A DNA stretch of 64,000 nt, from NCBI RefSeq assembly GCF_963921235.1, contig NC_086097.1, positions 31,250,001 through 31,314,000 on the forward strand, written 5' to 3'. The notes below the pieces were generated by a model that was given only the letters and a program-made list of their open reading frames with translations, was not told where the DNA came from and did not search any database. The stretch comes from Mobula hypostoma (lineage: Eukaryota). Position numbers and translations under genes: made by a program. Shown here one piece after another: positions 1-64,000 of this stretch (position 1 is its first letter; every line of letters begins with the position of its first letter).

Positions 1-173
1 ATGTCTTGACTGCCATTCTATTTTGTTTAGTGGCCTAAATGACACGACAACACATTCTGTGATATTAGCTCATTCTTCTAGCTTTCTTTTTCTTAACCAA
101 TGATCTGCTGAACAATGTATACACTGCTTGTAACAATGTTGTAACTTGAAACACAGACAATGTAAATACTGTA

Positions 174-292
174 AACACAAGGAAATCTGCAGATGCTGGA
201 AATTCAAGCAACACACACGGTGGAACGCAGCAGGTCAGGCAGCATCTATAGGAAGAGGTACAGTCGACGTTTCGGGCATTTTGTGTGTGTTG
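174..292. mobile_element. PLE-terminus mini-element with short inverted second arm
   Basis: Minus-strand PLE 3' end followed by gcattttgtgtgtgttg. 15-bp TSD aatgtaaatact(g/a)ta at 159-173 and 293-307, repeated again at 313-327. Confidence 0.8.
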
Positions 293-475
293 AATGTAAA
301 TACTATATGTTGAATGTAAATACTATATTTCAAAGTAAAGATTGTGGTATATTTATTATTAAGGATTATATTCATTAACATAATTATTTACAGGGTATTT
401 CACAATTATATTAACATAGATATTAAAATTATATTAATTAATTTCAATATTACATAATTATATAGAAGAAAATTC

Positions 476-557
476 CAGCTGTGCAGCAAAGGCTACGTGC
501 AGGGGAGCATTGCAATTACTGCGCAACCATGCATCCTGCAGCTCAGAGAGAACAATG
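476..557 (+). mobile_element. Remnant right end of a related hAT element
   Basis: Ends in gcagctcagagagaacaatg, resembling the TIR ttagagggaacattg at 61604-61618. No partner end is seen. Confidence 0.45.
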
Positions 558-1586
558 CTTCTGGGGCCAATATAGCATGCCTACAACTTACTAAGCCACA
601 TGTCTTTGGAATGTGGGAGGAAACTGGAGCATGCAGAAGAAACCCACATAGTCACAAGGAAAACATACAAACTCCTTACATACACTGGTGGGAATTGAAC
701 CCTGTTCGCTGGAGTTGTAAAGTATTGTACAAAGTGCTATTTTACTCTGCCTTCTTCATAACCCTGTCTACCTAAGACACTATTAGCTAAATCTGTGAAC
801 TTTCTTGCACAGGTGCAGAGGGTCACTAGGAATCCTCAAAGTTACAGTGTAGATGCATATATTATCCAGTTTGCTCCAAAGAAAAACACCCTAGCTTTAT
901 CAACCTTTTCTCATAAGCCCTGGCTCCAGCACTTCGAACTTCCCGGCGCACCCCTTGCACATCTCCATCATGCTCATGTACGCAGGAGCCAGGATGGTCA
1001 CCTGTTCCCCACCAGGCTCCTGTAGCAAGATAGACAGTAAATCCTTTGGGAAGAGGAAGAGAAGAGAAGGCAGAGTTAATGGTAGAGACCTTTAACTTCT
1101 CCCAAGCATCCTCATCTAGATCAAAGCTCTCCCTACCTGGTCCAGAAACTGTGGGGAATCCTGGGGATATCAAGGACACCTTCGGGTATCAAGAAGGCAA
1201 CATCCATCATGAAGGTCCCTCCCCATCCAGGGTGTGCCCTCTTCGCATTACTACCACCAGGGAGGAGATGCAGGAGTCTGAAGACTGACACTCAATGTTT
1301 TAGGAACAACTTTTTCCCCACCGCCATCTAATGTCTGAATGGTCCATGAACACTAACTTGTTATTCATCTTTTGCGTTTTATGCATTGCACAAAACAACA
1401 AATTTCACAACATACGTCAGTGATAGTAAGCATACTCCTGATTCAGACAGTCACAACTTCTTACAGAAGAGTAGTCTGTGAGGTCAAATGCAAGAGGCTG
1501 CAAAGAATAGCAGGCACAGCCCTCCCCACTACTGGCTGCATCTACAGGTGACACTGCCTCAGACAGGCAACATCTATCACCAAGTA

Positions 1587-1809
1587 ACACACATCAAAGT
1601 TGCTGGTGAACGCAGCAGGCCAGGCAGCATCTATAGGAAGAGGTGCAGTCGACGTTTCAGGCCGATACCCTTCGTCAGGACTACGAAGGTCTCGGCCTGA
1701 AACGTCGACTGCACCTCTTTCTATAGATGCTGCCTGGCCTGCTGCGTTCACCAGCAACTTTGATGTGTGTTGCTTGAATTTCCAGCATCTGCAGAATTCC
1801 TGTTGTTTG
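1587..1809. mobile_element. Palindromic PLE-terminus mini-element (two 3' ends tail-out)
   Basis: About 90-bp near-perfect inverted arms. 16-bp TSD catctatcaccaagta at 1571-1586 and 1810-1825. Confidence 0.9.
1646..1682 (-). ncRNA. Minimal type I hammerhead ribozyme motif in a palindromic mini-element
   Basis: Minus strand reads AGUC-CUGACGA-AGGGUAUCGGCCU-GAAA-CGUC-GACUG. The plus-strand partner at 1683-1711 lacks the 5' part of the core. Confidence 0.8.
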
Positions 1810-4134
1810 CATCTATCACCAAGTACTGTATTCCCCAACATCCAGGTCATGCCATCTTCTCACAGCTACTATTGGGCAGGAGGTACAGAAGTCCAGAATC
1901 CCACATTACCAGAGTTGAGAAACAGCTACTTTCCTACAACCATAAGGTTCTTGAACTGATCTGCACAACTAACCAGCAATAGAACAGTATTTCTTGCATT
2001 ATTATGCTCTTGTCCCTGATTGCGTTGTATAGTCCTTTCTCTCTTCATTGTCTTGTATAATTTATGCTGTGTTGTCTGAACCTACGTATCCAAGATGCTG
2101 CTGCAGGTTTCTAATTATAACTCTACCTCCCTGTAAAAGTACGAGCACATAAGGCCTAGAAAAAATGGACATGGAGAGGATGTCTAAGATGAGAGGGCAC
2201 AGCCTCAGAACACAAGAATGACCCTTAGAAGAGATGAGGAGGAATTTCTTTGGCCAGAGGGTAGTGAATCTGTGAAATTCATTGCCACAGATGGCTCTGG
2301 AGGCCAAGTAACTGGGTATATTTAAAGTGGAGGTTGACAGGTTCTTGGATCAATAGGGTGTCAAAGGTTATGGAAAAAAGGCAAGAGAATAGGGTTGAGA
2401 GGGATAATAAAGCAGCCATGATGGAATGACGGAGTAGACTCGATAAGCCAAGTGGCTTGATTCTGTTCCTATGTCTTCTGGTCATGAACTAGCTGCCAGA
2501 GGAAGTGGCAGAGGTGGGTACAATTACAATATTTTGATTATATTTGGACAAGTGAATAGAGAGGAAATGGTTAAAGGGATATGAACAAAATTAAGTAATT
2601 GGGACTAGCTCACATAGGCACCTTGGTCCGACTGGATGAGTTCAGCTGAATGCTCTGTATTCCGTGCTGTTCAGCTCTGTAACTCGAACACACAGTACAG
2701 ACAAATGCAAGACCAACTACAAAATATCACAGTTTTACTTGCTTAATCTGCTGAGCTGGGACTTGAGGACCTGAGTTATAGGGAAAGGTTGATAGATTAG
2801 GATTTTATTCCCTAGAGCAGAGGAGAATGAGTGGAGATTTGACAGAAGTATACAAAATTAAGAGGGGTATAGATAGACTGAGTGCAAGCAGGCTTTTCCC
2901 TCCCTTAAATTGGGTGAGACTAGAACCAGAGATCATAGGTTAAAGATGAAAGGTGAAATGGTTAAGGAGAATATGTGGGGGAACTTCTTCTGAGGGTGGT
3001 GTGAGTGTGGAACGAGCTGCCAGCAGAAGTAGTGCATGCTGATTTGAATGCAACATTTAAGAGAAGTTTGGGAGGGGCATGGAGAGCCATGTTCCAGGTG
3101 TTGGTCGATGGAACAAGGCAGAATAACAGTTTGGTATGGACTAGATGGGCCGAAGGACCTAGTTCAATGTTGCAGTGCTCTATGATTTACAAACCTACAC
3201 TACAGTTCACATGCAATAGTGCTTCCTAACTTCTGAAAGGAATTTCAGTAATTCTCAGGCAGCGTACTTGAATCCTGAGCTCCACACACAATGGAAACAG
3301 ACCCTCAAATCCAATAGCTCTCTTCACTATCTTTAAAACTTCAAATAAGTCAGACCTTAATTCCAGAGAGTACAGGCCCATTCTGGGCTTTATCACTGAT
3401 CGGCCTAAATGCCTTTGCTTTCACTTGAGCATCTGCAAATTAATTCAGTTCGCCTGCTGCTGACAGCCTGCTGTGAGCCACGACCAGCAGTTTTACTTGA
3501 GTGTTGAAATTAATTGTGCTGGGGTGAACTGAGCTTCATTGTTCACTAAAGTCATGAACGTTCACCCAGGTGTGACTTTAGTTGAACATAATTAACGCAA
3601 TTCCCTCATCAGACCCACCAAGCATGGTGTGGTACCAAAGAACAGGATGGTTCCGAGTTCATTGTGATGCTAAGTGTGCTGAGGCTTGGGAAGAAGTTTT
3701 TTTTGTGAGAAGGCTGGCATACTCATGCTTACCCATTCAATGACCTGAGACAGTGCAGCTATGCCAACACTCTTGATAGTCGATTAGATTGTCTGTGACC
3801 AGGCTTCAAACACACAGAAGAGAAACTACATCTCAACACAGCTGCCACAATTTGTGTTAGTAATCCAAGATAATTAGATTCTTCTTTCAATTTCTGGTTA
3901 CGACGACCTTCAAAGATGTTGATGCCATTAAACATTCAAATGCTATCAGTTCTCCATCAGTACCCACAAAATTCAGTCTGATTAATGGAATAACTAGATG
4001 GCCACTACGCACTTTCATTGAAACCATGCAGTATCCAATAACCTCGCTGACTAGAGTTTTGGGACATGCTACAGGCACAAATTCAGCAGATGATCACGTA
4101 CACTGACCTGACATCTGATGTAAAGAATGTGAGT

Positions 4135-4641
4135 GAGCTGGGCGCCCAACACATTGAAGCAATCACAAAGAAGGCATGCCAACAACTCTATTTAGTTAGG
4201 AATTTGAGGAGATTTGATATGTCATCAAAGACCCTTCAGCTTTCTATAGATGTACAGTGGAGAGCATTCTGACTGGTTGCATCACAGCCTGGTATGAAGG
4301 CTCGAATACACTGGATTGCAAGAGACTGCAGAGGGTTATAGACTTAGCCTGCTCTACCATTGGCACAAATCTCCCAACCATGAAGAATGTTTTCAGGAGA
4401 TGCTGCCTCAAGAAGCAGCATCTATCACTAAGGACTCTCACTCTCTAGGACTTGCCCTCTTCTCATTGGGGAGAAGGTCAGGAGCATGAACAACTCAGAA
4501 ACCGTTTCTTCCCCTTTGCCATCAGATTTCTGAACAGTTCACAAACCTACCAATTCCTTTATTTTGCTCTCTACTTTTGTACTGCACTTTTGCCACAGAA
4601 CAGCATTTCGCATCATCTAAGTCAGTGACAATAAGATTCAG
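4135..4641 (+). mobile_element. Rex1/Babar LINE 3' fragment
   Basis: KKACQQLYLVRNLRRF...ESILTGCITAWY. Similar fragments at about 1180-1445, 1485-2130, 6530-6685, 7365-7590, 13450-13730, 14545-15144, 23270-23560, 28930-29490, 37780-38278, 41820-42420, 45755-46020 and 46790-47245. Confidence 0.8.
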
Positions 4642-4954
4642 AAAGGGAGCTCCAAACCCCACCTTCACTAAATGTCAATCAACATCAACAGACAATAGCC
4701 CACTTCATACAGTTTCTTTAACACAGCCAATGATTTCAAAACAAACAAAACCAGGACACCTTGGTCAAATAGATACTTTTTTAAAGAAGCATCTTAAAGG
4801 AGGAAAAAAGGGGGGTGAAAGGGGAATGGAAAGAATTCTGTTTTACAACGGCTGAAGTGAGGTTAAAAATTGGGACAGGGCAGAGTCCTAGGAGCCTCAA
4901 TGTAGTTGGATGTGTTCATTAGGGTAGCTGGGGTAAGAAGTTGAAAAACAGGAT

Positions 4955-5236
4955 GCGTGGTAGTGTAGTGGTTGGACTAACAATTTACAGTGCTAGCTGT
5001 AAGACTGGGGTTCAATTCCCATTGCCGTCTGTAACGAGCTTACACATTCTCCCCATAATTGCACGGGTCTCCTCCCACATTCCAAAGACATACAGGTTAT
5101 GGCTAGTGAGTTGTGGGCATGCCAAGTTGGTGCCAGAAGCATGGCAACACTTGCAGGCTGCCCCCAACACATCCTTGACACAAACAATGCATTTCACTGT
5201 TTGTTTCGATGTATATTTGATAAATAAAGCTAATCT
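4955..5236 (+). mobile_element. tRNA-derived V-SINE/HE1-like SINE
   Basis: A/B-box-like head (tggtagtgtagtgg, ggttcaattccc) and core ttctcccc...ctcccacattccaaagac. Related copies at about 575-735, 18440-18725, 19000-19440, 20580-20745, 27970-28140, 31580-31785, 33855-34105, 37495-37770, 39515-40370, 42495-42805 and 43495-43695. Confidence 0.8.
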
Positions 5237-5862
5237 TTTTTTAAATATCTTTAAAATGTTTTAAAAATCAAGCCCAGAGATCAATGTACATCAATAAGCA
5301 CAAAGTGGATAGATGAAAGGGACTTAGTGCCAGTTGGGACAAGAACTTTGCAGAGGTAGTTCAGAACAATTAAGCTCAGAGGTACCAAAAAGACTGAATG
5401 AGGCTTGTGGAAACTATCGAGTTTCAGTGGAGCAGAGTCAGGATACATTTTAGAGGTGGAAACAAACAATCTTGGTAATCTAATCTAAAGCTCAACTTGG
5501 GATGTAATACTATGGTTGCAAAGTGTCTGCCTATGCAAGATTAGTCGGAGTTCTGCTCAGTGAAGAAGGATGTCAAAAGATACAGCAGAATGTAGATCAG
5601 TGAGGGATGCAGATGGAGAAATGGCACATCCAGGCTAATGTGAGGTGTTGCACTTTGGAAGGTCAACTATAAAGGGAAAATATTTGAGACACAGATCAAG
5701 TGGACAGCCGGAGAATTTTTCCCCAGGGCAGAAATCGCTAGTATAAGGAGGCATAATTTTAAGGTGATTAGAGGTAATAGGGGAGATGTTAAAGGTAATT
5801 TTGATACACAGAGAGCAGTGGATGCATGGAACACCTGCCAGGGGTGGTGGTAGAGACAGACA

Positions 5863-6374
5863 CAATACTATACAAAAGTCTTGGGCACATATATAGCTAT
5901 GGTGCCTAAAACTTTTGCATTGTACTATAGTAATTTTATGCATTGCCCTGTAATGCTGCTGCAAAAAAAAACAAATTTCATGATATATGTGAGTGATGAT
6001 AAACCTGATTCTGATATGGGTCTCTATTGTGGACTGAGAGTGGGAAAGGGGCAGGGAGAGGGGAATCATGGTCGGGGAAAGGGAAGGGAGCAGGAAGCAC
6101 CAGAGAGACATTCTGTAATGATCAATAAACCAATTGTTTGGAATCAAATGACCATGACTGGTGTCTCAGGGTTGGGTGTGTCTTCACCTGCACCACCTTC
6201 CCCCCACCCCTGGCTCTTCAAGTGGTGCTCCACCCTCATCATTCCCGACATCTTTTGCTCCTGCCAGATTTACAAACTTGCTCTCTACTCCGAGTTGACA
6301 AATACAGTATTGTGCAAAAGTCTTATAGACATCCTAGCTATATAATATATGTGCCTAGACTTTTGCAAGTACTG
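5863..6374. mobile_element. Composite Tc1-type MITE bounded by two ~65-70 bp palindromic mini-units
   Basis: Units at 5863-5928 and 6305-6374 each resemble CAGTACTGTGCAAAAGTCTTAG...CTAAGACTTTTGCACAGTACTG. The block interrupts a CR1 tail at a (T/C)A dinucleotide. Confidence 0.75.
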
Positions 6375-8523
6375 TACATTAGGGGTATTTAAGGGACCCT
6401 TAGGCACAGGGATGAAAGAAAAATGGTGGGTTAAGTTGGATGGATGGGTTAGTTTGATCTTAGAATAGATTAAAAGGTTGGCACAACATGGTGGGTTGAA
6501 GGATACTGTACTCTACTGTGCTATGTTCTACCTGGATGCATCATGGCTTTATATGGCAATTACTCTGCACATGACCATAAGAAACCACAGAGAGTTGTGG
6601 ACACGGCTCAGCACATCGCAAGAACCAGCCTCCCCTCCATAGACTCTGTCGACGCTTCTCAATGGATCAGTAAAGTAGCTATGGTGTTCTATGTTCTAAG
6701 AAAGTTAATTGTTATTGGTTGAAGCTGAAGAAATTCACACAGGTACACAGTACTGAAACACCATGTTGCCCACCTGAAAGCGTCTAAAGCTTTCCTATGC
6801 ACGTACCAAAGGGTTGGCTTTACTTCTATTGACATTAACCTATTTGAGATTTCCCATCTACGAACTAATGCTAGGAGGAGGAGAAAACCTGGGATTAATT
6901 TGGCCAACTGCCACGTAGGTGTCAGAGTCTCCTAATCCTTTTCAGTGGCATTTCGAAGTCCAACATTCTAAAAGTTGATCAGAAGCAAATGAGTTTGAGT
7001 GCACTATTCAAAACCACGAGAAGGAAGAAATCACTGGCATAATTTGAAGATCAAAATAAGAATCCAACAGTCAATATTGTCAACATTCCAGCTATAATTT
7101 TGTGGATTAACAGGACCGGACAGATTTAAGAGGGAGTTGCAATAAAATGGCATAATAACGCCCTGCAGACTAAATATCTATGGACATGTTACAATTGCCT
7201 CCACTTATTCATCTACCCAATTCCTCCAAGATCAGCCAGTCCAGAGAGAGAAAACAAAACAACCTTGACACTTCTAACCATGTAAACTACTGTCTCAACT
7301 ATCTTTTGCCCTCACAGAATTCCAAGCCCATCTTACATGAAACTTCCTGGTTTACCCAAGTCTAACTTGCTGCATCATAACTAGGATGGAAACACTAGTC
7401 CAGAGATGGAAAAGGCTACAGAAAGTGGCGGATACAGCCCAGTCTATCATAGGGGAAAAAAACCGTCCTCCACTAAGCACATGTACAAGGAGTGCTGCCA
7501 CAAGAAAGCAGCATCCATCATCAAAGACCCCCACCACCCAAAGCCATACTCTCTTCTCACTACTACCATTGGGCAAGGAGGTACACGAGTCTTAGGTATG
7601 TGGGTGAATGGTAATTCCTCCACCTCCCACCTCTGTTTTTTCCATACCCCATTCTCATTCTCCTTCAACTTCCCTTTCTTCCATGGTCCACTGCCCTCTC
7701 CTATTAGAATCCTTCATCTTCAGCCCTTTACCTTTTCCACCTATCCCCGCCCAGCTTCTCACTTCCCCCAGCACCATCTACCCACCTTCCCCCTCATCTG
7801 GTCTCAACCAGGTTGTACTCATCACATGGTTGAACCCATCGTTAAGGAGCCCATTACCCCGGACGTGCCCTTTTCTCATTGTTACCATCAGGAAGCAGGT
7901 ACAGAAGCAGTTCCAGGAACAGCTTCTTCCCCTCTGCCATCCAATTCCTAATTGGACATGGACCCATGAGCACTACCTCACTTTTATTATTTCTGTTTTT
8001 GCACTATTTTTAATTTAACTATATACATATGTATACTTACTGCAACTTATTTATTTTTCTATTTTATCACGTATTGCACTGTTCTGCTAAGTTAACAAAT
8101 TTCACAAAATATGCCAGTGATATTAAACCTGATTCTGAAATTTTGTACAGTTCTACCAAATCTCCTCTAATTATCGTACCCTCCAGGGAATACAGTACTA
8201 ACCTAGCCAACCTTTCCCTATAACTTGGCTCCTCAAGTCCTGGCAACACCCTTGTAAATTTTCTCTCTACTCTTTCAAACTTATTGATATTTTCCTGCAG
8301 TTAATCATATTGTGCTTTGTGGATCTTGTCGAAACTCACAGTGTAGTTTCATAGCTAACAATGACTTGACAAGTTGTAAAGCACTTCGGGCACTGGTGCT
8401 ATGAAAGGTTTTACACAGGTGTTAGATAACCTGCACACAGCAACGAAACCCCCTCCCCCCTCAAACCTCTGACAAAGAAGAGCACTTGTCACTTGTGTCA
8501 AAGTCCTATGAAGTCCACTTCTG

Positions 8524-8751
8524 AAAAACACAAGAGACTGCAGATTCTGGAATCAGGAGCAACAAACAATCTGCTGGAGGAACTCAGCCAGTCAAGCAGC
8601 ATCTGTGGTGGGGGGAAAGAATTATTGATACTACAAGTCAAAATCCTACAAGACTAGATCCTGATGCAGAGCTTTGACCTGAAATATCGACACTGCTTTG
8701 CCCCCAAAGATGCTGCTCGACCCGCTGAGTTTCTCCAGCAGATAGTTTGTT
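8524..8751. mobile_element. Older palindromic PLE-terminus element
   Basis: Inverted arms aacaaacaatctgctggaggaactcagc...gcagcatct and agatgctgc...gctgagtttctccagcagatagtttgtt. Decayed hammerhead near 8657-8693. Confidence 0.7.
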
Positions 8752-10972
8752 CATCCACATCCCAGCATGTGTCAGCATCTGCAAGAGAGAAAATTCCTAC
8801 AATAAACCCTTCAGCATCTCTGGAGACATCAGTGTCACAAGCACTCTGAATCACTGCCTAGACTGTGAGAATCAGATGAAGTTCTTCCATGGCAGCCTCA
8901 CTCTCGGTCACTTGCTTAGATTACAGTTTTTAAAATGTAACATCACAAACTATTTTTTGCTAGCTTTTTGATATTTAAGCGCGGTTAACATTACTCAGTA
9001 TTGTTATCCCAACCAGGTATAAATTAGTTGTTGAGAAGATAAGACTTGGTGGCCGTCCCCACCTATGAACACCCAATTCTGTTAACACTGAACATCCATC
9101 TATGTTTTTTAGAGTCATAAAGCAATGCAGCATGAATACAGGCCCTTTGGCCCAACCAGTACATGCCGACCTCAATGCCTACCCAGGCTAATCTCAACTT
9201 CCAGCATTCAGCCCATATCCCTGTAAATCCTGCCCCTCCATGTAGCTGTCCAAGTGCCTCTTAAATGATACTATTGTACCTGCCTCAACCACTTCCTCTG
9301 GCAGCTCATTTCATATACTCACCACCTGCTGCATGAAGTTGCCCCTCAGGTCCTTTTTAAATCTTTCCCTTCTCACTAAACCAATGCTCCCTTGTTTTGG
9401 ACTCCCCTGCCCTGGGGAAGAGACTGTACCATTCACCTTTCCTATGCCCTTCATGATTTTAAACACTTCTATAAAGTCTACAGAGATATACAAAATTACG
9501 AGAGGTCTCGATAGGGCAAGAAGCATTTTTGTACCGAGGTTGGGTGAGACTAGAACTAGAGGTCATAGGTTAAGGGAAACATGAGAGGAAAGTTCTTCAC
9601 TCAAAGGGTGGTGCGACTGTAGAACGAGCTGCCAGCAGAAGTGGTGGATGCAGGTTCGATTTCAACATTTAAGAGAAATTTGGTGGATGGTATTTATCCG
9701 CTCGCAACCCACCCACCTGCCAGCTTGTACCCTCCCCCTCCACCAGCTTATTCTGACTTCTGCCTCCTTCCTCTCCAGTCCCAATGAACAGCCTCAGCCC
9801 AAAACCTCGACTGTTTATTTATTTCCATAGACGCTGCCTGACATGCTGAGCTCCTTCAGCACTTCACATGTGTGTTGCTCTGGATTTCTAGCATCTGCAG
9901 GATTGCCTGTGTTTATAGCTTGAACTCCTCTTCTGGGCTAATTGGGACATCATGATACTGCTGAGTGCCAGAAAATTAGCAGCAGCAGCCTTCCCCTTAC
10001 TTGATATGTGCTGTTTAAAAACAATCCAACAAGCTGCTTAGAAAAGTCAGAATTTAACCAATAAAGGACACTCATTGGGTGTAGTTCTTGCATTGCTTGC
10101 TGGAATCAGACCAAGAAGAACAAAGAAACTCAATGTTCCTTCCCCTTGAAGCAATTTCTCATGTATTGTATTAGGTATCACAACATGATACAGCTACAGA
10201 CATCTATAACAAGGGACTTTCTCATTAAAGATACACTGATGACTGCTGAATATGTCAGTATGTAGAACAAAACAGCCAAACGAAATGTTTAGAGACAGAC
10301 AAACTGAAATCAGGCACCTCATATGTTTCTTTCAAATGCTGCAAAGTACGTGCCATCCAACGTCGCTCTATCTGTGGCTGTTACTAGTTGGATTGCATCC
10401 CATCATAACAATAGTCAGCAGAGCAAAGCACTTCATTAACAAGACCAATGCATAAAATCGCAGGCGCCAAAGTAAATGTTCAGTGTCAGGAGATGGAAAA
10501 AATGAATGAATGAAAGAAGTTGCACCTCCGTAACAAGGCGAAGCTAAGGAGGGGAGAGATAATTGCACATTTGTTACAACTTGAACACAACACAAACTGG
10601 TTTGTTGAACTGCATGAGATGGTTCAAACAGACAGAGACAAGGAACTCTTGATTCAAACAAAGGGAGATCTGATGAACAAGCTCAGCCCAAAACCTTGAC
10701 TGTTAATTCCCCTTCATAGATGCTGCCTGACCTTCTGAGTTCTTTTTGTGTGTTCAAATTCAAAGTAAGTTTATTATCAAAGTACATGTATGTCACCATA
10801 TACAACCTTGAAATTCATTTTCTTGCAGACATACTCAGAAAATCCAAGAAACATAATAGAACCATTGAAAGACAGGACGGACAAACAACCAATGTGCAAG
10901 GCAACAATCTGTGCAAATACAAAAGGGAAAAAAAGAAATAATAATAAATAAACAAACAATAAATATCAAGTA

Positions 10973-11114
10973 ACACACACAAGCGCTGGAGGAACTCAGC
11001 AAGCCAAGCAACATCTACAGAAAAGAGTACAGTCAACTTTTCCGGCCTGAGTTCCTCCAGCATTTTGTGTGCGTTTCTTGGATTTCCAGCATCTGCAGAT
11101 TTTTTCTTGTTTGT
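10973..11114. mobile_element. Palindromic PLE-terminus element, internally deleted
   Basis: acacacacaagcgctggaggaactcag is inverted against ctgagttcctccagcattttgtgtgcg, followed by the full terminal hairpin. Confidence 0.7.
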
Positions 11115-11158
11115 GAATAAGATTGAAGAACATAAGATGAAGAGTCCTTGGAAGTGTC

Positions 11159-13421
11159 ACACACGAGGAAATCTGCAGATGCTGGAACTTCAAGCTACAC
11201 ACATGAAAGTTGCTGGTGAACGCAGGCCAGGCAGCATCTATAGGAAGAGGTACAGTCGACGTTTCGGGCCGAGACCCTTCGTCAGGACTAACTGAAAGAG
11301 ATAGTAAGAGATTTGAAAGTGGAAGGGAAGGGGGAGATCCAAAATGATAGGAGAAGACAGGAGAGGGAAGGGATGGAGCTAAGAGCTGGAAAGTTGATTG
11401 GCAAAAGGGATACGAGAGGATCGGGGACAGGAGACCTAGGGAGAAAGAAAGGGGGAGGGGGGAAGCCCAGAGGATGGGCAAGGAGTATAGTGAGAGGAAC
11501 AGAGGGGGAAAAAGGAGAGAGAGAGGGAAAAAAATACTAATAATAAAAAAATGAATAAATAATGGATGGGGTACGAGGGGGAGGTGGGGCATTAACGGAA
11601 GTTAGAGAAGTCAACGTTCATGCCATCAGGTTGGAGGCTACCCAGACGGAATAAAAGGTGTTGTTCCTCCAACCTGAGTGTGGCTTCATTTTGAGGAGGC
11701 TGTGGATAGACATATCAGAATGGGAATGGGATATGGAGTTAAAATGTGTGGCCACTGGGAGATCCTACTTTCTCTGGCGGACAGAGCGTAGGTGTTCAGT
11801 GAAATGGTCTCCCAGCCTGCGTCAGGTCTCGCCAATATATAGAAGGCCGCATTGGGAGCGCCAGATGCAGTATATCACCCCAGCCGACTCACAGGTGGAG
11901 TGTCGCCTCACCTGGAAGGACTGTCTGGGGCCCTGAATGGTAGTGAGGGAGGAAGTGTAAGGGCATGTGTAACACTTGTTCCGCTTACAAGGATAAGTGC
12001 CAGGAGGGAGATCGGTGGGAAGGGATGGGGGGGAGGGAGGGAAAGATATGCTTAGTGGTGGGATCCCATTGGAAGTGGCGGTGGCGGAAGTTACAGAGAA
12101 TAATATGTTGGACCCGGAGGCTGGTGGGTTGGTAGGTGAGGACAGGGGAACCCTATTCCTAGTGGGGTGGCGGGAGGATGGGGTGAGAGCAGATGTGCAT
12201 GAAATGGGAGAGATGTGTTTGAGAGCAGAGTTGATGGTGGAGGAATGGAAGCCCCTTTCTTTAAAAAAAAAGGACATCTCCTTCATCCTGGAATGAAAAG
12301 CCTCATCCTGAGAGCAGATGCGGCGGAGACGGAGGAATTGCGAGAAGGGGATGGCATTTTTGCAAGAGACAGGGTGAGAAGAGGAATAGTCCAGGTAGCT
12401 GTGAGAGTCAGTAGGCTTATAGTATACATCGGTAGTTAAGCTGCCTCCAGATATAGAGACAGAAAGATTAAGAAAGGGGAGAGAGGTGTCGGAAATGGAC
12501 CAGGTAAACGAGGGCATGGTGAAAGTTGGAGGCAAAGCTAATGAAGTCAACGAGCTCAGCATGTGTGCAGGAAGCAGCGCCAATGCAGTCATCGATGTAG
12601 CAAAGGAAAAGTGGGGGACAGATAACAGTATAGGCTTGGAACATGGATTGTTCCACAAAGTCAGCAAAAAGGCAGGCATAGCTGGGACCCGTACAGATGC
12701 CCATGGCTACACCTTTAGCTTGGAGGAAGTGGGAGGAGCCAAAGAAGAAATTATTAAGAGTAAGGACTAATTCTGCTACACAGAGCAGAGTGGTGGTAGA
12801 GGGGAACTGGTCAGGTCTGGAATCCAAAAAGCAGAGAGCTTTGAGACCTTCCTGGTGGGGGATGGAAGTATATAGGGACTGGACATCCATGGTGAAAATA
12901 AAGTGGTGGGGGCCAGGGAACTTAAAATCATCGAAAAAATTCAGAGCGTGAGAAGTGTCACAAACATAGGTGTGGGAAGGGATTGAACAAGGGGGGATAA
13001 AACAGTGTTGAGGTATGCAGAAATAAGTTCGGTGGGGCAGGAGCAAGCTGAGACAATGGGTCTACCTGGACAGGCAGGTTTGTGGATTTTGGGCAGGAGA
13101 TAGAAACGGGAAGTGCGAGGTGTGGGAACTATAAGATTGGTAGCAGTGGATGGGAGATCCCCTGAGCGGATAAAGTTGGTGATGGTATGGGAGACAATGG
13201 CTTGGTGCTCCTTAGTGGGGTCATGATCCAGGGGTAAATAAGAGGAGGTATCCGCGAGTTGTCGCTGTGCCTCGGCAAGGTAGCAGTCAGTACACCAGAC
13301 CACAACAGCACCCCCCCTTATCAGTGGGTTTTATTGTAAGGTTAGGATTAGCGTGGAGGGAGTGGAGAGCAGAGTGTTCGGAAGGAGTGAGGTTGGAATG
13401 GGAACAAGATGTGGTGAAGTC
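11159..13421 (-). mobile_element. Penelope-like retroelement, 5'-truncated, frameshifted copy
   Basis: ORF pieces 12941..13303, 12468..13046 and 11822..12679 carry the same RT and GIY-YIG motifs and are colinear with the 15.1-18.4 kb copy. Hammerhead at 11253-11289. Confidence 0.93.
11253..11289 (-). ncRNA. Minimal type I hammerhead ribozyme motif in PLE 3' terminus
   Basis: Minus strand reads AGUC-CUGACGA-AGGGUCUCGGCCC-GAAA-CGUC-GACUG: full core, stem I AGUC/GACU, stem II GGGU/GCCC, palindromic stem III ACGU, GUC cleavage triplet. Confidence 0.85.
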
Positions 13422-15239
13422 AAAAATGTGTCCATTTTTTGAAAGTGTGTCCATTATTTGGACGAACAGTTCGGTGATGGGGCAAGTGAAGTTGTGTGAA
13501 TTTGTCCCCACTGATTCAAAAGCCTAATAGTTGAGGGGTAATAACTGCTCTTGAAACTGGTGGCGTGGGTCCTGAGAGCGAGAAGAGAGCATGGCCTGGG
13601 TGGTGGGGGCTCCTGATGACGGATGCTGATTTCCTGCAACAACGCTCTGTGTAGATGTGCCCAATGGTGGGGAGGGCTTTACCCGTGATGGACTGGGTCA
13701 TATCCACTACTTTTTGTAGGATTTTCCATGCTTAAGACTTCCAGCATCTGCCAAATCTCGTGTTTATGAAAGGGAATTCTACTGTGAATGTGGTTAAGGC
13801 TATTAAAGCATGGAATTAGTTGGGAGATTAGCGTGACAATGAATGGTGATCAGGGAAGGGGTTCAGAGTGATACGTGCATCGTGATTAACGAGACTGGTT
13901 GGGCTGCAGGGCCTGTGTCCATGCTGTTTTACTCTATAACTCCTGATAAGGACAAGTGACACCAAGCTGAGTAACCAAAGAATCTGTATGAAATGGTTCT
14001 GTATTGGGAACATGTACCAGTAAATCGCTTTATATTACATTTGAAACTCCCACCAATTGGTTGCTTTACCCATTAAAAGACATTGAAGTTCCACAATAAC
14101 ATTCTTTTCCCAGCTCTCCACGTTACCCTATTCCCCATTCTATAAGCTAGCATCTTAAAGGTAAACAGATGTAATCCAAAGCTCCCAAAACCATCAGTAA
14201 GTATGTAACAATGACCCATAAAGCCATAACACATAGGATCAGAATTCGGCCCATCAAGTCTGTTATGCCATTCCATCATGGTTTATTTACTATCCCTCTC
14301 AACTCCATTCTCCTGCCTTCTTCCCATAACCTTTGACACCCTTACTATTCAAGAATCTACCAGCTTCCATTTTAAATATACCCAATGACATGGCCTCCAC
14401 AGCCATCTGCAGCAATGAATTTCACAGACTCATCAGCCTCTTGGCTAAGGAAATTCCTCCTCATCTCTGTTTTAACCAAGGAATACAGCCCATTTTCCAA
14501 GGAATCAATCTGGTAAACTTTTATTATACTCTTCCTTCAGCAAATATTTGGTTGCTGTTTATTGACTACAACTCAGTGTTCAGCACTATCACCTAATCAG
14601 TATTAATCACCAAGGTTCAAACCTGGGCCTCAGTAACTGGATCCTCAACTTTCCTATTGGGAGACCACAGTCAATGCAGTTCAGAAACAATATCTCCTCC
14701 CTACTGACAAATCAACAAAGGTGCACTTCAGGGATGCACGTTTTAGCCCCCTGTTCTCTCTTTCTACACTCATGACCGTGTGACTAAGCAGAGTTCAAAC
14801 ACCATCTATAAATTCACAGGGGATACCACTGTTGTCACCAAAGACTCCTGCAAATTTCTATAGATGTACAGTGAAGAGCATTCTGATTGGTTGCATCACC
14901 ACCTGGCATGGAGGCTCCAATGCAAGAGGCTGCAGAGGGTTGTAAACTCAGCCACCTCCATCACAGGCACAACCCATCCCACCATCAAGAGCACCTTCAT
15001 GAGGTGGTGCTCCAAGACCATGGCTTCTATCACTAAGCACCCTCACCATCTGGGACATGCCCTCTTCTCACTCACACTCAATTATTCAAGAACAGCTTCT
15101 TCCCATTTGCAATCAGATTTCTGAATTCATCAACACTTACTCATACAACAGGAATTCTGCAGATGCTGGAAATTCAAGCAACACACACCAAAGTTGCTGG
15201 TGAACGCAGCAGGCCAGACAGCATCTCTAGGAAGAGGTG

Positions 15240-15276
15240 CAGTCAACGTTTCAGGCCAAGACCCTTCGTCAGGACT
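15240..15276 (-). ncRNA. Minimal type I hammerhead ribozyme motif (GUU triplet variant)
   Basis: Minus strand reads AGUC-CUGACGA-AGGGUCUUGGCCU-GAAA-CGUU-GACUG. Confidence 0.8.
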
Positions 15277-15571
15277 AACTAAAGGAAGAGTGATTAAGGG
15301 ATTTGAAAGTTGGAGGGGGAGGGGGAGATGCAAAATGATAGGAGAAGACAGGAGGGGGAGGGATGGAGCCAAGAGCTGGACAGGTGATTGGCAAAAGGGA
15401 TATGAGAGGATCATGGGACAGGAGGCCCAGGGAGAAAGACGGGGGGGGGGGACGACCCAGAGGATGGGCAAGGGGTATATTCAGAGGGACAGAGGGAGAA
15501 AAAGGAGAGTGAGAGAAAGAATGTGTATATAAAAATAAGTAACAGATGGGGTACCAGGGGGAGGTGGGGCA

Positions 15572-18376
15572 TTAGCGGAAGTTAGAGAAGTCGATGTTCA
15601 TGCCATCAGGTTGGAGGCTACCCAGACGGAATATAAGGTGTTGTTCCTCCAACCTGAGTGTGGCTTCATTTTTACAGTAGAGGAGGCCGTGGATAGACAT
15701 GTCAGAATGGTAATGGGATGTGGAATTAAAATGTGTGGCCACTGGGAGATCCTGCTTTCTCTGGCGGACAGAGCATAGGTGTTCAGCAAAGCAGTCTCCC
15801 AGTCTGCGTCGGGTCTCGCCAATATATAAAAGGCCACATCGGGAGCACCGGACGCAGTATATCACCCCAGCCGACTCACAGGTGAAGTGTTGCCTCACCT
15901 GGAAGGACTGTTTGATGCCCTGAATGGTGGTAAGGGAGGAAGTGTAAGGGCATGTGTAGCACTTGTTCCGCTTACACGGATAAGTGCCAGGAGGGAGATC
16001 AGTGGGGAGGGATGGGGGGGACGAATGGACAAGAGAGTCGCGTAGGGAGTGATCCCTGCGGAAAGCGGGGGGGGGAGAGGGAAAGATGTGCTTAGTGGTG
16101 GGATCCCGTTGGAGGTGGCGGAAGTCACGGAGAATAATATGTTGGACCCGGAGGCTGGTGGGGTGGTAGGTGAGGACCAGGGGAACCCTATTCCTAGTGG
16201 GGTGGCGGGAGGATAGAGTGAGAGCAGATGTACGTGAAATGGGGGAGATGCGTTTAAGAGCAGAGTTGATAGTGGAGGAAGGGAAGCCCCTTTCTTTAAA
16301 AAAGGAAGACATCTCCCTCGTCCTAGAATGAAAAGCCTCATCCTGAGAGCAGATGCGGCAGAGACGGAGGAATTGCGAGAAGGGGATGGCGTTTTTGCAA
16401 GAGACAGGGTGAGAAGAGGAATAGTCCAGATAGCTGTGAGAGTCAGTAGGCTTATAGTAGACATCAGTAGATAAGCTGTCTCCAGAGACAGAGACAGAAA
16501 GATCTAGAAAGGGGAGGGAGGTGTCGGAAATGGACCAGGTAAACTTGAGGGCAGGGTGAAAGTTGGAGGCAAAGTTAATAAAGTCAACGAGTTCTGCATG
16601 CGTGCAGGAAGCAGCGCCAATGCAGTCATCGATGTAGCGAAGGAAAAGTGGGGGACAGATACCAGAATAGGCACAGAACATAGATTGTTCCACAAACCCA
16701 ACAAAAAGGCAGGCATAGCTAGGACCCATACGGGTTCCCATAGCTACACCTTTAGTTTGGAGGAAGTGGGAGGAGCCAAAGGAGAAATTATTAAGAGTAA
16801 GGACTAATTCCGCTAGACGGAGCAGAGTGGTGGTAGAGAGGAACTGGTTAGGTCAGGAATCCAAAAGGAAGTGTAGAGCTTTGAGACCTTCCTGATGGGG
16901 GATGGAAGTATATAAGGACTGGACATCCATGGTGAAAATAAAGCGGTGGGGGCCAGGGAACTTAAAATCATCGAAAAGTTTAAGAGCGTGAGAAGTGTCA
17001 TGAACATAGGTAGGAAGGGATTGAACAAGGGGGGATATAACCGTGTCGAGGTATGCAGAAACAAGTTCGGTGGGGCAGGAGCAAGCTGAGACAATAGGTC
17101 GGCCAGGACAGGCAGGTTTGTGGATCTTGGGTAGGAGGTAGAAACGGGAAGTGAGAGGTGTGGGAACTATAAGGTTGGTAGCAGTGGATGGGAGATCCCC
17201 TGAGTGGATAAAGTCGGTGATGGTGTGGGAGACAATGGCCTGGTGCTCCTTAGTGGGGTCACAATCGAGGGGTAAATAAGAGGAGGTATCCGCGAGTTGT
17301 CGCTGTGCCTCGGCAAGGTAGAGGTCAGTATGCCAGACTACAACAGCACCCCCCTTATCGGTGGGTTTAATAATAAGGTTAGGATTAGTGCGGAGGGAGT
17401 GGAGAGCAGAGCGTTCCGAAGGAGTGAGGTTGGAATGGGAACAAGGTGCAGTGAAGTCGAGACGGTTGATGTCCCGTCGGCAGTTAGCGATAAAGAGATC
17501 CAGAGCAGGCAGAAGACCAGAGCGGGGTGTCCATGAAGAAGAGGAGGGTTGAAGATGGGAGCAGGGGTCATCGGTGGGGGTGAAAGAATCCTTGCCAAAC
17601 AAGTAGGCTCGGAGACGGAGACGGCGGAAGAAAAGATCCGCATCATGGCGAACACGGAACTCGCTGAGGTGTGGGCGAAGGGGGACAAACGTGAGGCCCT
17701 TACTGAGAACAGAGCGTTCTGCCTCCGACAGTTGAAGGTCGGAGGGGATGGTAAAGACCCGGCACGGATGAGAGCTGGGATCAGAGGGGGGAGGGGGTAG
17801 GCTGGGGGTGTCAGTGGAGAGGGGATGGTTGGGGTGAGAGGAAGATGGAGCCTCTGAGTACCCAGGAGCTGACGATGGGATCTGAAAGAGACGGAGTTGC
17901 AGAGTATTGGTGGGGGAAGGGGAGACGGGAGTCACAATAGCAGCACATAAAGACCCGGCCTGGAGTTCAAGGCTGGAGTCTCAGTTGGTGGTTGCGCAAT
18001 CACTTTGAATATCTCCATGGTCGTTGCTGGAGTCCGGGTTTTGAATATGCCCTGAGGTGTTGGAGCCGGCGAGATCAATGGCAGAGGCAATCTGAAGTTC
18101 ATGCCTGCTAGTTTCATGGCCAGCAGGCTCTGGAGTCCGTAGATGTAGGATCTTGCGATCTTTGCCTAACATGACAAAGTCAAAAAAACGGCGATTGCAG
18201 GCGTGAATCCGACGGAGGATGAAATAACGGGTAGGACCATTACAGACGGCGAAGAAAGTGTCCCGAAGTTGTGGAAGGGTCTGGGATAGGGACACCAAGT
18301 ACCTCCTCATGGCGGAGAGAGTCACCTTCAGAGCTTGACGGGAGAAGCGGCGAGAGGCAGAGTCAATAAAATGTGA
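15572..18376 (-). pseudogene. PLE polyprotein (N-terminal helical/Pro-rich region, reverse transcriptase, GIY-YIG endonuclease), ~935 codons, two in-frame TGA
   Basis: Single frame with no frameshift. Stops at 17981-17983 and 16853-16855; the latter is AGA in the other two copies. No native start is visible. Confidence 0.9.
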
Positions 18377-18378
18377 AC

Positions 18379-18420
18379 ACTCATTATTCATTAACTCATT
18401 ATTCACTAACTCATTATTCC
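18379..18420 (+). repeat. Three tandem copies (15-bp period) of target sequence at a PLE 5' junction
   Basis: actcattattc at 18379, 18394 and 18409. The opposite junction ends actcat (15139-15144). Confidence 0.85.
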
Positions 18421-21400
18421 TTTCCCCCAACTCTATTTACTTATTGAGATACAGCACAAAACGGGCCATTCCAGTCCTTCGAGTCACGCCACCCAGCAAC
18501 CCCCAATTTAATCCTAGCCTCGTTACAGGACAATTTACATTGATCAATAACCTACTAACCGGTATGTCTTTGGAGCATGTGAGGAAACCAGATCACCTGG
18601 AGAAAACCTACACATTCCCTGGGGATGAAGTACAGATTCTTTACAGATGATGTCAGAAATCCGAAATGCCACAGCCTGAGCTATAACAGCGTCACGCTGG
18701 CCATTACTCTACCGTGATGCCCTATTTACTTATTTTTTCCATTTATTGCCAAGCAACAGTTTTCACATCAGACCAGTCACTGATAATAAACCGGATAGCC
18801 TTCCAGGACACATACACATAGTCTCTTGCAGTAAACACCAACATACTTTGTAATTGCTTGCTGCGCCTTACCATTTCAGAGATTCCTGTTCAAGACAAGA
18901 TGCCTATGTGTCCTGGTGAACCAGTTTCTTTAAAGTCTCAACATGTCTATATTTCTTTCTTTCTTTCTTTGAGGTAGATAGATAGGTAAGAAGATCTATC
19001 TATTTACTTAGAGATACAGCATGGTAACAAACCCGACTGGCCCAACAAGCCCATGTTGCCCAATTTCTGCCTGTGGAAGTCATTCCTGCCTGTGGCCATC
19101 AAACTTTACAACTCCTCCCTTGGAGGGTCAGACACCCTGAGCCAACAGGCTGGTCCTGGACTTATTTCCTGGCATAATTTACATATTACTATTTAACTAT
19201 TTATGGTTTTATTACTACTTAATTATTTATGGTGCAACTGTAACGAAAACCAATTTCCCCAGGATCAATAAAGTATGACTATGACTACACCTATGTGACC
19301 AATTAACCTACTAACCTGAGTGTCTTTAGAATGTGGGAAATAACCAGAACATCCGGAGGAAACACACACAGTCACAGGAAGAACGTGCAAACTCCTTACA
19401 GACAGTAGTGGAACTGAACATGGGTAGCTAACCATTACGGAATCTCCTCACATATCCCCACATCACATTCTGTCTATATCCAGTATGTCTGCCTCATGGA
19501 CTGTACTGTAACTCATAAAAAGTTAACTGGTCTACCGTGACCTTTTTTCTCTCCCACTTTTCTCCAATGGAGGTGATACATTTGCTAGCTTTATGTTCAT
19601 GGAAGCCATTTGAGGAAACCTACCTCCAACAGGTTGAAATCTACTCATGATCTTATGGATTTTCAAACTGCCCAAAATCTCAAAGTCAAAGGAATGGAAA
19701 GATAAATGATGATACAGGGTGAACACCAAGAGATTCTGGCAATCCAACTAGCTTCCAACTAGAAATGAACACAAGTATAAGCAGCTACTCATCCATGGGT
19801 TGCGAGACCTGCCCCCTGAAAGAGATGTTAGTACAGCTGGCCAGAGAGGCAGGGCTTAATCAGCGTTCAATGTCAAAGTGATTTATATGCTGGAATCTAA
19901 TCAAGTGGCTCACATCACAACTTAATTAGGAAATTTCGGCTGAAATGGTTTAGAAATCAGCCAAAGACTGGAAGACTGTGCTGAAAGGGAAATCACGACT
20001 ATATTCATTATGTGTGGAGTGATTCACTGTCTGTGCAGAATTACTAAAATAAACATTTCTAGGAACTGTAACGAGGCGGGATTAGATCCAGTTAGGCCAA
20101 AAGTGCATTAATGGAAAAACATCAGGCATCTCAAATACACACAGCCACACCGTGTGAAGGTAACAGAACAAACACTGTTAAAAACACCAACGCTGTAAAT
20201 CCAGAGCAACACACAACATGCTGGACGAACTCAGAAATCAGGCAGCATCTACAAAGGGAAATAAACAGTTGATATTTAGGGCTGAGACTCTTCATCAGCA
20301 CTGAAAGGAAAAGAGGAAAGAAGCCAGAATAAAGTGGGGAAAGGGGCAGCTGATATGTACCACCAGGTAGTGGGGGAATGAAGTAAGATGCTGGAAGGTG
20401 ATAGGTAGAAGAGGTAAAGGGCTGAAGAAGAATCTCTATTAACATAAGAGTATATATTTAAAAGTATCGCAATACTTCAAAAGAATATCAGAGTTAAAAT
20501 CAGAGAAGGTTGGAAATACTCTTCCGATTTAGATGCATTTGTGGAGAGAGAATCTCAGTTATGTTTCCTTCCACAATTAGGGGCAGCACAATAGCTTAGC
20601 AGTTTGCACAACATTACTGCACAAGTGTCATGGGTTCAATTCCTGCTGCTGCCTGTAAGAAGTTTTTACATTCCTTCCTGTGACCACATGGTTTCCACTA
20701 GGTGCTTCAGTTTTCACCCACATTCTAAAGACATACAGGTGGTAGGCAGCACGGACCCATTGGACCAAAAGGGCTGTACCTCTAAAAATGCTGAAACCCA
20801 ATCCACATCCACCACCTCCACTGGCAACTCGCTCCACTCTCACCACCCTCTGAGTGAAGAAGTTCTCCCTCATATTCCCCTTAAACATTCTCCTTTCATC
20901 CTTAATCTTTATACTTTATACTGTATACTTGACCTCAAGGTGACATATGTATTTTAATAATAAATTACTTTACCTTTGTTTTACCTCAATGCATTGCGTA
21001 CTGAATGGTCTGTATGAACAATACGCAAGACATATTTTTTGCTGTATCTTGGTACATATGACAATAATAAACCAGTTTACTAATTTACCACACCCAACCA
21101 GCATCGCAACCCCATCTCTCAGTGCTGAATGATACCCTGGAAACCACCCTCCCCATCCTCACCTACTCCTCCGGCTACACCACATTCCCAGTAAAGTGAA
21201 AGTCCAATGAGTTCCAGGAGATCCAATCAAAATGCTTACAGTATGAAGTTCTCCAATAGCTCACTTGACATTAGACTTTCTGGACAAAAATATTCTTTTC
21301 TTTAGTGATTTCCACAAATCTCATTATTCTACCCAAGTGTTTTATTCCAAAGAAGGTCTTTTAAAAGTGTTGTCACTGTTTGAATGGCAGAAAAACTGGC

Positions 21401-24400
21401 TGCTTTCCACACCAGAAGATGACTCTTTTGAGAACATAATTCTGGTGGTGTGCCCGAGGAATTTATGTTCGTTCGGGCACTTAATGCAAGCAGGATATTT
21501 CCAGTGAGGTTGGGTAAGACCAGAACTAGAGGTCATAGATTAAGGGTGAAAGGGGAAATATTTAAGAGGAACATGAGGGAGAACCTTCACTCAGAGGGCG
21601 GTGAGAGTGAAATGAGATGTGGGTTCATTTCAACACTTAAGAGAAGTTAGATTAGGTACATGGATGGCAGGGATACTGAGGGCTATGGTCCAGGTGCAAG
21701 CCAGTGGTACTAGGCAGAACAATAGTTCAGCATGGACTACATGGGCCAAAAGGCCTTTTCTGTGCTGTAGTGTTCTATGATTAAGGTATGTCTCAAGAAT
21801 GTTAGCTGAAAGCTTCATTGCAGGCCAGAGAGATGGGGAAACAGTAGATCAGAGGATAATACCGGATTGGAGAAGGTCGTAGTGGGGGCTTCAAAGGAAT
21901 AGAAAGATGACTGTAGTTAGGTTAACATGCTGAAAAGCACTCATCAGTAGAGCTTAAAAAGTGTATGCAAGTGTATACAAGTGCATGGACCTGTGTGCTT
22001 GCATGCATGCTCCTGTCTGTGTCCAGTTCAACTCCCCTTCCACCTTTATACGACCTTTCACTTCACGAAGAGCTTTATGAAGTTTGGCTCCGGACACCAG
22101 CAGCATTCCGTACCACACCCAAATGACCAGTATCCATTCTCAAGCTGCAGCTGTGGAAGAGTGCACAGTCTTTGGATGCATTCCACTGGCAGGGTATGAG
22201 CATCCTGTGCATTACATAGGAGCAGAATTAGGCCATTCAGCCCATTGAGTCCACTCTGCCATTTCATCATGGCTGATTCCGGATCCCATTCAACCCCATA
22301 CACTTGCCTTCTCATCATATCCCTTGATGCCCCAGCCATTCAGGAATCTATCAACTTCTACTTTGAACGTACCCATGGACTTGGCCTCCACTGAAGTCTG
22401 TGGCAGAGCATTCCACAGATTCACCACTTTGGTTAAAAAAATTCCTCCTTACTTCTGTTCTAAAAGGTCATTTCTCAATTTCGAAGCTATGCCCTCTCGT
22501 TCTGGATACCCCCACCATAGGAAACATCCTCTCCACATTCACCTCACCTAGTCCTTTCAACATTCGGACAACACACAGGTATTCACTTCTATAACAAACC
22601 TACGAATCCTATCTGTTACTCCTGTCCATGTACATGTTATTATATTTATAATACAAACCATTTCTAAGCTCTTCAATTCCAGTTTGCAATTCCCAAAGGT
22701 GTCCATGCTGTTCTTTCTGTTTACCCCTGCGCCATCAGGCTCTTGAACCAGGGGGATAACTTCATACAGCTTCACTTAACTTCATTCGGCCCATCACTGC
22801 ATTGTTCCCACAACCTATGGACTCACTTTGGGACCCTTCATCCCATGTTCTTGATATTTACTGCTTTTTCCCTCTTTTGTATTGCAGTTTGTTGTCTTTT
22901 GCACATTTTTGTTTGTCCATCCTGTTGGTGCATTGATTCTATTATGCATTTTGGATTTACTGAGTATGCCCGCAAGAAAAATAAATCTCAGAGTTGCCTA
23001 TGGTGACAATTACTATGTACTTTGATAATAAACTACTTTGAACTTTCTATAAATCTCTGAAGCCCTCAACCTGATTTCAGCCTGCAAGTCTCAGCAGAAA
23101 TACATAATTCACCATACCTGCAATTACCTGTTATTCTGTATACAAACCTCTCTCTCCAACTCCCCAAGAATTCCACCCTATTGTACAGCCCGAGATGTCT
23201 ACATATAGAAACTCAGAAATGTGCTGGGGCAACCCACGAGTGTCACCACACTTTCGATGCCAACATCAAGGACAAGCTAGCCACAATCAAGGACGTATAC
23301 ACAGAAAGGTGCTGGAAAAAGGCCAGTGATGTCATAAAAGGTCCCACCCTGCTCATGAACTGTACGCTCCACTCCTCAGGGAGGTAGCTCTGAGCATCCA
23401 TGCGAGGCACAGCAGACTCAAAAACAGTCACTTTCCCGAAGCAGAAAGGCTGACCAACACCTCCACCTACTAACCAACCCCATTACTGCTATTTCATCAT
23501 TTCCTGTCAGTCACCTTATGTACAGACAATTCTGTGCCTAGTGTTACTTTATAAACATAAAATGTATGTATATTTACAGTGCCTATAAAAAGTATTCACC
23601 CCGAATTAAGAATGTGCATCTGGACTTGAAACAGGCTGTTCACTCACGATCCCCACGCAATCTAACAGAGCTTGAGCAGTTTTGTAAAGAAGAATGGGGA
23701 AAAATTGGTGTCCAGATGTGCAAAGCTGATAGAGACCTATCCACACAGACTCAAGGCTATAATTGCTGCCAAAGGTGCATCTACTAAATACTGATATGAA
23801 GAGGGTCAGTAATTATGCAATCAATTATCTTGCGTTTAATGATAGCAATAAATTTAAACCAATTTGTAGAAGTCTGTTTTCACTTTGACAGGAAAGAGTC
23901 TTTTTCTGTTGATCAGTGTCAAGAAGTCAAATTAAATCCATAAGACATAGGAGCAGAAATTAGGCTATTTGGCCCATCGAGTCTGCTTCGCCATTCAACC
24001 ATGGCTGATCTTTTCTTCCCCTCCTCAGCTCCACTCCCCAGCCCTCTGTCCAATCAAGAACCGATCAGGCTCTGCCTTAAATACCCTAACAACCTGGCAT
24101 CCACAGCTACCTGTGGTAATAAATTTCACAAATTCACCATCCACTGGTTAAAGAAATTTCTCTGCATCTCTGTTTTAAATGGATGCCCCTCCATCCTGAG
24201 GCTGTGCCCTCTTGTCTTAGACTTTTCCACCATGGGAAATATCCTTTCCACATCTACTCTGTCTAGGCCTTTCAACATTTGAAAGGTTTCAATGAGATTC
24301 TTCCCCCCCCTTCTAAATTCCAGTGAGCACAGACCCAGCGCCATCAAACAAACGTTCCTCATATAATAACCCTTTCATTCCCAGAGTCATCCTGGGAACC

Positions 24401-25654
24401 TCCTCTGAACCCTCACCAATGCCAGCACAGCTTTTCTTAGGTCAGGAGCCCAAAACTGTTCACAATACTCAAGGTGAGACCTCACCAGTGCCTTATAAAG
24501 CCTCAGCATCACATCCCTGCACTTGTATTCTAAACCTCTTAAAATGAATGCCAATATTGAATTTGCCTTCCTCACCATCGACTCTACTTGCAAGTTACGC
24601 TTTCGGGCGTTCTGCACGAGGACTCCCAAGTCACGGTGCATCTCAGATTTTTGGACTTTCTCCCCATTTCGAAAATAGTCTGCACGTTTATTTCTACTAC
24701 CAAAGTGTATGACCATGCATTTTCAAACATTGTATTTCATTTGCCACTTTCTTGCCCATTCTCTTAATCTGTCTAAGTCCTGTTTCCTCAACACTACCTG
24801 CTCCTCCACCAATCTTCAGATCATCTGCAAATTTGGCAACAAAGCCATCTATTCTGTCATCTAAATCATTGATATACAGCACAAAGGGAAGTGGTCCCAA
24901 CACCGACCCCTGCAGAACACCACTAATCACTGGCAGCCAATCAGTAAAGGATCCTTTTATTCCCACTCGCTGCCTCCTACCAATCGGCCAATGCTCTAAC
25001 CATACCAGTAACTTTCCTGTAATACCATGGGCTCTTAATTTGGTAAGCAGCCTCATGTGTGGCACTTTGTCAAAGGCCTTTTTAAAAGTCCAAATATAAA
25101 ACATCCACTGCATCTGCTTTATCTATCCTACCTGTAATCTCCTCAAAGAATTCCAACAGGTTTGTCAGGCAAGATTTTCCCTTAGGGAAACTATGCTGAC
25201 TATGCCCTATCTTGCCCTGTGTCACCAAGTACTCCATAACCTCATCCTTAACAATTTACTCCAACATCTTTCCATACACTGAGGTCAGGCAAACTGGTCT
25301 ATAATTTCCTTTGTGCCTCCTTTCTCCTTTCTTAAAAGAGTGGAGTGACATTTGCAATTTTCCAGTCCTCTGGCACCATGCCAGAGCCCAATGATCTTTG
25401 AAAGACCATTACTAATATCTTCACAATCTCTACTGCTACCCCTTTCAAAAACAGTAGGGTGCTGTTCATCTGGTCTGGGTGACTTCGGTACCTTTAGGTC
25501 TTTCAAGCTTTTTTGAGCACTTTCTCCCTTGGAATAGTACTGTACTCACTTCTCTTCTCTCACACTCTTCAACATCTGGCACACTGCTAGTGGCTTCCAC
25601 AGTGAAGACTGATGCAAATACGCATTTAGTTCATCTGCCACCTCTTTGGCCCCT

Positions 25655-26620
25655 GTCAGATCGCCAGCAGGTGGTAAGAGTGGACACCCTCATCTCCACC
25701 CCTCTGACTCTCAACACAGTAGGCCCTCACGGTTGTGTACTAAGTCCCCTCTTTTACTTCCTGTATACCCATGGCTATGTCACCACCCACAGCTCCAATC
25801 TGCTAAATAAATTTGCCAATGACACTACATTGATTGGCCTTATCTCAAACAATAACGAGGTAGCCTACAGGGAAGAAGTCATCCCTCTGACACAGTGGTG
25901 TCAAGAAAACAACCTCTCCCTCAATGTCGCAAAAACAAAGGAGCTGGTTGTGGATTACAGTAGGAGTGGAGATGGGCTAACCCCTATTGACATCAATGGG
26001 TCTGGGGTTGAGAGGGTAAACAGCTTTAAGTTCCTTGGCATCCACATCACCGACGACCTCACGTGGTCTGTACACTCCAGCTGTGTAGTGAAAAAGGCAC
26101 AACAGCTCCTCCTTCACCTCAGACGGTTCAGGAAGTTTGGTATGGGCCCCCAAATCCTAAGAACAGGGGCATAATTGAGAGCATCCTGAATGGCTGCATC
26201 AGTGCCTGGTATGGAAACTGTACCTCCCTTAATTGCAGGATTCTGCGAGTGGTGCAGACAACCCAGCGCATCTGAAGTTGTGAACTTCACATGATTCAAG
26301 ATACTTACAAAGACAGATGTGAGAAAAGGGCCCGAAGGATCATTGGGGACCCAAGTCATTCCAACCACAATCTATTCCAGCTGCTACCATCCAGGAAACG
26401 ATTCCACAGCATAAAAGCCAGGACCGACAGGCTCTTGGACAGCTACTTCCACCAGGCCATCAGACTGATTAACTCACGCTGAGTGTATTTCTATGTTAAA
26501 TTGACTATTCTATTTCTTATAAATTACTATGATTGCACAATGCACATTTAGACGGAGATGTAACATAAAGATTTTTATTCCTCACGTATGTGAAGGATGT
26601 AAGAAATAAAGTCCATTCAA
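25655..26620 (+). mobile_element. Rex1/Babar-clade LINE 3' portion nested in CR1
   Basis: ORF 25479..26174 contains RQQVVRV...GCVLSPL...KFANDTTLIGLI...LNVAKTKELVVDY...FKFLGIHI. The tail ends aataaagtccattcaa. Confidence 0.88.
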
Positions 26621-26924
26621 CTCCTCTACTATTTCTTCAGCTTCATTTTCTAGCAGTCCTATATCTACTCTCATCTCTTTTTTTACATACTTGAAAAAGC
26701 TGTTACTATCCACTTTAATATTGTTTGTTAGCTTGCTTTCATATTTCATCTTTTCCCTCCTAATGATTCTTTTAGTTGCTCTCTGTAGGGTTTTAAAAGC
26801 TTTTCAATCCTCCATCTTCCCACTAATTTTTGCTTTGTTGTATGTTCTTCTCTTCTGCTTTTACATTAGCTTTGACTTCCCTTGTCAGCCACAGTTGTAC
26901 AATTTTGCCATTTGAGTATTTCTT

Positions 26925-27589
26925 TGTGAAACCCCGCTGGTTTCCTTGGCTGCCTAAGTCTACAGATACATACTCCAGTCCCATCAAACCAGTGAGTTTG
27001 AGACAGCTCTCCCACTGCAAGCCTGGTTTGTGTGGATGTTGTGTAATTTGCTACCCTGTCACAACTCAGTGTCAAGAAATAACAGACAGCACACTGCATA
27101 CGATTAAAGGAATTATATTGGTGAATCCTAACTTAACTAAAAGGTTAGTAAAGAAAAGAAAGAAAAAAAAACAAGATTGGCCCATTATAATTAAACAGTC
27201 AAATGTGCACAAATTGGAGCTCAACTCTTCCCAAAATTCATATTCAGTGACCCTCAGTCGATTTCAGTGCCTGGCTCCATCGAATCACAATCCCCCACCA
27301 GGTCAAATCCTACTACCGGTTCTCTCCAGCGTCTTCCCTATTCATCTCCCGCTGAACAAAAAACCCCAAGACCAACCTTAGCATCCCTCACAAAACCTCC
27401 CCCCCCACCCCCATGTTCTCTCAAACCTTCTCCCAGTTCCACCATCCTAATTGGATGACACACATTCCTCAGCATCCCTCATCTTCAACAGTAACCCAAA
27501 CAGGCTGAAACAGAACAGACTGTTCTCACAGAACTATTAAAATGAAATACTTACAGCATAGCAGAAAAAATGTGAACCAAGGTGTTAAA
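26925..27589. mobile_element. Probable solo LTR nested in CR1
   Basis: Non-coding 665-bp block that cleanly interrupts the CR1. Ends tgtgaaacc...ggtgttaaa (degenerate TG...CA inverted termini), with short flanking ctt duplication. Confidence 0.5.
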
Positions 27590-29543
27590 CTTGTTTTTGG
27601 AATACACCTATCCAGCATCTTCCTCATTTTTCCTAGAAACTCACGCCATTGCTGCTCTGCTGTCATCCCTGCCAGCATCTCCTTCCAATTTATTTTGGCC
27701 AGCTCCTCATACCACTGTAATTTCCTTTACTCCACTGAAATACTGCTATGTCAAATCCACTGTGATTCAGTGGTGTAAAACAATAGAACATGAAAACTTC
27801 CGGGGGGGGGGGCTTTGAATACTTTTTACAGACATTTATTGTGTTTTTGTTTTAATTATGCTCTTTATCTCCTCGTGCTTTTTTGCACTGTACTGGACCC
27901 AGAGTAAAAATTACTATATTCTCCTTTACACTTGTGTACCAGAAATGGCACCAAACAATCTTAAATAGCGTGCCTAACTATACATCTTTGGAGTGTGGGA
28001 GGAAACCAGAGCAGCCAGAGGAAACCCACAAAGTCATGGGGAGAATGTACAAACTCCTTACAGACAGCAATGGTAATTGAACCCCTACTGGCGATTGCTG
28101 GCACTGTAAGATGTTATACTGCTACACTACTGTGCTGCCCAGTGAAACTGGTTTATTATTCTCATAGTACAGTGAAATATTTGTCTTTCATACCGTTCAT
28201 ACACATAATTTTATTACACAGTGCACTGAGGTCGTACAAGGTAAAATAATACCAGAATGGAGAATAAAGTTTACTGGAAGTAACGCATGAATCATTGAAA
28301 CTAATACCAGATTCACAGACACTAAAGAACAGCTCACACAAAATGCTGGAGGAACTCAGCAGATCAGGCAGCATTTACAGAGGAGGATTAACAGTTGATG
28401 TTTTGGGTCAAGACCCTTCATCAGGACTAAAACAGAAGGGGAGAAGTAGCTAGTATAAGGTGGGGAAGGAGAACAAACAGCATCCCAAAGCTCCCGGAAA
28501 CCGATCTAATTATCCAACATGCTGGTTAATTTGAATGCATCTGCTCCTGGACAATGAAATGTAGTGGAATATTTTTAAATCAGATTCGGAAACACGCAGT
28601 CAGTAATTCCAATGACCATCAGAAATGCAAAACCTTGAATCAATCAAGACCCACATGAAGGGAAGGTTGGTTAATTAATGAGCAGAGCTACCCACCATTA
28701 GACTGCCTGGTCTGTGTTTGTGTGATCTGTCTGGAAACCATTTCAAGTTTAAACCAGGCTGTAATAGTCTGCTCTTCACTCACAGTCCTGGTAATTCACA
28801 ACAAACAGCCAATGAATTATTATTAATCTTCAAATCAAGGTCTGAACTCACCCTCTTCCCAAAATACAAAAGCACAATCTAAAAGCATGGCCAAAGCAGG
28901 CTCATTGTAAAAAAACTTCCATATATGTATCTTTGAAAGTGTCCTAACTGGTTGCAGTGTGGTCTGGTATGGCAAGGTGAATACGTAGATAAAAAGAAGC
29001 TACAGAGAGTAGTCAGCTCTGCCTAGTACATCAAGGGCACATCCCTCCCAACAGGAGTGACTGGCTCAAAAAAGATCTTCACCATCCAGTCCATGCCATC
29101 TTCCCTAACTAGCACCAGGGAGGAGGTACAGAAGACTGAAGTCCCACACCAACAGGTTCGGAAACCCAGTAGAATGTGACTCGAGGCTTCTGTATCTCCC
29201 GACCAATATTACTTTCAGCTATTCCCTTCAAACATTTGGTTCTTGAAATAACCAGCAACACCCTATTTACAAAAGCTTATCAAAACGATGACCAGTTTGA
29301 TTAGCTTGCATAGAAATGAACTGTTCTTTCTTGTTCTAATTGTATTCATTCTTGCAAAAGTTGTGCATAATGTTTATTTTATGATTTTCTGCAAATGCTG
29401 CTCAGCTGATGCTATGTGCCTGTGATGCTGCTGTACGAAAGATTCTCATTGCCCCTGACCATACATGGATTTGTACAAATGATGATAAATTCACCAGTTA
29501 CTTTCAAAAAGAGAAATGGATCATTGCTTGAAAAGGAAATATA

Positions 29544-30047
29544 TACTCAGAGACCACTTTTTTAGGAAGACCTGTACACCTGCTCTTTAATGCAAATATC
29601 TAATGTGGCATCAACTCAATGCATAAAAGCATGCAGACATAGCCATGAGATTCAATTGTTGTTCAGACCAAACATCAGAATGGGGAAGCAATGTGATCTA
29701 AGTGACTTTGTGACTGTGGAATAATTGTTGGTGCCAGATGGGGTGGTTTGATTATCTCAGAAACTGCTGATCTCCAGGGATTTTCATGCACAACAATCTC
29801 CAGAGTTTATGGAGAATGGTGCAAAAAACAAAAAAATCATTCAGTGAGCAGCAGTTCTGTGCGTGAAAATGGCTTGTCAATGACAGAGGTCAGAGGAGAA
29901 CGGCCAGACTGGTTCAAACTGATAACTCAAATAGCCATGTATTTCAACAGTGGTTGCCGAAGAGCATCTCTGAAAGCACAACACACAGAACCTTGAAGCG
30001 GATGGGCTACAGCAGTAGAAGACCACAAAATATACCACTCGGTGACC
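29544..30047 (+). mobile_element. Tc1 transposon left part with transposase N-terminus remnant
   Basis: TIR-like tactcagagaccacttttttagg. MGKQCDLSDF...IIVGARWGGLIISETADLQGFSCTTISRVY (paired-type HTH). Truncated by a CR1 fragment. Confidence 0.8.
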
Positions 30048-30954
30048 TCTAGTCTGAGGCTGTGCCCTCTGGTCTGGGACTTCCCCACCACAGGAGACAT
30101 CCTCTCCACATCCACAAGGCCTTTCAACATTCAATAGATTTCAATGAGGCAGAAATGGTGGACATCTCACTAAATTTCCTCCAGGAGCTCTGGCTTCTTC
30201 CCACATCCCAAAGATGTGTTAGGCTGTGGCAGAATAACAAATAAATAGATCAATATAAACGGGTATTTGGTGGTTCGCATGGGCCAGAAAGCCTGTTTCT
30301 CTGTTGCTTAACTGACTCTAGAATTCATTTTTCTGATAGCTTGCTTAGCAATAATTGTTTTATACCATTTAAATTTATTTTCATTTAATGCAACAAATGA
30401 AAACTTTTTCTAATCCTTTTACAACAAGTTCAGTTTTTAAGTTGTTGGGTTTTATGCTGTCCAAGTGATTTCCTTTACTGCAGTGGAGAAAATGGAAAAT
30501 AGATTTGATGGGTAGAGGAGAGATGAAACACTAACAACATGAGATTTCTTTGACAATCTAAGTGTCTGGTAGTGCCAGCATACAACGTTCCCTTGGTTGA
30601 CATCTTCCAGATAACTCATGAAAATGTCTTTTTTTCTTCTTTTATATCTGTTTTACACCTTAAATATGTTTCTGGGTCTGTTAGAGCCAGTGATTTACAA
30701 TTTGGAGATCGACTGAGTGATCCAGCACTCGGCCGTCTCCGGGAAGGTTCTGGGAAGTGAGTGAGTACTCAGACAGCCTCGATGTGAAGAATCCACCTAC
30801 CTGGCTTCACCTATCACCTTATAGCAAGTTCTATTTTCGCTCCCCCCACCTTTTTATTCTGGCAACTTCCCCTTCCTTTCCCATCTTGAAGGAGGGTCTC
30901 AGCCCAAAACGTCGACTGTCTATTCATTTCCATAGATACTGCCTGACTTGCTGA

Positions 30955-31546
30955 TTTATAGATTATGAAGACACGTAGTCCTCTTTTATTGTCATTTAGT
31001 AATGCAAGCATTAAGAAATGTTACAATATTTCTTCGGGTGTGATATTACAAAACACAGGACAGACCAAGACTGAAAAAACTGACAAAACCACATAATTAT
31101 AACATATAGTTACAAAAGTGCAACAATACCATAACTTGATGAAGAAGTCCATGAGCACAGTAAAAGTTCAAAGTCTCTCAAATGTCCCACATCTCACGCA
31201 GACGGGAGAAGGAAGAAAAACTCTCCCTGCCATGCCGACCACAGTCCGACTCTGAGTCATCCGAAAACTTCGCGCTCTGATCAGCTCTCCGACACGGAGT
31301 ACTGAGCGCCATCTCTCTCCGAATGATTCGACCTCAACCTCGGTTGCCAACAGCAGGCAAAACCGGGGATTTTGAGGCCTACCCTCCGAAAGATTCTTGA
31401 CCACGCAGTTACAACAGCAGCAAACGAGCGTTTCAGAAATTTCTCCAGATGTTCCTCTGTGCTTTCACGTCCATTCTCCATCAAATCAGAATTGTCCATG
31501 GCTCCTATTTAACAGATATGATATTATTTTTCACCAGAGGGCTGCG
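30955..31546 (-). mobile_element. Unclassified CpG-rich non-coding retroposon inserted into a PLE terminus
   Basis: Splits gcctgacttgctga|tttcctccagcattttg. Minus-strand tail aataaaagaggactacgtgtcttcataatcta also occurs as a short piece at about 35583-35612. Confidence 0.6.
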
Positions 31547-33130
31547 ATTTCCTCCAGCATTTTGTGTGTGTTGTAGTGAGGATTGTGCTGGGGGCAGTTC
31601 ACAAGTGATGCCAACATAGCATGCCCACAACTCAATAATCCCTAAATGTACATCTTTGGAATGTGGGAGAGACCAGAGCACTCAGAGGAAATCCACATAG
31701 TCAAGGGGAGAACTTACAAACTCCTCACAGAGAGTGGTGGGATTGAACCCTCATCAATGATTGCACTAACCACTAAAGTGCCACTCCATTTTGAACAGTC
31801 TACGAACCAATGAACATCACCTCATTACTCCTTTTCTTTGTACAATTCATTTTGTGATTACAGTAACTTTTACATCTTTGCACCGTACTGACACAAAATA
31901 CCAAATTTCATCTCATCTTAAGTTAGTAATAATAAACCTGATACTGATAACATGGATCAGTTTTTAATAGAATGTATAAAACCAGTGTTCCCAAGCTTGG
32001 GTGCATGAACCTCTTCCTTAATAGCATTGTTCCATGGCATAAAGAAGAGAGGTTGAGAACCCCTGGTATAAAGAAAAGAAAGAAAAAAACATGTATAAAA
32101 ACCACAAATCATAGTCAGGCAGCATCTAAGGAAAGGAATAAAGGTTCCAAGCAGAGATCTTCCACCGGGACTGGAAAGGAAAGGGGAAAAAGCCAGAATA
32201 CCAAAAACATTGTTCTTTTATGTTAGTCAACTGGTGTGAGGAAGATTTAATGTTGGTAATTATACAAATGAGCTTTAATGGAACCAAGTTGTAAACTATC
32301 CAGAATAATTTTAAGCACAGTTGCTGAACTTTCCAAGGCAGAAAATTCATTTCCTTTTGATCAGTCACTGCTGCTCTAGTCAGAGGCTATAAAAGAGAAC
32401 GAGTACTTCCATCTCAAAATGAAACCAGCTGCCCTCGCCTGTCCCTTTTTATGAATTATTTGCATCAAAATTCAGCAGCAGGCATCCTTCTAGGACAGAT
32501 TTTTCTGTCACCTCCCCACCAACACCCCCCCCCTCCACCCCTACCAATGTAATCTCGGGGAGCTCCAGTGCTCTGTACTGGGCATGAATGTGCAGGTTAC
32601 ATTTTGCTTTTGCTATATGCAAATGTGGAATGCTTAACCTCAGTCCTGCACTGTTGACCTGAGTTAAATTTAGCTGGGCTGGTGCAAGCCTCTGTGGGAG
32701 GGTTCTTCAGGAACTGCAACGCTCCAGATAATCTGCCCCAGGGGAAGCAATTCCTGGTAAAACACACTCTGGGAAAACACTAGACAGCTTGTGTTCCCAT
32801 GAACATCAGTGTCATTATGATTAAATCAGTAAAATGTATAGTTTGGAATCAAAATGTGGATTTCATTAGTGTTCTCCAAGAATGCTTCAGTACTTCAAAC
32901 ATTACAGTCTGTATTTTGAAACTGAATTCTTTTGTAAATAACTAAAATTCATTATATTCTTGGTTTTCGGCACTAGGCCTCTTGGAATCGATTGCTAGCC
33001 ACACCACAAATGTGCCGTCAGATTAAGGCCAATCTTCATACAAGAATGCAGATAACCAACTGGATTTGGCCTTATTATTGGCTCTAACAAAGGGATATTC
33101 ATTTTTACAGAGCCTTTCGCAGGCTCAGAA

Positions 33131-34747
33131 CATTTTAAAGCAATTTACAGCCAGTACAGTTCTGCTGAAACACAAAACAAAACAGCCAAATTGGACATAG
33201 CACGGTGCTGAAGACCACAATGCGGTAATCTGTATTTTGGTGATGTCCAATAATGAGGGATTAATGTTCATCTGGATACCAGAGGACACGTACAAACTCC
33301 ACAAAAGTGTAGGGGGGGGGAACACCTTAGGCACTGTTACTTCCTAAATGAGAGGCAGCGAAAGAGATGGTATGGGGGAATGAGAGAAGCAGAGAGTTGG
33401 GGGGGGGCAGGGTGAATGAGAGTATGGGGGGGGAGAGGGAGGGTGGGCAAGAAGGAGTAAAACAGGCAATAAGAGAGCCTTTTAAACCCTCAAGCATCCC
33501 AGTATTTTACAGGCAATTAAGTCCAATTAGTGCCTAAACTTCTCACACAGTGGGCATTGGGCAGCTGCCAGCACTCCGTGCTTCACTAAGTATTGTCCCA
33601 TCTCCTTATTCTGACCATTCCCTCGGTGATATAGTTAGACAAATGCACACACCCTCTCCACTCTGATGCCACATAAGCAGTACAATTAGATCCAACAAGC
33701 TGACCACAGGAAGAAAAACCTTGCTTGGAAGCTGGTCTCACACCACATTAGCTCATGGGAAAGATAAAGGTTAGCTTTATTTATTATATACACATTGAAA
33801 AATACAATGAAATGTGTGCCATTTGCATCAACAAACAACAGTCACAGATTTTACTTTATTTTCTTTACAATGCAGAATAGGCCCTTCCAACCCTTCGAGC
33901 CGCGCCACCCAGCAAGCCCCTGAATTAACCCTAGCCTCATCACAGGACAATTTACAATGACCAAATAATCTATTTTTGGAATATGGGAGAAAACTGGAGC
34001 ACCCAGGGGAAACCCACATGGTGATGGGGAGGACATACAAACTCTTTACAGGCAGTGGCAGGGAATGAACCTGGTTAGCAGAATGCTTTACTGCGCTACC
34101 TTGCCAATCACAGATTATCTGGCAGATGAATGTGTAGCTGAGGACATGGTGCAGGGGGCAAGGCCACAGATTTCTGGGTCATTGGGATCTCTTCTGGGGA
34201 AGGTACAACCTGTACAAAAAGGACAGGTTACACTTGAACCCAAGGGGGACCAATATCCTTGTGGACAGGTATGCTAGAGCTGTTGGGGAGTGTTTAAACT
34301 TAATTGGCAAGGGGAATGGGAACCAGAGAGATAGGGCTGATGATGGGGCAATTGGTATACAATTAAATGTAGTGTGCATTTTAAAGCAATTTACAGCCAG
34401 TACAGTTTTGTTGAAACACAGGAAACCAGACAGCCAAATTGGACACAGCAAGATGTAGTAAAGATCTGGTAATCTGTACCTTGGTGATGTCCAATAATGA
34501 GAGATTAATATTCATCTGGATACCAAGGGAACACTCACAAATTCCACAAAAGTGTGTGTATGTATGTGTGTGTGTGTGGGGGGGGGAGCCTTAGACACTA
34601 AATGAGAGGCAGAGAAAGAGATGGGGTGGGGGGGAGAATAAGGTAGGCAGAGACTTGGGGGGGCAGGGGGAGTGAGAGACTGAAATGGGGGTTGGAGGGA
34701 AAGGTGGGCAAGGAGGAGAAAGACAGACAGTAAGAGAGCCTTTGAAA
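33131..34747 (+). repeat. Diverged direct duplication of ~360 bp (33131-33486 and 34377-34747)
   Basis: Both copies start cattttaaagcaatttacagccagtacagtt and end taagagagccttt, colinear throughout, including a DeuSINE-like part and a G-rich tract. Confidence 0.85.
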
Positions 34748-37457
34748 ATCAAAACATGCTTTGAATACAGGACTGAAGGTGCTATATTTGAATGCACGCA
34801 GTATACGGAATAAGGTAGATGACCTTGTAGCACAGTTAGTGATTGGCAGGTACAACATTGTGAACATCACCAAGTTGTGGCTGAAAGATTATAGCTTAAT
34901 GTCCACAGATACACATTGTATTGAAAGGAAAAGCAGGTAGGCAGAGGCAGAGATCCTTTGAAAGAGGCGGCATAGGATCGGAAGATGTAGAATCCTTGTG
35001 GGTAGAGTTAAGGAACTGCAAAGCTAAGAAGAGCCTAACAGGAGTTGTATAGTAGCCAGGGGGTGGGGCACAAATTACAAAGGGAGATAGAAAATGCATG
35101 TCAAAAGGGCAATGTAATGACAGTCATGCAGGATTTCAATATGCAGATTGATTGGGAAAATCAGGTTGGTACTGTATCCCAAGAGAGAAAAATTGTACAA
35201 TGCCTAAAAGACGCCTTTTTAAAGTAGCCTGCGTTGAGCCGACTAGAGGAAAGGCTATTCTGGATTGGGTGTTGTGTAATGAACTCGATCTGATTGGAGA
35301 GCTTAAAGTTAAAAAAGGAACCCTTAGAAGACAGTGATCATAATATGATAGAATTCACCCTGCAATTTAAGAGGGAGAAGCTAAAGTCGGATGTATCAGT
35401 ATTACAGTGGAGTAAAGGGAATTACAGAGGCATGAGAGAGAAGCTAGCCAAAATTGATTGGAAGAGAACATGAACAGGAATGACGGCAGAGCAGCAATGG
35501 CTGGAATTTCTGGGAGAAATTTGGAAGAAGCAGTACGGATACATCCCAAAGAAGCAGCATTCTAAAGACAGGATGACACAACAAAAGAGGACTGAGTGTT
35601 CTCATAATCTAACTGTAGTTGATAAGGGAAATCAAAAACATAACAGCCAAATAAAAGGCATAAAACAGAGCAAAAATTAGTGGGAAATTAGAGGATTGGA
35701 AAGCTTTAAAAACCGACAGAAAGCAACTAAAATAGACACAAGGAGGAAAAAGATGAAATATGAAGGTGAGCTAAACAATAACAAAGAGGATCTCCAAAGT
35801 TTTTTCAGATACTGTACATAAAGCAAGTAAATGAAAGGCTTGAACAGATATCAGACCACTTGAAAATGTTGCCGGAGGGGTAGAAATTGGGAACAAGAAA
35901 ATGGCAGGTAAACTAAATAAACATTTTGCATGTCTTCACTGTGGAACTTGCGGAACACTGCTAGTGTCTTCCAGAGTGTTGGGGGCAGAAGTGAGTGCAA
36001 TTGCTATTACTAAGGTGGTGTTTGGAAAGCTGAAAGGTCTGAAGGTAGATAATTCTCCTGAACCAGATGGTGTGCACTACAGGGATCTGAAAGAGGTGTC
36101 TGAAGAGTTTGTGGAAGCATTAGTAATTATCAAGAATCACTAGATTAAGGAATAGTTCTGGAGGACTGGAAAATTGCAAATGTAACTCCACTCTTCAAGA
36201 TGGGAGAAAGGCAAAAGAAAGGAAATTATAGGTTAGTTGGCCTGACCTCGGTGGTTGGGAAGATGTTTGAGTCAATTGTTAACCATGAGGTCTCAGTGTA
36301 CTTGGAGGGACATGATAAAATAGGTGAAAGTCAGTATGGTTCCCTTAAGGGAAAATCTTGCCTTACAAATCTTTTGGAATTCTTTGAAGAAATAACAAGC
36401 ATGATAGACAAAGGATAATCTTTGTTGTACGCTTAGATTTTCAGGCCTTTGCCAAGGTGCCGCACATAATGCTGCTTATTAAGTTAAGAGAGCATGGTAT
36501 CACAGGAAAGATACTAGCATGGACGGAACATTGGCTGATTGGCAGGAGGCAAAGAGTGGGAATAAAGGTAACCTTGGCTGGTTGGCTGCCAGTGACTAGT
36601 CAGCATTCGGACAGCTTCTTTTTACGTTATATGTCAATGAATTGGATGACAGAACTGATTGGCTTAGTGGCCAAGTTTGCAAACAATCAGAAGATAAGTG
36701 GAGGGACAGTAGGTGTTGAGAAAGCAAGGAGCTACAGAACAATTTAGACAGATTAGGAGAATAGGCAAAGAAGTGGCAGGTGGAATACATGTCAGGAGGT
36801 CTATGGTCATGCACTTTGGTACAAGGAACAAAAGATTAGACTATTTTCTAAACAAGATGAAAATTCAAATAAATCCAAAATGCAAAGGAGCTCTCGTGCA
36901 GGATTCCCTAAAGGTTAACTTGTAGGTTGAGTCAGTGAACAGAAAGGCAAATGCAATGTTGGCTTTTATCTGGAGAGGACTAGAATACAAAAGGCAAGGA
37001 TGTAATACTGAGGCACTGGTGAGGCCTCACTTGGAGTACTGTGAGCAGTTTTGGGCCCCTTATCTTAGAAAGGATGTGGTGACATTGGAGAGGGTTCAGA
37101 GTAGGATCATGTGAATGATTCTGGGAATGAAAAGGTTATCGTACAAGGAGCATTTGATGGCTCAGGGTTGTACTCAGAATAAAGCGATGTGTATTTTGAT
37201 TGGAGACAAGGCAGAATTTCTTTAGCCAGAAAGTGGTAAATCTATGGAATTCATTGCCACAGGCAGCTGTGGATGCCAGGTCATTGAGTGTATTTAAAGT
37301 GGAAGTTGATAGATTTTTGATTAGTCAGGGTGTGAAAGGTTTCAGGGAGAAGGCAAGAGAATGGAATTGAGAGGGACGATGAATCGGTCACGATGAAATA
37401 ACGGAGCAGACTCTACGGGCCGAATGGCCTAATCCTGCTCCTATCTCTTATGGTCTA
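34145..37457 (+). mobile_element. CR1-clade LINE, ORF1 (SGNH-like) end plus degenerate ORF2 and tail
   Basis: WDLFWGRYNLYKKDRLHLNPRGTNIL (ORF1), LKVLYLNARSIRNK (ORF2 start), NYRLVGLTSVVGK, GKSCLTNLLEFFEE, and a CR1 3' hairpin tail. Confidence 0.9.
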
Positions 37458-38278
37458 GTCCAAAGTTGTGCTGAGTCCCTCACAAAATTGTGGGGTGACA
37501 CAAGTTGCAGAACAGTTAGCACAACGATATCGTAGGTCAGGGGATTGGAGTTTAACATGGTGTCCTCTGTAAAGAGTCTCTGTACATCCTCCCCGTGGAA
37601 TACGTGGGTTTCCTCCCAGGATCTAAAGACGTATCAGGTAGGTTAATTGCTCATAGTAAATTGTCCCATGATTAGATCAGTGTTAAATAAGGGTTGTTAT
37701 GAGTTGCTGGGCAGCTTAGCTGAAAGGGCCAGAAACATCTATTCTGTGCTGTATCTCTAAATAAAATAAATAAATTGAACGTCTACAGAGGTTCTGTTGA
37801 AAGTATCCTGACCAGTTGCATCATGGTCTGGTACAGCAATTCAAACATAAGAAACTGCAGAAAGTAGTAAACTCCACTCAGTACATCATGGACATATCCC
37901 TCCCCATCGGTAGTATCTACAGGAGGTGCTGCCTTAAGAATATAACATCCAGCAAATATCCCCACCATCTGGTCCAGGCCCTGTTCTCAGTTTCCATCGG
38001 GCAGGGGGTAGAGAAGGCTGAAGTCAAAAACCACCAGCTTCAAGAACAGCTACTTCCCTTCAAGGGTTTATTTCCTGAACCCGCAACACTTTGGTCGAGC
38101 AACACAACGATCACTTTCATCCTTCTGCACTGAAATGTTCCAATTGTTTCTTTCTTGTAAAATTGTGTATAAATTATGTTTATGTTTCCTCATGAATGCT
38201 GCTTATCTGATGCTCTGTGACACTGCTGCAAGTAAGTTTTTCATTGCACCCGACAATACTTGTGTATGTGACAATAAA

Positions 38279-38502
38279 CTCACAAAAAGCTGGAGGAACA
38301 TGGCAGGTCAGGCAGCATCTATGGAGGGGAATAACAATCCACGTTATGGGCTGAGACCCTTCATCGTGACTGCTGAAGGGTCTCCGGCCAAAGCATCAAC
38401 CACTTATTCCCTTACACAGATGCTGCCCGACATGCTTAGTCCCGCCAGCTCTTTGTGTATGTTGCTCTGGATTTCCAGCATCTGCAGCATCACTTGAGTT
38501 TA
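38279..38502. mobile_element. Older palindromic PLE-terminus element
   Basis: Inverted arms with two decayed hammerheads back to back (about 38335-38400). TSD tgacaataa at 38269-38277 and 38503-38511. Confidence 0.75.
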
Positions 38503-39108
38503 TGACAATAAGTTGAATGTTGTTGTTGATTTATGTGGTCAGGTGTCTCTGGAGATGTTCCTGGACCAGCGGGCACTGCAGGGGCTAGAGTGCTCCCTGG
38601 GCTTCAGGGAGCACATTTTAATTCAAAATGTTGTAAATAAGGTCATTTTATTTAAGAAAAGGACTGAAAACTTAACACAAACACACAAAATGGTAGCCTC
38701 AGGAAATAAAGGCTAGAGAAAAGAGCACAATAAGGCAAAGTCTAAGTCACTTGGGTGGGGACCCTCCTCTGACAGAACACTGTAAACAAGTGTAAAATTC
38801 CATCCTGCCTGTGTACCACCCCACTCTTCCAACAGAACTCATTATTACTGTTAAACAATGCAAGACACTGTTATCCTCAAAAGGCTCCCTTCATTGCCCT
38901 TGAATGACCTAACTGGTATCCATTCTTTGATCAAACTACCAAGCTCTGCCAGAAGGCACGATCTGCAATGCAAAAAGCGACTTCACTATCAACTGCTCTT
39001 CACACTCTACAGACAAGGACTGAATCACAACAGAAACACAAATTAGGGCCAAGCGGGTACAATTAGTATGGAGCCTTTCATTTACAAGCGCGGTGATGAT
39101 TCCACATT

Positions 39109-39467
39109 CCACAAGAGATTCTGTGGATGCTCGAAATCCAGAGTAACACACACAAAGATTCTGGAGGAACTCAGCAGGTCAAGCAGTTTCTATGGATGGG
39201 AATAAACAGTTGACACTTCAAGCCGAGAGCCTTCATCAGGATTGGAAAGGAAGAGGGCAGAACCCAGAATAAGAATGTGGGGCTAACAAGCAGTAAAGCC
39301 AGCAGGTGACTAGTGAAACCAGGATAGGGGAGAAGGGAAAGGTAGGTGGGACAGAGCAGATGAACTGAAAGGCTGTGAGGTGATACCCTGGTTTGGTGTG
39401 GAATATGGGTGCAGGAGGTGGGAGTGGGTCCATTGTGTTGTAAGGTGGGCTTCATCTAATGAGGACC
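39109..39467 (-). mobile_element. Old PLE 3' terminus
   Basis: Terminal hairpin, decayed hammerhead (39208-39245) and purine-rich UTR on the plus strand. Similar solo termini lie at about 9690-9915, 10668-10755, 20187-20440, 28330-28475, 30790-30955, 40590-40865, 49128-49212, 49490-49580, 50520-51000, 51140-51215 and 62870-63240. Confidence 0.75.
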
Positions 39468-39637
39468 TGTGTTTGCCCCTAGCAAGCTGCTTTTGTTGAC
39501 TGTGCCCAAAGTAGATATATTTATTTGCTTGTTTAGTGCACAGTAGTCCCTTCTGGCCCTTCAAGCCACGATGCTCCAGCAACCCCACAACACTGACTGA
39601 CCCTAACCTAATCACACGACAATTTACAATGACCAAT

Positions 39638-40212
39638 GTTTGGCCACCAAGAAAGCACAACTCCCCAGTGGCTAAATATTTTAATTCTAATGCCTATTCC
39701 TTTTCTGACAGTTTGGTCCATGGCCTCCTCTTGTGCCACAATAAGGCCACCCTCAGGGTGAAGGAGCAATTCCTTATATTCTGTCAGGGTGCCCTCCAAC
39801 CTGATGCCGTGAATATCGATATCTCCATCCAGTAAAGAAAAACATCCCCTCACATCTTCTATTCCCTACTCTGGCCTCTTGCCTCTCCTCAGCTGCCTAT
39901 CACCTCCCCCAGGGTCCTCTCCTCCATCCCTTTCTCCTGTGGTCCACTCTCCTCTCCTATCAGATTCCTTCATCTCCAGCCCTTTACCTTTCCTACCCTC
40001 CTGGCTTCACCTATCACCTTCTGGCTACCCTCCTTCCCTTCCCCCCACCTTTTTATTCTAACACCTTCCATTCCAGGCCTGAAGAAAGATCTCAGCTCCA
40101 AACATTGACTGTTTATTCATTTCCATAGATGTTGCCTGACCTGTGGAGTTCCTCCAGAATTTTGTATGTGTGTTGCTTAGGATTTCCAGCATCTGCAAAA
40201 TTTCTTGTGTTT
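39638..40212 (+). mobile_element. Old 5'-truncated PLE 3' fragment (GIY-YIG end, UTR, decayed hammerhead) inserted in a SINE
   Basis: Translation PVAKYFNS...VHGLL...ATLRVKEQFLIF..GALQPDAVNID matches the PLE C-terminus. TSD atgaccaat at 39629-39637 and 40213-40221. Confidence 0.85.
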
Positions 40213-43200
40213 ATGACCAATTAACCTACCTGTTACATCATTGATCTGTGGGAGAAAACAGAAGCACCTGGGGGAAACCCACACATTCAACGGGGAGGAT
40301 GTACAATGAGTCCTTACAGAATGGTGCCGGAATTGAACTCTGAACTCTGGAATACTCTAAGCAGTAATAGTGTCATGGGAAAAAAATCCAAGTTTGTCCA
40401 ACATTTCCTTAAAACTAATGCTCTCTAAATCATGCAACATCCTGGTGAACCTTTTCTGCACCCTCTCCAAAGCTTCCGCATCCTCCCATAGTGGGATGAG
40501 TAGTACTGGATACAGCTGTAGCCTAACCAGAGTTTTATAAAGCTGCAACATAACTTCCTGGCCTAAGAGAGGTTACATATCCTGAAAATCTGAAGCAAGA
40601 CACATAAAATGCTGGAAGAATTCAGCTGGTCGGGCAGCACCTATGGAGAAATGGACATTTGATGTTTCAGGTCAAGACACTTCATAAGAATAAGGAAGAG
40701 GAGTGCAGCCAGTATAACAAGGTGGGAGGAAAGGGTGGGAGGAAAGGGTGGAGTACAAGCTGGCTGGTGATCAGTGGATCCAGGTGAGGTGAGGAAGATA
40801 GGCAGGTGAAGGGGGGGGGGGGAGGATGATGTAAGAAGCTGGGAGGTGACAGGTAGAAATGACAAAGTTCCCTTCCGTAAACATAATATTCTCCAGATGC
40901 TAGAAATCACGAGCAACAAACACAAAACGCAGGAGAAAATCAGAAGGTTAGGCAGGAAATTTTTACACGGCCTGAAAACTGTGTCGCATTTTAAATGTTT
41001 TTTTTCTGTATTATCCATACTATGAATATTTAGAATAAAAATTGAGAAATTACATACTTTTGATTTTATTTATTAATTGGAGGATATAATGAAATACAGT
41101 ACAACAAAAAAAACTTGCACGGTTTTGTAAGCTTTTCCTGTCTGTCTTTAGAATCAGAATCAGATGAAATATCAGCAGCACATATCATGAAATACATGAT
41201 AAAGAACTATAGAGAGAAAAAAACTGAGATACATTAAGTATATATATGTCTATTAAACTATTCCAGCTGTACGCCAAGGGCTATGTGTGTGGCTGTGCCA
41301 AAGGCACAGTTTAAAGGGAACACTGAATGCAGACTGCACTATATTGCTGCCTCTTACAACAATAAGTTTCACAACATAGGTCAGTGATAATAAACCTGCC
41401 TGAACAGTGAAAAGCTTATCTTGCATACTGTTCATACGGATCCATCGATTATTATTACTAATTCATCAACTATTGTTGTACACTTTGACCTCAATATTCA
41501 CTGTCTCTATACCAGGAATAGGCCAACGTACTTTGAACCAGACTTGTATACGTCACTTCACCAGAACATGGCATTACTTTTTATCTTATTATAGTTTAAA
41601 CTGTAAATTAGTTTATTGTTTTAATGTATCGAGCTACAGCGAAAAACCTGTCTTGCACACCATACTTACAGATCAAATCATTACATTAGTGTATTGAGGT
41701 AGTACGAGGGAAAACGATAACAGAATGCAGAATAAAGTGTTACAGTTATAGGGAAAGTGTTCTGCAGGTAGACAATAAGGTACAGGAACATAACAAGGTA
41801 GTGACACCACTTCTACCTTCATAGAAATTTGCTTAGATTTGGAATATCACCTAAAACTTTGACAAACTTCTATAGTTGAAGTTCCATCACAGACTGGTGT
41901 GGAAATACCAATGCCCAGGAATGGAAAAATCTATTAAAAATGCTGAATACAACCCAGTCCACCACAGGCAAAGCCCTCCCCGCCATTGAGCACATCTACA
42001 AGCTGCTACAAGACAGAAGCATCCATCATCAAGGACCCTCACCACCAGACCATGCTTTCTTCTCACTACTGCCATTGCAAAGCAGTACAGAAGCCGTATG
42101 TTTCATACCAATGGTTTCAGAAATAGTTATTACTCTTCAACCATCAGGCTCCTCAAGCAGAGTGGATAACTTCACTCATGTCAAATCTGAACTGATTTCA
42201 TAAACTATGAATGACTGTACAACTTTTGTTCTCAACATCATTTATTTATTTGTATTTGCACTGTCTCCTTTTTGCACATTGGTTGTTTGTCAGTCTCTGT
42301 ATGCAGTTTCTCAGTGATTCTATTGTATTTCTCTGTTCTTCTGTGAATGCCTGCAAGAAAATGAGTCTCAAGGTAGTTTATGGTAACATATGCGTATTTT
42401 GATAATAAATTTACTGTGAACTTTGTGGGATCAAGAGTCCATCTTATTATATTAGGGGTCTGTTCAAGAGTCTTCTAAGTGTACCTACAAAGCACCTTAG
42501 CAGTTCACGTAATGCTTTACTGCACCAGCTGTAAGATCGATATTCAATTCCCACTGCCATTTGTAAGGTGTTTGTACAGTCTCCCTGTGACCTTGTGGGT
42601 TTCCTCTGGGTGCTCTAGTTTGCTCCCACATTTCAAAGACGTACGGGTTAGGGTCAGTAAGTTGTGGGCATGCTACACTGGCGCCAAAGCGTGGTGTCAC
42701 TTGCAGCTGTCCCCAGCACAACCCTCCCACTCTGTTGGGTGTTGATGCAAATGACGCATTCCACTCCATGCTTCAATGTACAAGTGACAAAATAAAGCTA
42801 ATCTTTCATTTTCATCCTAAAACAGTCGGGTAGAAGCTGCCTTTATGTCTGGTGGCACGTGCTTCCAAGTTTGTGTCTCTTCGGCCCAGTGGGGAGGTGG
42901 GGAAAGAAGAGAAGAGGGAGGGACCTTGCCCCTTTCCCTCTAATCCCCATCCATCATTTGTAATTTCCGGGCACTGCAGTGCCTGGTTTCTCTTGTGCAT
43001 CCTATTGTCACCTTGTTACTGTCAACTTCAGTCATTCACAGCTTGATCAAACAGAGAGCAATGTTTATGCAAAAATCAAAAGCATTGCTTAAAATTTATA
43101 ATGCAAACAAACATAAGTCTCCCAATTGTGATGACAGCTATTTCAGAATGTTATAAATAAATGATCAGTGGAATTATATATTACTGTCAGTGAGAGACTC

Positions 43201-44534
43201 TTGTGGGTAGAAGCACTCTGGAGCATACTCACCACCCAGAATAAAAACAGCCTGAACTTTACCCTCCAGATTCCAAGCAAAGAGACTGAACTGAACTCTG
43301 GAAGCAACTTCAAACTATGTTCAGCATTGGTTTCAGCGATGGCCCACCATGATCTTCTCAAGGTATTGAAATTCTAGGTTGTGCTTGTGAGGGAGTGAAA
43401 GGTCCATCAAATATTAAATGTAAGAAACATCAGCAGAATGGGCTCCTTCTGTTTGCAATTATCTGACTGATCCATTGTAAAAGGCAGACTAATTAGGGTA
43501 GGACAGTAGAGTAGCAGTTAACATAATGCTACTACAGCACCACAGACACGGGCTTCCTCTGGGTGCTTTGGTTTCTTCCCATGTCCGAGAAATACACAGG
43601 TTAAGAGGTTAATTGGTCACTTGGGTGTAATTAGGCAGCACGGGATTGTTGGGCTGGAAGGGCCTGTTACTGTGCTGTGTCGCTAAATAAAAATAATTAT
43701 TTTACTGAGTCTGATAATATATGGTTTTGGTTAAGATGGCATTACCGAACATGTGCAACAGCTTCTGGTAGTCAAAAAGATTAAGAAATCAGACTAAAAG
43801 CAGCACTAAAACACATGTTCTGTGGGAAATTGTGTTAAATTATTGTTGCAAACAGTGAAGGGGCAAATGATGGCAAGGCAAGTTGGTGTGCTGCAGATGG
43901 AGTTCTGATGCCTGTACAGCTGGCATGGGAGAGAGGTTGGATCTCTCTGGGCTCCAAAAGGAGAAGTCAGGGTTCAGACAGAGAAGTTCCAATGCTCATT
44001 CAACTGGCCCGGGTGCTACTTATAGTCTCAAAGTTCAAACAAAGCGTTGTTTTAAAAGTGATTCAAAAACTTTCAGATGGTCCCTTTCAAAAAAAGATGT
44101 GTGCAGTCCTCTTTGGACCTAATACCCAGGTGACACCAGTGACAGGGCAGAAATAAACCAGGTAATGACATTGCAGCAAATATAACAGGTGTAAACCACA
44201 GGTTCCACTGAGAGTTGCACACAGCAGCACTGCTTTCTCAGGGCTACTGGGTGGACAATGAATGCCAAGCTTACCAGAGATGTCCACATTCTCAAATGTG
44301 AAAGTCTTCTTAGAACACAGAACAGGACAGTGCAGACCCTTCAGCCCACAATGCATGGCGACACTTAAACCTACTCCGATATTAATATAACGCTTCTCTC
44401 CTACATAGTCCTCCATTTTTCTTTCATCCATGTGTCTATCTAGGAATCTCTTAAATATCCCTAACACATCTGCCCCTACTACCATCACTAGAAGTGCATT
44501 CCACACACCCACCACTCTCTGTAAAATACATACC

Positions 44535-45650
44535 ATAAGACCATAAAATATAGGAGCAGAATTTGGCCATTTGGTCCATCGAGTCTGTTCTGCCATTTCA
44601 TCATGGCTGATCCAACTTTCCTCACAGCCCCAATCTCCTGCCTTTTCCCTGTATCTCTTCATGCCCTGACCAATCAAGAATCTATCAACCTCTACCTTAA
44701 ATATACATAAAGACCTGGCATGCACAGCTGCCTATGGCAAAGAATTCCACAGATTCACCACTCTCTGGCTAAAGAAATTCCTCCTCACCTCCATTTTAAA
44801 AGGATGCCCCTCTATTCTGAGGCTGTGTCCCACTATAGGAAACATCCTCTCCACATCCACTCTATCAAGGTCTTTCACCATTCAATAGGTTTCAATTAGG
44901 TCACCCCTCATTCTTCTGAATTCTAGAGAATACAAACCCCAGAACCATCAAACGCTCTTCATATGACAAGCCATTCAATCCTGGAATCATTTTTGTGAAT
45001 CTCCTTTGAAACCTCTCCAGTTTCAGCGCACACTTTCTCAAATAAGGGCCCAAAACTGCTCACAATACTCCAAGTGAGGCCTCACCAGTGCTTTATGAAG
45101 TCTCAACATTACATCCTTGCTTTTATATTGCAGTCTCTTCAAAAGAATGCTAATATTGCACCTGCCTTCCTCATCACCAGCTCAATCTGCAAATTAACCT
45201 TAAGGAAATCCTACACAAGGACTCCCAAGTCCTTTTGTGCCTTAGTTTTTTGTATTTTCTCACCATTTAGAAAATAGTCTACCCTTTTATTTCTTCTGCC
45301 AAAGTGCATGACTGTACACTTTCTGACACTGTATTCCATCTGCCACTTCTTTACCCATTCTCCTAATCTATCTAAGTCCTTCCATAGCCTCTCTATTTCC
45401 TCAATACCACCTGCTCCTCCACCCATCTTCATATTGTCTGCAAACACTGCAACAAAGCCATCAATTTCATCCTCCAAATCATTGACATGACGTAAAAAGA
45501 AATGGTTCCAATAAAGACCCTTGTGGAACACCACTAGTCACTGACTCCTTTTTATTCTTATTCTTTGCCTCCTGCCAATCAGCCACTGCTTTATCCATGC
45601 TAGAATCCTTCCTGTAATACCATGGGCTCATAGCTTGTTAAGCAGCCTCT
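44535..45650 (-). mobile_element. CR1 LINE 3' portion
   Basis: VFADNMKMGG...DLDRLGEWVKKWQMEY..KCTVMHFG; tail repeat accataagaccata. Further CR1 tails at about 2150-2690, 2755-3185, 5555-6530, 8140-8305, 9112-9690, 14215-14475, 21480-21780, 22212-22565, 40375-40560 and 44310-44522. Confidence 0.85.
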
Positions 45651-46021
45651 GACATTTCCCTCTCCCTCCCCACCCCCATACTTTCCTCCAATCGTCTTAA
45701 AGTTATGCACCCTCACATTAGTTATTTCTGTCCTGGGAAAAAGTCCCAGGCTGTCAAAGACATCACTGTTGCTGGTAGAATCACAGATGGTGATGAAGAA
45801 GCTTACAGAAGCAATGTAGATGGCTGGTTGAGAAGAGTCACAACAATTTCACACTCAATGTCAGCAAGACCAAGGAAATGATTGTTGACTCCAGGATGGA
45901 GAAGTCAGGAGAACACACACCAGACCTTCAGACCTTATTGAGGGATCAGCAATGGAAAAAGTGAGCGGTTTTAAGAGGATCTATCCTATGTCCAACACAT
46001 CAATGCAATCATGAAGAAGAC

Positions 46022-46426
46022 TAACACTTTTTCAATGATCGATGGCGTTTCACCTCTTTCCAATTGCTTTATTACTTCCACTTTATTTTCAATCGTGATC
46101 GTTTTCCACCAACGGAACAGAACACTGCAGATTCAGCAGCAGCCGTGGGCGGCTGGTCCTAAAGTCCACCTGCACTGAGACAGGTTAAATGGGACAAGTG
46201 GGGGCGGTGCTGACTGGAAAAGTGGGGGGGGGGGGTCAGGGTGAATCTTGCTCAGAAAACTTCAAGCCAAATACAAAGTTACACACTCAATCCAATATTA
46301 ATGGCAACATGATCCGACTTAAAATGGCGGACAGCGACAAATTTTTAATATAATAGGCTTTATGGCAGGCCATTCATAAGTACGAGTTGTTCGTAAGTCT
46401 GATATTCGTAACTCGGGGACTGCCTG
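46022..46426. mobile_element. pogo/Tigger-type DNA transposon end
   Basis: Ends ttcgtaactcggggactgcctg + TA, a Tigger-type TIR. The other end is missing. Confidence 0.7.
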
Positions 46427-49400
46427 TATTTATTTTTGTAATTTATGTCTTTGCACCATAAAACAAATCTCACACGATATTTCAGTGATGATAAATCTGA
46501 TTCTAAGTCAAATGGGTAGAAATGCATTCAAAATAAAAAATAAGGAGTTGGTGGGGTTGTAAGTAAAAGCAACTTGTTTCACTGCCAACTAGCACATCAG
46601 AGTTGAGAAGACCGAGTTACCAGCACTCCCACTCTGGCAGGCAAATGGCTACAGTCCAAAAATGGCCTCAGATTTCCCAAGCAAACATAGCAAGCCTGTA
46701 CAGAGCTTGTTCATGATCTGTACTCCTACAAAGAGTGTATGCACAGACTGTGCTGAGGTAGGAGAGAGTAAATAGGCTTGCAAGATACTGCAGAGGGTTG
46801 TGGACACAGCTCAACACAAAAAGCAGCCTCCTCTCCATGGACTCTGTCAACACTTTTCGCTGCCTCAGTAAAGTAGCCAACATAATCAAAGACCCCACAC
46901 ACCCCGGACATTCACTGTTCTAAACCTTCCCATCAAAAGCCTGAAAGCACATAGCACAAGGCTCAAGGTCAGCTTTTTTGATTCTGCTCTTATAAGACTA
47001 CTGAAGGGTCCTGTATAACATAATTAGATGCTCTCCTGACCTCACAGTTTGCCCACCATGGTCGTGCAGCTTCTTGCATACCTGCACTCAACTTTCGCTG
47101 CAACCATAACATTTACATTCTGTTACTGTTTTCCCTTGCACTACCGAAACACACTGATGTGATAAAATGACCTGTATGGATGGCACGCAAAACAAAAATT
47201 TTTCACTGTACGTTGGTACATGTGATAAAAATAAACTAATTTACCAGAATGTGAAGAAACACACACACACACACATTCATGTGCACAAGAAGTCTTTGTT
47301 CCAAAAGTGTACGACACCAACCGGAACGAAGTAAAATTACTGGCTAATCCTAGCAGCAAAAAGCAGTGCAACCATGATCACTTTAAAATCTTGTTTGAGT
47401 ACAAAGTTCGAAGTAAATTTATTATCAAAGTATGTGTCATGATATATTACCCTGAGATTAATTTGTGGAATCAGTTCGGAGTTGAGATGAGTGAAGTTAT
47501 CCACCCTAGTTTAGAAGCCTGATGGAGGGCTTATTACCATGAATATCATAACCAGCTAATCACCGTGCCAATACGAGCCACAGCCGGGAGGGAGACTGCT
47601 CCGATGGTTCAGTATCACTTAGAAAGTACACTAAACATCTGTGCAGACATAAAAGGGAATCAATTCTCAGCTTCTAAATGGAGCCTCCAGGAAGGAAAAA
47701 TTGTGTTGAGAATAACACCTTTACACGCAAGTCCAAGATAAGCCTTTCCTCAGACTACATTGAGAATTTGTCTCCAAGGAACGTTTTAATTGCTTTGAAA
47801 GTTATTTATTGTTCATTACCTCGGAGGTTAAACGTACCACCAAGTTGGATAGACACCAAAAATGAAAGGAAAATCACCCTGTTCTCTGTCCTCCACCTAC
47901 TGCTTTGTAACTCTCAAACTCCCAAAGGTGGTTAGGCCACATCTGTAGTACAAAATTCAATTCTGGTCGCCCCATGTGTCGAGGCTTTGAAGAGAACACA
48001 GGGGAGGTGTGCCTGGATGAGAGGGGTTAGGCTCAATGGAGATGTGCAGAGCAAGTTTATTTTTACACAATAATAAATTTAATTTGAACTGATAGTCCTC
48101 CTCATAATTCTCCAAGCTCTCTGAAAACAAGTAGTATGCATCGTATCGCAACTTTAGGACACAACGTACTGTGAGCTTCACTATCAGAGGAACATTCAAC
48201 TACGCAAGCCCTTTCCACCATTGAGTTACATCAGCATTGAATTAAATATCACTTTATTGCCTCAGCTCCAAGCCATAGATATGCTGAAAAAAATCTAACC
48301 ATTATATGTTTTAAAGCTCTAATTACCACCAATATCATGGCATCCACTGGCTCACTGGTGCCAGACACTAACTCTGTAGGGCTGGTGTGCACCCTCAATA
48401 CTTTATTTATTATTAGAGTCAGAGTTTAAATAAAGAACCCTTGGGTCATCAGCTCTCCTGCCTTTGCACACAAATAAGTTAAAATTTGTGTTAAAGCCCA
48501 TGAATTATTTAAGTTTGTAAATAGATGATAATTGATTATGTGTTCATGCTAAATAACATTATTTAACACTATCTCATCCTCAATGGGCCAAATGGCCTAC
48601 TTCAGGTCCCTTGTCTTATGGTTATCGACAAACCTGTGTAAATGCCTTGAAAAGAGATATGAAAGGTTGAAAAGGATATGGGCCAAACACTGCCAAATGG
48701 GATGAGCTTAGATGGGCATCTTTGTCAGTCTGGAACAGCTGGGCCAAAGGGCCTGCTTCTACGCTGTATGACTTTGTCTAAATTTCAAGTATTTTGGCTG
48801 ACAGTCAAAACTAACATTGTTATGAAAATATAAACTTGAATGCCCTGTATTCATATTTTAGAAAACACAGTCTATTTTTAAATTTTAAAAAAGTACTCCT
48901 AGCCTTTTGAAAAACAATGTTCTGTATTCGCAGGAGCCTCAGCAAGAAATGAAATCCTGATTTTGTTATTAGCTACCCTGCTCTGATTTTATGATTAGCC
49001 TGGATTTTGAGGTCAGTGGTGAAGTCATCATACTTTCCACTGACCTTAAAAAGAAAGCTAGCACAGTGATCCAGCCACATCTGGGGGGTGGATACTCCCC
49101 TGCTCCCAAGCGTCAGTTTGAATGGATAAACACAAGAGATTCTGCAGGTGCAAATCCAGAGCAACAAACAGAAAATGCTGGAAGAACTCAGCAGGTCAGG
49201 CAGCATCTATGGACGGCTGGCATTTTAAACCAAGATCCAAATGTAAATGGATCTCTAGTGTCCAGTAAAAGTGATGTTGTCAATCAGAAATCTCAGACAG
49301 CAATTTGGGAACTTTAAAAGTTTTTTTAAAATATTTTGAGTAAAATATTGAAACAAAGTAACAGGATTAACATAGAAGCTGAAACATAAATAAATTTCCT

Positions 49401-49861
49401 CATATTTGTTTAATTTTAAAACGCATAGAATTCCAATGTAATTGCTTGCATGTTATTATACAGAGAAAAATTCTTTCTCCCCCACTCCAAATATTGACAA
49501 TTTCTTTCCTCCCACAGATGCTACTCAACCCACTGAGTTCCTGCAGTAGATTGTTGCTGCTCCAGATTCCATTGTCTGCACTCTCTTGCACCTCCAACTT
49601 CTCCCTTGTATCATCTTTATCATTTCAATCAGATCAAACCACAGCCAAGTTTTCACACTCAAGGAATTAAAGCAAACTTTACATAATTAGTTCTCACAAT
49701 TTAATGCTTTAACCTAACTACGACTCTGTGCAACCCTAACTCTTCTGAACCAACTCCCATATTTTTCACTCCAGATGACATGAAGGCCACATTCCAATAA
49801 CCTCTCTCACTTTGAGCAGCAATTTCTCTAAATGGCAGTAATCACCCCCTGCTCCCTTCCT

Positions 49862-50515
49862 TTTTTATATATTATTTATTTATTGCTTAGCATAACAAAA
49901 CTTTCAATTTCCAGATACACTTACATTTACATTTCTTCCCCTCACAGATATCAGGCTTCAGAACACTTCCATCAAAATATAGACATCACCACAACATCCT
50001 ATACAAAAGCCCTTATTAGTATAGCAGACAGGTTTACATCTACATACTGCAGAAAAGGTTGCCATGTTTTATGAAAACTATTTGTTTTTGAGTGTACCAT
50101 ACATGTCAAAAAGTCCGAAGAAATGATTAATTTATGCCAACCAAAAAGTCCAGGGGCCTCACTGAATATCCAACAAAGTAAAATGTTCTTCCTCGCACAA
50201 AAAGTTTTTTCTGATGTGCATTAATAATATGACTGCTGGGTAAGCCTAAGAGAAAAGATACTGGGTCCAGTTCAAGCTTTATCTTCAGAATCTTTTCCAT
50301 TTTACCCAAAATATAATTCCAGTATGCCTGAAGTTTGGGACAAGTCCAAAAACAGTGGGTGAAAGTTCCAGTATTTACTTTACATTTAGAACACATTGGA
50401 GATAATGCAAAGAAGATTTCAGTTTGTAATAGAGCTAAAGCATTGCAACTCAAAATTCTGCATAGAGCCCATCTGTCTCCAGATTGTCTCTCAAAATTTA
50501 AGATGGGGGTTTCTA
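49862..50515 (-). mobile_element. L1 3' fragment with 5' inversion (twin priming)
   Basis: Minus strand gives SPMCSKCK...FTHCFWTCPKL (CCHC) running to an A-rich tail near 49862. The upstream part (QLKILHRAHLSP...KMGVS) lies inverted at about 50403-50514. Degenerate TSD ctgctc(c/g)cttc. Confidence 0.75.
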
Positions 50516-51215
50516 CTGCTCGCTTCTTTATTTTCCCTTATCCCACTGGCCACAACAGCTCACCTCTTTCCCCTCTCATTCAATCTGCTCATCACCCACA
50601 CATTCCTACCTCTAGTTCAGATTCAGATTCATTGATTTATCATCGAAACTTACAGTGAAATGCATTGTTTACCCTCACTTCCTTCATCTTTTTCCATGGT
50701 CCACCATCATCTCCTATCAAATTCCATTATCAGCCATTTGTCAATTCCACCTATCATCTCCCAACTCCTCACATCATTCCCAACTCTTCCCCCACCTGCC
50801 CATCACCCACTCCCCACCTCACCTGGATCCACCTATCACCCACCAGCTCTTAACCCACCTCTTATCCCCACCTTTTATTCCAGGTATCTTTCTTTCCAGT
50901 CCAGGTGAAGGATCTTGATGCAAAACATTGACTGTTTATTCCCCTCCACAGATGCTGCCTGATCTGCTGAGTTCCTCCAGCACTCTGGGTGTTGCTCCAG
51001 AACACACCATCAGCTCCTGACGATTGGCTTTGCTACAGATTTGCCATAAAGCTAATCTTCAGAGAAAACACACATGTGCAAATACATGCTAAGATTCAAG
51101 TGCTGTGGTTACATTATAAAAAACACAAATGTGTTATACAACACACACAAAATGCTGGAAGAACTCGGGCAGCAACTTTGGTGGAAAATAAACAGTCAAT
51201 GTTTCAGGCCAATAT

Positions 51216-51525
51216 AGGCATCCGTTAGTCTCATGAGACCATGGATTTGCGCCTTGGAAGGTTTCCAGGGCGCAGGCCTGGGCAAGGCTGTATGGAAGAC
51301 GAGCAGTTGCCCATGCTGCAAGTCTCCCCTCTCCACGCCACCGATGTTGTCCAAGGGAAGGGCATTAGGACCCATACAGCTTGGCACCAGTGTCGTCGCT
51401 GAGCAATGTGTGGTTAAGTGCCTTGCTCAAGGACACACACGCTGCCTCAGCCAAGGCTCGAACTAGCGACCTTCAAATCACCAGACGAACGCCTTAACCA
51501 CTTGGCCATATGCCAACACTTCATA
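51216..51525 (-). mobile_element. Young tRNA-derived SINE with CORE/Mermaid-like body and probable RTE-type tail
   Basis: Minus-strand head tggccaagtggttaaggc...gttcgagcc and body gtgtccttgagcaaggcacttaacc. CpG-rich. 11-bp TSD caggccaatat at 51205-51215 and 51526-51536. Confidence 0.8.
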
Positions 51526-52063
51526 CAGGCCAATATCCTCTGCTATACAGGGGGTTTTAAGCTAGGAAAATCCTTCAAGCAGTGTCAAAGGAAAATACAA
51601 AGATTTTGATAACCAAACGTGCACAATAGCAGATGAACAAAACCTTGGTTAAAGAACAAACTCTTAAATAATTTTATAAACCTTTATACCTATGCTCTAC
51701 GGAATAAAGATCTAGCCTGGCTAATCTCTTCCTGTAACTCGGTCCCTCGAGTCCTGGCAGCATCCTCATAAATCTCTGCACTCTATCCAGTTTAAACAGA
51801 TCTTTCTTGTAACAGGGCAACCAAAACTGTGCACAGTACTTCGTGGGGAGTACCAGTTATAGGTAATCTATTTATGAAGCATTCTTTGGACATGTGATAG
51901 GTGAGTTATAGCACAAAGAACACTACAGAACTGTACAGACTTTTCAGCTCATCATGTTGTACCAATCATATAACCCATTCTGAGATCCCTTTTCCCCCCA
52001 CACAGTCCTCCACTTTTCTATTATCCATGTGTCTATCTAAGAGTTTCTTAAATGTCCCTAATG

Positions 52064-55000
52064 ACCAGTTACCTTACTGAATATCTACGGACCAAACAGG
52101 GATGACCCGGAACTTTTTAGACGAGTTCTAGGATTGATACCAGAGGTCTCCAGTACTAACCTGATTACTGGAGGGGATTTTAATTTTGTTCTGGATACAT
52201 ATCTAGACAGATCTTCCAATCAGAGGGCATTACCATCAAAGGCAAGTAAACTGCTGAGAACATATGTAGACGATATGAATCTGTGTGAGATACAGAGATT
52301 ATTCAACTCAACAGGGGGAGAGTATTCATTCCACTCTAGAGTTCATAATGTACATACTAGGATTGACTATTTCCTCCTTGATGGCAAAGTACTACCACAA
52401 GTCGATAACGTAAGATATCATAATATTGTCATCTCAGACCACAGCCCTGTTACTTTTTCACTGGAGCTGGCTGAATTGACCCAAATACATAGAAATTGGA
52501 GGTTTAGTCCTCAGCTACTTACAAACCCAAACTTTTGTGAGTATTGAGAATCGCAAATTTTTTTTGAGACAAATGATAATAGTGAAACACCCCCAGGACT
52601 ACTATGGGAAACATTTAAAGCTTACGTTAGAGGATGTATAATTTTTCAGTCTTCCCTAAAGAAATGTAGTAGAGCAGGACAAATAGAACTACAAACATTT
52701 GTAGAAGAACAAAAACGTAAACTAGACACAGAGAATGTGTGACAACCACCCGCAGAAAAATACAACAGAATTTCAGCATTAAAATACAAACTGAACCAAA
52801 TACTCTCAGGAAGGATGTGCACAGCTCTTATGTTTACAAAACAGAATTTCTTTGAATTTGGTGATAGACCGCACAAATTGCTGGCAAGACAGCTAAGCAA
52901 ATTGGAAAGTGATCGGGCCATTCATAAAATTAAATCAGACTCGGGCGCTCCATTGATGTCACACAAAGACATTAATCAAAGATTCTGTCAGTATTATGAA
53001 AAATTATATGCATCTCAATCTAATGTACCGACGGGGAGCGTGCACACATTTCTGGACATTTGTAGGCTACCTTCACCCAATCTGACAGAGTGTCAGGCTT
53101 TGGAAGCAGAGATTACAAATGACGAAATAGTAAGAACAATAAGATCCCTGAAAATGGCAAGAGTCCAGGTTCGGATGGAATAGGTAATGAGTTTTATAAG
53201 TTTAGTGACTTATTAGCACCTTACATGGTAAGGATGTACAGAAAGTCATTTGAAATTGGCAGGTTATCTCAAACCCTGAACGAGGCCATTATCACACTTA
53301 TTCCGAAGAGGACAAAGACCCAGAAGAAGTAGGATCTTATAGGCCGATTTCACTGCTGAATTCGGATCAGAAAATTTTGGCTAAAATGCTGGCAAGGAGA
53401 CTCAATCAGCAGATAAATAAATTGGTACACTATTATTCTTTCCATAATATCAGGCGCCTTCTTAGTATAATGCATTCCCGAAGACATCCTAAGGAAGACC
53501 TTATAATATTAAGTTTAGATGCTGAGAAAGCATTCGACCAAGTGGAATGGCAATACCTCTATGAGGTTATGAAAAAATCTGGAATGGGAGACAAATTTAT
53601 AACTTGGATCAAGCTACTGTACAGTAACCCCAGTGCTAAAATACTAACTAATCAGACCCTCTCGGAACAATTCAGTTTGCACAGGGGCGCAAGACAGGGC
53701 TGTGCATTAAGTCCATTATTGCTTGTATTGGCCCTGGAACCACTGGCGGAGACTACACGTTCTCACCCCAAAATTTATGGGTACAATACAAAATATACTA
53801 TCAACAAAATATCCCTTTATGCGGACAATGTTTTGTTGTTTGTAACAAAACCATATATTACTATTTCAGTTTTGCTGGAAATAGTCAATTTATTTGGCAC
53901 TTTCTCGGGGTATAAGATTAACTGGGGGAAAAGTGAATTATTCCCGGTCCGAGTAGAAGAACAGGAGGGGCTTAAACAATTTCCATTCAAAATAACCCTT
54001 GAGAAGTTTACTTATCTTGGAATTGTAAAAACCAAAAAGTATAGTTCTCTATTTGAAGCAAATTTTATCCCTCTAATTGAAAAGATTAAAAAGAAAATAA
54101 AATTTTGGAAGACACTCCCAATTTCTTTAGTGGGTAGAGTAAATACAGTCAAGATGATCTTTCTTCCCCAACTGATCTATCTATTTCAGTACCTGCCCCT
54201 CGATCTTACCAAAACCTTTTTTAAAGAATTAGATTCGATAATTCTACCTTTTATATGGAATTATATAAGTCCATCGAATTAGAAAAGAACATCTCTGCAA
54301 GAATAAGACTTGTGGGGGGCTGGCACTACCCAACTTTATTTTTTATGACTGGGCTGCTAACGTTAGCCATATAGCATACTGGATAGATGATACAGTTGTA
54401 CTTCCCGGATGGTTGGAGATGGAGCATGAGGATTGCCTACCATATTCCATAGGGGCAATCATTATGTCCCCTATTTGGTTAAATAAATACTGTTATAGAG
54501 GCAATTCCATTATCCATAGCACCATACAGATGTGGAGACAAATGGGGAAGCATTTGAAACTCAGAACATTATGTTTTCTTGTTACATAGATGTGTTGCTG
54601 GCTGTTGTGGCTCACTGGGGTGGAAGAGACTGTTCCATGATGTATAATGAAATAAACTAATTCAGTAAATAAAATTCAAAGATGAACACAGAACACAACA
54701 GCACAGTATGGACACTTTGGCCCACAATGTTGTGCCGAATTTTTAACCTACATCAGCGAACCCCTCTTTTATCCCCTCATGTATAGATGGGGCCTTTGAT
54801 GCATGGTGAGCATTAGGGATACGCAGCGTTGGAGACTTACACACACAAGGGATTCTTGCATCATTCCGGCAGCTCCAGAACAAATTCAGATTGCAAAAGA
54901 ATCATTTTTTCAGGTATCTCCAGCTATGACACTATATAAGATCACATCTTTCTGGTTTTGAGACGGCAGAACCTGATAAATCAGATAATCATCGCCTATC

Positions 55001-56230
55001 TGCATGATGCCATACAAAACAAGTGTCACACAACAATGGATAATATTAAAAAAGAGTGGGAAAAGGAGTTGGGTACAGAGATAGAGGAGGTTATATGGAA
55101 TGAGGCTTTGGAGTATGTCAACTCCTGTTCCATCAATGGCAGGCATTGTTTAATACAATTTAAAATCCTACATAGACTACATTACTCAAAAGTAAGGATT
55201 CATAAAATATTCGGAGAAAGCAATTTTCCAAATTTTTTATAAAAATCTACAGGATAGCCATCAAGTCCAGAGGCCTTACCAGATTGCATTGAAAAAATTG
55301 CTTTATGAATTTCAGCTTCAGTAATTTGGGCATCAAGAGTTTTTTGATCCTCAACAGAAATTTTAGGAAAAGCAATCTTTTGTAAGAAAGCATTGATTTT
55401 AGAAGAATCTACTGGACATTGACATTTATAAAGTTCAGTATAAAAATCTTGAAAAATCTTATTAATTTCTTCATATTCCCAAGCCAGGGTACCATCTTTC
55501 CTGTGGATTTTCAATCCTATATAGACTACGTTACTCAAAAGTAAGGATACATAAAATATTCCCAGAGGTGTCCCCAATGTGTGAGAAATGCAAGTCCTCG
55601 GAGGCAAATTTATTACATAATTATGCTTCATGTCCCAGGATACAAGAGTATTGGAAACAAATATTTGAGGTCCTATCGAAGGTACTAAAGGTTCAGATAA
55701 TACCAGACCCCATTTTAATAATTTTTGGAACTTCTGCGAGGTCAAATAAATTCCAGGCTACCCAGCAACAACTCCTGACCTATGGCATACTTAATGGAAA
55801 GAAACTCATACTGATGTTCTGGAAAAAGGAGGGAACTCCATCACTCAGACAATGGCTGGCTGCATTAATGGATACTCTGCATCTCGAGAGGGTAAGATAC
55901 GTTATCAAGGACAGACTCAAGGAATTTGAAAAAATCTGGCAACCATTACTGTTGTATTTAGAAGAGACCGACAGCTGAACTAAGTGTGGGGGGGGCGGTA
56001 GGACCTAAACAGCACAAATGGGAGGGATGAGGGGAGGGTAGGGCTGGGAAGGGGAAAGGAGACGGGGTGGTAGGGTTTCCTTTGCTTTTTGCCTGTTTAC
56101 TATACATACATTCATTTGATTTTCATTATGTTGTTATAAGAAAGAAAAGAAAAAAGAAGCGTTGTACTTTAGGACATTGTCGGTTATGGTTAAGCTGATG
56201 TTGCTTCACAATAAAAACATTTGAAAACAG
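52064..56230 (+). mobile_element. L1/Tx1-clade LINE, 5'-truncated ORF2 (APE endonuclease, RT, CCHC), degenerate
   Basis: LLNIYGPN, GGDFN, RIDYFL, SDHSP (APE); YRPISLLN, LSLDAEKAFD, RQGCALSPLL, LYADN (RT); CEKC...H...C. AATAAA and A-rich tail near 56210-56228. 12-bp TSD atgtccctaa(t/c)g at 52052-52063 and 56231-56242. Confidence 0.92.
55213..55512 (-). mobile_element. Internal ORF2 fragment of a different L1 family, inverted, inside the L1
   Basis: INKIFQDFYTELY...ITEAEIHKAIFSMQSGKASGLDGYPVDFYKKF. Flanked by a 49-bp duplication at 55164-55212 and 55513-55561. Confidence 0.85.
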
Positions 56231-56329
56231 ATGTCCCTAACGTATCTGTCTCTACCACCACCCCGGTAGCGTGTTCTATGAATTCACCACTCTCTGTGTA
56301 AAAAACTTACATCTGACAATCCCCAGAGT

Positions 56330-56542
56330 AACAGTCACAAAATGATAAGAGGAACTCAGCAGGTCAGGTAGCATCTATGGAGAGGAATAAAGAGTCAACT
56401 TTTCGGGCCAGCACCCTTCACCAGGACTTGATGAAGGACACAAGTCCTTATGAAGGCTTTCGGCCCAAAACATCAACTGTTTATCCCTCCCCATTGATGC
56501 TGCCTGACCTGTTGAATTTCTCCAGCATCTTGTACGTGTTAC
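56330..56542. mobile_element. Palindromic PLE-terminus element in a CR1 tail
   Basis: cagcaggtcaggtagcatc is inverted against gatgctgcctgacctgttg. Decayed hammerheads on both strands at about 56393-56479. Confidence 0.75.
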
Positions 56543-58294
56543 ACTGACTTACCCTTATATGTTCCTCTGATCAACTTAAAATTATGCCACCTCATAATAG
56601 CCTCTTAAGCCTTGTATTAGCCATTTCCACTCTGAGAAACAAATCTCTGACTGTCCATTCTCATCTTGTACAACTCTTTCAAGACACCCCTCATGTTCTT
56701 TTGCTCTAAAGAAAAAAGCCCGAGCTCGCTCAATCAATCCTTGCAAGCCAAATCATTTAAGTAACAGCCATTGTCTTCAGTATTAATTAATTCTTCTCCA
56801 GTGTTTGAACAAGCAGAGGCATGGAAGTTTGCCAGGCAAGTGGAGGCTCTCACAGTCCTGACTTCCCTCCCATAAAACAACAGAGCAACAAAGCAGGATT
56901 TGCAGCAACTAACCACGTCATACAACATCAACACAAAGCAAATAGGCTGCCTGCCCACAAGCAACTTAATCTCTGAATCAGTGTTTGCCATTGCCGGTTA
57001 CAGACCGTGCAATCTGAATGATTGGGAAAAGAATGAGATCATGAGAACACAAGTACAGCTGGAGATGAGGATCCACGTCAAAGGGTGACTGCGAAGCTTT
57101 TCACATCAAGCAAGCAAAGAGCCAGTCACCTTTGAAATAAATCCTGGTCCTTGGAGTAAGAAATAGAAGGTCTTGCTCACAATTCCATGGTGAGTCAGGT
57201 TGCTGCCGACAGAATCACTGCCATAACAGAGAATGCAGGAACATAGAACAGTACGTTCAGCCCCTAACATCTGAGCTGCAAAAATTTTGCAGATGCTAGA
57301 AATCCAAAGCAACACAGACAAAATCCTACAGGGACTCAGCAGGTCAGGCAGCATTTAAGGAGAGGAATAAACAGTTGGCACTTTGGGCTGAGACCATAGT
57401 TCCCTCTAAGCTGTGCGCATGCACACACGTTCTTCAACCAGCGCACAAAGGAAATTAATGTGCGCACAAAAGGTTAGTTACTTAAAATAATGTAGTAATT
57501 AATAATTATACTTATTGAAAATAATCTTTTAGCTGTTTCTGTTAACTAGTTAGTCGGTTTTTCAAATACCACAATGCACGTCACTAATTTATGTCACCTC
57601 ACCTTTCCTGTTCCGGTTTGTACAGCTGCATCACGGCGGCAGCCATGTTTGGCAGACAGTGTTCAGTGTTTGTAAAGTTTACAAAGATCTGCTTCAATTC
57701 CTGTAGATAGCTTACTAAGTTTTTATTGAAAACAATATTGATTCACTATGTTGAATTCAAAAGAAGTGAAGGGCATGAAGTGCAAAAGAACTGTAAGTTT
57801 GTTTAAAGTTGAATGGCTTAACATATAGTAGAAACTGCCACACAGAAAGCTCGTGAGGTCATGAACATTCAGCTAAGAAAAATACTTATGTATGATTTGG
57901 AAACTGGAGTTATTTGTTTATATTGTCGTGATGCGAAAGTTGCTGGAGAATTCGCTAGTGGAAAGAAATGGGATGATATTTGGAAACTTGACTTTTTGAA
58001 GCATCATCTGGCAAGAAAATCGCATTTGGATGGTGTACAAAAGCTCAGGCAACAGAACCCGTCATTACCCATTATAGGAGTGCTACGCATGTTACGGTCG
58101 AGTGCTCATGAGCGAGAGTGAAAACGATCAAACCCAGAGGAGATCAAAGTTGAGGTACAAGAATGGTCAGCTTTTGATTTCTCCACAATTGCAGATTGTG
58201 ACTTCACATTTGGCGATGAACAAGTTAATGCCTTATGTCTAAAATATCATGATTTTCTAGCTGAAAATACTGTAACAGTTAGACAGTTTAATGA

Positions 58295-61090
58295 AACAAC
58301 ACACATCAAAGTTGCTGGTGAACGCAGCAGGCCAAGCAGCATCTGTAGGAAGAGGCGCAGTCGACGTTTCAGGCCGAGACCCTTCGTCAGGACTAACTGA
58401 AGGAAGAGTGAGTAAGGGATTTGAAAGTTGGAGGGGGAGGGGGAGATCCAAAATGATAGGAGAAGACAGGAGGGGGAGGGATAGAGCCAAGAGCTGGACA
58501 GGTGATAGGCAAAAGGGGATACGAGAGGATCATGGGACAGGAGGTCCGGGAAGAAAGACGGGGGGGGGGACCCAGAGGATGGGCAAGAGGTATATTCAGA
58601 GGGACAGAGGGAGAAAAAGGAGAGTGAGAGAAAGAATGTGTGCATAAAAATGAGTAACAGATGGGGTACGAGGGGGAGGTGGGGCCTTAGCGGAAGTTAG
58701 AGAAGTCGATGTTCATGCCATCAGGTTGGAGGCTACCCAGACGTTGTTCCTCCAACCTGAATGTGGCTTCATCTTTACAGTAGAGGAGGTCGTGGATAGA
58801 CATGTCAGAATGGGAATGGGATGTGGAATTAAAATGTGTGGCCACTGGGAGATCCTGCTTTCTCTGGCGGACAGAGCGTAGATGTTCAGCAAAGCAGTCT
58901 CCCAGTCAGCGTCGGGTCTCGCCAATATAGAAAAGGCCACATCGGGAGCACCGGACGCAGTATATCACCCCAGTCGACTCACAGGTGAAGTGTTGCCTCA
59001 CCTGGAAGGACTGTTTGGGGCCCTGAATGGTGGTAAGGGAGGAAGTGTAAGGGCATGTGTAGCACTTGTTCCGCTCACACAGATAAGTGCCAGGAGGGAG
59101 ATCAGTGGGGAGGGATGGGGGGAGGACGAATGGACAAGGGAGTTGTGTAGGGAGCGATCCCTGCGGAATGCAGAGAGAGGCGGGGAGGGAAAGATGTGCT
59201 TAGTGGTGGGATCCCGTTGGAGGTGGCGGAAGTTACGGAGAATAATATGTTGGACCCGGAGGCTGGTGGGGTGGTAGGTGAGGACCAGGGGAACCCTATT
59301 CCTAGTGGGGTGGCAGGAGGATGGAGTGAGAGCAGATGTACGTGAAATGGGGGAGATGCGTTTAAGAGCAGAGTTGATAGTGGAGGAAGGGAAGCCCCTT
59401 TCTTTAAAAAAGGAAGACATCTCCCTCATCCTAGAATGAAAAGCCTCAACCTGAGAGCAGATGCGGCGGAGACGGAGGAATTGCGAGAAGGGGATGGTGT
59501 TTTTGCAAGAGACAGGGTGAGAAGAGGAATAGTCCAGATAGCTGTGAGAGTCAGTAGGCTTATAGTAGACATCAGTGGATAAGCTGTCTCCAGAGACAGA
59601 GACAGAAAGATCCAGAAAGGGGAGGGAGGTGTCGGAAATGGACCAGGTAAACTTGAGGGCAGGGTGAAAGTTGGAGGCAAAGTTAATAAAGTCAACGCGT
59701 TCTGCATGCATGCAGGAAGCAGCGCCAATGCAGTCATCGATGTAGTGAAGCAAAAGTGGGGGACAGATACCAGAATAGGCACGGAACATAGATTGTTCCA
59801 CAAACCCAACAAAAAGGCAGGCATAGCTAGGACCCATACGGGTGCCCATAGCTACACCTTTAGTTTGGAGGATGTGGGAGGAGCCAAAGGAGAAATTATT
59901 AAGAGTAAGGACTAATTCCGCTAGACGGAGCAGAGTGGTGTAGAGGGGAACTGATTAGGTCTGGAATCCAAAAAGAAGCGTAGAGCTTTGAGACCTTCCT
60001 GATGGGGGATGGAAGTATATAAGGACTGGACATCCATGGTGAAAATAAAGCGGTGGGGGCCAGGGAATTTAAAATCATCGAAAAGTTTAAGAGCGTGAGA
60101 AGTGTCACGAACATAGGTCGGAAGGGATTGAACAAGGGGTGATAAAACAGTGTCGAGGTATGCAGAAATGAGTTCGGTGGGGCAGGAGCAAGCTGAGACA
60201 ATAGGTCGGCCAGGACAGGCAGGTTTGTGGATCTTGGGTAGGAGGTAGAAACGGGAAGTGCGGGGTGTGGGAACTATAAGCTTGGTAGCAGTGGATGGGA
60301 GATCCCCTGAGTGGATAAAGTCGGTGATGGTGTGGGAGACAATGGCCTGGTGCTCCTTAGTGGGGTCACGATCGAGGGGTAAATAAGAGGAGGTATCCGC
60401 GAGTTGTCGCTGTGCCTCGGCAAGGTAGAGGTCAGTATGCCAGACTACAACAGCACCCCCCTTATCGGCGGGTTTAATAATAAGGTTAGGATTAGTGCGG
60501 AGGGAGTGGAGAGCAGAGCGTTCCGAAGGAGTGAGGTTGGAATGGGGACAGGGTGCGGTGAAGTCGAGACGGTTGATGTCCCGTCGGCAATTAGCGATAA
60601 AGAGATCCAGAGCAGGCAGAAGACCAGAGCGGGTTGTCCATGAAGAAGAGGAGGGTTGAAGACGGGAGAAGGGGTCATCGGTGGGGGTGGAAGAGTCCTT
60701 GCCGAAGAAGTAGGCTCGGCACGGAGACGGCGGAAGAAAAGTTCCGCATCGTGGCGAACACGGAACTCGCTGAGGTGTGGGTGAAGGGGGACAAAGATGA
60801 GGCCCTTACTGAGAACAGAGCGTTCTGCCTCCGACAGTTGAAGGTCGGAGGGGATGGTAAAGACCCGGCACGGATGAGAGCTGGGATCAGAGGGGGGAGG
60901 GGGGAGGCTGGAGGTGTCAGTGGAGAGGGGAGGGTTGCGGTGAGAGGAAGATGGAGCCTCTGAGGGCCCAGGAGCTGACGGTGGGATCTGAGGAAGACGG
61001 GGCTGCGGAGTGGTGGTGGGGGAAAGGGAGACGGGAGTCACAATAGCAGCACTTGAAGACCCGGCCTGGAGTTCAAGGCTGGTGTCAAAA
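58295..61090 (-). mobile_element. Penelope-like retroelement, 5'-truncated, inserted in a hAT transposon
   Basis: ORF pieces 60445..61110 and 58998..59849 are very similar to the 15.1-18.4 kb copy. Perfect 14-bp TSD agacagtttaatga at 58281-58294 and 61091-61104. Confidence 0.95.
58358..58394 (-). ncRNA. Minimal type I hammerhead ribozyme motif
   Basis: Minus strand reads AGUC-CUGACGA-AGGGUCUCGGCCU-GAAA-CGUC-GACUG, with an intact core. Confidence 0.85.
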
Positions 61091-64000
61091 AGACAGTTTA
61101 ATGATTTCAAATTTTCTGTGCAAGAAAAATTAAATCCAAACTGATTTCAAACTTTGCTCAAATGGTGGCATTTGTACTTCAAAATGAACAGTTTTGCAAC
61201 CTTGCACAGTTGATGGACATTGGGGGAACCTTTCTTGCGTCTAGTGCGGACTGTGAGCGAGGTTTTAGCCTAATGAATCAATTCTAAAACAAGCTGAGAA
61301 ACCGTTTAGGTGAAAGTCATTTGGATATGTTAATGAGAATCAAAAGCTATCAATTGGATGGAAGTTCTATTAGTCTAGATAGAGTTTACAAAGAATGGGT
61401 AAATGCCAAAGACAGGAGAGAGAGAAAATAACTGAGTGACTTAAATATGTATGTTATTTTCTTGTTATTCTGTGCAGTTTTATGTCAAATATTTTGTAAA
61501 CCTACATAAAATGTGCCATGTGTGCATTCAGTGTGCACATACTTTTGTCACAGGAAAAATATTTGCACAACTTAAGATTTTTGTGCACAATGACTACTAA
61601 AAATTAGAGGGAACATTGGCTGAGACCCCAGAATAAGCTTGGTTTTTGTCCCTTACTTTTCCAGTCTTGATGAAGGGTCTCAGACCAAAATGGACAGTTT
61701 ATTCCCATTCATAGATGCTGCCTGACCTGCTGACTTCGTCCAGCATTTTGCATGCTGCGTCAAATTAAACTAATCCTTTCTGCCTAATCCATATACCCCT
61801 CCTATTAAAAGACGTATTTCCTTTATGAAAGCTCTGCAAAACACCTTAATCCAAAGTCTTGCACAGTCAAGTAGGCACTAAGCACAGAATTTAATGAAGT
61901 TTAAGTCACAGTTGTATATATGAGGCAGCCAATATGTTCTACATAAACAAATCTCAGAGAGGTGCAAGACCAGCGGGAGATTTTAACTAAAAGGAGATTA
62001 TTACTTTCCTGGGATTGCATTAACGCACAGGGTCTGGAAGCAGCAAAATTTCTTCAGTATGTCAAAGATTAGAAACCCACACAACTGTCCATTAGCATGT
62101 GCTTGTCCAAAGGGATAACGAAAGTCGGTATAATTATTTACAGCAGCACCGGCTGCAAGGATACAGGCTTTTGTTAAGGCAAAAAGTTCCGACTACTTGA
62201 GCAGAACGGGATGGAAAGTAGCTGTACCACCTCAGCCGTTAGATGACGTGCACACACTGCATATCCACTAAAAATATCCTCTATTTCCCTTCCAGTATCA
62301 GATGGGAGGAAAAGCAGAAGAAAATTTACATGTGGACTTACATCAAATGACGTTTTACAATTAAAATTTAAATCGCACAAGTTTTTAAGTATAGTTCAGG
62401 AATGAATTAATTAAAATTAACTGCGTAGTCTATAGTGCTGGTGGCAATAGAGGCAGAAACTTATCAAAGTTGCTTTGGCCCGAGGGCAGTAGCCAGACTG
62501 CCCACAAACAAAAATATACCCCTCGCAGACATTCCCCATGTTTACCCCTACCATGTTCACCATCCCATCTCATGTTTATTGGATCAAACAAGTGTAAAGC
62601 CCATACATTTAGAATTATCTGAACAACTACGCTGTTCAAAATAAATATCGCCAGTCAAAAAAGGGTCATATGAATCATATGTATATAAAGCAGGTAAAGT
62701 TAAAACTGAAGTTTCCAGTGAAACGTTAAGAAGTTAATCTGGTAATGATTAGCCAAAATTTAGTCGCTGTCAATTTGGTTAAATATAAAATGAAGCTATG
62801 TTTAAAAAATATTCAAATTGTATAGGGCAGCTATAGCAATCTTTTTAAAGCACCGTACAATATTATAAATAAGAGAAAGTCTGCAGATACTGGAAATCCA
62901 AAGCAATACACACACACACATACACAAAATGCTGCAGGAACTCAGCAGGTCAGGCACCAGCTATGGAAATGCATAAACAGGCAATATTTCAGGCTGAGAG
63001 CCTTCTCCAGGACTGAGATGGGGGAAAACGGCAGAATAAAAAGGTGGGGGGAGGGGAAGGAGGCTAGTTGGAAACTGATAAGTGAAGCCAGGTGGGTAGG
63101 AAAGGTAAAGGACTGGAGAGGAAGGAATCTGATGGGAGAGGACAGTGGACCATAGGAGAAAGGGAAGGAGAAGGTGTCTGGGGTGGGGGGGGTGATAAAC
63201 AGGTCAGAGTAGAGAATAGGGTTTCGGGGGGGGGGGTGGAGGAATATTGCCCAGAAACTTTTGTGGCGCAGCCCAGGAAGTCTCACACAAGTTTTGTCCT
63301 CATTCCCTTTAACAGTTTTAATTCTTTGAAGTTGGAATTACTTTTGGCAATGTTGTAAAACACTCACAATTTTACTCATCTCACACAAGAACAGTAGATA
63401 TTTTCCTTTAACCTAGGTTGCAACGTTTTACAATAGCATTTATTAAGATGGGCGTTAACACTTCTAGAGCTGATCCAGAATACTTTTGAAAACATTTACG
63501 CACGCGTTTTATGTATTCATTACATCATTGTCTTTTGTATTTTAAGCCAATCTAAGTGCAAGGGAAATACTTCCTTCAAGCTCCTACTGGATCAGTTCAA
63601 GGTATATTTAAATCAACATTTCACTCCTCCCCTGCCTCCCATGTCCTGCAGTGCGATTGGAAACCATCAGTCATGGCAGGGCAATGGCTGACACTGGTCT
63701 CGCCAAGTACTCAAAAGGTGCCACTTGGCATGCATCTTGTTGAAACCGTGCCTGACTGCAGCATCTAGCTCACACTTAGATTCTAGTGCCAATTGTTTCT
63801 TTTCGTACACTGAGGTTTCATACATTATCATCCTTTGCATGTTCCTTCTGTCTTTTCCTTTTTAAATTTTGCTCACTTTCGTTGCTTTTTAAAAAAAACA
63901 GGATTCATCTAACTGCTGTTTGCATTTCACATCTACATTGAACAACCACAGGCTACCCTACAGTCTTCTCAAATTTCACGCTACCATTCATGCACACACA

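What the first reader, a model, noticed from the sequence alone, without database searches (positions are those of the whole stretch)
174..61760. Recurrent palindromic tail-out mini-elements made of two PLE 3' ends centred on the hammerhead
Seen: at least seven short insertions (174-292, 1587-1809, 8524-8751, 10973-11114, 38279-38502, 56330-56542, and about 57278-61760 split by the hAT) consist of a minus-strand PLE terminus fused to a plus-strand one. The inversion point falls in or beside the hammerhead. Clear TSDs: 16 bp at 1587, 15 bp at 174, 9 bp at 38279. Both young and old subfamilies do this. Inference: either a non-autonomous hairpin retroposon class (retrozyme-like RNA released by hammerhead cleavage and mobilised by PLE RT/EN), or repeated double priming of short ribozyme-cut RNAs from both nicks of one target. 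The differing junctions favour independent formation.
Basis: partly seen in the sequence, partly recalled or inferred. Interest (0 to 1): 0.8.

Follow-up and report, generated by a model that had tools for sequence, protein, structure and literature searches.

The report
Head-to-head Penelope retroelement insertion scars
The short palindromes are real, but each is the scar of one insertion of an abundant Penelope-like retroelement in which both cut DNA strands started a copy; this double-copy layout is already described for such elements, so they are not a new hairpin transposon class.

Summary
All seven inverted pairs exist. They are 3' ends of a very abundant Penelope-like element (PLE): 52,962 tail matches and 122,566 core matches in the 3.48-Gb genome.

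I sampled 100 tail-anchored copies. Of these, 31 carry an abutting inverted arm.
- 27 of the 31 have a direct repeat of 9 bp or more around the whole composite.
- The two arms of a pair differ by 2.7%, against 6.8% to other copies (25 of 26 pairs, p=2.6e-5).
- Junctions differ from pair to pair.
- The window's own junction has only 87 near matches genome-wide.

So each pair forms de novo in a single event. It is not an amplified hairpin family.

Exactly one arm carries the 36-38-nt tail: 0 of 31 pairs have two tails. In 16 of 31 the tail-less arm reaches further 5'. This requires two separately primed cDNAs.

Inner ends cluster at the 5' edge of the minimal hammerhead (45 of 90 ends within -5..+10, p=1e-20). 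They do not cluster at its cleavage site (3 of 99).

This is the published PLE insertion architecture and matches the in-vitro two-strand, two-start-site mechanism (PMC8557442, PMC11167929). The scan noted a similar head-to-head pair before, in a rotifer. Moderate interest.

The parts
174..277 (-). E1 tail-bearing arm. The tail complement lies at its left end. The inner end lies inside the hammerhead, at about +21.
278..292 (+). E1 tail-less arm, only 15 nt (about +84..+98). The 15-bp TSD lies at 159-173 and 293-307 with 1 mismatch.
1587..1682 (-). E2 tail-less arm. It starts at ACACACATC (about +98) and ends at the 5' edge of the hammerhead (+1). It contains a complete minimal hammerhead motif at 1642-1686(-).
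1683..1809 (+). E2 tail-bearing arm. It starts at ACGAAGG (+8). The tail is 1771-1809. The 16-bp TSD lies at 1571-1586 and 1810-1825.
8524..8655 (-). E3 tail-bearing arm of an old subfamily. The inner end lies at the hammerhead 5' edge.
8656..8751 (+). E3 tail-less arm. It begins AGATCCTGATG.
10973..11047 (-). E4 tail-less arm. The inner end lies inside the hammerhead, at about +21.
11048..11113 (+). E4 tail-bearing arm, strongly 5'-truncated (starts at about +66).
38278..38371 (-). E5 tail-less arm of an old subfamily.
38373..38502 (+). E5 tail-bearing arm. The tail is about 38463-38502. The 9-bp TSD TGACAATAA lies at 38269-38277 and 38503-38511.
56296..56438 (-). E6 left arm. By my reading of the sequence its outer 20-25 nt are a decayed tail.
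56439..56548 (+). E6 right arm, tail-less. The junction is complex, with an 8-nt partial start followed by ACAC filler.
57283..57397 (-). E7 tail-bearing arm. It is cut off from its partner by a later insertion.
57398..61616 (.). Element with inverted termini (GTTCCCTCTAAG... / ...TTAGAGGGAAC), flanked by a repeated GGCTGAGACC. It splits E7 and is not part of the PLE pair.
   Evidence: sequence read directly
61626..61758 (+). E7 tail-less arm. It starts about 35 nt upstream of the hammerhead.
11158..11360 (-). Longer young PLE 3' end. It shows the sequence upstream of the hammerhead (CTCTTTCAGTT|AGTCCTGACGA).

Best explanation
Each palindrome is the product of one integration event of an autonomous, endonuclease-bearing Penelope-like element (PLE).

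Proposed steps:
1. The element's endonuclease nicks both target strands, about 12-17 bp apart. This stagger gives the TSD.
2. Both 3'-OH ends prime reverse transcription of the element's RNA near its 3' end. One cDNA starts at the distal start site (+131..+145) and so carries the 36-38-nt 'tail'. The other starts at the proximal site (about +97..+106) and lacks it.
3. Both cDNAs run towards the RNA's 5' end.
4. Their 3' ends are then joined head to head by template jumping, with 0-5 nt of microhomology or a few filler bases, and each is copied on the other.
5. The result is a tail-out inverted duplication flanked by one TSD.

The minis are short because this family is truncated at the 5' end extremely often. 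The truncation points pile up at the 5' edge of the minimal hammerhead.

Shown: the single-event origin, the one-tail rule, the need for two cDNAs, and the hot spot. Inferred: the order of steps, the template jump, and whether one RNA or two serve as template.
For: - Family identity. A full-length copy has one 1092-codon open frame with RVT_1 (E=5e-5) followed by a C-terminal GIY-YIG domain (E=3e-3; E=6e-5 in another copy).
- Frequency. 31 of 100 tail-anchored copies carry an abutting inverted arm. That is 31 of the 68 insertions shorter than about 430 bp.
- One event. 27 of 31 have a direct repeat of 9 bp or more around the whole composite, with a mode of 14-15 bp.
- Same template. Own-arm divergence is 2.7% against 6.8% to other copies. 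It is lower in 25 of 26 pairs (Wilcoxon p=2.6e-5). Over 2199 sites there are 57 differences shared by both arms and 60 arm-to-arm differences. In 8 of 8 copies with the window's junction type, the CpG-derived variant (C/T/TA) is the same in both arms.
- One-tail rule. The outer end of the partner arm never exceeds +106, so 0 of 31 pairs have two tails. Among 15 tail-less anchors, 13 have no partner, 2 have a tail-bearing partner and 0 have a tail-less partner. If the partner carried a tail at the solo frequency of 10/23, about 13 of 31 would be expected (P about 3e-8).
- Two cDNAs are needed. In 16 of 31 pairs the tail-less arm extends further 5' than the tail-bearing arm, in 13 the reverse holds, and in 2 they are equal. 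A fold-back of a single cDNA cannot supply the extra bases in both directions.
- Coupled inner ends. Mean |x1-x2| is 20.5 against 31.8 when partners are permuted (P=0.0005), with Spearman 0.39. One locus is a 2.3-kb palindrome with 1.15-kb arms.
- Literature. PLE insertions 'often' have an inverted 5'-truncated copy and a 30-40-bp tail at one end (PMC8557442, passages). A purified anole PLE protein cleaves and extends both strands and starts reverse transcription at two adjacent internal sites, with the tail lying between them (PMC11167929, main text up to the start of the Methods).
Against: - The outer end of the tail-less arm lies at +97..+106 in only 16 of 31 pairs, at +87..+94 in 9 and at +37..+77 in 6. 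All 13 tail-less solo copies end at +96..+103. So the second priming is less precise than a fixed 'site 1', or part of that arm is lost during resolution.
- No RNA or biochemical data exist for this family.
- The sample is 100 copies from the first 14.6 Mb of one contig. It includes only copies with a perfect 40-nt tail, which are the youngest.
- In the old window pairs (74-79% arm identity), simultaneous origin cannot be shown.
- 4 of 31 pairs lack a detectable TSD.
Confidence: 0.75

Rival explanations
1. Fold-back (snap-back) of a single cDNA. One target-primed cDNA reaches the end of its template, loops back and copies itself. The hairpin strand is then ligated into the target.
For: Arm inner ends are coupled and 14 of 31 pairs have |x1-x2| of 10 or less. 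Arms of 1.15 kb meet within 16 nt in L110. The outer end of the tail-less arm is imprecise, as expected if it marks where back-copying stopped.
Against: In 16 of 31 pairs the tail-less arm contains bases that the tail-bearing arm lacks, and in 13 the reverse holds. One cDNA cannot template both cases. A fold-back that began from the tail-less cDNA cannot produce the tail. The 13 of 31 junctions with 1-15 nt of filler, and the variable single base at the commonest junction (GGACT[A/T/G]CGAAGG), fit end-to-end jumps better than self-priming.
Confidence: 0.12
2. A self-propagating non-autonomous hairpin retroposon (retrozyme-like). A hairpin or short hammerhead RNA is transcribed from the minis themselves and re-inserted by the PLE enzyme.
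For: The 223-bp E2 matches at least 40 unlinked places end to end at 92-98%. Ends pile up at one position (+1..+3), as for a discrete short RNA. Every such copy keeps both reverse-transcription start sites.
Against: - The exact junction is rare. There are 87 matches with up to 2 mismatches (14 exact), and many of these are other junction variants, against about 16,000 pairs extrapolated.
- Variants are symmetric between arms and track the subfamilies of long elements.
- The same six-site haplotypes occur in long copies, solos and pairs.
- No tandem arrays of the module occur in the window.
- The arm downstream of the junction lacks an intact CUGAnGA box.
Confidence: 0.05
3. Two independent insertions that happen to abut, or nesting because the endonuclease prefers its own sequence.
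For: The in-vitro target of the anole enzyme was its own ORF-pLTR junction (PMC11167929). Old pairs in the window have arms only 74-79% alike and weak or absent TSDs.
Against: TSDs flank the composite in 27 of 31 pairs. The arms of a pair are closer to each other than to other copies in 25 of 26. Only the tail-out orientation is enriched (11 of 30 against 0 of 30). The one-tail rule holds.
Confidence: 0.05
4. A DNA-level foldback element or MITE with terminal inverted repeats.
For: The overall shape is palindromic and flanked by direct repeats.
Against: The arms are the 3' UTR of a retroelement. The flanking repeats are 9-17 bp and variable in length. The inner junctions vary and the outer ends are asymmetric, with one tail. 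No transposase is associated.
Confidence: 0.01

Closest known systems
Canonical insertion architecture of endonuclease-bearing Penelope-like elements (Penelope/Poseidon, Neptune, Nematis, Naiad), as summarised in Craig et al. 2021, PMC8557442 (passages read)
   Same: High 5' truncation. An inverted 5'-truncated copy lies immediately adjacent, forming inverted repeats. A 30-40-bp 'tail' is present at only one end. A hammerhead motif sits in the terminal region. TSDs vary in length.
   Different: Here both copies are so short (about 15-140 nt) that the whole insertion is a 120-260-bp palindrome. I measured frequencies (31 of 100), the one-tail rule and the junction hot spot. I did not see such numbers in the passages I read.
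In-vitro mechanism of the green-anole PLE 'PAc' (Frangieh et al. 2024, PMC11167929; main text up to the start of the Methods)
   Same: Both target strands are cleaved and extended. Reverse transcription starts at two adjacent internal AC-rich sites, and the tail is the stretch between them. Hammerhead cleavage is not needed for insertion.
   Different: That work did not describe joined inverted products. Here the genomic products imply that one start site is used by each strand in the same event. In this family the hammerhead lies in the 3' UTR, about 300 nt after the stop codon, and not at the ORF start.
Metazoan non-LTR retrozymes (Li, Clavereau and Pollet 2026 preprint, 10.64898/2026.07.22.740005: abstract and passages read; Cervera and de la Pena 2020 seen only as a citation in a reference list)
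   Same: Short PLE-derived sequences that carry a hammerhead and depend on PLE enzymes.
   Different: Retrozymes are head-to-tail tandem units thought to move through circular RNA. These are inverted pairs without tandem arrays, and they show no sign of ribozyme-defined ends.
L1 'twin priming' 5' inversions (recalled from memory, no call)
   Same: Both nicked target strands prime cDNA synthesis on the element RNA in one event. The cDNAs are joined by microhomology and one TSD flanks the whole.
   Different: In L1 the second primer anneals upstream on the RNA, so the product is an inversion of different sequence and not a palindromic duplication of the same 3' end.
Minimal hammerhead ribozymes of PLEs (Cervera and de la Pena 2014, PMC4209133; passages read)
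   Same: CUGAnGA box, helix II, and GAAAC-GUC with no helix III loop (the 'min-HHR', proposed to act as a dimer). The helix I 5' strand directly follows an AG acceptor-like site, as reported there for D. virilis Penelope.
   Different: Activity is untested. Rfam models do not detect it. I found no covariation support.

Membership tests
Endonuclease-bearing Penelope-like element (canonical, C-terminal EN) | Single ORF with reverse transcriptase followed by a C-terminal GIY-YIG endonuclease | tested here: met
   In L148(-), a 1092-codon open frame has RVT_1 at aa 583-745 (E=5.2e-5, 23.5 bits, below the 29.6 cut-off) and GIY-YIG at aa 995-1068 (E=3.3e-3). GIY-YIG scores 23.6 bits, above the 22.6 cut-off, in the L110 copy. 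The scores are weak but the domain order is as defined.
Endonuclease-bearing Penelope-like element (canonical, C-terminal EN) | Insertions 5'-truncated, often with an adjacent inverted 5'-truncated copy and a one-sided 30-40-bp tail | tested here: met
   Only 534 copies keep the 5' UTR junction, against 52,962 tails. 31 of 100 have an inverted arm. The tail is 36-38 nt and sits on exactly one arm.
Endonuclease-bearing Penelope-like element (canonical, C-terminal EN) | Telomerase-like placement of the RT in a phylogeny | not tested
   No tree or homologue search was run.
Hammerhead ribozyme (minimal PLE type) | Conserved core CUGAnGA ... GAAA ... UH, with helices I and II | tested here: met
   The motif AGUC-CUGACGA-AGGGUCUCGGCCU-GAAAC-GUC|GACU is present in young copies. 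In the alignment of 19 window copies, 79% of cells pair in helices I and II, against 15-44% when partners are slid. The departures in old copies look like CpG decay by my reading.
Hammerhead ribozyme (minimal PLE type) | Detection by curated covariance models, or covariation support | tested here: not met
   No Rfam hammerhead hit at gathering score or at E up to 10. Covariation is no better than in shuffles. The published min-HHR descriptor was not available to run.
Hammerhead ribozyme (minimal PLE type) | Self-cleavage | not testable with these tools
   Only 3 of 99 insertion ends coincide with the predicted cleavage site. So the genomic record gives no sign of cleaved templates.
Non-LTR retrozyme | Head-to-tail tandem repeats of a hammerhead-bearing unit | tested here: not met
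   There are no tandem arrays of the module in the window. The arrangement is inverted, not tandem.
Non-LTR retrozyme | Circular RNA intermediates | not testable with these tools
   No usable RNA data. The runs found are contigs of uncertain kind.
MITE / foldback DNA transposon | Fixed-length TSD and equivalent terminal inverted repeats | tested here: not met
   TSDs range from 9 to 17 bp. The outer ends are asymmetric and the inner junction varies.

The most novel reading that the evidence does not exclude
The one-tail rule and the coupled arm ends may mean that a single RNA molecule is copied twice in one integration event by the two protomers of a dimeric PLE ribonucleoprotein, with one protomer starting at each of the two start sites. 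About half of all short insertions would then derive from a discrete RNA of about 135 nt. Its 5' end would be set at the 5' edge of the hammerhead, next to a motif conserved in all subfamilies: a pyrimidine tract plus AG, which can be read as a splice acceptor or as an initiator (YYANWYY). The end would be set there by processing, by an alternative start, or by protection from 5' exonuclease, and not by ribozyme cleavage. The genome would then hold a natural record, tens of thousands of events deep, of coordinated two-strand target-primed reverse transcription.
Probability: 0.3. Interest if true: 0.6.

Novelty: new member of a known kind. Interest (0 to 1): 0.4.

Why it matters
How PLEs integrate is still poorly understood, and the only biochemical study is recent. 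This genome carries an estimated 16,000 young head-to-head pairs, extrapolated as 31% of 52,962 tails. They behave as fossil reaction products.

They suggest three things:
- Both strands are primed in about a third of events.
- The two start sites are used one each.
- Hammerhead cleavage rarely defines the template.

For annotation, these palindromes should be masked as PLE insertion by-products. They should not be called MITEs, microRNA hairpins or a new transposon class. Rfam gives weak microRNA-like hits to them.

Tried and rejected
- Rfam. A search at gathering score over the whole window and at E up to 10 on E2 and on two long copies gave no hammerhead hit. Only generic hairpin-like microRNA matches below their thresholds appeared.
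- Covariation. The test of helices I and II on 19 window copies showed no covariation beyond shuffles.
- Pfam on the ten longest window ORFs. There were no PLE domains in the window itself, only two RVT_1 ORFs, at 25458-26174 and 53254-54282.
- Public runs. No RNA holder was listed. All runs are contigs whose kind is a guess.
- Laying X1, X2, X3 and X5 on a 1.8-kb copy. This gave thousands of repeat-derived contigs, no consistent GT..AG joint ending at the acceptor-like site, and no starts or ends. It is uninformative on RNA 5' ends or splicing.
- Full-length 5' ends. I tried to see where full-length copies begin, to test a transcription start near -111 or +1. The question stays open.
- Earlier notes of this scan. 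There was nothing on this genome. Two notes concerned PLEs in other genomes.
- Literature. Searches for a description of quantified inverted PLE pairs or of hairpin PLE derivatives returned the four papers used here and nothing more specific. [quoted passage not shown] 2004) were not seen and may hold more.
- Idea considered and dropped: that the about-430-bp copies ending at -294 form a SINE-like unit. This was an artefact of my reference copy L017, which is itself truncated there.

Full report
**What is there**

The window lies in a 3.48-Gb eukaryotic assembly. It holds about two dozen loci with the 3' end of one repeat family, by my reading of the hit table.
- E2 (1587-1809) is young. Its arms are 97% complementary and it has an exact 16-bp TSD.
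- E1 has a 15-bp TSD with one mismatch. Its second arm is only 15 nt.
- E5 has an exact 9-bp TSD.
- E3, E4 and E6 have only degenerate flanking repeats.
- E7 is split by a later element with inverted termini. I found no TSD for it.
- Arm-to-arm identity in the old pairs is 74-79%.

**What the family is**

The repeat is the 3' UTR of an endonuclease-bearing Penelope-like element (PLE). A full-length copy (L148, reverse strand) has one 1092-codon open frame with RVT_1 followed by a C-terminal GIY-YIG domain (GIY-YIG also). A 435-nt 3' UTR follows.

I number the 3' UTR from the A of AGUCC, which is +1.
- A minimal hammerhead motif occupies +1 to about +37: AGUC-CUGACGA-helix II-GAAAC-GUC|GACU. 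The predicted cleavage is between +32 and +33.
- The 'core' ends at about +97.
- A 36-38-nt 'tail' (+98..+135) follows.
- The tail is identical to the first 44 nt of the element's 5' UTR (L148: 2932-2975 equals 6451-6494). This is what published work expects if reverse transcription can start at two sites on a read-through or tandem RNA.

The family is very large:
- 52,962 matches to a 40-nt tail pattern, with 0 matches to the control.
- 122,566 matches to a 36-nt core pattern.
- Only 534 matches to the junction of tail and 5' UTR.
- Many copies with open frames of up to about 1000 codons or more.

**An unbiased sample**

I took the first 100 places on contig C1 that match the tail perfectly. 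I mapped each on a natural reference copy, L017. Of the 100:
- 32 reach at least -290.
- 37 are simple 5'-truncated insertions.
- 31 have an inverted arm abutting their 5' end.

So 31 of the 68 short insertions are 'palindromic minis'.

The sample has limits. It covers 14.6 Mb of one contig, only copies with a perfect tail, and a reference that is itself truncated at -294.

**Each pair is one event**
- In 27 of 31 pairs a direct repeat of 9 bp or more, with a mode of 14-15 bp, flanks the whole composite. Four have none.
- The two arms of a pair differ at 2.7% of sites, against 6.8% to the arms of other loci. The own-arm value is lower in 25 of 26 pairs (Wilcoxon p=2.6e-5).
- Over 2199 compared sites, 57 differences from the reference are shared by both arms and 60 separate the arms.
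- In eight copies that share the window's junction type, the subfamily-diagnostic variants are the same in both arms in 8 of 8.
- Only the tail-out orientation is enriched. There are 11 of 30 abutting inverted cores upstream: 10 listed by the script, plus L024, whose short arm is seen. There are 0 of 30 within 300 bp downstream of the tail.

**It is not an amplified hairpin family**

E2 matches at least 40 unlinked places end to end at 92-98% (40 of 2086 candidates were scored). Taken alone, that would suggest a propagating 223-bp element. Four observations argue against this.
- The 31 sampled junctions are nearly all different.
- The window's exact junction has only 87 matches with up to two mismatches (14 exact). 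Many of these differ at the junction base itself (GGACT[A/T/G]CGAAGG).
- The same six-site haplotypes occur in long copies, solos and pairs.
- No tandem arrays of the module occur in the window.

**Anatomy that bears on mechanism**

1. One tail only. The partner arm never extends beyond +106 (0 of 31 with two tails). In a second sample anchored on the core (30 loci, six of them shared with the first sample), 15 anchors lack the tail. Of these, 13 have no partner, 2 have a tail-bearing partner and 0 have a tail-less partner. With a tail frequency of 10/23 among unpaired copies, about 13 two-tailed pairs would be expected among 31 (P about 3e-8).

2. Two cDNAs are required. In 16 pairs the tail-less arm reaches further 5' than the tail-bearing arm, in 13 the reverse holds, and in 2 they are equal. 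A single cDNA folding back on itself cannot provide the extra bases in both classes.

3. The inner ends are coupled. Mean |x1-x2| is 20.5 against 31.8 after permutation (P=0.0005). One locus (L110) is a 2.3-kb palindrome whose 1.15-kb arms meet within 16 nt.

4. The junctions vary in form. 16 show 1-5 nt of possible microhomology, 13 show 1-15 nt of filler, and 2 are blunt.

5. The outer end of the tail-less arm is at +97..+106 in 16 pairs, at +87..+94 in 9 and at +37..+77 in 6. All 13 tail-less solo copies end at +96..+103. This looseness is not explained by a strict 'site 1'.

**Where the arms end relative to the hammerhead**

Of the 99 inner or 5' ends (37 solo, 31 x1, 31 x2), 90 lie between -50 and +100. 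Of those 90, 45 lie between -5 and +10 (binomial p=1e-20 against a uniform spread).
- By class the counts are solo 12 of 31, x1 20 of 30 and x2 13 of 29.
- The commonest single position is +2.
- Only 3 of 99 ends lie at +32..+34, the cleavage site, with about 1.8 expected. A fourth, L025, lies there by eye.

It lies at the 5' edge of the motif, and the arms contain the uncut ribozyme. This agrees with the report that hammerhead cleavage is dispensable for insertion in vitro (PMC11167929).

Smaller clusters lie at -10..-14 and at about -110.

Directly upstream of +1, all subfamilies in the window keep a pyrimidine tract plus CAG, or TTAG in the young family.
- This can be read as a splice acceptor. 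In D. virilis Penelope an intron ends exactly at the 5' end of helix I (PMC4209133, passage). That intron lies 46 nt downstream of an internal, initiator-type promoter (PMC2377424, passages).
- It can also be read as an initiator.
- I could not decide what sets the hot spot. A discrete RNA 5' end, a stop of the enzyme, and exonuclease trimming to a protected core all remain open.

**Most likely mechanism**

A single integration event in which both nicked target strands prime cDNA synthesis on the element's RNA. One starts at the distal start site and carries the tail. The other starts at or near the proximal site. The two cDNA 3' ends are then joined head to head by template jumping, and each is copied on the other.
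- Shown: the single-event origin, the one-tail rule, the need for two cDNAs, and the hot spot.
- Inferred: the order of steps, the jump itself, and whether one RNA or two serve as template.

**Comparison with what is known**

[quoted passage not shown] The anole enzyme cleaves and extends both strands and starts at two adjacent internal sites that bracket the tail (PMC11167929).

The minis are therefore extreme, very short examples of a known architecture in a new and very large family.

They are not retrozymes, because they are not tandem. They are not MITEs.

The hammerhead assignment rests on the motif only. Rfam does not detect it, and the 19-copy alignment shows compatibility (79% paired) but no covariation.

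What may be new is quantitative: the frequency of pairs, the strict one-tail rule, the coupling of arm ends, and the end hot spot away from the cleavage site. I did not find these in the literature searches.

**Verdict**

Noticed in passing
window 57398-61616: An element of about 4.2 kb with inverted termini (GTTCCCTCTAAG... / ...TTAGAGGGAAC), flanked by a repeated GGCTGAGACC, sits in the centre of pair E7. Its long minus-strand ORFs (58998-61146) have no Pfam hit. A young PLE fragment lies inside it at 58294-58469.
   Followed up: partly
window 288-339: A 20-bp unit made of the last 5 nt of E1's short arm plus its 15-bp TSD (TGTTGAATGTAAATACTATA) is repeated 2.7 times in tandem at the right boundary of E1.
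   Followed up: no
L110 (reverse strand) 4677-6981: A 2.3-kb near-perfect palindrome (98.2%) made of two PLE 3' parts of 1.15 kb each. It has the same tail-out, one-tail layout as the minis.
   Followed up: partly
L076/L077 (G000:C1:8236168-8237136): An internally deleted PLE derivative. A 3' UTR piece from -111 to the tail runs straight on into the 5' UTR and the first approximately 125 nt of the ORF, then jumps back to -123 of the 3' UTR. It shows that read-through or tandem-type RNAs starting near -111 are copied.
   Followed up: partly
window copies listed (e.g. 28388-28432(-), 50894-50938(+), 61659-61701(+)): A pyrimidine tract plus CAG (TTAG in the young family) is kept directly 5' of the hammerhead in diverged subfamilies. 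It is acceptor-like or initiator-like, and it coincides with the hot spot of insertion 5' ends.
   Followed up: partly
window 1636-1721, both strands: The centre of the palindrome gives sub-threshold Rfam matches to unrelated microRNA precursor models (for example mir-3926 at 44.7 bits against a gathering score of 82). This is a likely source of false microRNA calls. Whether such pairs yield small RNAs is untested.
   Followed up: no
window 50898-51014(+) and 51140-51210(-); also 11048-11113(+) facing 11158-11360(-): Two 'tail-in' (convergent) neighbourhoods of PLE 3' ends, with spacers of 125 and 44 bp. These are probably independent insertions. They contrast with the abutting tail-out pairs.
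   Followed up: no
window 12001-14000 and 16001-18000: Strong positive GC skew (0.39-0.42) and long minus-strand ORFs (11822-12706, 15572-17980) without Pfam hits.
   Followed up: no
window 53254-54282(+) and 25458-26174(+): ORFs with RVT_1 matches (E=6e-31 and 7e-6). They look like reverse transcriptases of other retroelements, not of the PLE family studied.
   Followed up: no
tail-less arms of L014, L028, L054, L101, L102: Five of 31 tail-less arms begin at +37..+57, around CCUAUAGAUGC, instead of at about +98. This hints at a third, minor start or resolution point.
   Followed up: no

Follow-up and report, generated by a model that had tools for sequence, protein, structure and literature searches.

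What role hammerhead ribozymes play in Penelope-like elements (PLEs) is the question raised by this locus. The ribozymes have been kept across animals, yet their cleavage is poor, and in the one reconstituted system insertion did not require them. Where a genome holds a great many dated copies of a single family, it preserves a useful natural record of this role: the 5′ ends of the insertions reveal if the copied RNA had been cut, and the course of decay reveals if intact motifs are selected against by the host. In the 64-kb stretch of DNA analyzed here (the window), four such motifs are very probably minimal type I hammerheads in the pseudo-LTR (pLTR) of a recently active Neptune-like Penelope element with a very high copy number in a cartilaginous fish, copied from uncut RNA and under selection in master copies only.

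Four Minimal Hammerhead Motifs

The window was searched with a strict descriptor consisting of the core, a 4-bp stem II, NUH, and a 4-bp stem I. Four minus-strand matches and no plus-strand matches were obtained. These are the four minimal type I motifs that a sequence-only reading had placed on the minus strand: copy A at 15240..15277, copy B at 58358..58395, copy C at 11253..11290, and copy D at 1646..1683. Cleavage is predicted between 15245 and 15244 in A, 58363 and 58362 in B, 11258 and 11257 in C, and 1651 and 1650 in D. With the same descriptor, 200 Markov-shuffled windows gave a mean of 0.01 and a maximum of 1, and a chance origin of the four motifs was rejected.

All four copies follow the pattern AGUC CUGACGA A [GG GU/GUA..GCC C/U] GAAA CG UC/UU GACUG, in agreement with the proposed architecture. 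The complete CUGANGA/GAAA/NUH core was found in 4/4 copies, with GUC as the triplet in B and C and GUU, not GUC, in A. The claimed 4-5 bp stem I is formed by four Watson-Crick pairs plus one U·G pair, and stem III is reduced to the palindrome ACGU in every copy. Helix II has 4 bp and a tetraloop. An extra A lies between A9 and 10.1 in all four copies, where alternative pairing with U11.1 is possible in A, B, and D. The conserved G10.1-C11.1 pair is present in one intact copy (C) and is replaced by G10.1·U11.1 in the other three. Among the 21 copies that span the motif, this pair was G-C in 10 and G·U in 8. Both the GUU triplet and G10.1·U11.1 lower hammerhead activity; a literature search located no cleavage rates for either.

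The four motifs are not independent, since elements A, B, and C are 87-95% identical over 2.3-2.8 kb. A hammerhead model search, which the sequence-only reading had named as a check, did not recover the motifs: Rfam 15 gave 10 matches at E ≤ 5, none of them a hammerhead. A degenerate motif scan of metagenome contigs gave 0 matches.

Carrier Element

A Penelope-like carrier had been claimed, and RT and GIY-YIG/CCHH domains were indeed found upstream of three motifs. Element A (15145..18378, minus strand) is a 5′-truncated copy of 3.2 kb with approximate ends and only a 6-bp duplication. Its broken single ORF (15572..18378, minus strand) encodes an N-terminal region, a DKG motif, RT (YIDD, position 601), a CX4CX2C linker (821), and a GIY-YIG nuclease with CCHH (VIY-CxxC-YIG at 858 and two later His). 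The 3′ pLTR region (15145..15571, minus strand) consists of an approximately 300-nt pyrimidine-rich 3′ UTR, the hammerhead, and ∼95 nt downstream, including an optional tail. Element B (58295..61090, minus strand) is 5′-truncated, frameshifted, and 95% identical to A, with a 14-bp target-site duplication (58281-58294 / 61091-61104). Element C (11157..13421, minus strand) is also 5′-truncated and frameshifted and represents a second subfamily, 87% identical to A and B; no convincing target-site duplication was found at its ends. In all three elements, the motif lies ∼300 nt past the ORF stop and ∼65-105 nt before the element 3′ end. Each is a solitary 5′-truncated insertion with one ribozyme motif, and neither a second pLTR upstream of A, B, or C nor a partial tandem or full-length master was found in the 64-kb window. 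Insertions of the family show 5′ truncation, target-site duplications, often an inverted partner, and a tail.

Protein homologues of the element were abundant, with 1245 of the 8000 scored candidates at E ≤ 1e-20. The closest named protein match was at 69% in Chiloscyllium punctatum (bamboo shark), and relatives carry PF00078 and, in part, PF01541; the matches included no named PLE reference. A Pfam scan of window pieces left 7/8 PLE frames without a match, and a PDB search with the read-through protein gave 0 matches at E ≤ 1. Assigned to its clade from motifs rather than from a tree with named references, the carrier is a Neptune-like Penelope element.

ORF A contains two in-frame stops private to this copy. 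Reading these TGA codons as selenocysteine was rejected, as >99% of the X1 contig depth has a sense codon at both. A selenoprotein-coding Naiad identity was also rejected, with the nuclease C-terminal and in-frame TGA not conserved. Stops differ among the four copies downstream of the core, so a conserved reading frame from the core ACG through the tail was discarded as well.

The family is present at a very high load. In two DNA-type runs, >327,000 contigs per run fell on the element, and the hammerhead bin exceeded the ORF 5′ end ∼90-fold in summed contig depth. Among the variants and joints listed from the contigs, none lay inside the motif.

Probably Uncut Templates and Decay of Older Copies

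The window contains 28 homologous pLTR ends, 17 on the minus strand and 11 on the plus strand, and the strand bias of the intact motifs was not significant. None of the 28 ends starts at the cut site and 26 span it, which indicates that templates were copied uncut. An intact core is found in only 4/28 ends, the four motifs described above. None of the 17 older copies keeps the core, and G12 is kept in 6/17. Non-CpG core positions were kept at 144/166 in these 17 copies and downstream flank positions at 315/356 (p = 0.57), a comparison that is biased because the flank helped find the copies. The core of older copies decays like the flank and fastest at CpG, of which the motif has four sites. 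Judged by this decay, the loss of the core in older copies shows no sign of selection.

Head-to-Head Insertions

Copy D is held in a 223-bp fold-back insertion of two pLTR ends (1587..1809), with the junction at approximately 1679-1685 and a 16-bp target-site duplication (1571-1586 / 1810-1825). Its arms (1581-1669 and 1688-1776) form an 89-nt, 97% inverted repeat, the plus arm is without the core CUGA, and the motif is buried in a computed −180 kcal/mol hairpin. Three old head-to-head pLTR pairs turn at the hammerhead 5′ edge (8536..8771; 38272..38499, with a 9-bp duplication; and 56349..56539). Another old pair (10964..11113) has arms from about +8 and +57 of C3 and no 5′-edge turn. The turn falls at the ribozyme 5′ edge in 4/5 head-to-head pairs of the window.

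A possible but doubtful explanation for these pairs is that the footprint of the motif is mainly structural: reverse transcription would tend to stop at the hammerhead 5′ edge, whether at a pause, a splice junction, or the 5′ end of the RNA, and the cDNA end would fold back on a short inverted CAG/CUG match that links stem I with the core, yielding head-to-head mini-insertions. The motif would then have a part in forming such insertions that does not depend on catalysis. Both arms start within −13..+3 of C3 in 4/5 pairs versus 1/18 solo copies (Fisher p = 0.003, range chosen post hoc). Three junctions fit one register within 1 nt, and the pairs stem from different subfamilies. Relative locus L027 contains a 158-bp palindrome of another family that turns at the same region, and a polypyrimidine tract and CAG lie directly upstream of the motif. 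In D. virilis, an intron ends at the helix I 5′ end (PMC4209133). However, only five pairs are available, old-copy ends are uncertain by ∼10 nt, and the inverted arm of relative locus L007 starts 46 nt upstream of C3. Palindromic head-to-head PLE junctions and self-priming have already been described (PMC3846280), and microhomology with strong 5′ truncation may suffice without the ribozyme fold.

Probable Selection on Master Copies

Distant relatives of the element were searched with a relaxed descriptor, which gave 12 matches in 80 loci versus 0-1 in 20 shuffles. Since this descriptor demands pairing, the 12/80 shows presence and is not an independent covariation score. Of the 14 relative loci that extend 400 nt or more past the ORF, only 4 showed the motif by a simple pattern. 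The pairs of the relatives were read from the descriptor output, as a MAFFT alignment of ten motifs misaligned two long-stem ones. The matched motifs have different paired stems and the palindromes ACGU, AGCU, AAAUUU, and ACGCGU. Relatives at 34-50% protein identity keep the core, the extra A, mostly G10.1-C11.1, and a palindrome. In relative locus L008, an ATG inside the core opens the long ORF of the element. Within the window, the outer stem I pair shows the only stem change, a one-sided one between U·G and C-G. The architecture shared by the relatives, with changed but paired stems, argues that the motif is selected in active masters.

The hammerhead could instead be a dead relic in this lineage, without cleavage even in masters and kept only through overlap with a promoter, start codon, or protein-binding site. 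The G10.1·U11.1 pair of the A/B/D subfamily and the strong computed misfolding agree with this. Insertion of the anole element was unaffected by catalytic mutants and no RNA-seq reads end at its cut site (PMC11167929), and Naiad elements thrive without canonical hammerheads (PMC8557442). Against it, every core letter and the pairing are preserved in both the young and the old subfamily majorities, whereas the bases just after stem I differ. The core, extra A, and palindrome retained by the relatives with different stems are also more than reading-frame overlap alone would demand. We consider a dead relic unlikely.

Our preferred reading, in which uncut RNA is copied and selection acts on masters, suggests the following life of the motif. 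From published PLE biology, reverse transcription would start internally at the tail just 3′ of the hammerhead and copy through the motif, so that any insertion, even a short one, would gain one motif from uncut RNA. Two motifs on one RNA would occur only in rare tandem masters (pLTR-ORF-pLTR), where the upstream motif would head the ORF message. Dimer cleavage, slow and probably assisted by protein, may trim or linearize a minority of master transcripts, and selection would act on tandem masters only. In aging copies, methyl-C deamination at the four CpG sites would destroy the motif. Youth (A and B differ by 4%), not function, probably explains why the four copies are intact. This reading has to accommodate a recently spread subfamily (A, B, and D) that shares G10.1·U11.1 and is off the conserved pair. 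By analogy with known elements, dimeric self-cleavage in the master copies of the family is plausible, while the four copies themselves look like lone, slowly decaying passengers and not working RNA cutters.

Proposed Cutting of Host Transcripts

A strong form of the sequence-only reading, which had suggested that intact dispersed copies could cut host transcripts if two meet, would bring such copies together, on one host pre-mRNA or on two RNAs, by the ACGU palindrome and an exchange of stems I, with host transcripts cut often enough to matter. In its favor, copy number is very high, A and C are on the same strand at a distance of 4 kb, and all four intact motifs share a strand (p = 0.125, judged by eye; not significant). 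A PLE protein can also activate such a ribozyme in vitro (PMC11167929). The computed energies point the other way. Without tertiary contacts, the active dimer reaches −10.9 to −16.7 kcal/mol versus −18.8 to −25.8 kcal/mol for two monomer hairpins, which makes it 8-11 kcal/mol worse than two misfolded monomers with the core GACG paired with CGUC. In 60-350 nt of context, the stem I probability is ∼0 for A, B, and D and 0.16-0.43 for C, and copy D is locked in its hairpin. Published activity is low even in tandem: PLE minimal hammerheads showed no monomer activity and low dimer activity in the tests reported in PMC4209133, and 1/9 Xenopus dimers was active (bioRxiv 10.64898/2026.07.22.740005).

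No host exon was found in the window among 290 unmasked stop-to-stop frames of at least 45 aa, which gave LINE-type RT/endonuclease and one Tc1-type match in a search by Pfam domains that short or Pfam-less exons escape. Host-RNA cutting by these copies thus appears unlikely. The copies are solitary, one is hairpin-locked, the dimer is disfavored, and older cores are lost, and the claim of host-transcript cutting was not supported; at a rate that matters, we judge it very improbable. In a related version, the element's own protein, whose counterpart in another PLE activates such a ribozyme, could assemble pairs of sense-strand pre-mRNA motifs as dimers, so that host transcripts would be cut in tissues expressing the element; many intact motifs would be available, since the family is abundant and partly young. 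If true, a vertebrate genome would carry a ribozyme load gated by a transposon protein, but we give this equally little credence.

The least credible reading of all takes the copies for units of a tandem, non-autonomous retrozyme that makes circular RNA: tandem pLTR derivatives are reported in one chondrichthyan genome (bioRxiv 10.64898/2026.07.22.740005) and, among the joints listed, one in run X5, its kind not shown, links 15276 to 15166 as a possible 110-nt tandem unit, but 2.3-3.2 kb of ORF adjoins three of the motifs and tandem units with at least two consecutive motifs are absent from the window.

Comparison with Known Systems

The association of hammerheads with PLEs, which had been described as not new in general, was published by Cervera and De la Pena in 2014 (PMC4209133). 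The metazoan PLE minimal hammerheads described there (Xena, Poseidon, and Neptune of fishes) share the type I core, the 4-5 bp helix I, the extra nucleotide between A9 and 10.1, and a palindromic 15.2-16.2 without helix III. They also share the pLTR location and occur mostly as single dispersed copies from truncated elements, with some opposite-strand pairs. In contrast, helix II has 7-8 bp in schistosomes versus 4 bp here, and three of the four intact copies here have G·U at 10.1-11.1. The host here is a cartilaginous fish, a group not named in the main text passages of that paper that treat these motifs.

The Neptune clade (Craig et al. 2021, PMC8557442) has the same single ORF, with RT followed by a C-terminal GIY-YIG with CCHH, and the same DKG motif. 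It also shows the same 5′ truncation, inverted 5′ partner, optional tail, and target-site duplications. A CX2-5CxxC zinc finger in the RT-EN linker is found in Neptune and Nematis but not in Poseidon, and the element here has CX4CX2C. Partial tandems or a 5′ pLTR are known from Neptune, whereas the window has none. Naiads have conserved selenocysteine codons, whereas the TGA codons here are private mutations.

PAc, a Poseidon element of Anolis carolinensis (Frangieh et al. 2024, PMC11167929), has its hammerhead at the same place, a short way 5′ of the tail at which reverse transcription begins. Its ribozyme is protein-dependent, cleavage is not needed for insertion, and its insertions come from uncut RNA, as we infer here. 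PAc is without the linker zinc finger that the present element has. The PAc ORF starts in stem II, and its overlap with the hammerhead resembles that in relative locus L008. By contrast, the core of the young copies here has ACG, and no open frame is conserved through the tail.

Non-LTR retrozymes (Cervera and De la Pena 2020; Li et al. 2026 preprint) carry the same pLTR-related type I hammerheads in vertebrate repeats, but they are tandem units with at least two motifs, whereas here each copy stands alone or in an inverted pair. Head-to-head PLE insertions, as described in passages of Arkhipova et al. 2013 (PMC3846280), have the same inverted pLTRs within one target-site duplication, with self-priming proposed. 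Their junctions were not related to a ribozyme in those passages, which predate the finding, whereas 4/5 pairs here turn at the hammerhead 5′ edge. The four motifs are one further family in the known list of PLE hammerheads.

Minimal Hammerhead Motifs and Their Carrier

A strict descriptor returned exactly four motifs window-wide, all on the minus strand, at 1646-1682, 11253-11289, 15240-15276, and 58358-58394, where the sequence-only reading had located them, vs a mean of 0.01 in 200 shuffled windows. The full core described in that reading was present in all four, with the palindrome ACGU substituting for helix III, and the proposed short stem I (4-5 bp) consists of four Watson-Crick pairs and a U·G. 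Each motif also has a 4 bp helix II and an extra A directly after A9. No Rfam model matches the motifs. GUU precedes the predicted cut in the copy at 15240, and G10.1-C11.1 is found only in the copy at 11253, with G·U at 10.1-11.1 in the other three. GUU and G10.1·U11.1 lower hammerhead activity. Rates for either were not found in the accessible text of PMC1636495, PMC544870, and PMC6155905. We regard the identity of these sequences as minimal hammerhead motifs of a Penelope-like element (PLE) as secure.

The PLE carrier was borne out for three motifs, which sit about 300 nt past the stop of a broken PLE ORF on the minus strand. Element A runs from about 18378 to 15145, element B from 61090 to 58295 (95% to A, with a 14-bp target-site duplication), and element C from 13421 to 11157 (87% by the same measure). 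When its two stops are translated as X, A encodes DKG, YIDD-containing RT motifs, a linker with CX4CX2C, and a CCHH-bearing GIY-YIG nuclease. It is missing about 80 N-terminal residues that relatives have, and both stops are private to that copy when compared with sequencing-run contigs. Judged by motifs rather than a tree, the features set out in PMC8557442 mark the carrier as a putative Neptune- or Nematis-type PLE with an endonuclease; the type reported from vertebrates (bioRxiv 10.64898/2026.07.22.740005) is Neptune. Among 8000 scored protein candidates, 1245 passed E<=1e-20, the closest being from bamboo shark (69%), which points to a cartilaginous fish as the most likely host. The upstream pseudo-LTR (pLTR) is absent from A, B, and C in the window, so each element holds one ribozyme. 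The remaining motif, D, lies in one arm of a 223 bp head-to-head insertion (1587-1809) that is flanked by a 16-bp duplication and is computed to fold as a -180 kcal/mol hairpin absorbing the motif.

Abundance and Decay of Dispersed Copies

An HMM search found 28 pLTR-end homologues in the 64 kb (17 on the minus and 11 on the plus strand), with the core intact in four. When contigs of four of the 24 listed sequencing runs were compared with A, each DNA-type run gave >327,000 matching contigs. The summed contig depth at the motif was ~90x that at the 5' end of A's ORF, a ratio that is not a copy number, and this slope fits heavy 5' truncation. Contig loose ends at 15240 represent other subfamilies, in which the motif is shared and the sequence diverges directly past stem I. 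About 43% of window bases are repeated inside the window itself. Decayed L1/Tx1-type LINE endonuclease and RT pieces lie at 52065-54586 (+) and 55200-55978, other remnants of LINE RT at 24697-25122 (-) and 25458-26174 (+), and a weak match to a Tc1/mariner transposase HTH at 29867-30049 (+, E 7e-4).

Of 22 old copies, 17 span the motif and were kept; the 5 truncated within it were excluded. The core was intact in 0/17. Non-CpG core letters matched in 144/166 cells vs 315/356 in the downstream flank (p=0.57), a flank match biased upward because the flank served in finding copies; even so, there was no sign of core protection. G12, within a CpG, was retained in 6/17. Between A and B, 4.1% of sites and 28/112 CpG sites differ, and the four motifs are intact because their copies are young.

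Probable Uncut RNA Template and Unlikely Cutting of Host RNA

None of the 28 pLTR ends in the window begins at the cut site, which is +28 from core position C3. The site is spanned by 26, and the other two begin at about +38 and +57, with old-copy ends uncertain by ~10 nt. This absence fits the uncut-template findings of Frangieh et al. (PMC11167929): there, reverse transcription begins internally at the tail, mainly on unprocessed RNA, ribozyme activity depends on the protein of the element, and RNA-seq showed no reads ending at the cut. We consider it likely that the window copies are passengers made from uncut RNA and that function is confined to masters, the tandem pLTR-ORF-pLTR copies.

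The possibility raised in the sequence-only reading, that these copies could cut host RNA, is considered highly improbable. The computed monomer fold is a hairpin pairing core GACG with CGUC, and with flanks the stem I probability is 0.16-0.43 in C and close to 0 in the other three. Computed without tertiary contacts, the double hammerhead is 8-11 kcal/mol worse than two monomer hairpins and 14-19 kcal/mol worse than the best co-fold. Cervera and De la Pena (PMC4209133) report no monomer and low dimer activity for PLE minimal hammerheads, and Li et al. (bioRxiv 10.64898/2026.07.22.740005) cleavage by 1/9 Xenopus dimers. A search of 290 unmasked frames in the window turned up no host exon.

Head-to-Head Pairs at the 5' Edge

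Four of the five head-to-head pairs in the window turn at the hammerhead's 5' edge (1587-1809, 8536-8771, 38272-38499, and 56349-56539). Both arms begin within -13..+3 of C3 in 4/5 pairs vs 1/18 solo copies (p=0.003, range picked post hoc). Three junctions match, within 1 nt, a cDNA-end fold-back at a short CAG/CUG inverted match (stem I-core). A similar palindrome occurs in another family (L027), and locus L007 is without one. This tie between turns and 5' edge is a lead from n=5 cases; PMC3846280 already describes both self-priming and palindromic head-to-head junctions. In run X5, a joint at 15166-15276 connects the tail with the 5' edge of the motif and may reflect either an inversion or a tandem unit of 110 nt.

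Two 3'-splice-site-like stretches adjoin the motif on the minus strand, with other copies alike: a polypyrimidine tract plus CAG immediately upstream (15277-15300), and a pyrimidine run plus YAG (15222-15240) with an ATG ~15 nt past the cut site. A D. virilis intron end coincides with the position of the motif's 5' edge, according to PMC4209133.

Probable Selection in Masters and Comparison with Known Systems

The motif is probably under selection in masters, judging from relatives. In the best 80 of 289 confirmed metagenome loci, the strict and relaxed descriptors matched 6 and 12 times, respectively, vs 0-1 in 20 shuffles each. These matches indicate presence only and are no separate covariation test, because the descriptor demands pairing. 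They combine the core or its U3-A8 variant with a palindrome; most also have the extra A and G10.1-C11.1. Their stems differ. Against selection, a simple pattern found the motif in only 4/14 loci having >=400 nt beyond the ORF end. U3-A8 replaces C3-G8 at L027:2789-2830, which also has U at position 6, intact stems, and a position 285 nt past its ORF, and on the L056 minus strand near 1766. The contig L043:1-6450, whose ends repeat each other directly over 111 nt (a circular or tandem assembly), carries a PLE-like ORF, two more long ORFs, and an upstream hammerhead with an AAAUUU palindrome.

As the sequence-only reading acknowledged, the hammerhead-PLE association is not new: it has been published for PLEs of fish, amphibians, and reptiles, as have the minimal architecture, dispersed single copies, and the dimer model. 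The catch was correct and of a known kind. We found no publication on this family's hammerhead; Repbase, Dfam, and the supplements of PMC4209133 and the 2026 preprint lay outside the search, and the supplements may list the family. 10.1101/443036 reports PLE expansion in shark introns, and bioRxiv 10.64898/2026.07.22.740005 covers one chondrichthyan. In the full-length relative L008 (317-360), a 1049-codon open frame has its first ATG inside the core (A6 U7 G8); the same position reads ACG in the window's young copies and ATG in old ones. L008 resembles the anole element, the ORF start overlapping the hammerhead in both.
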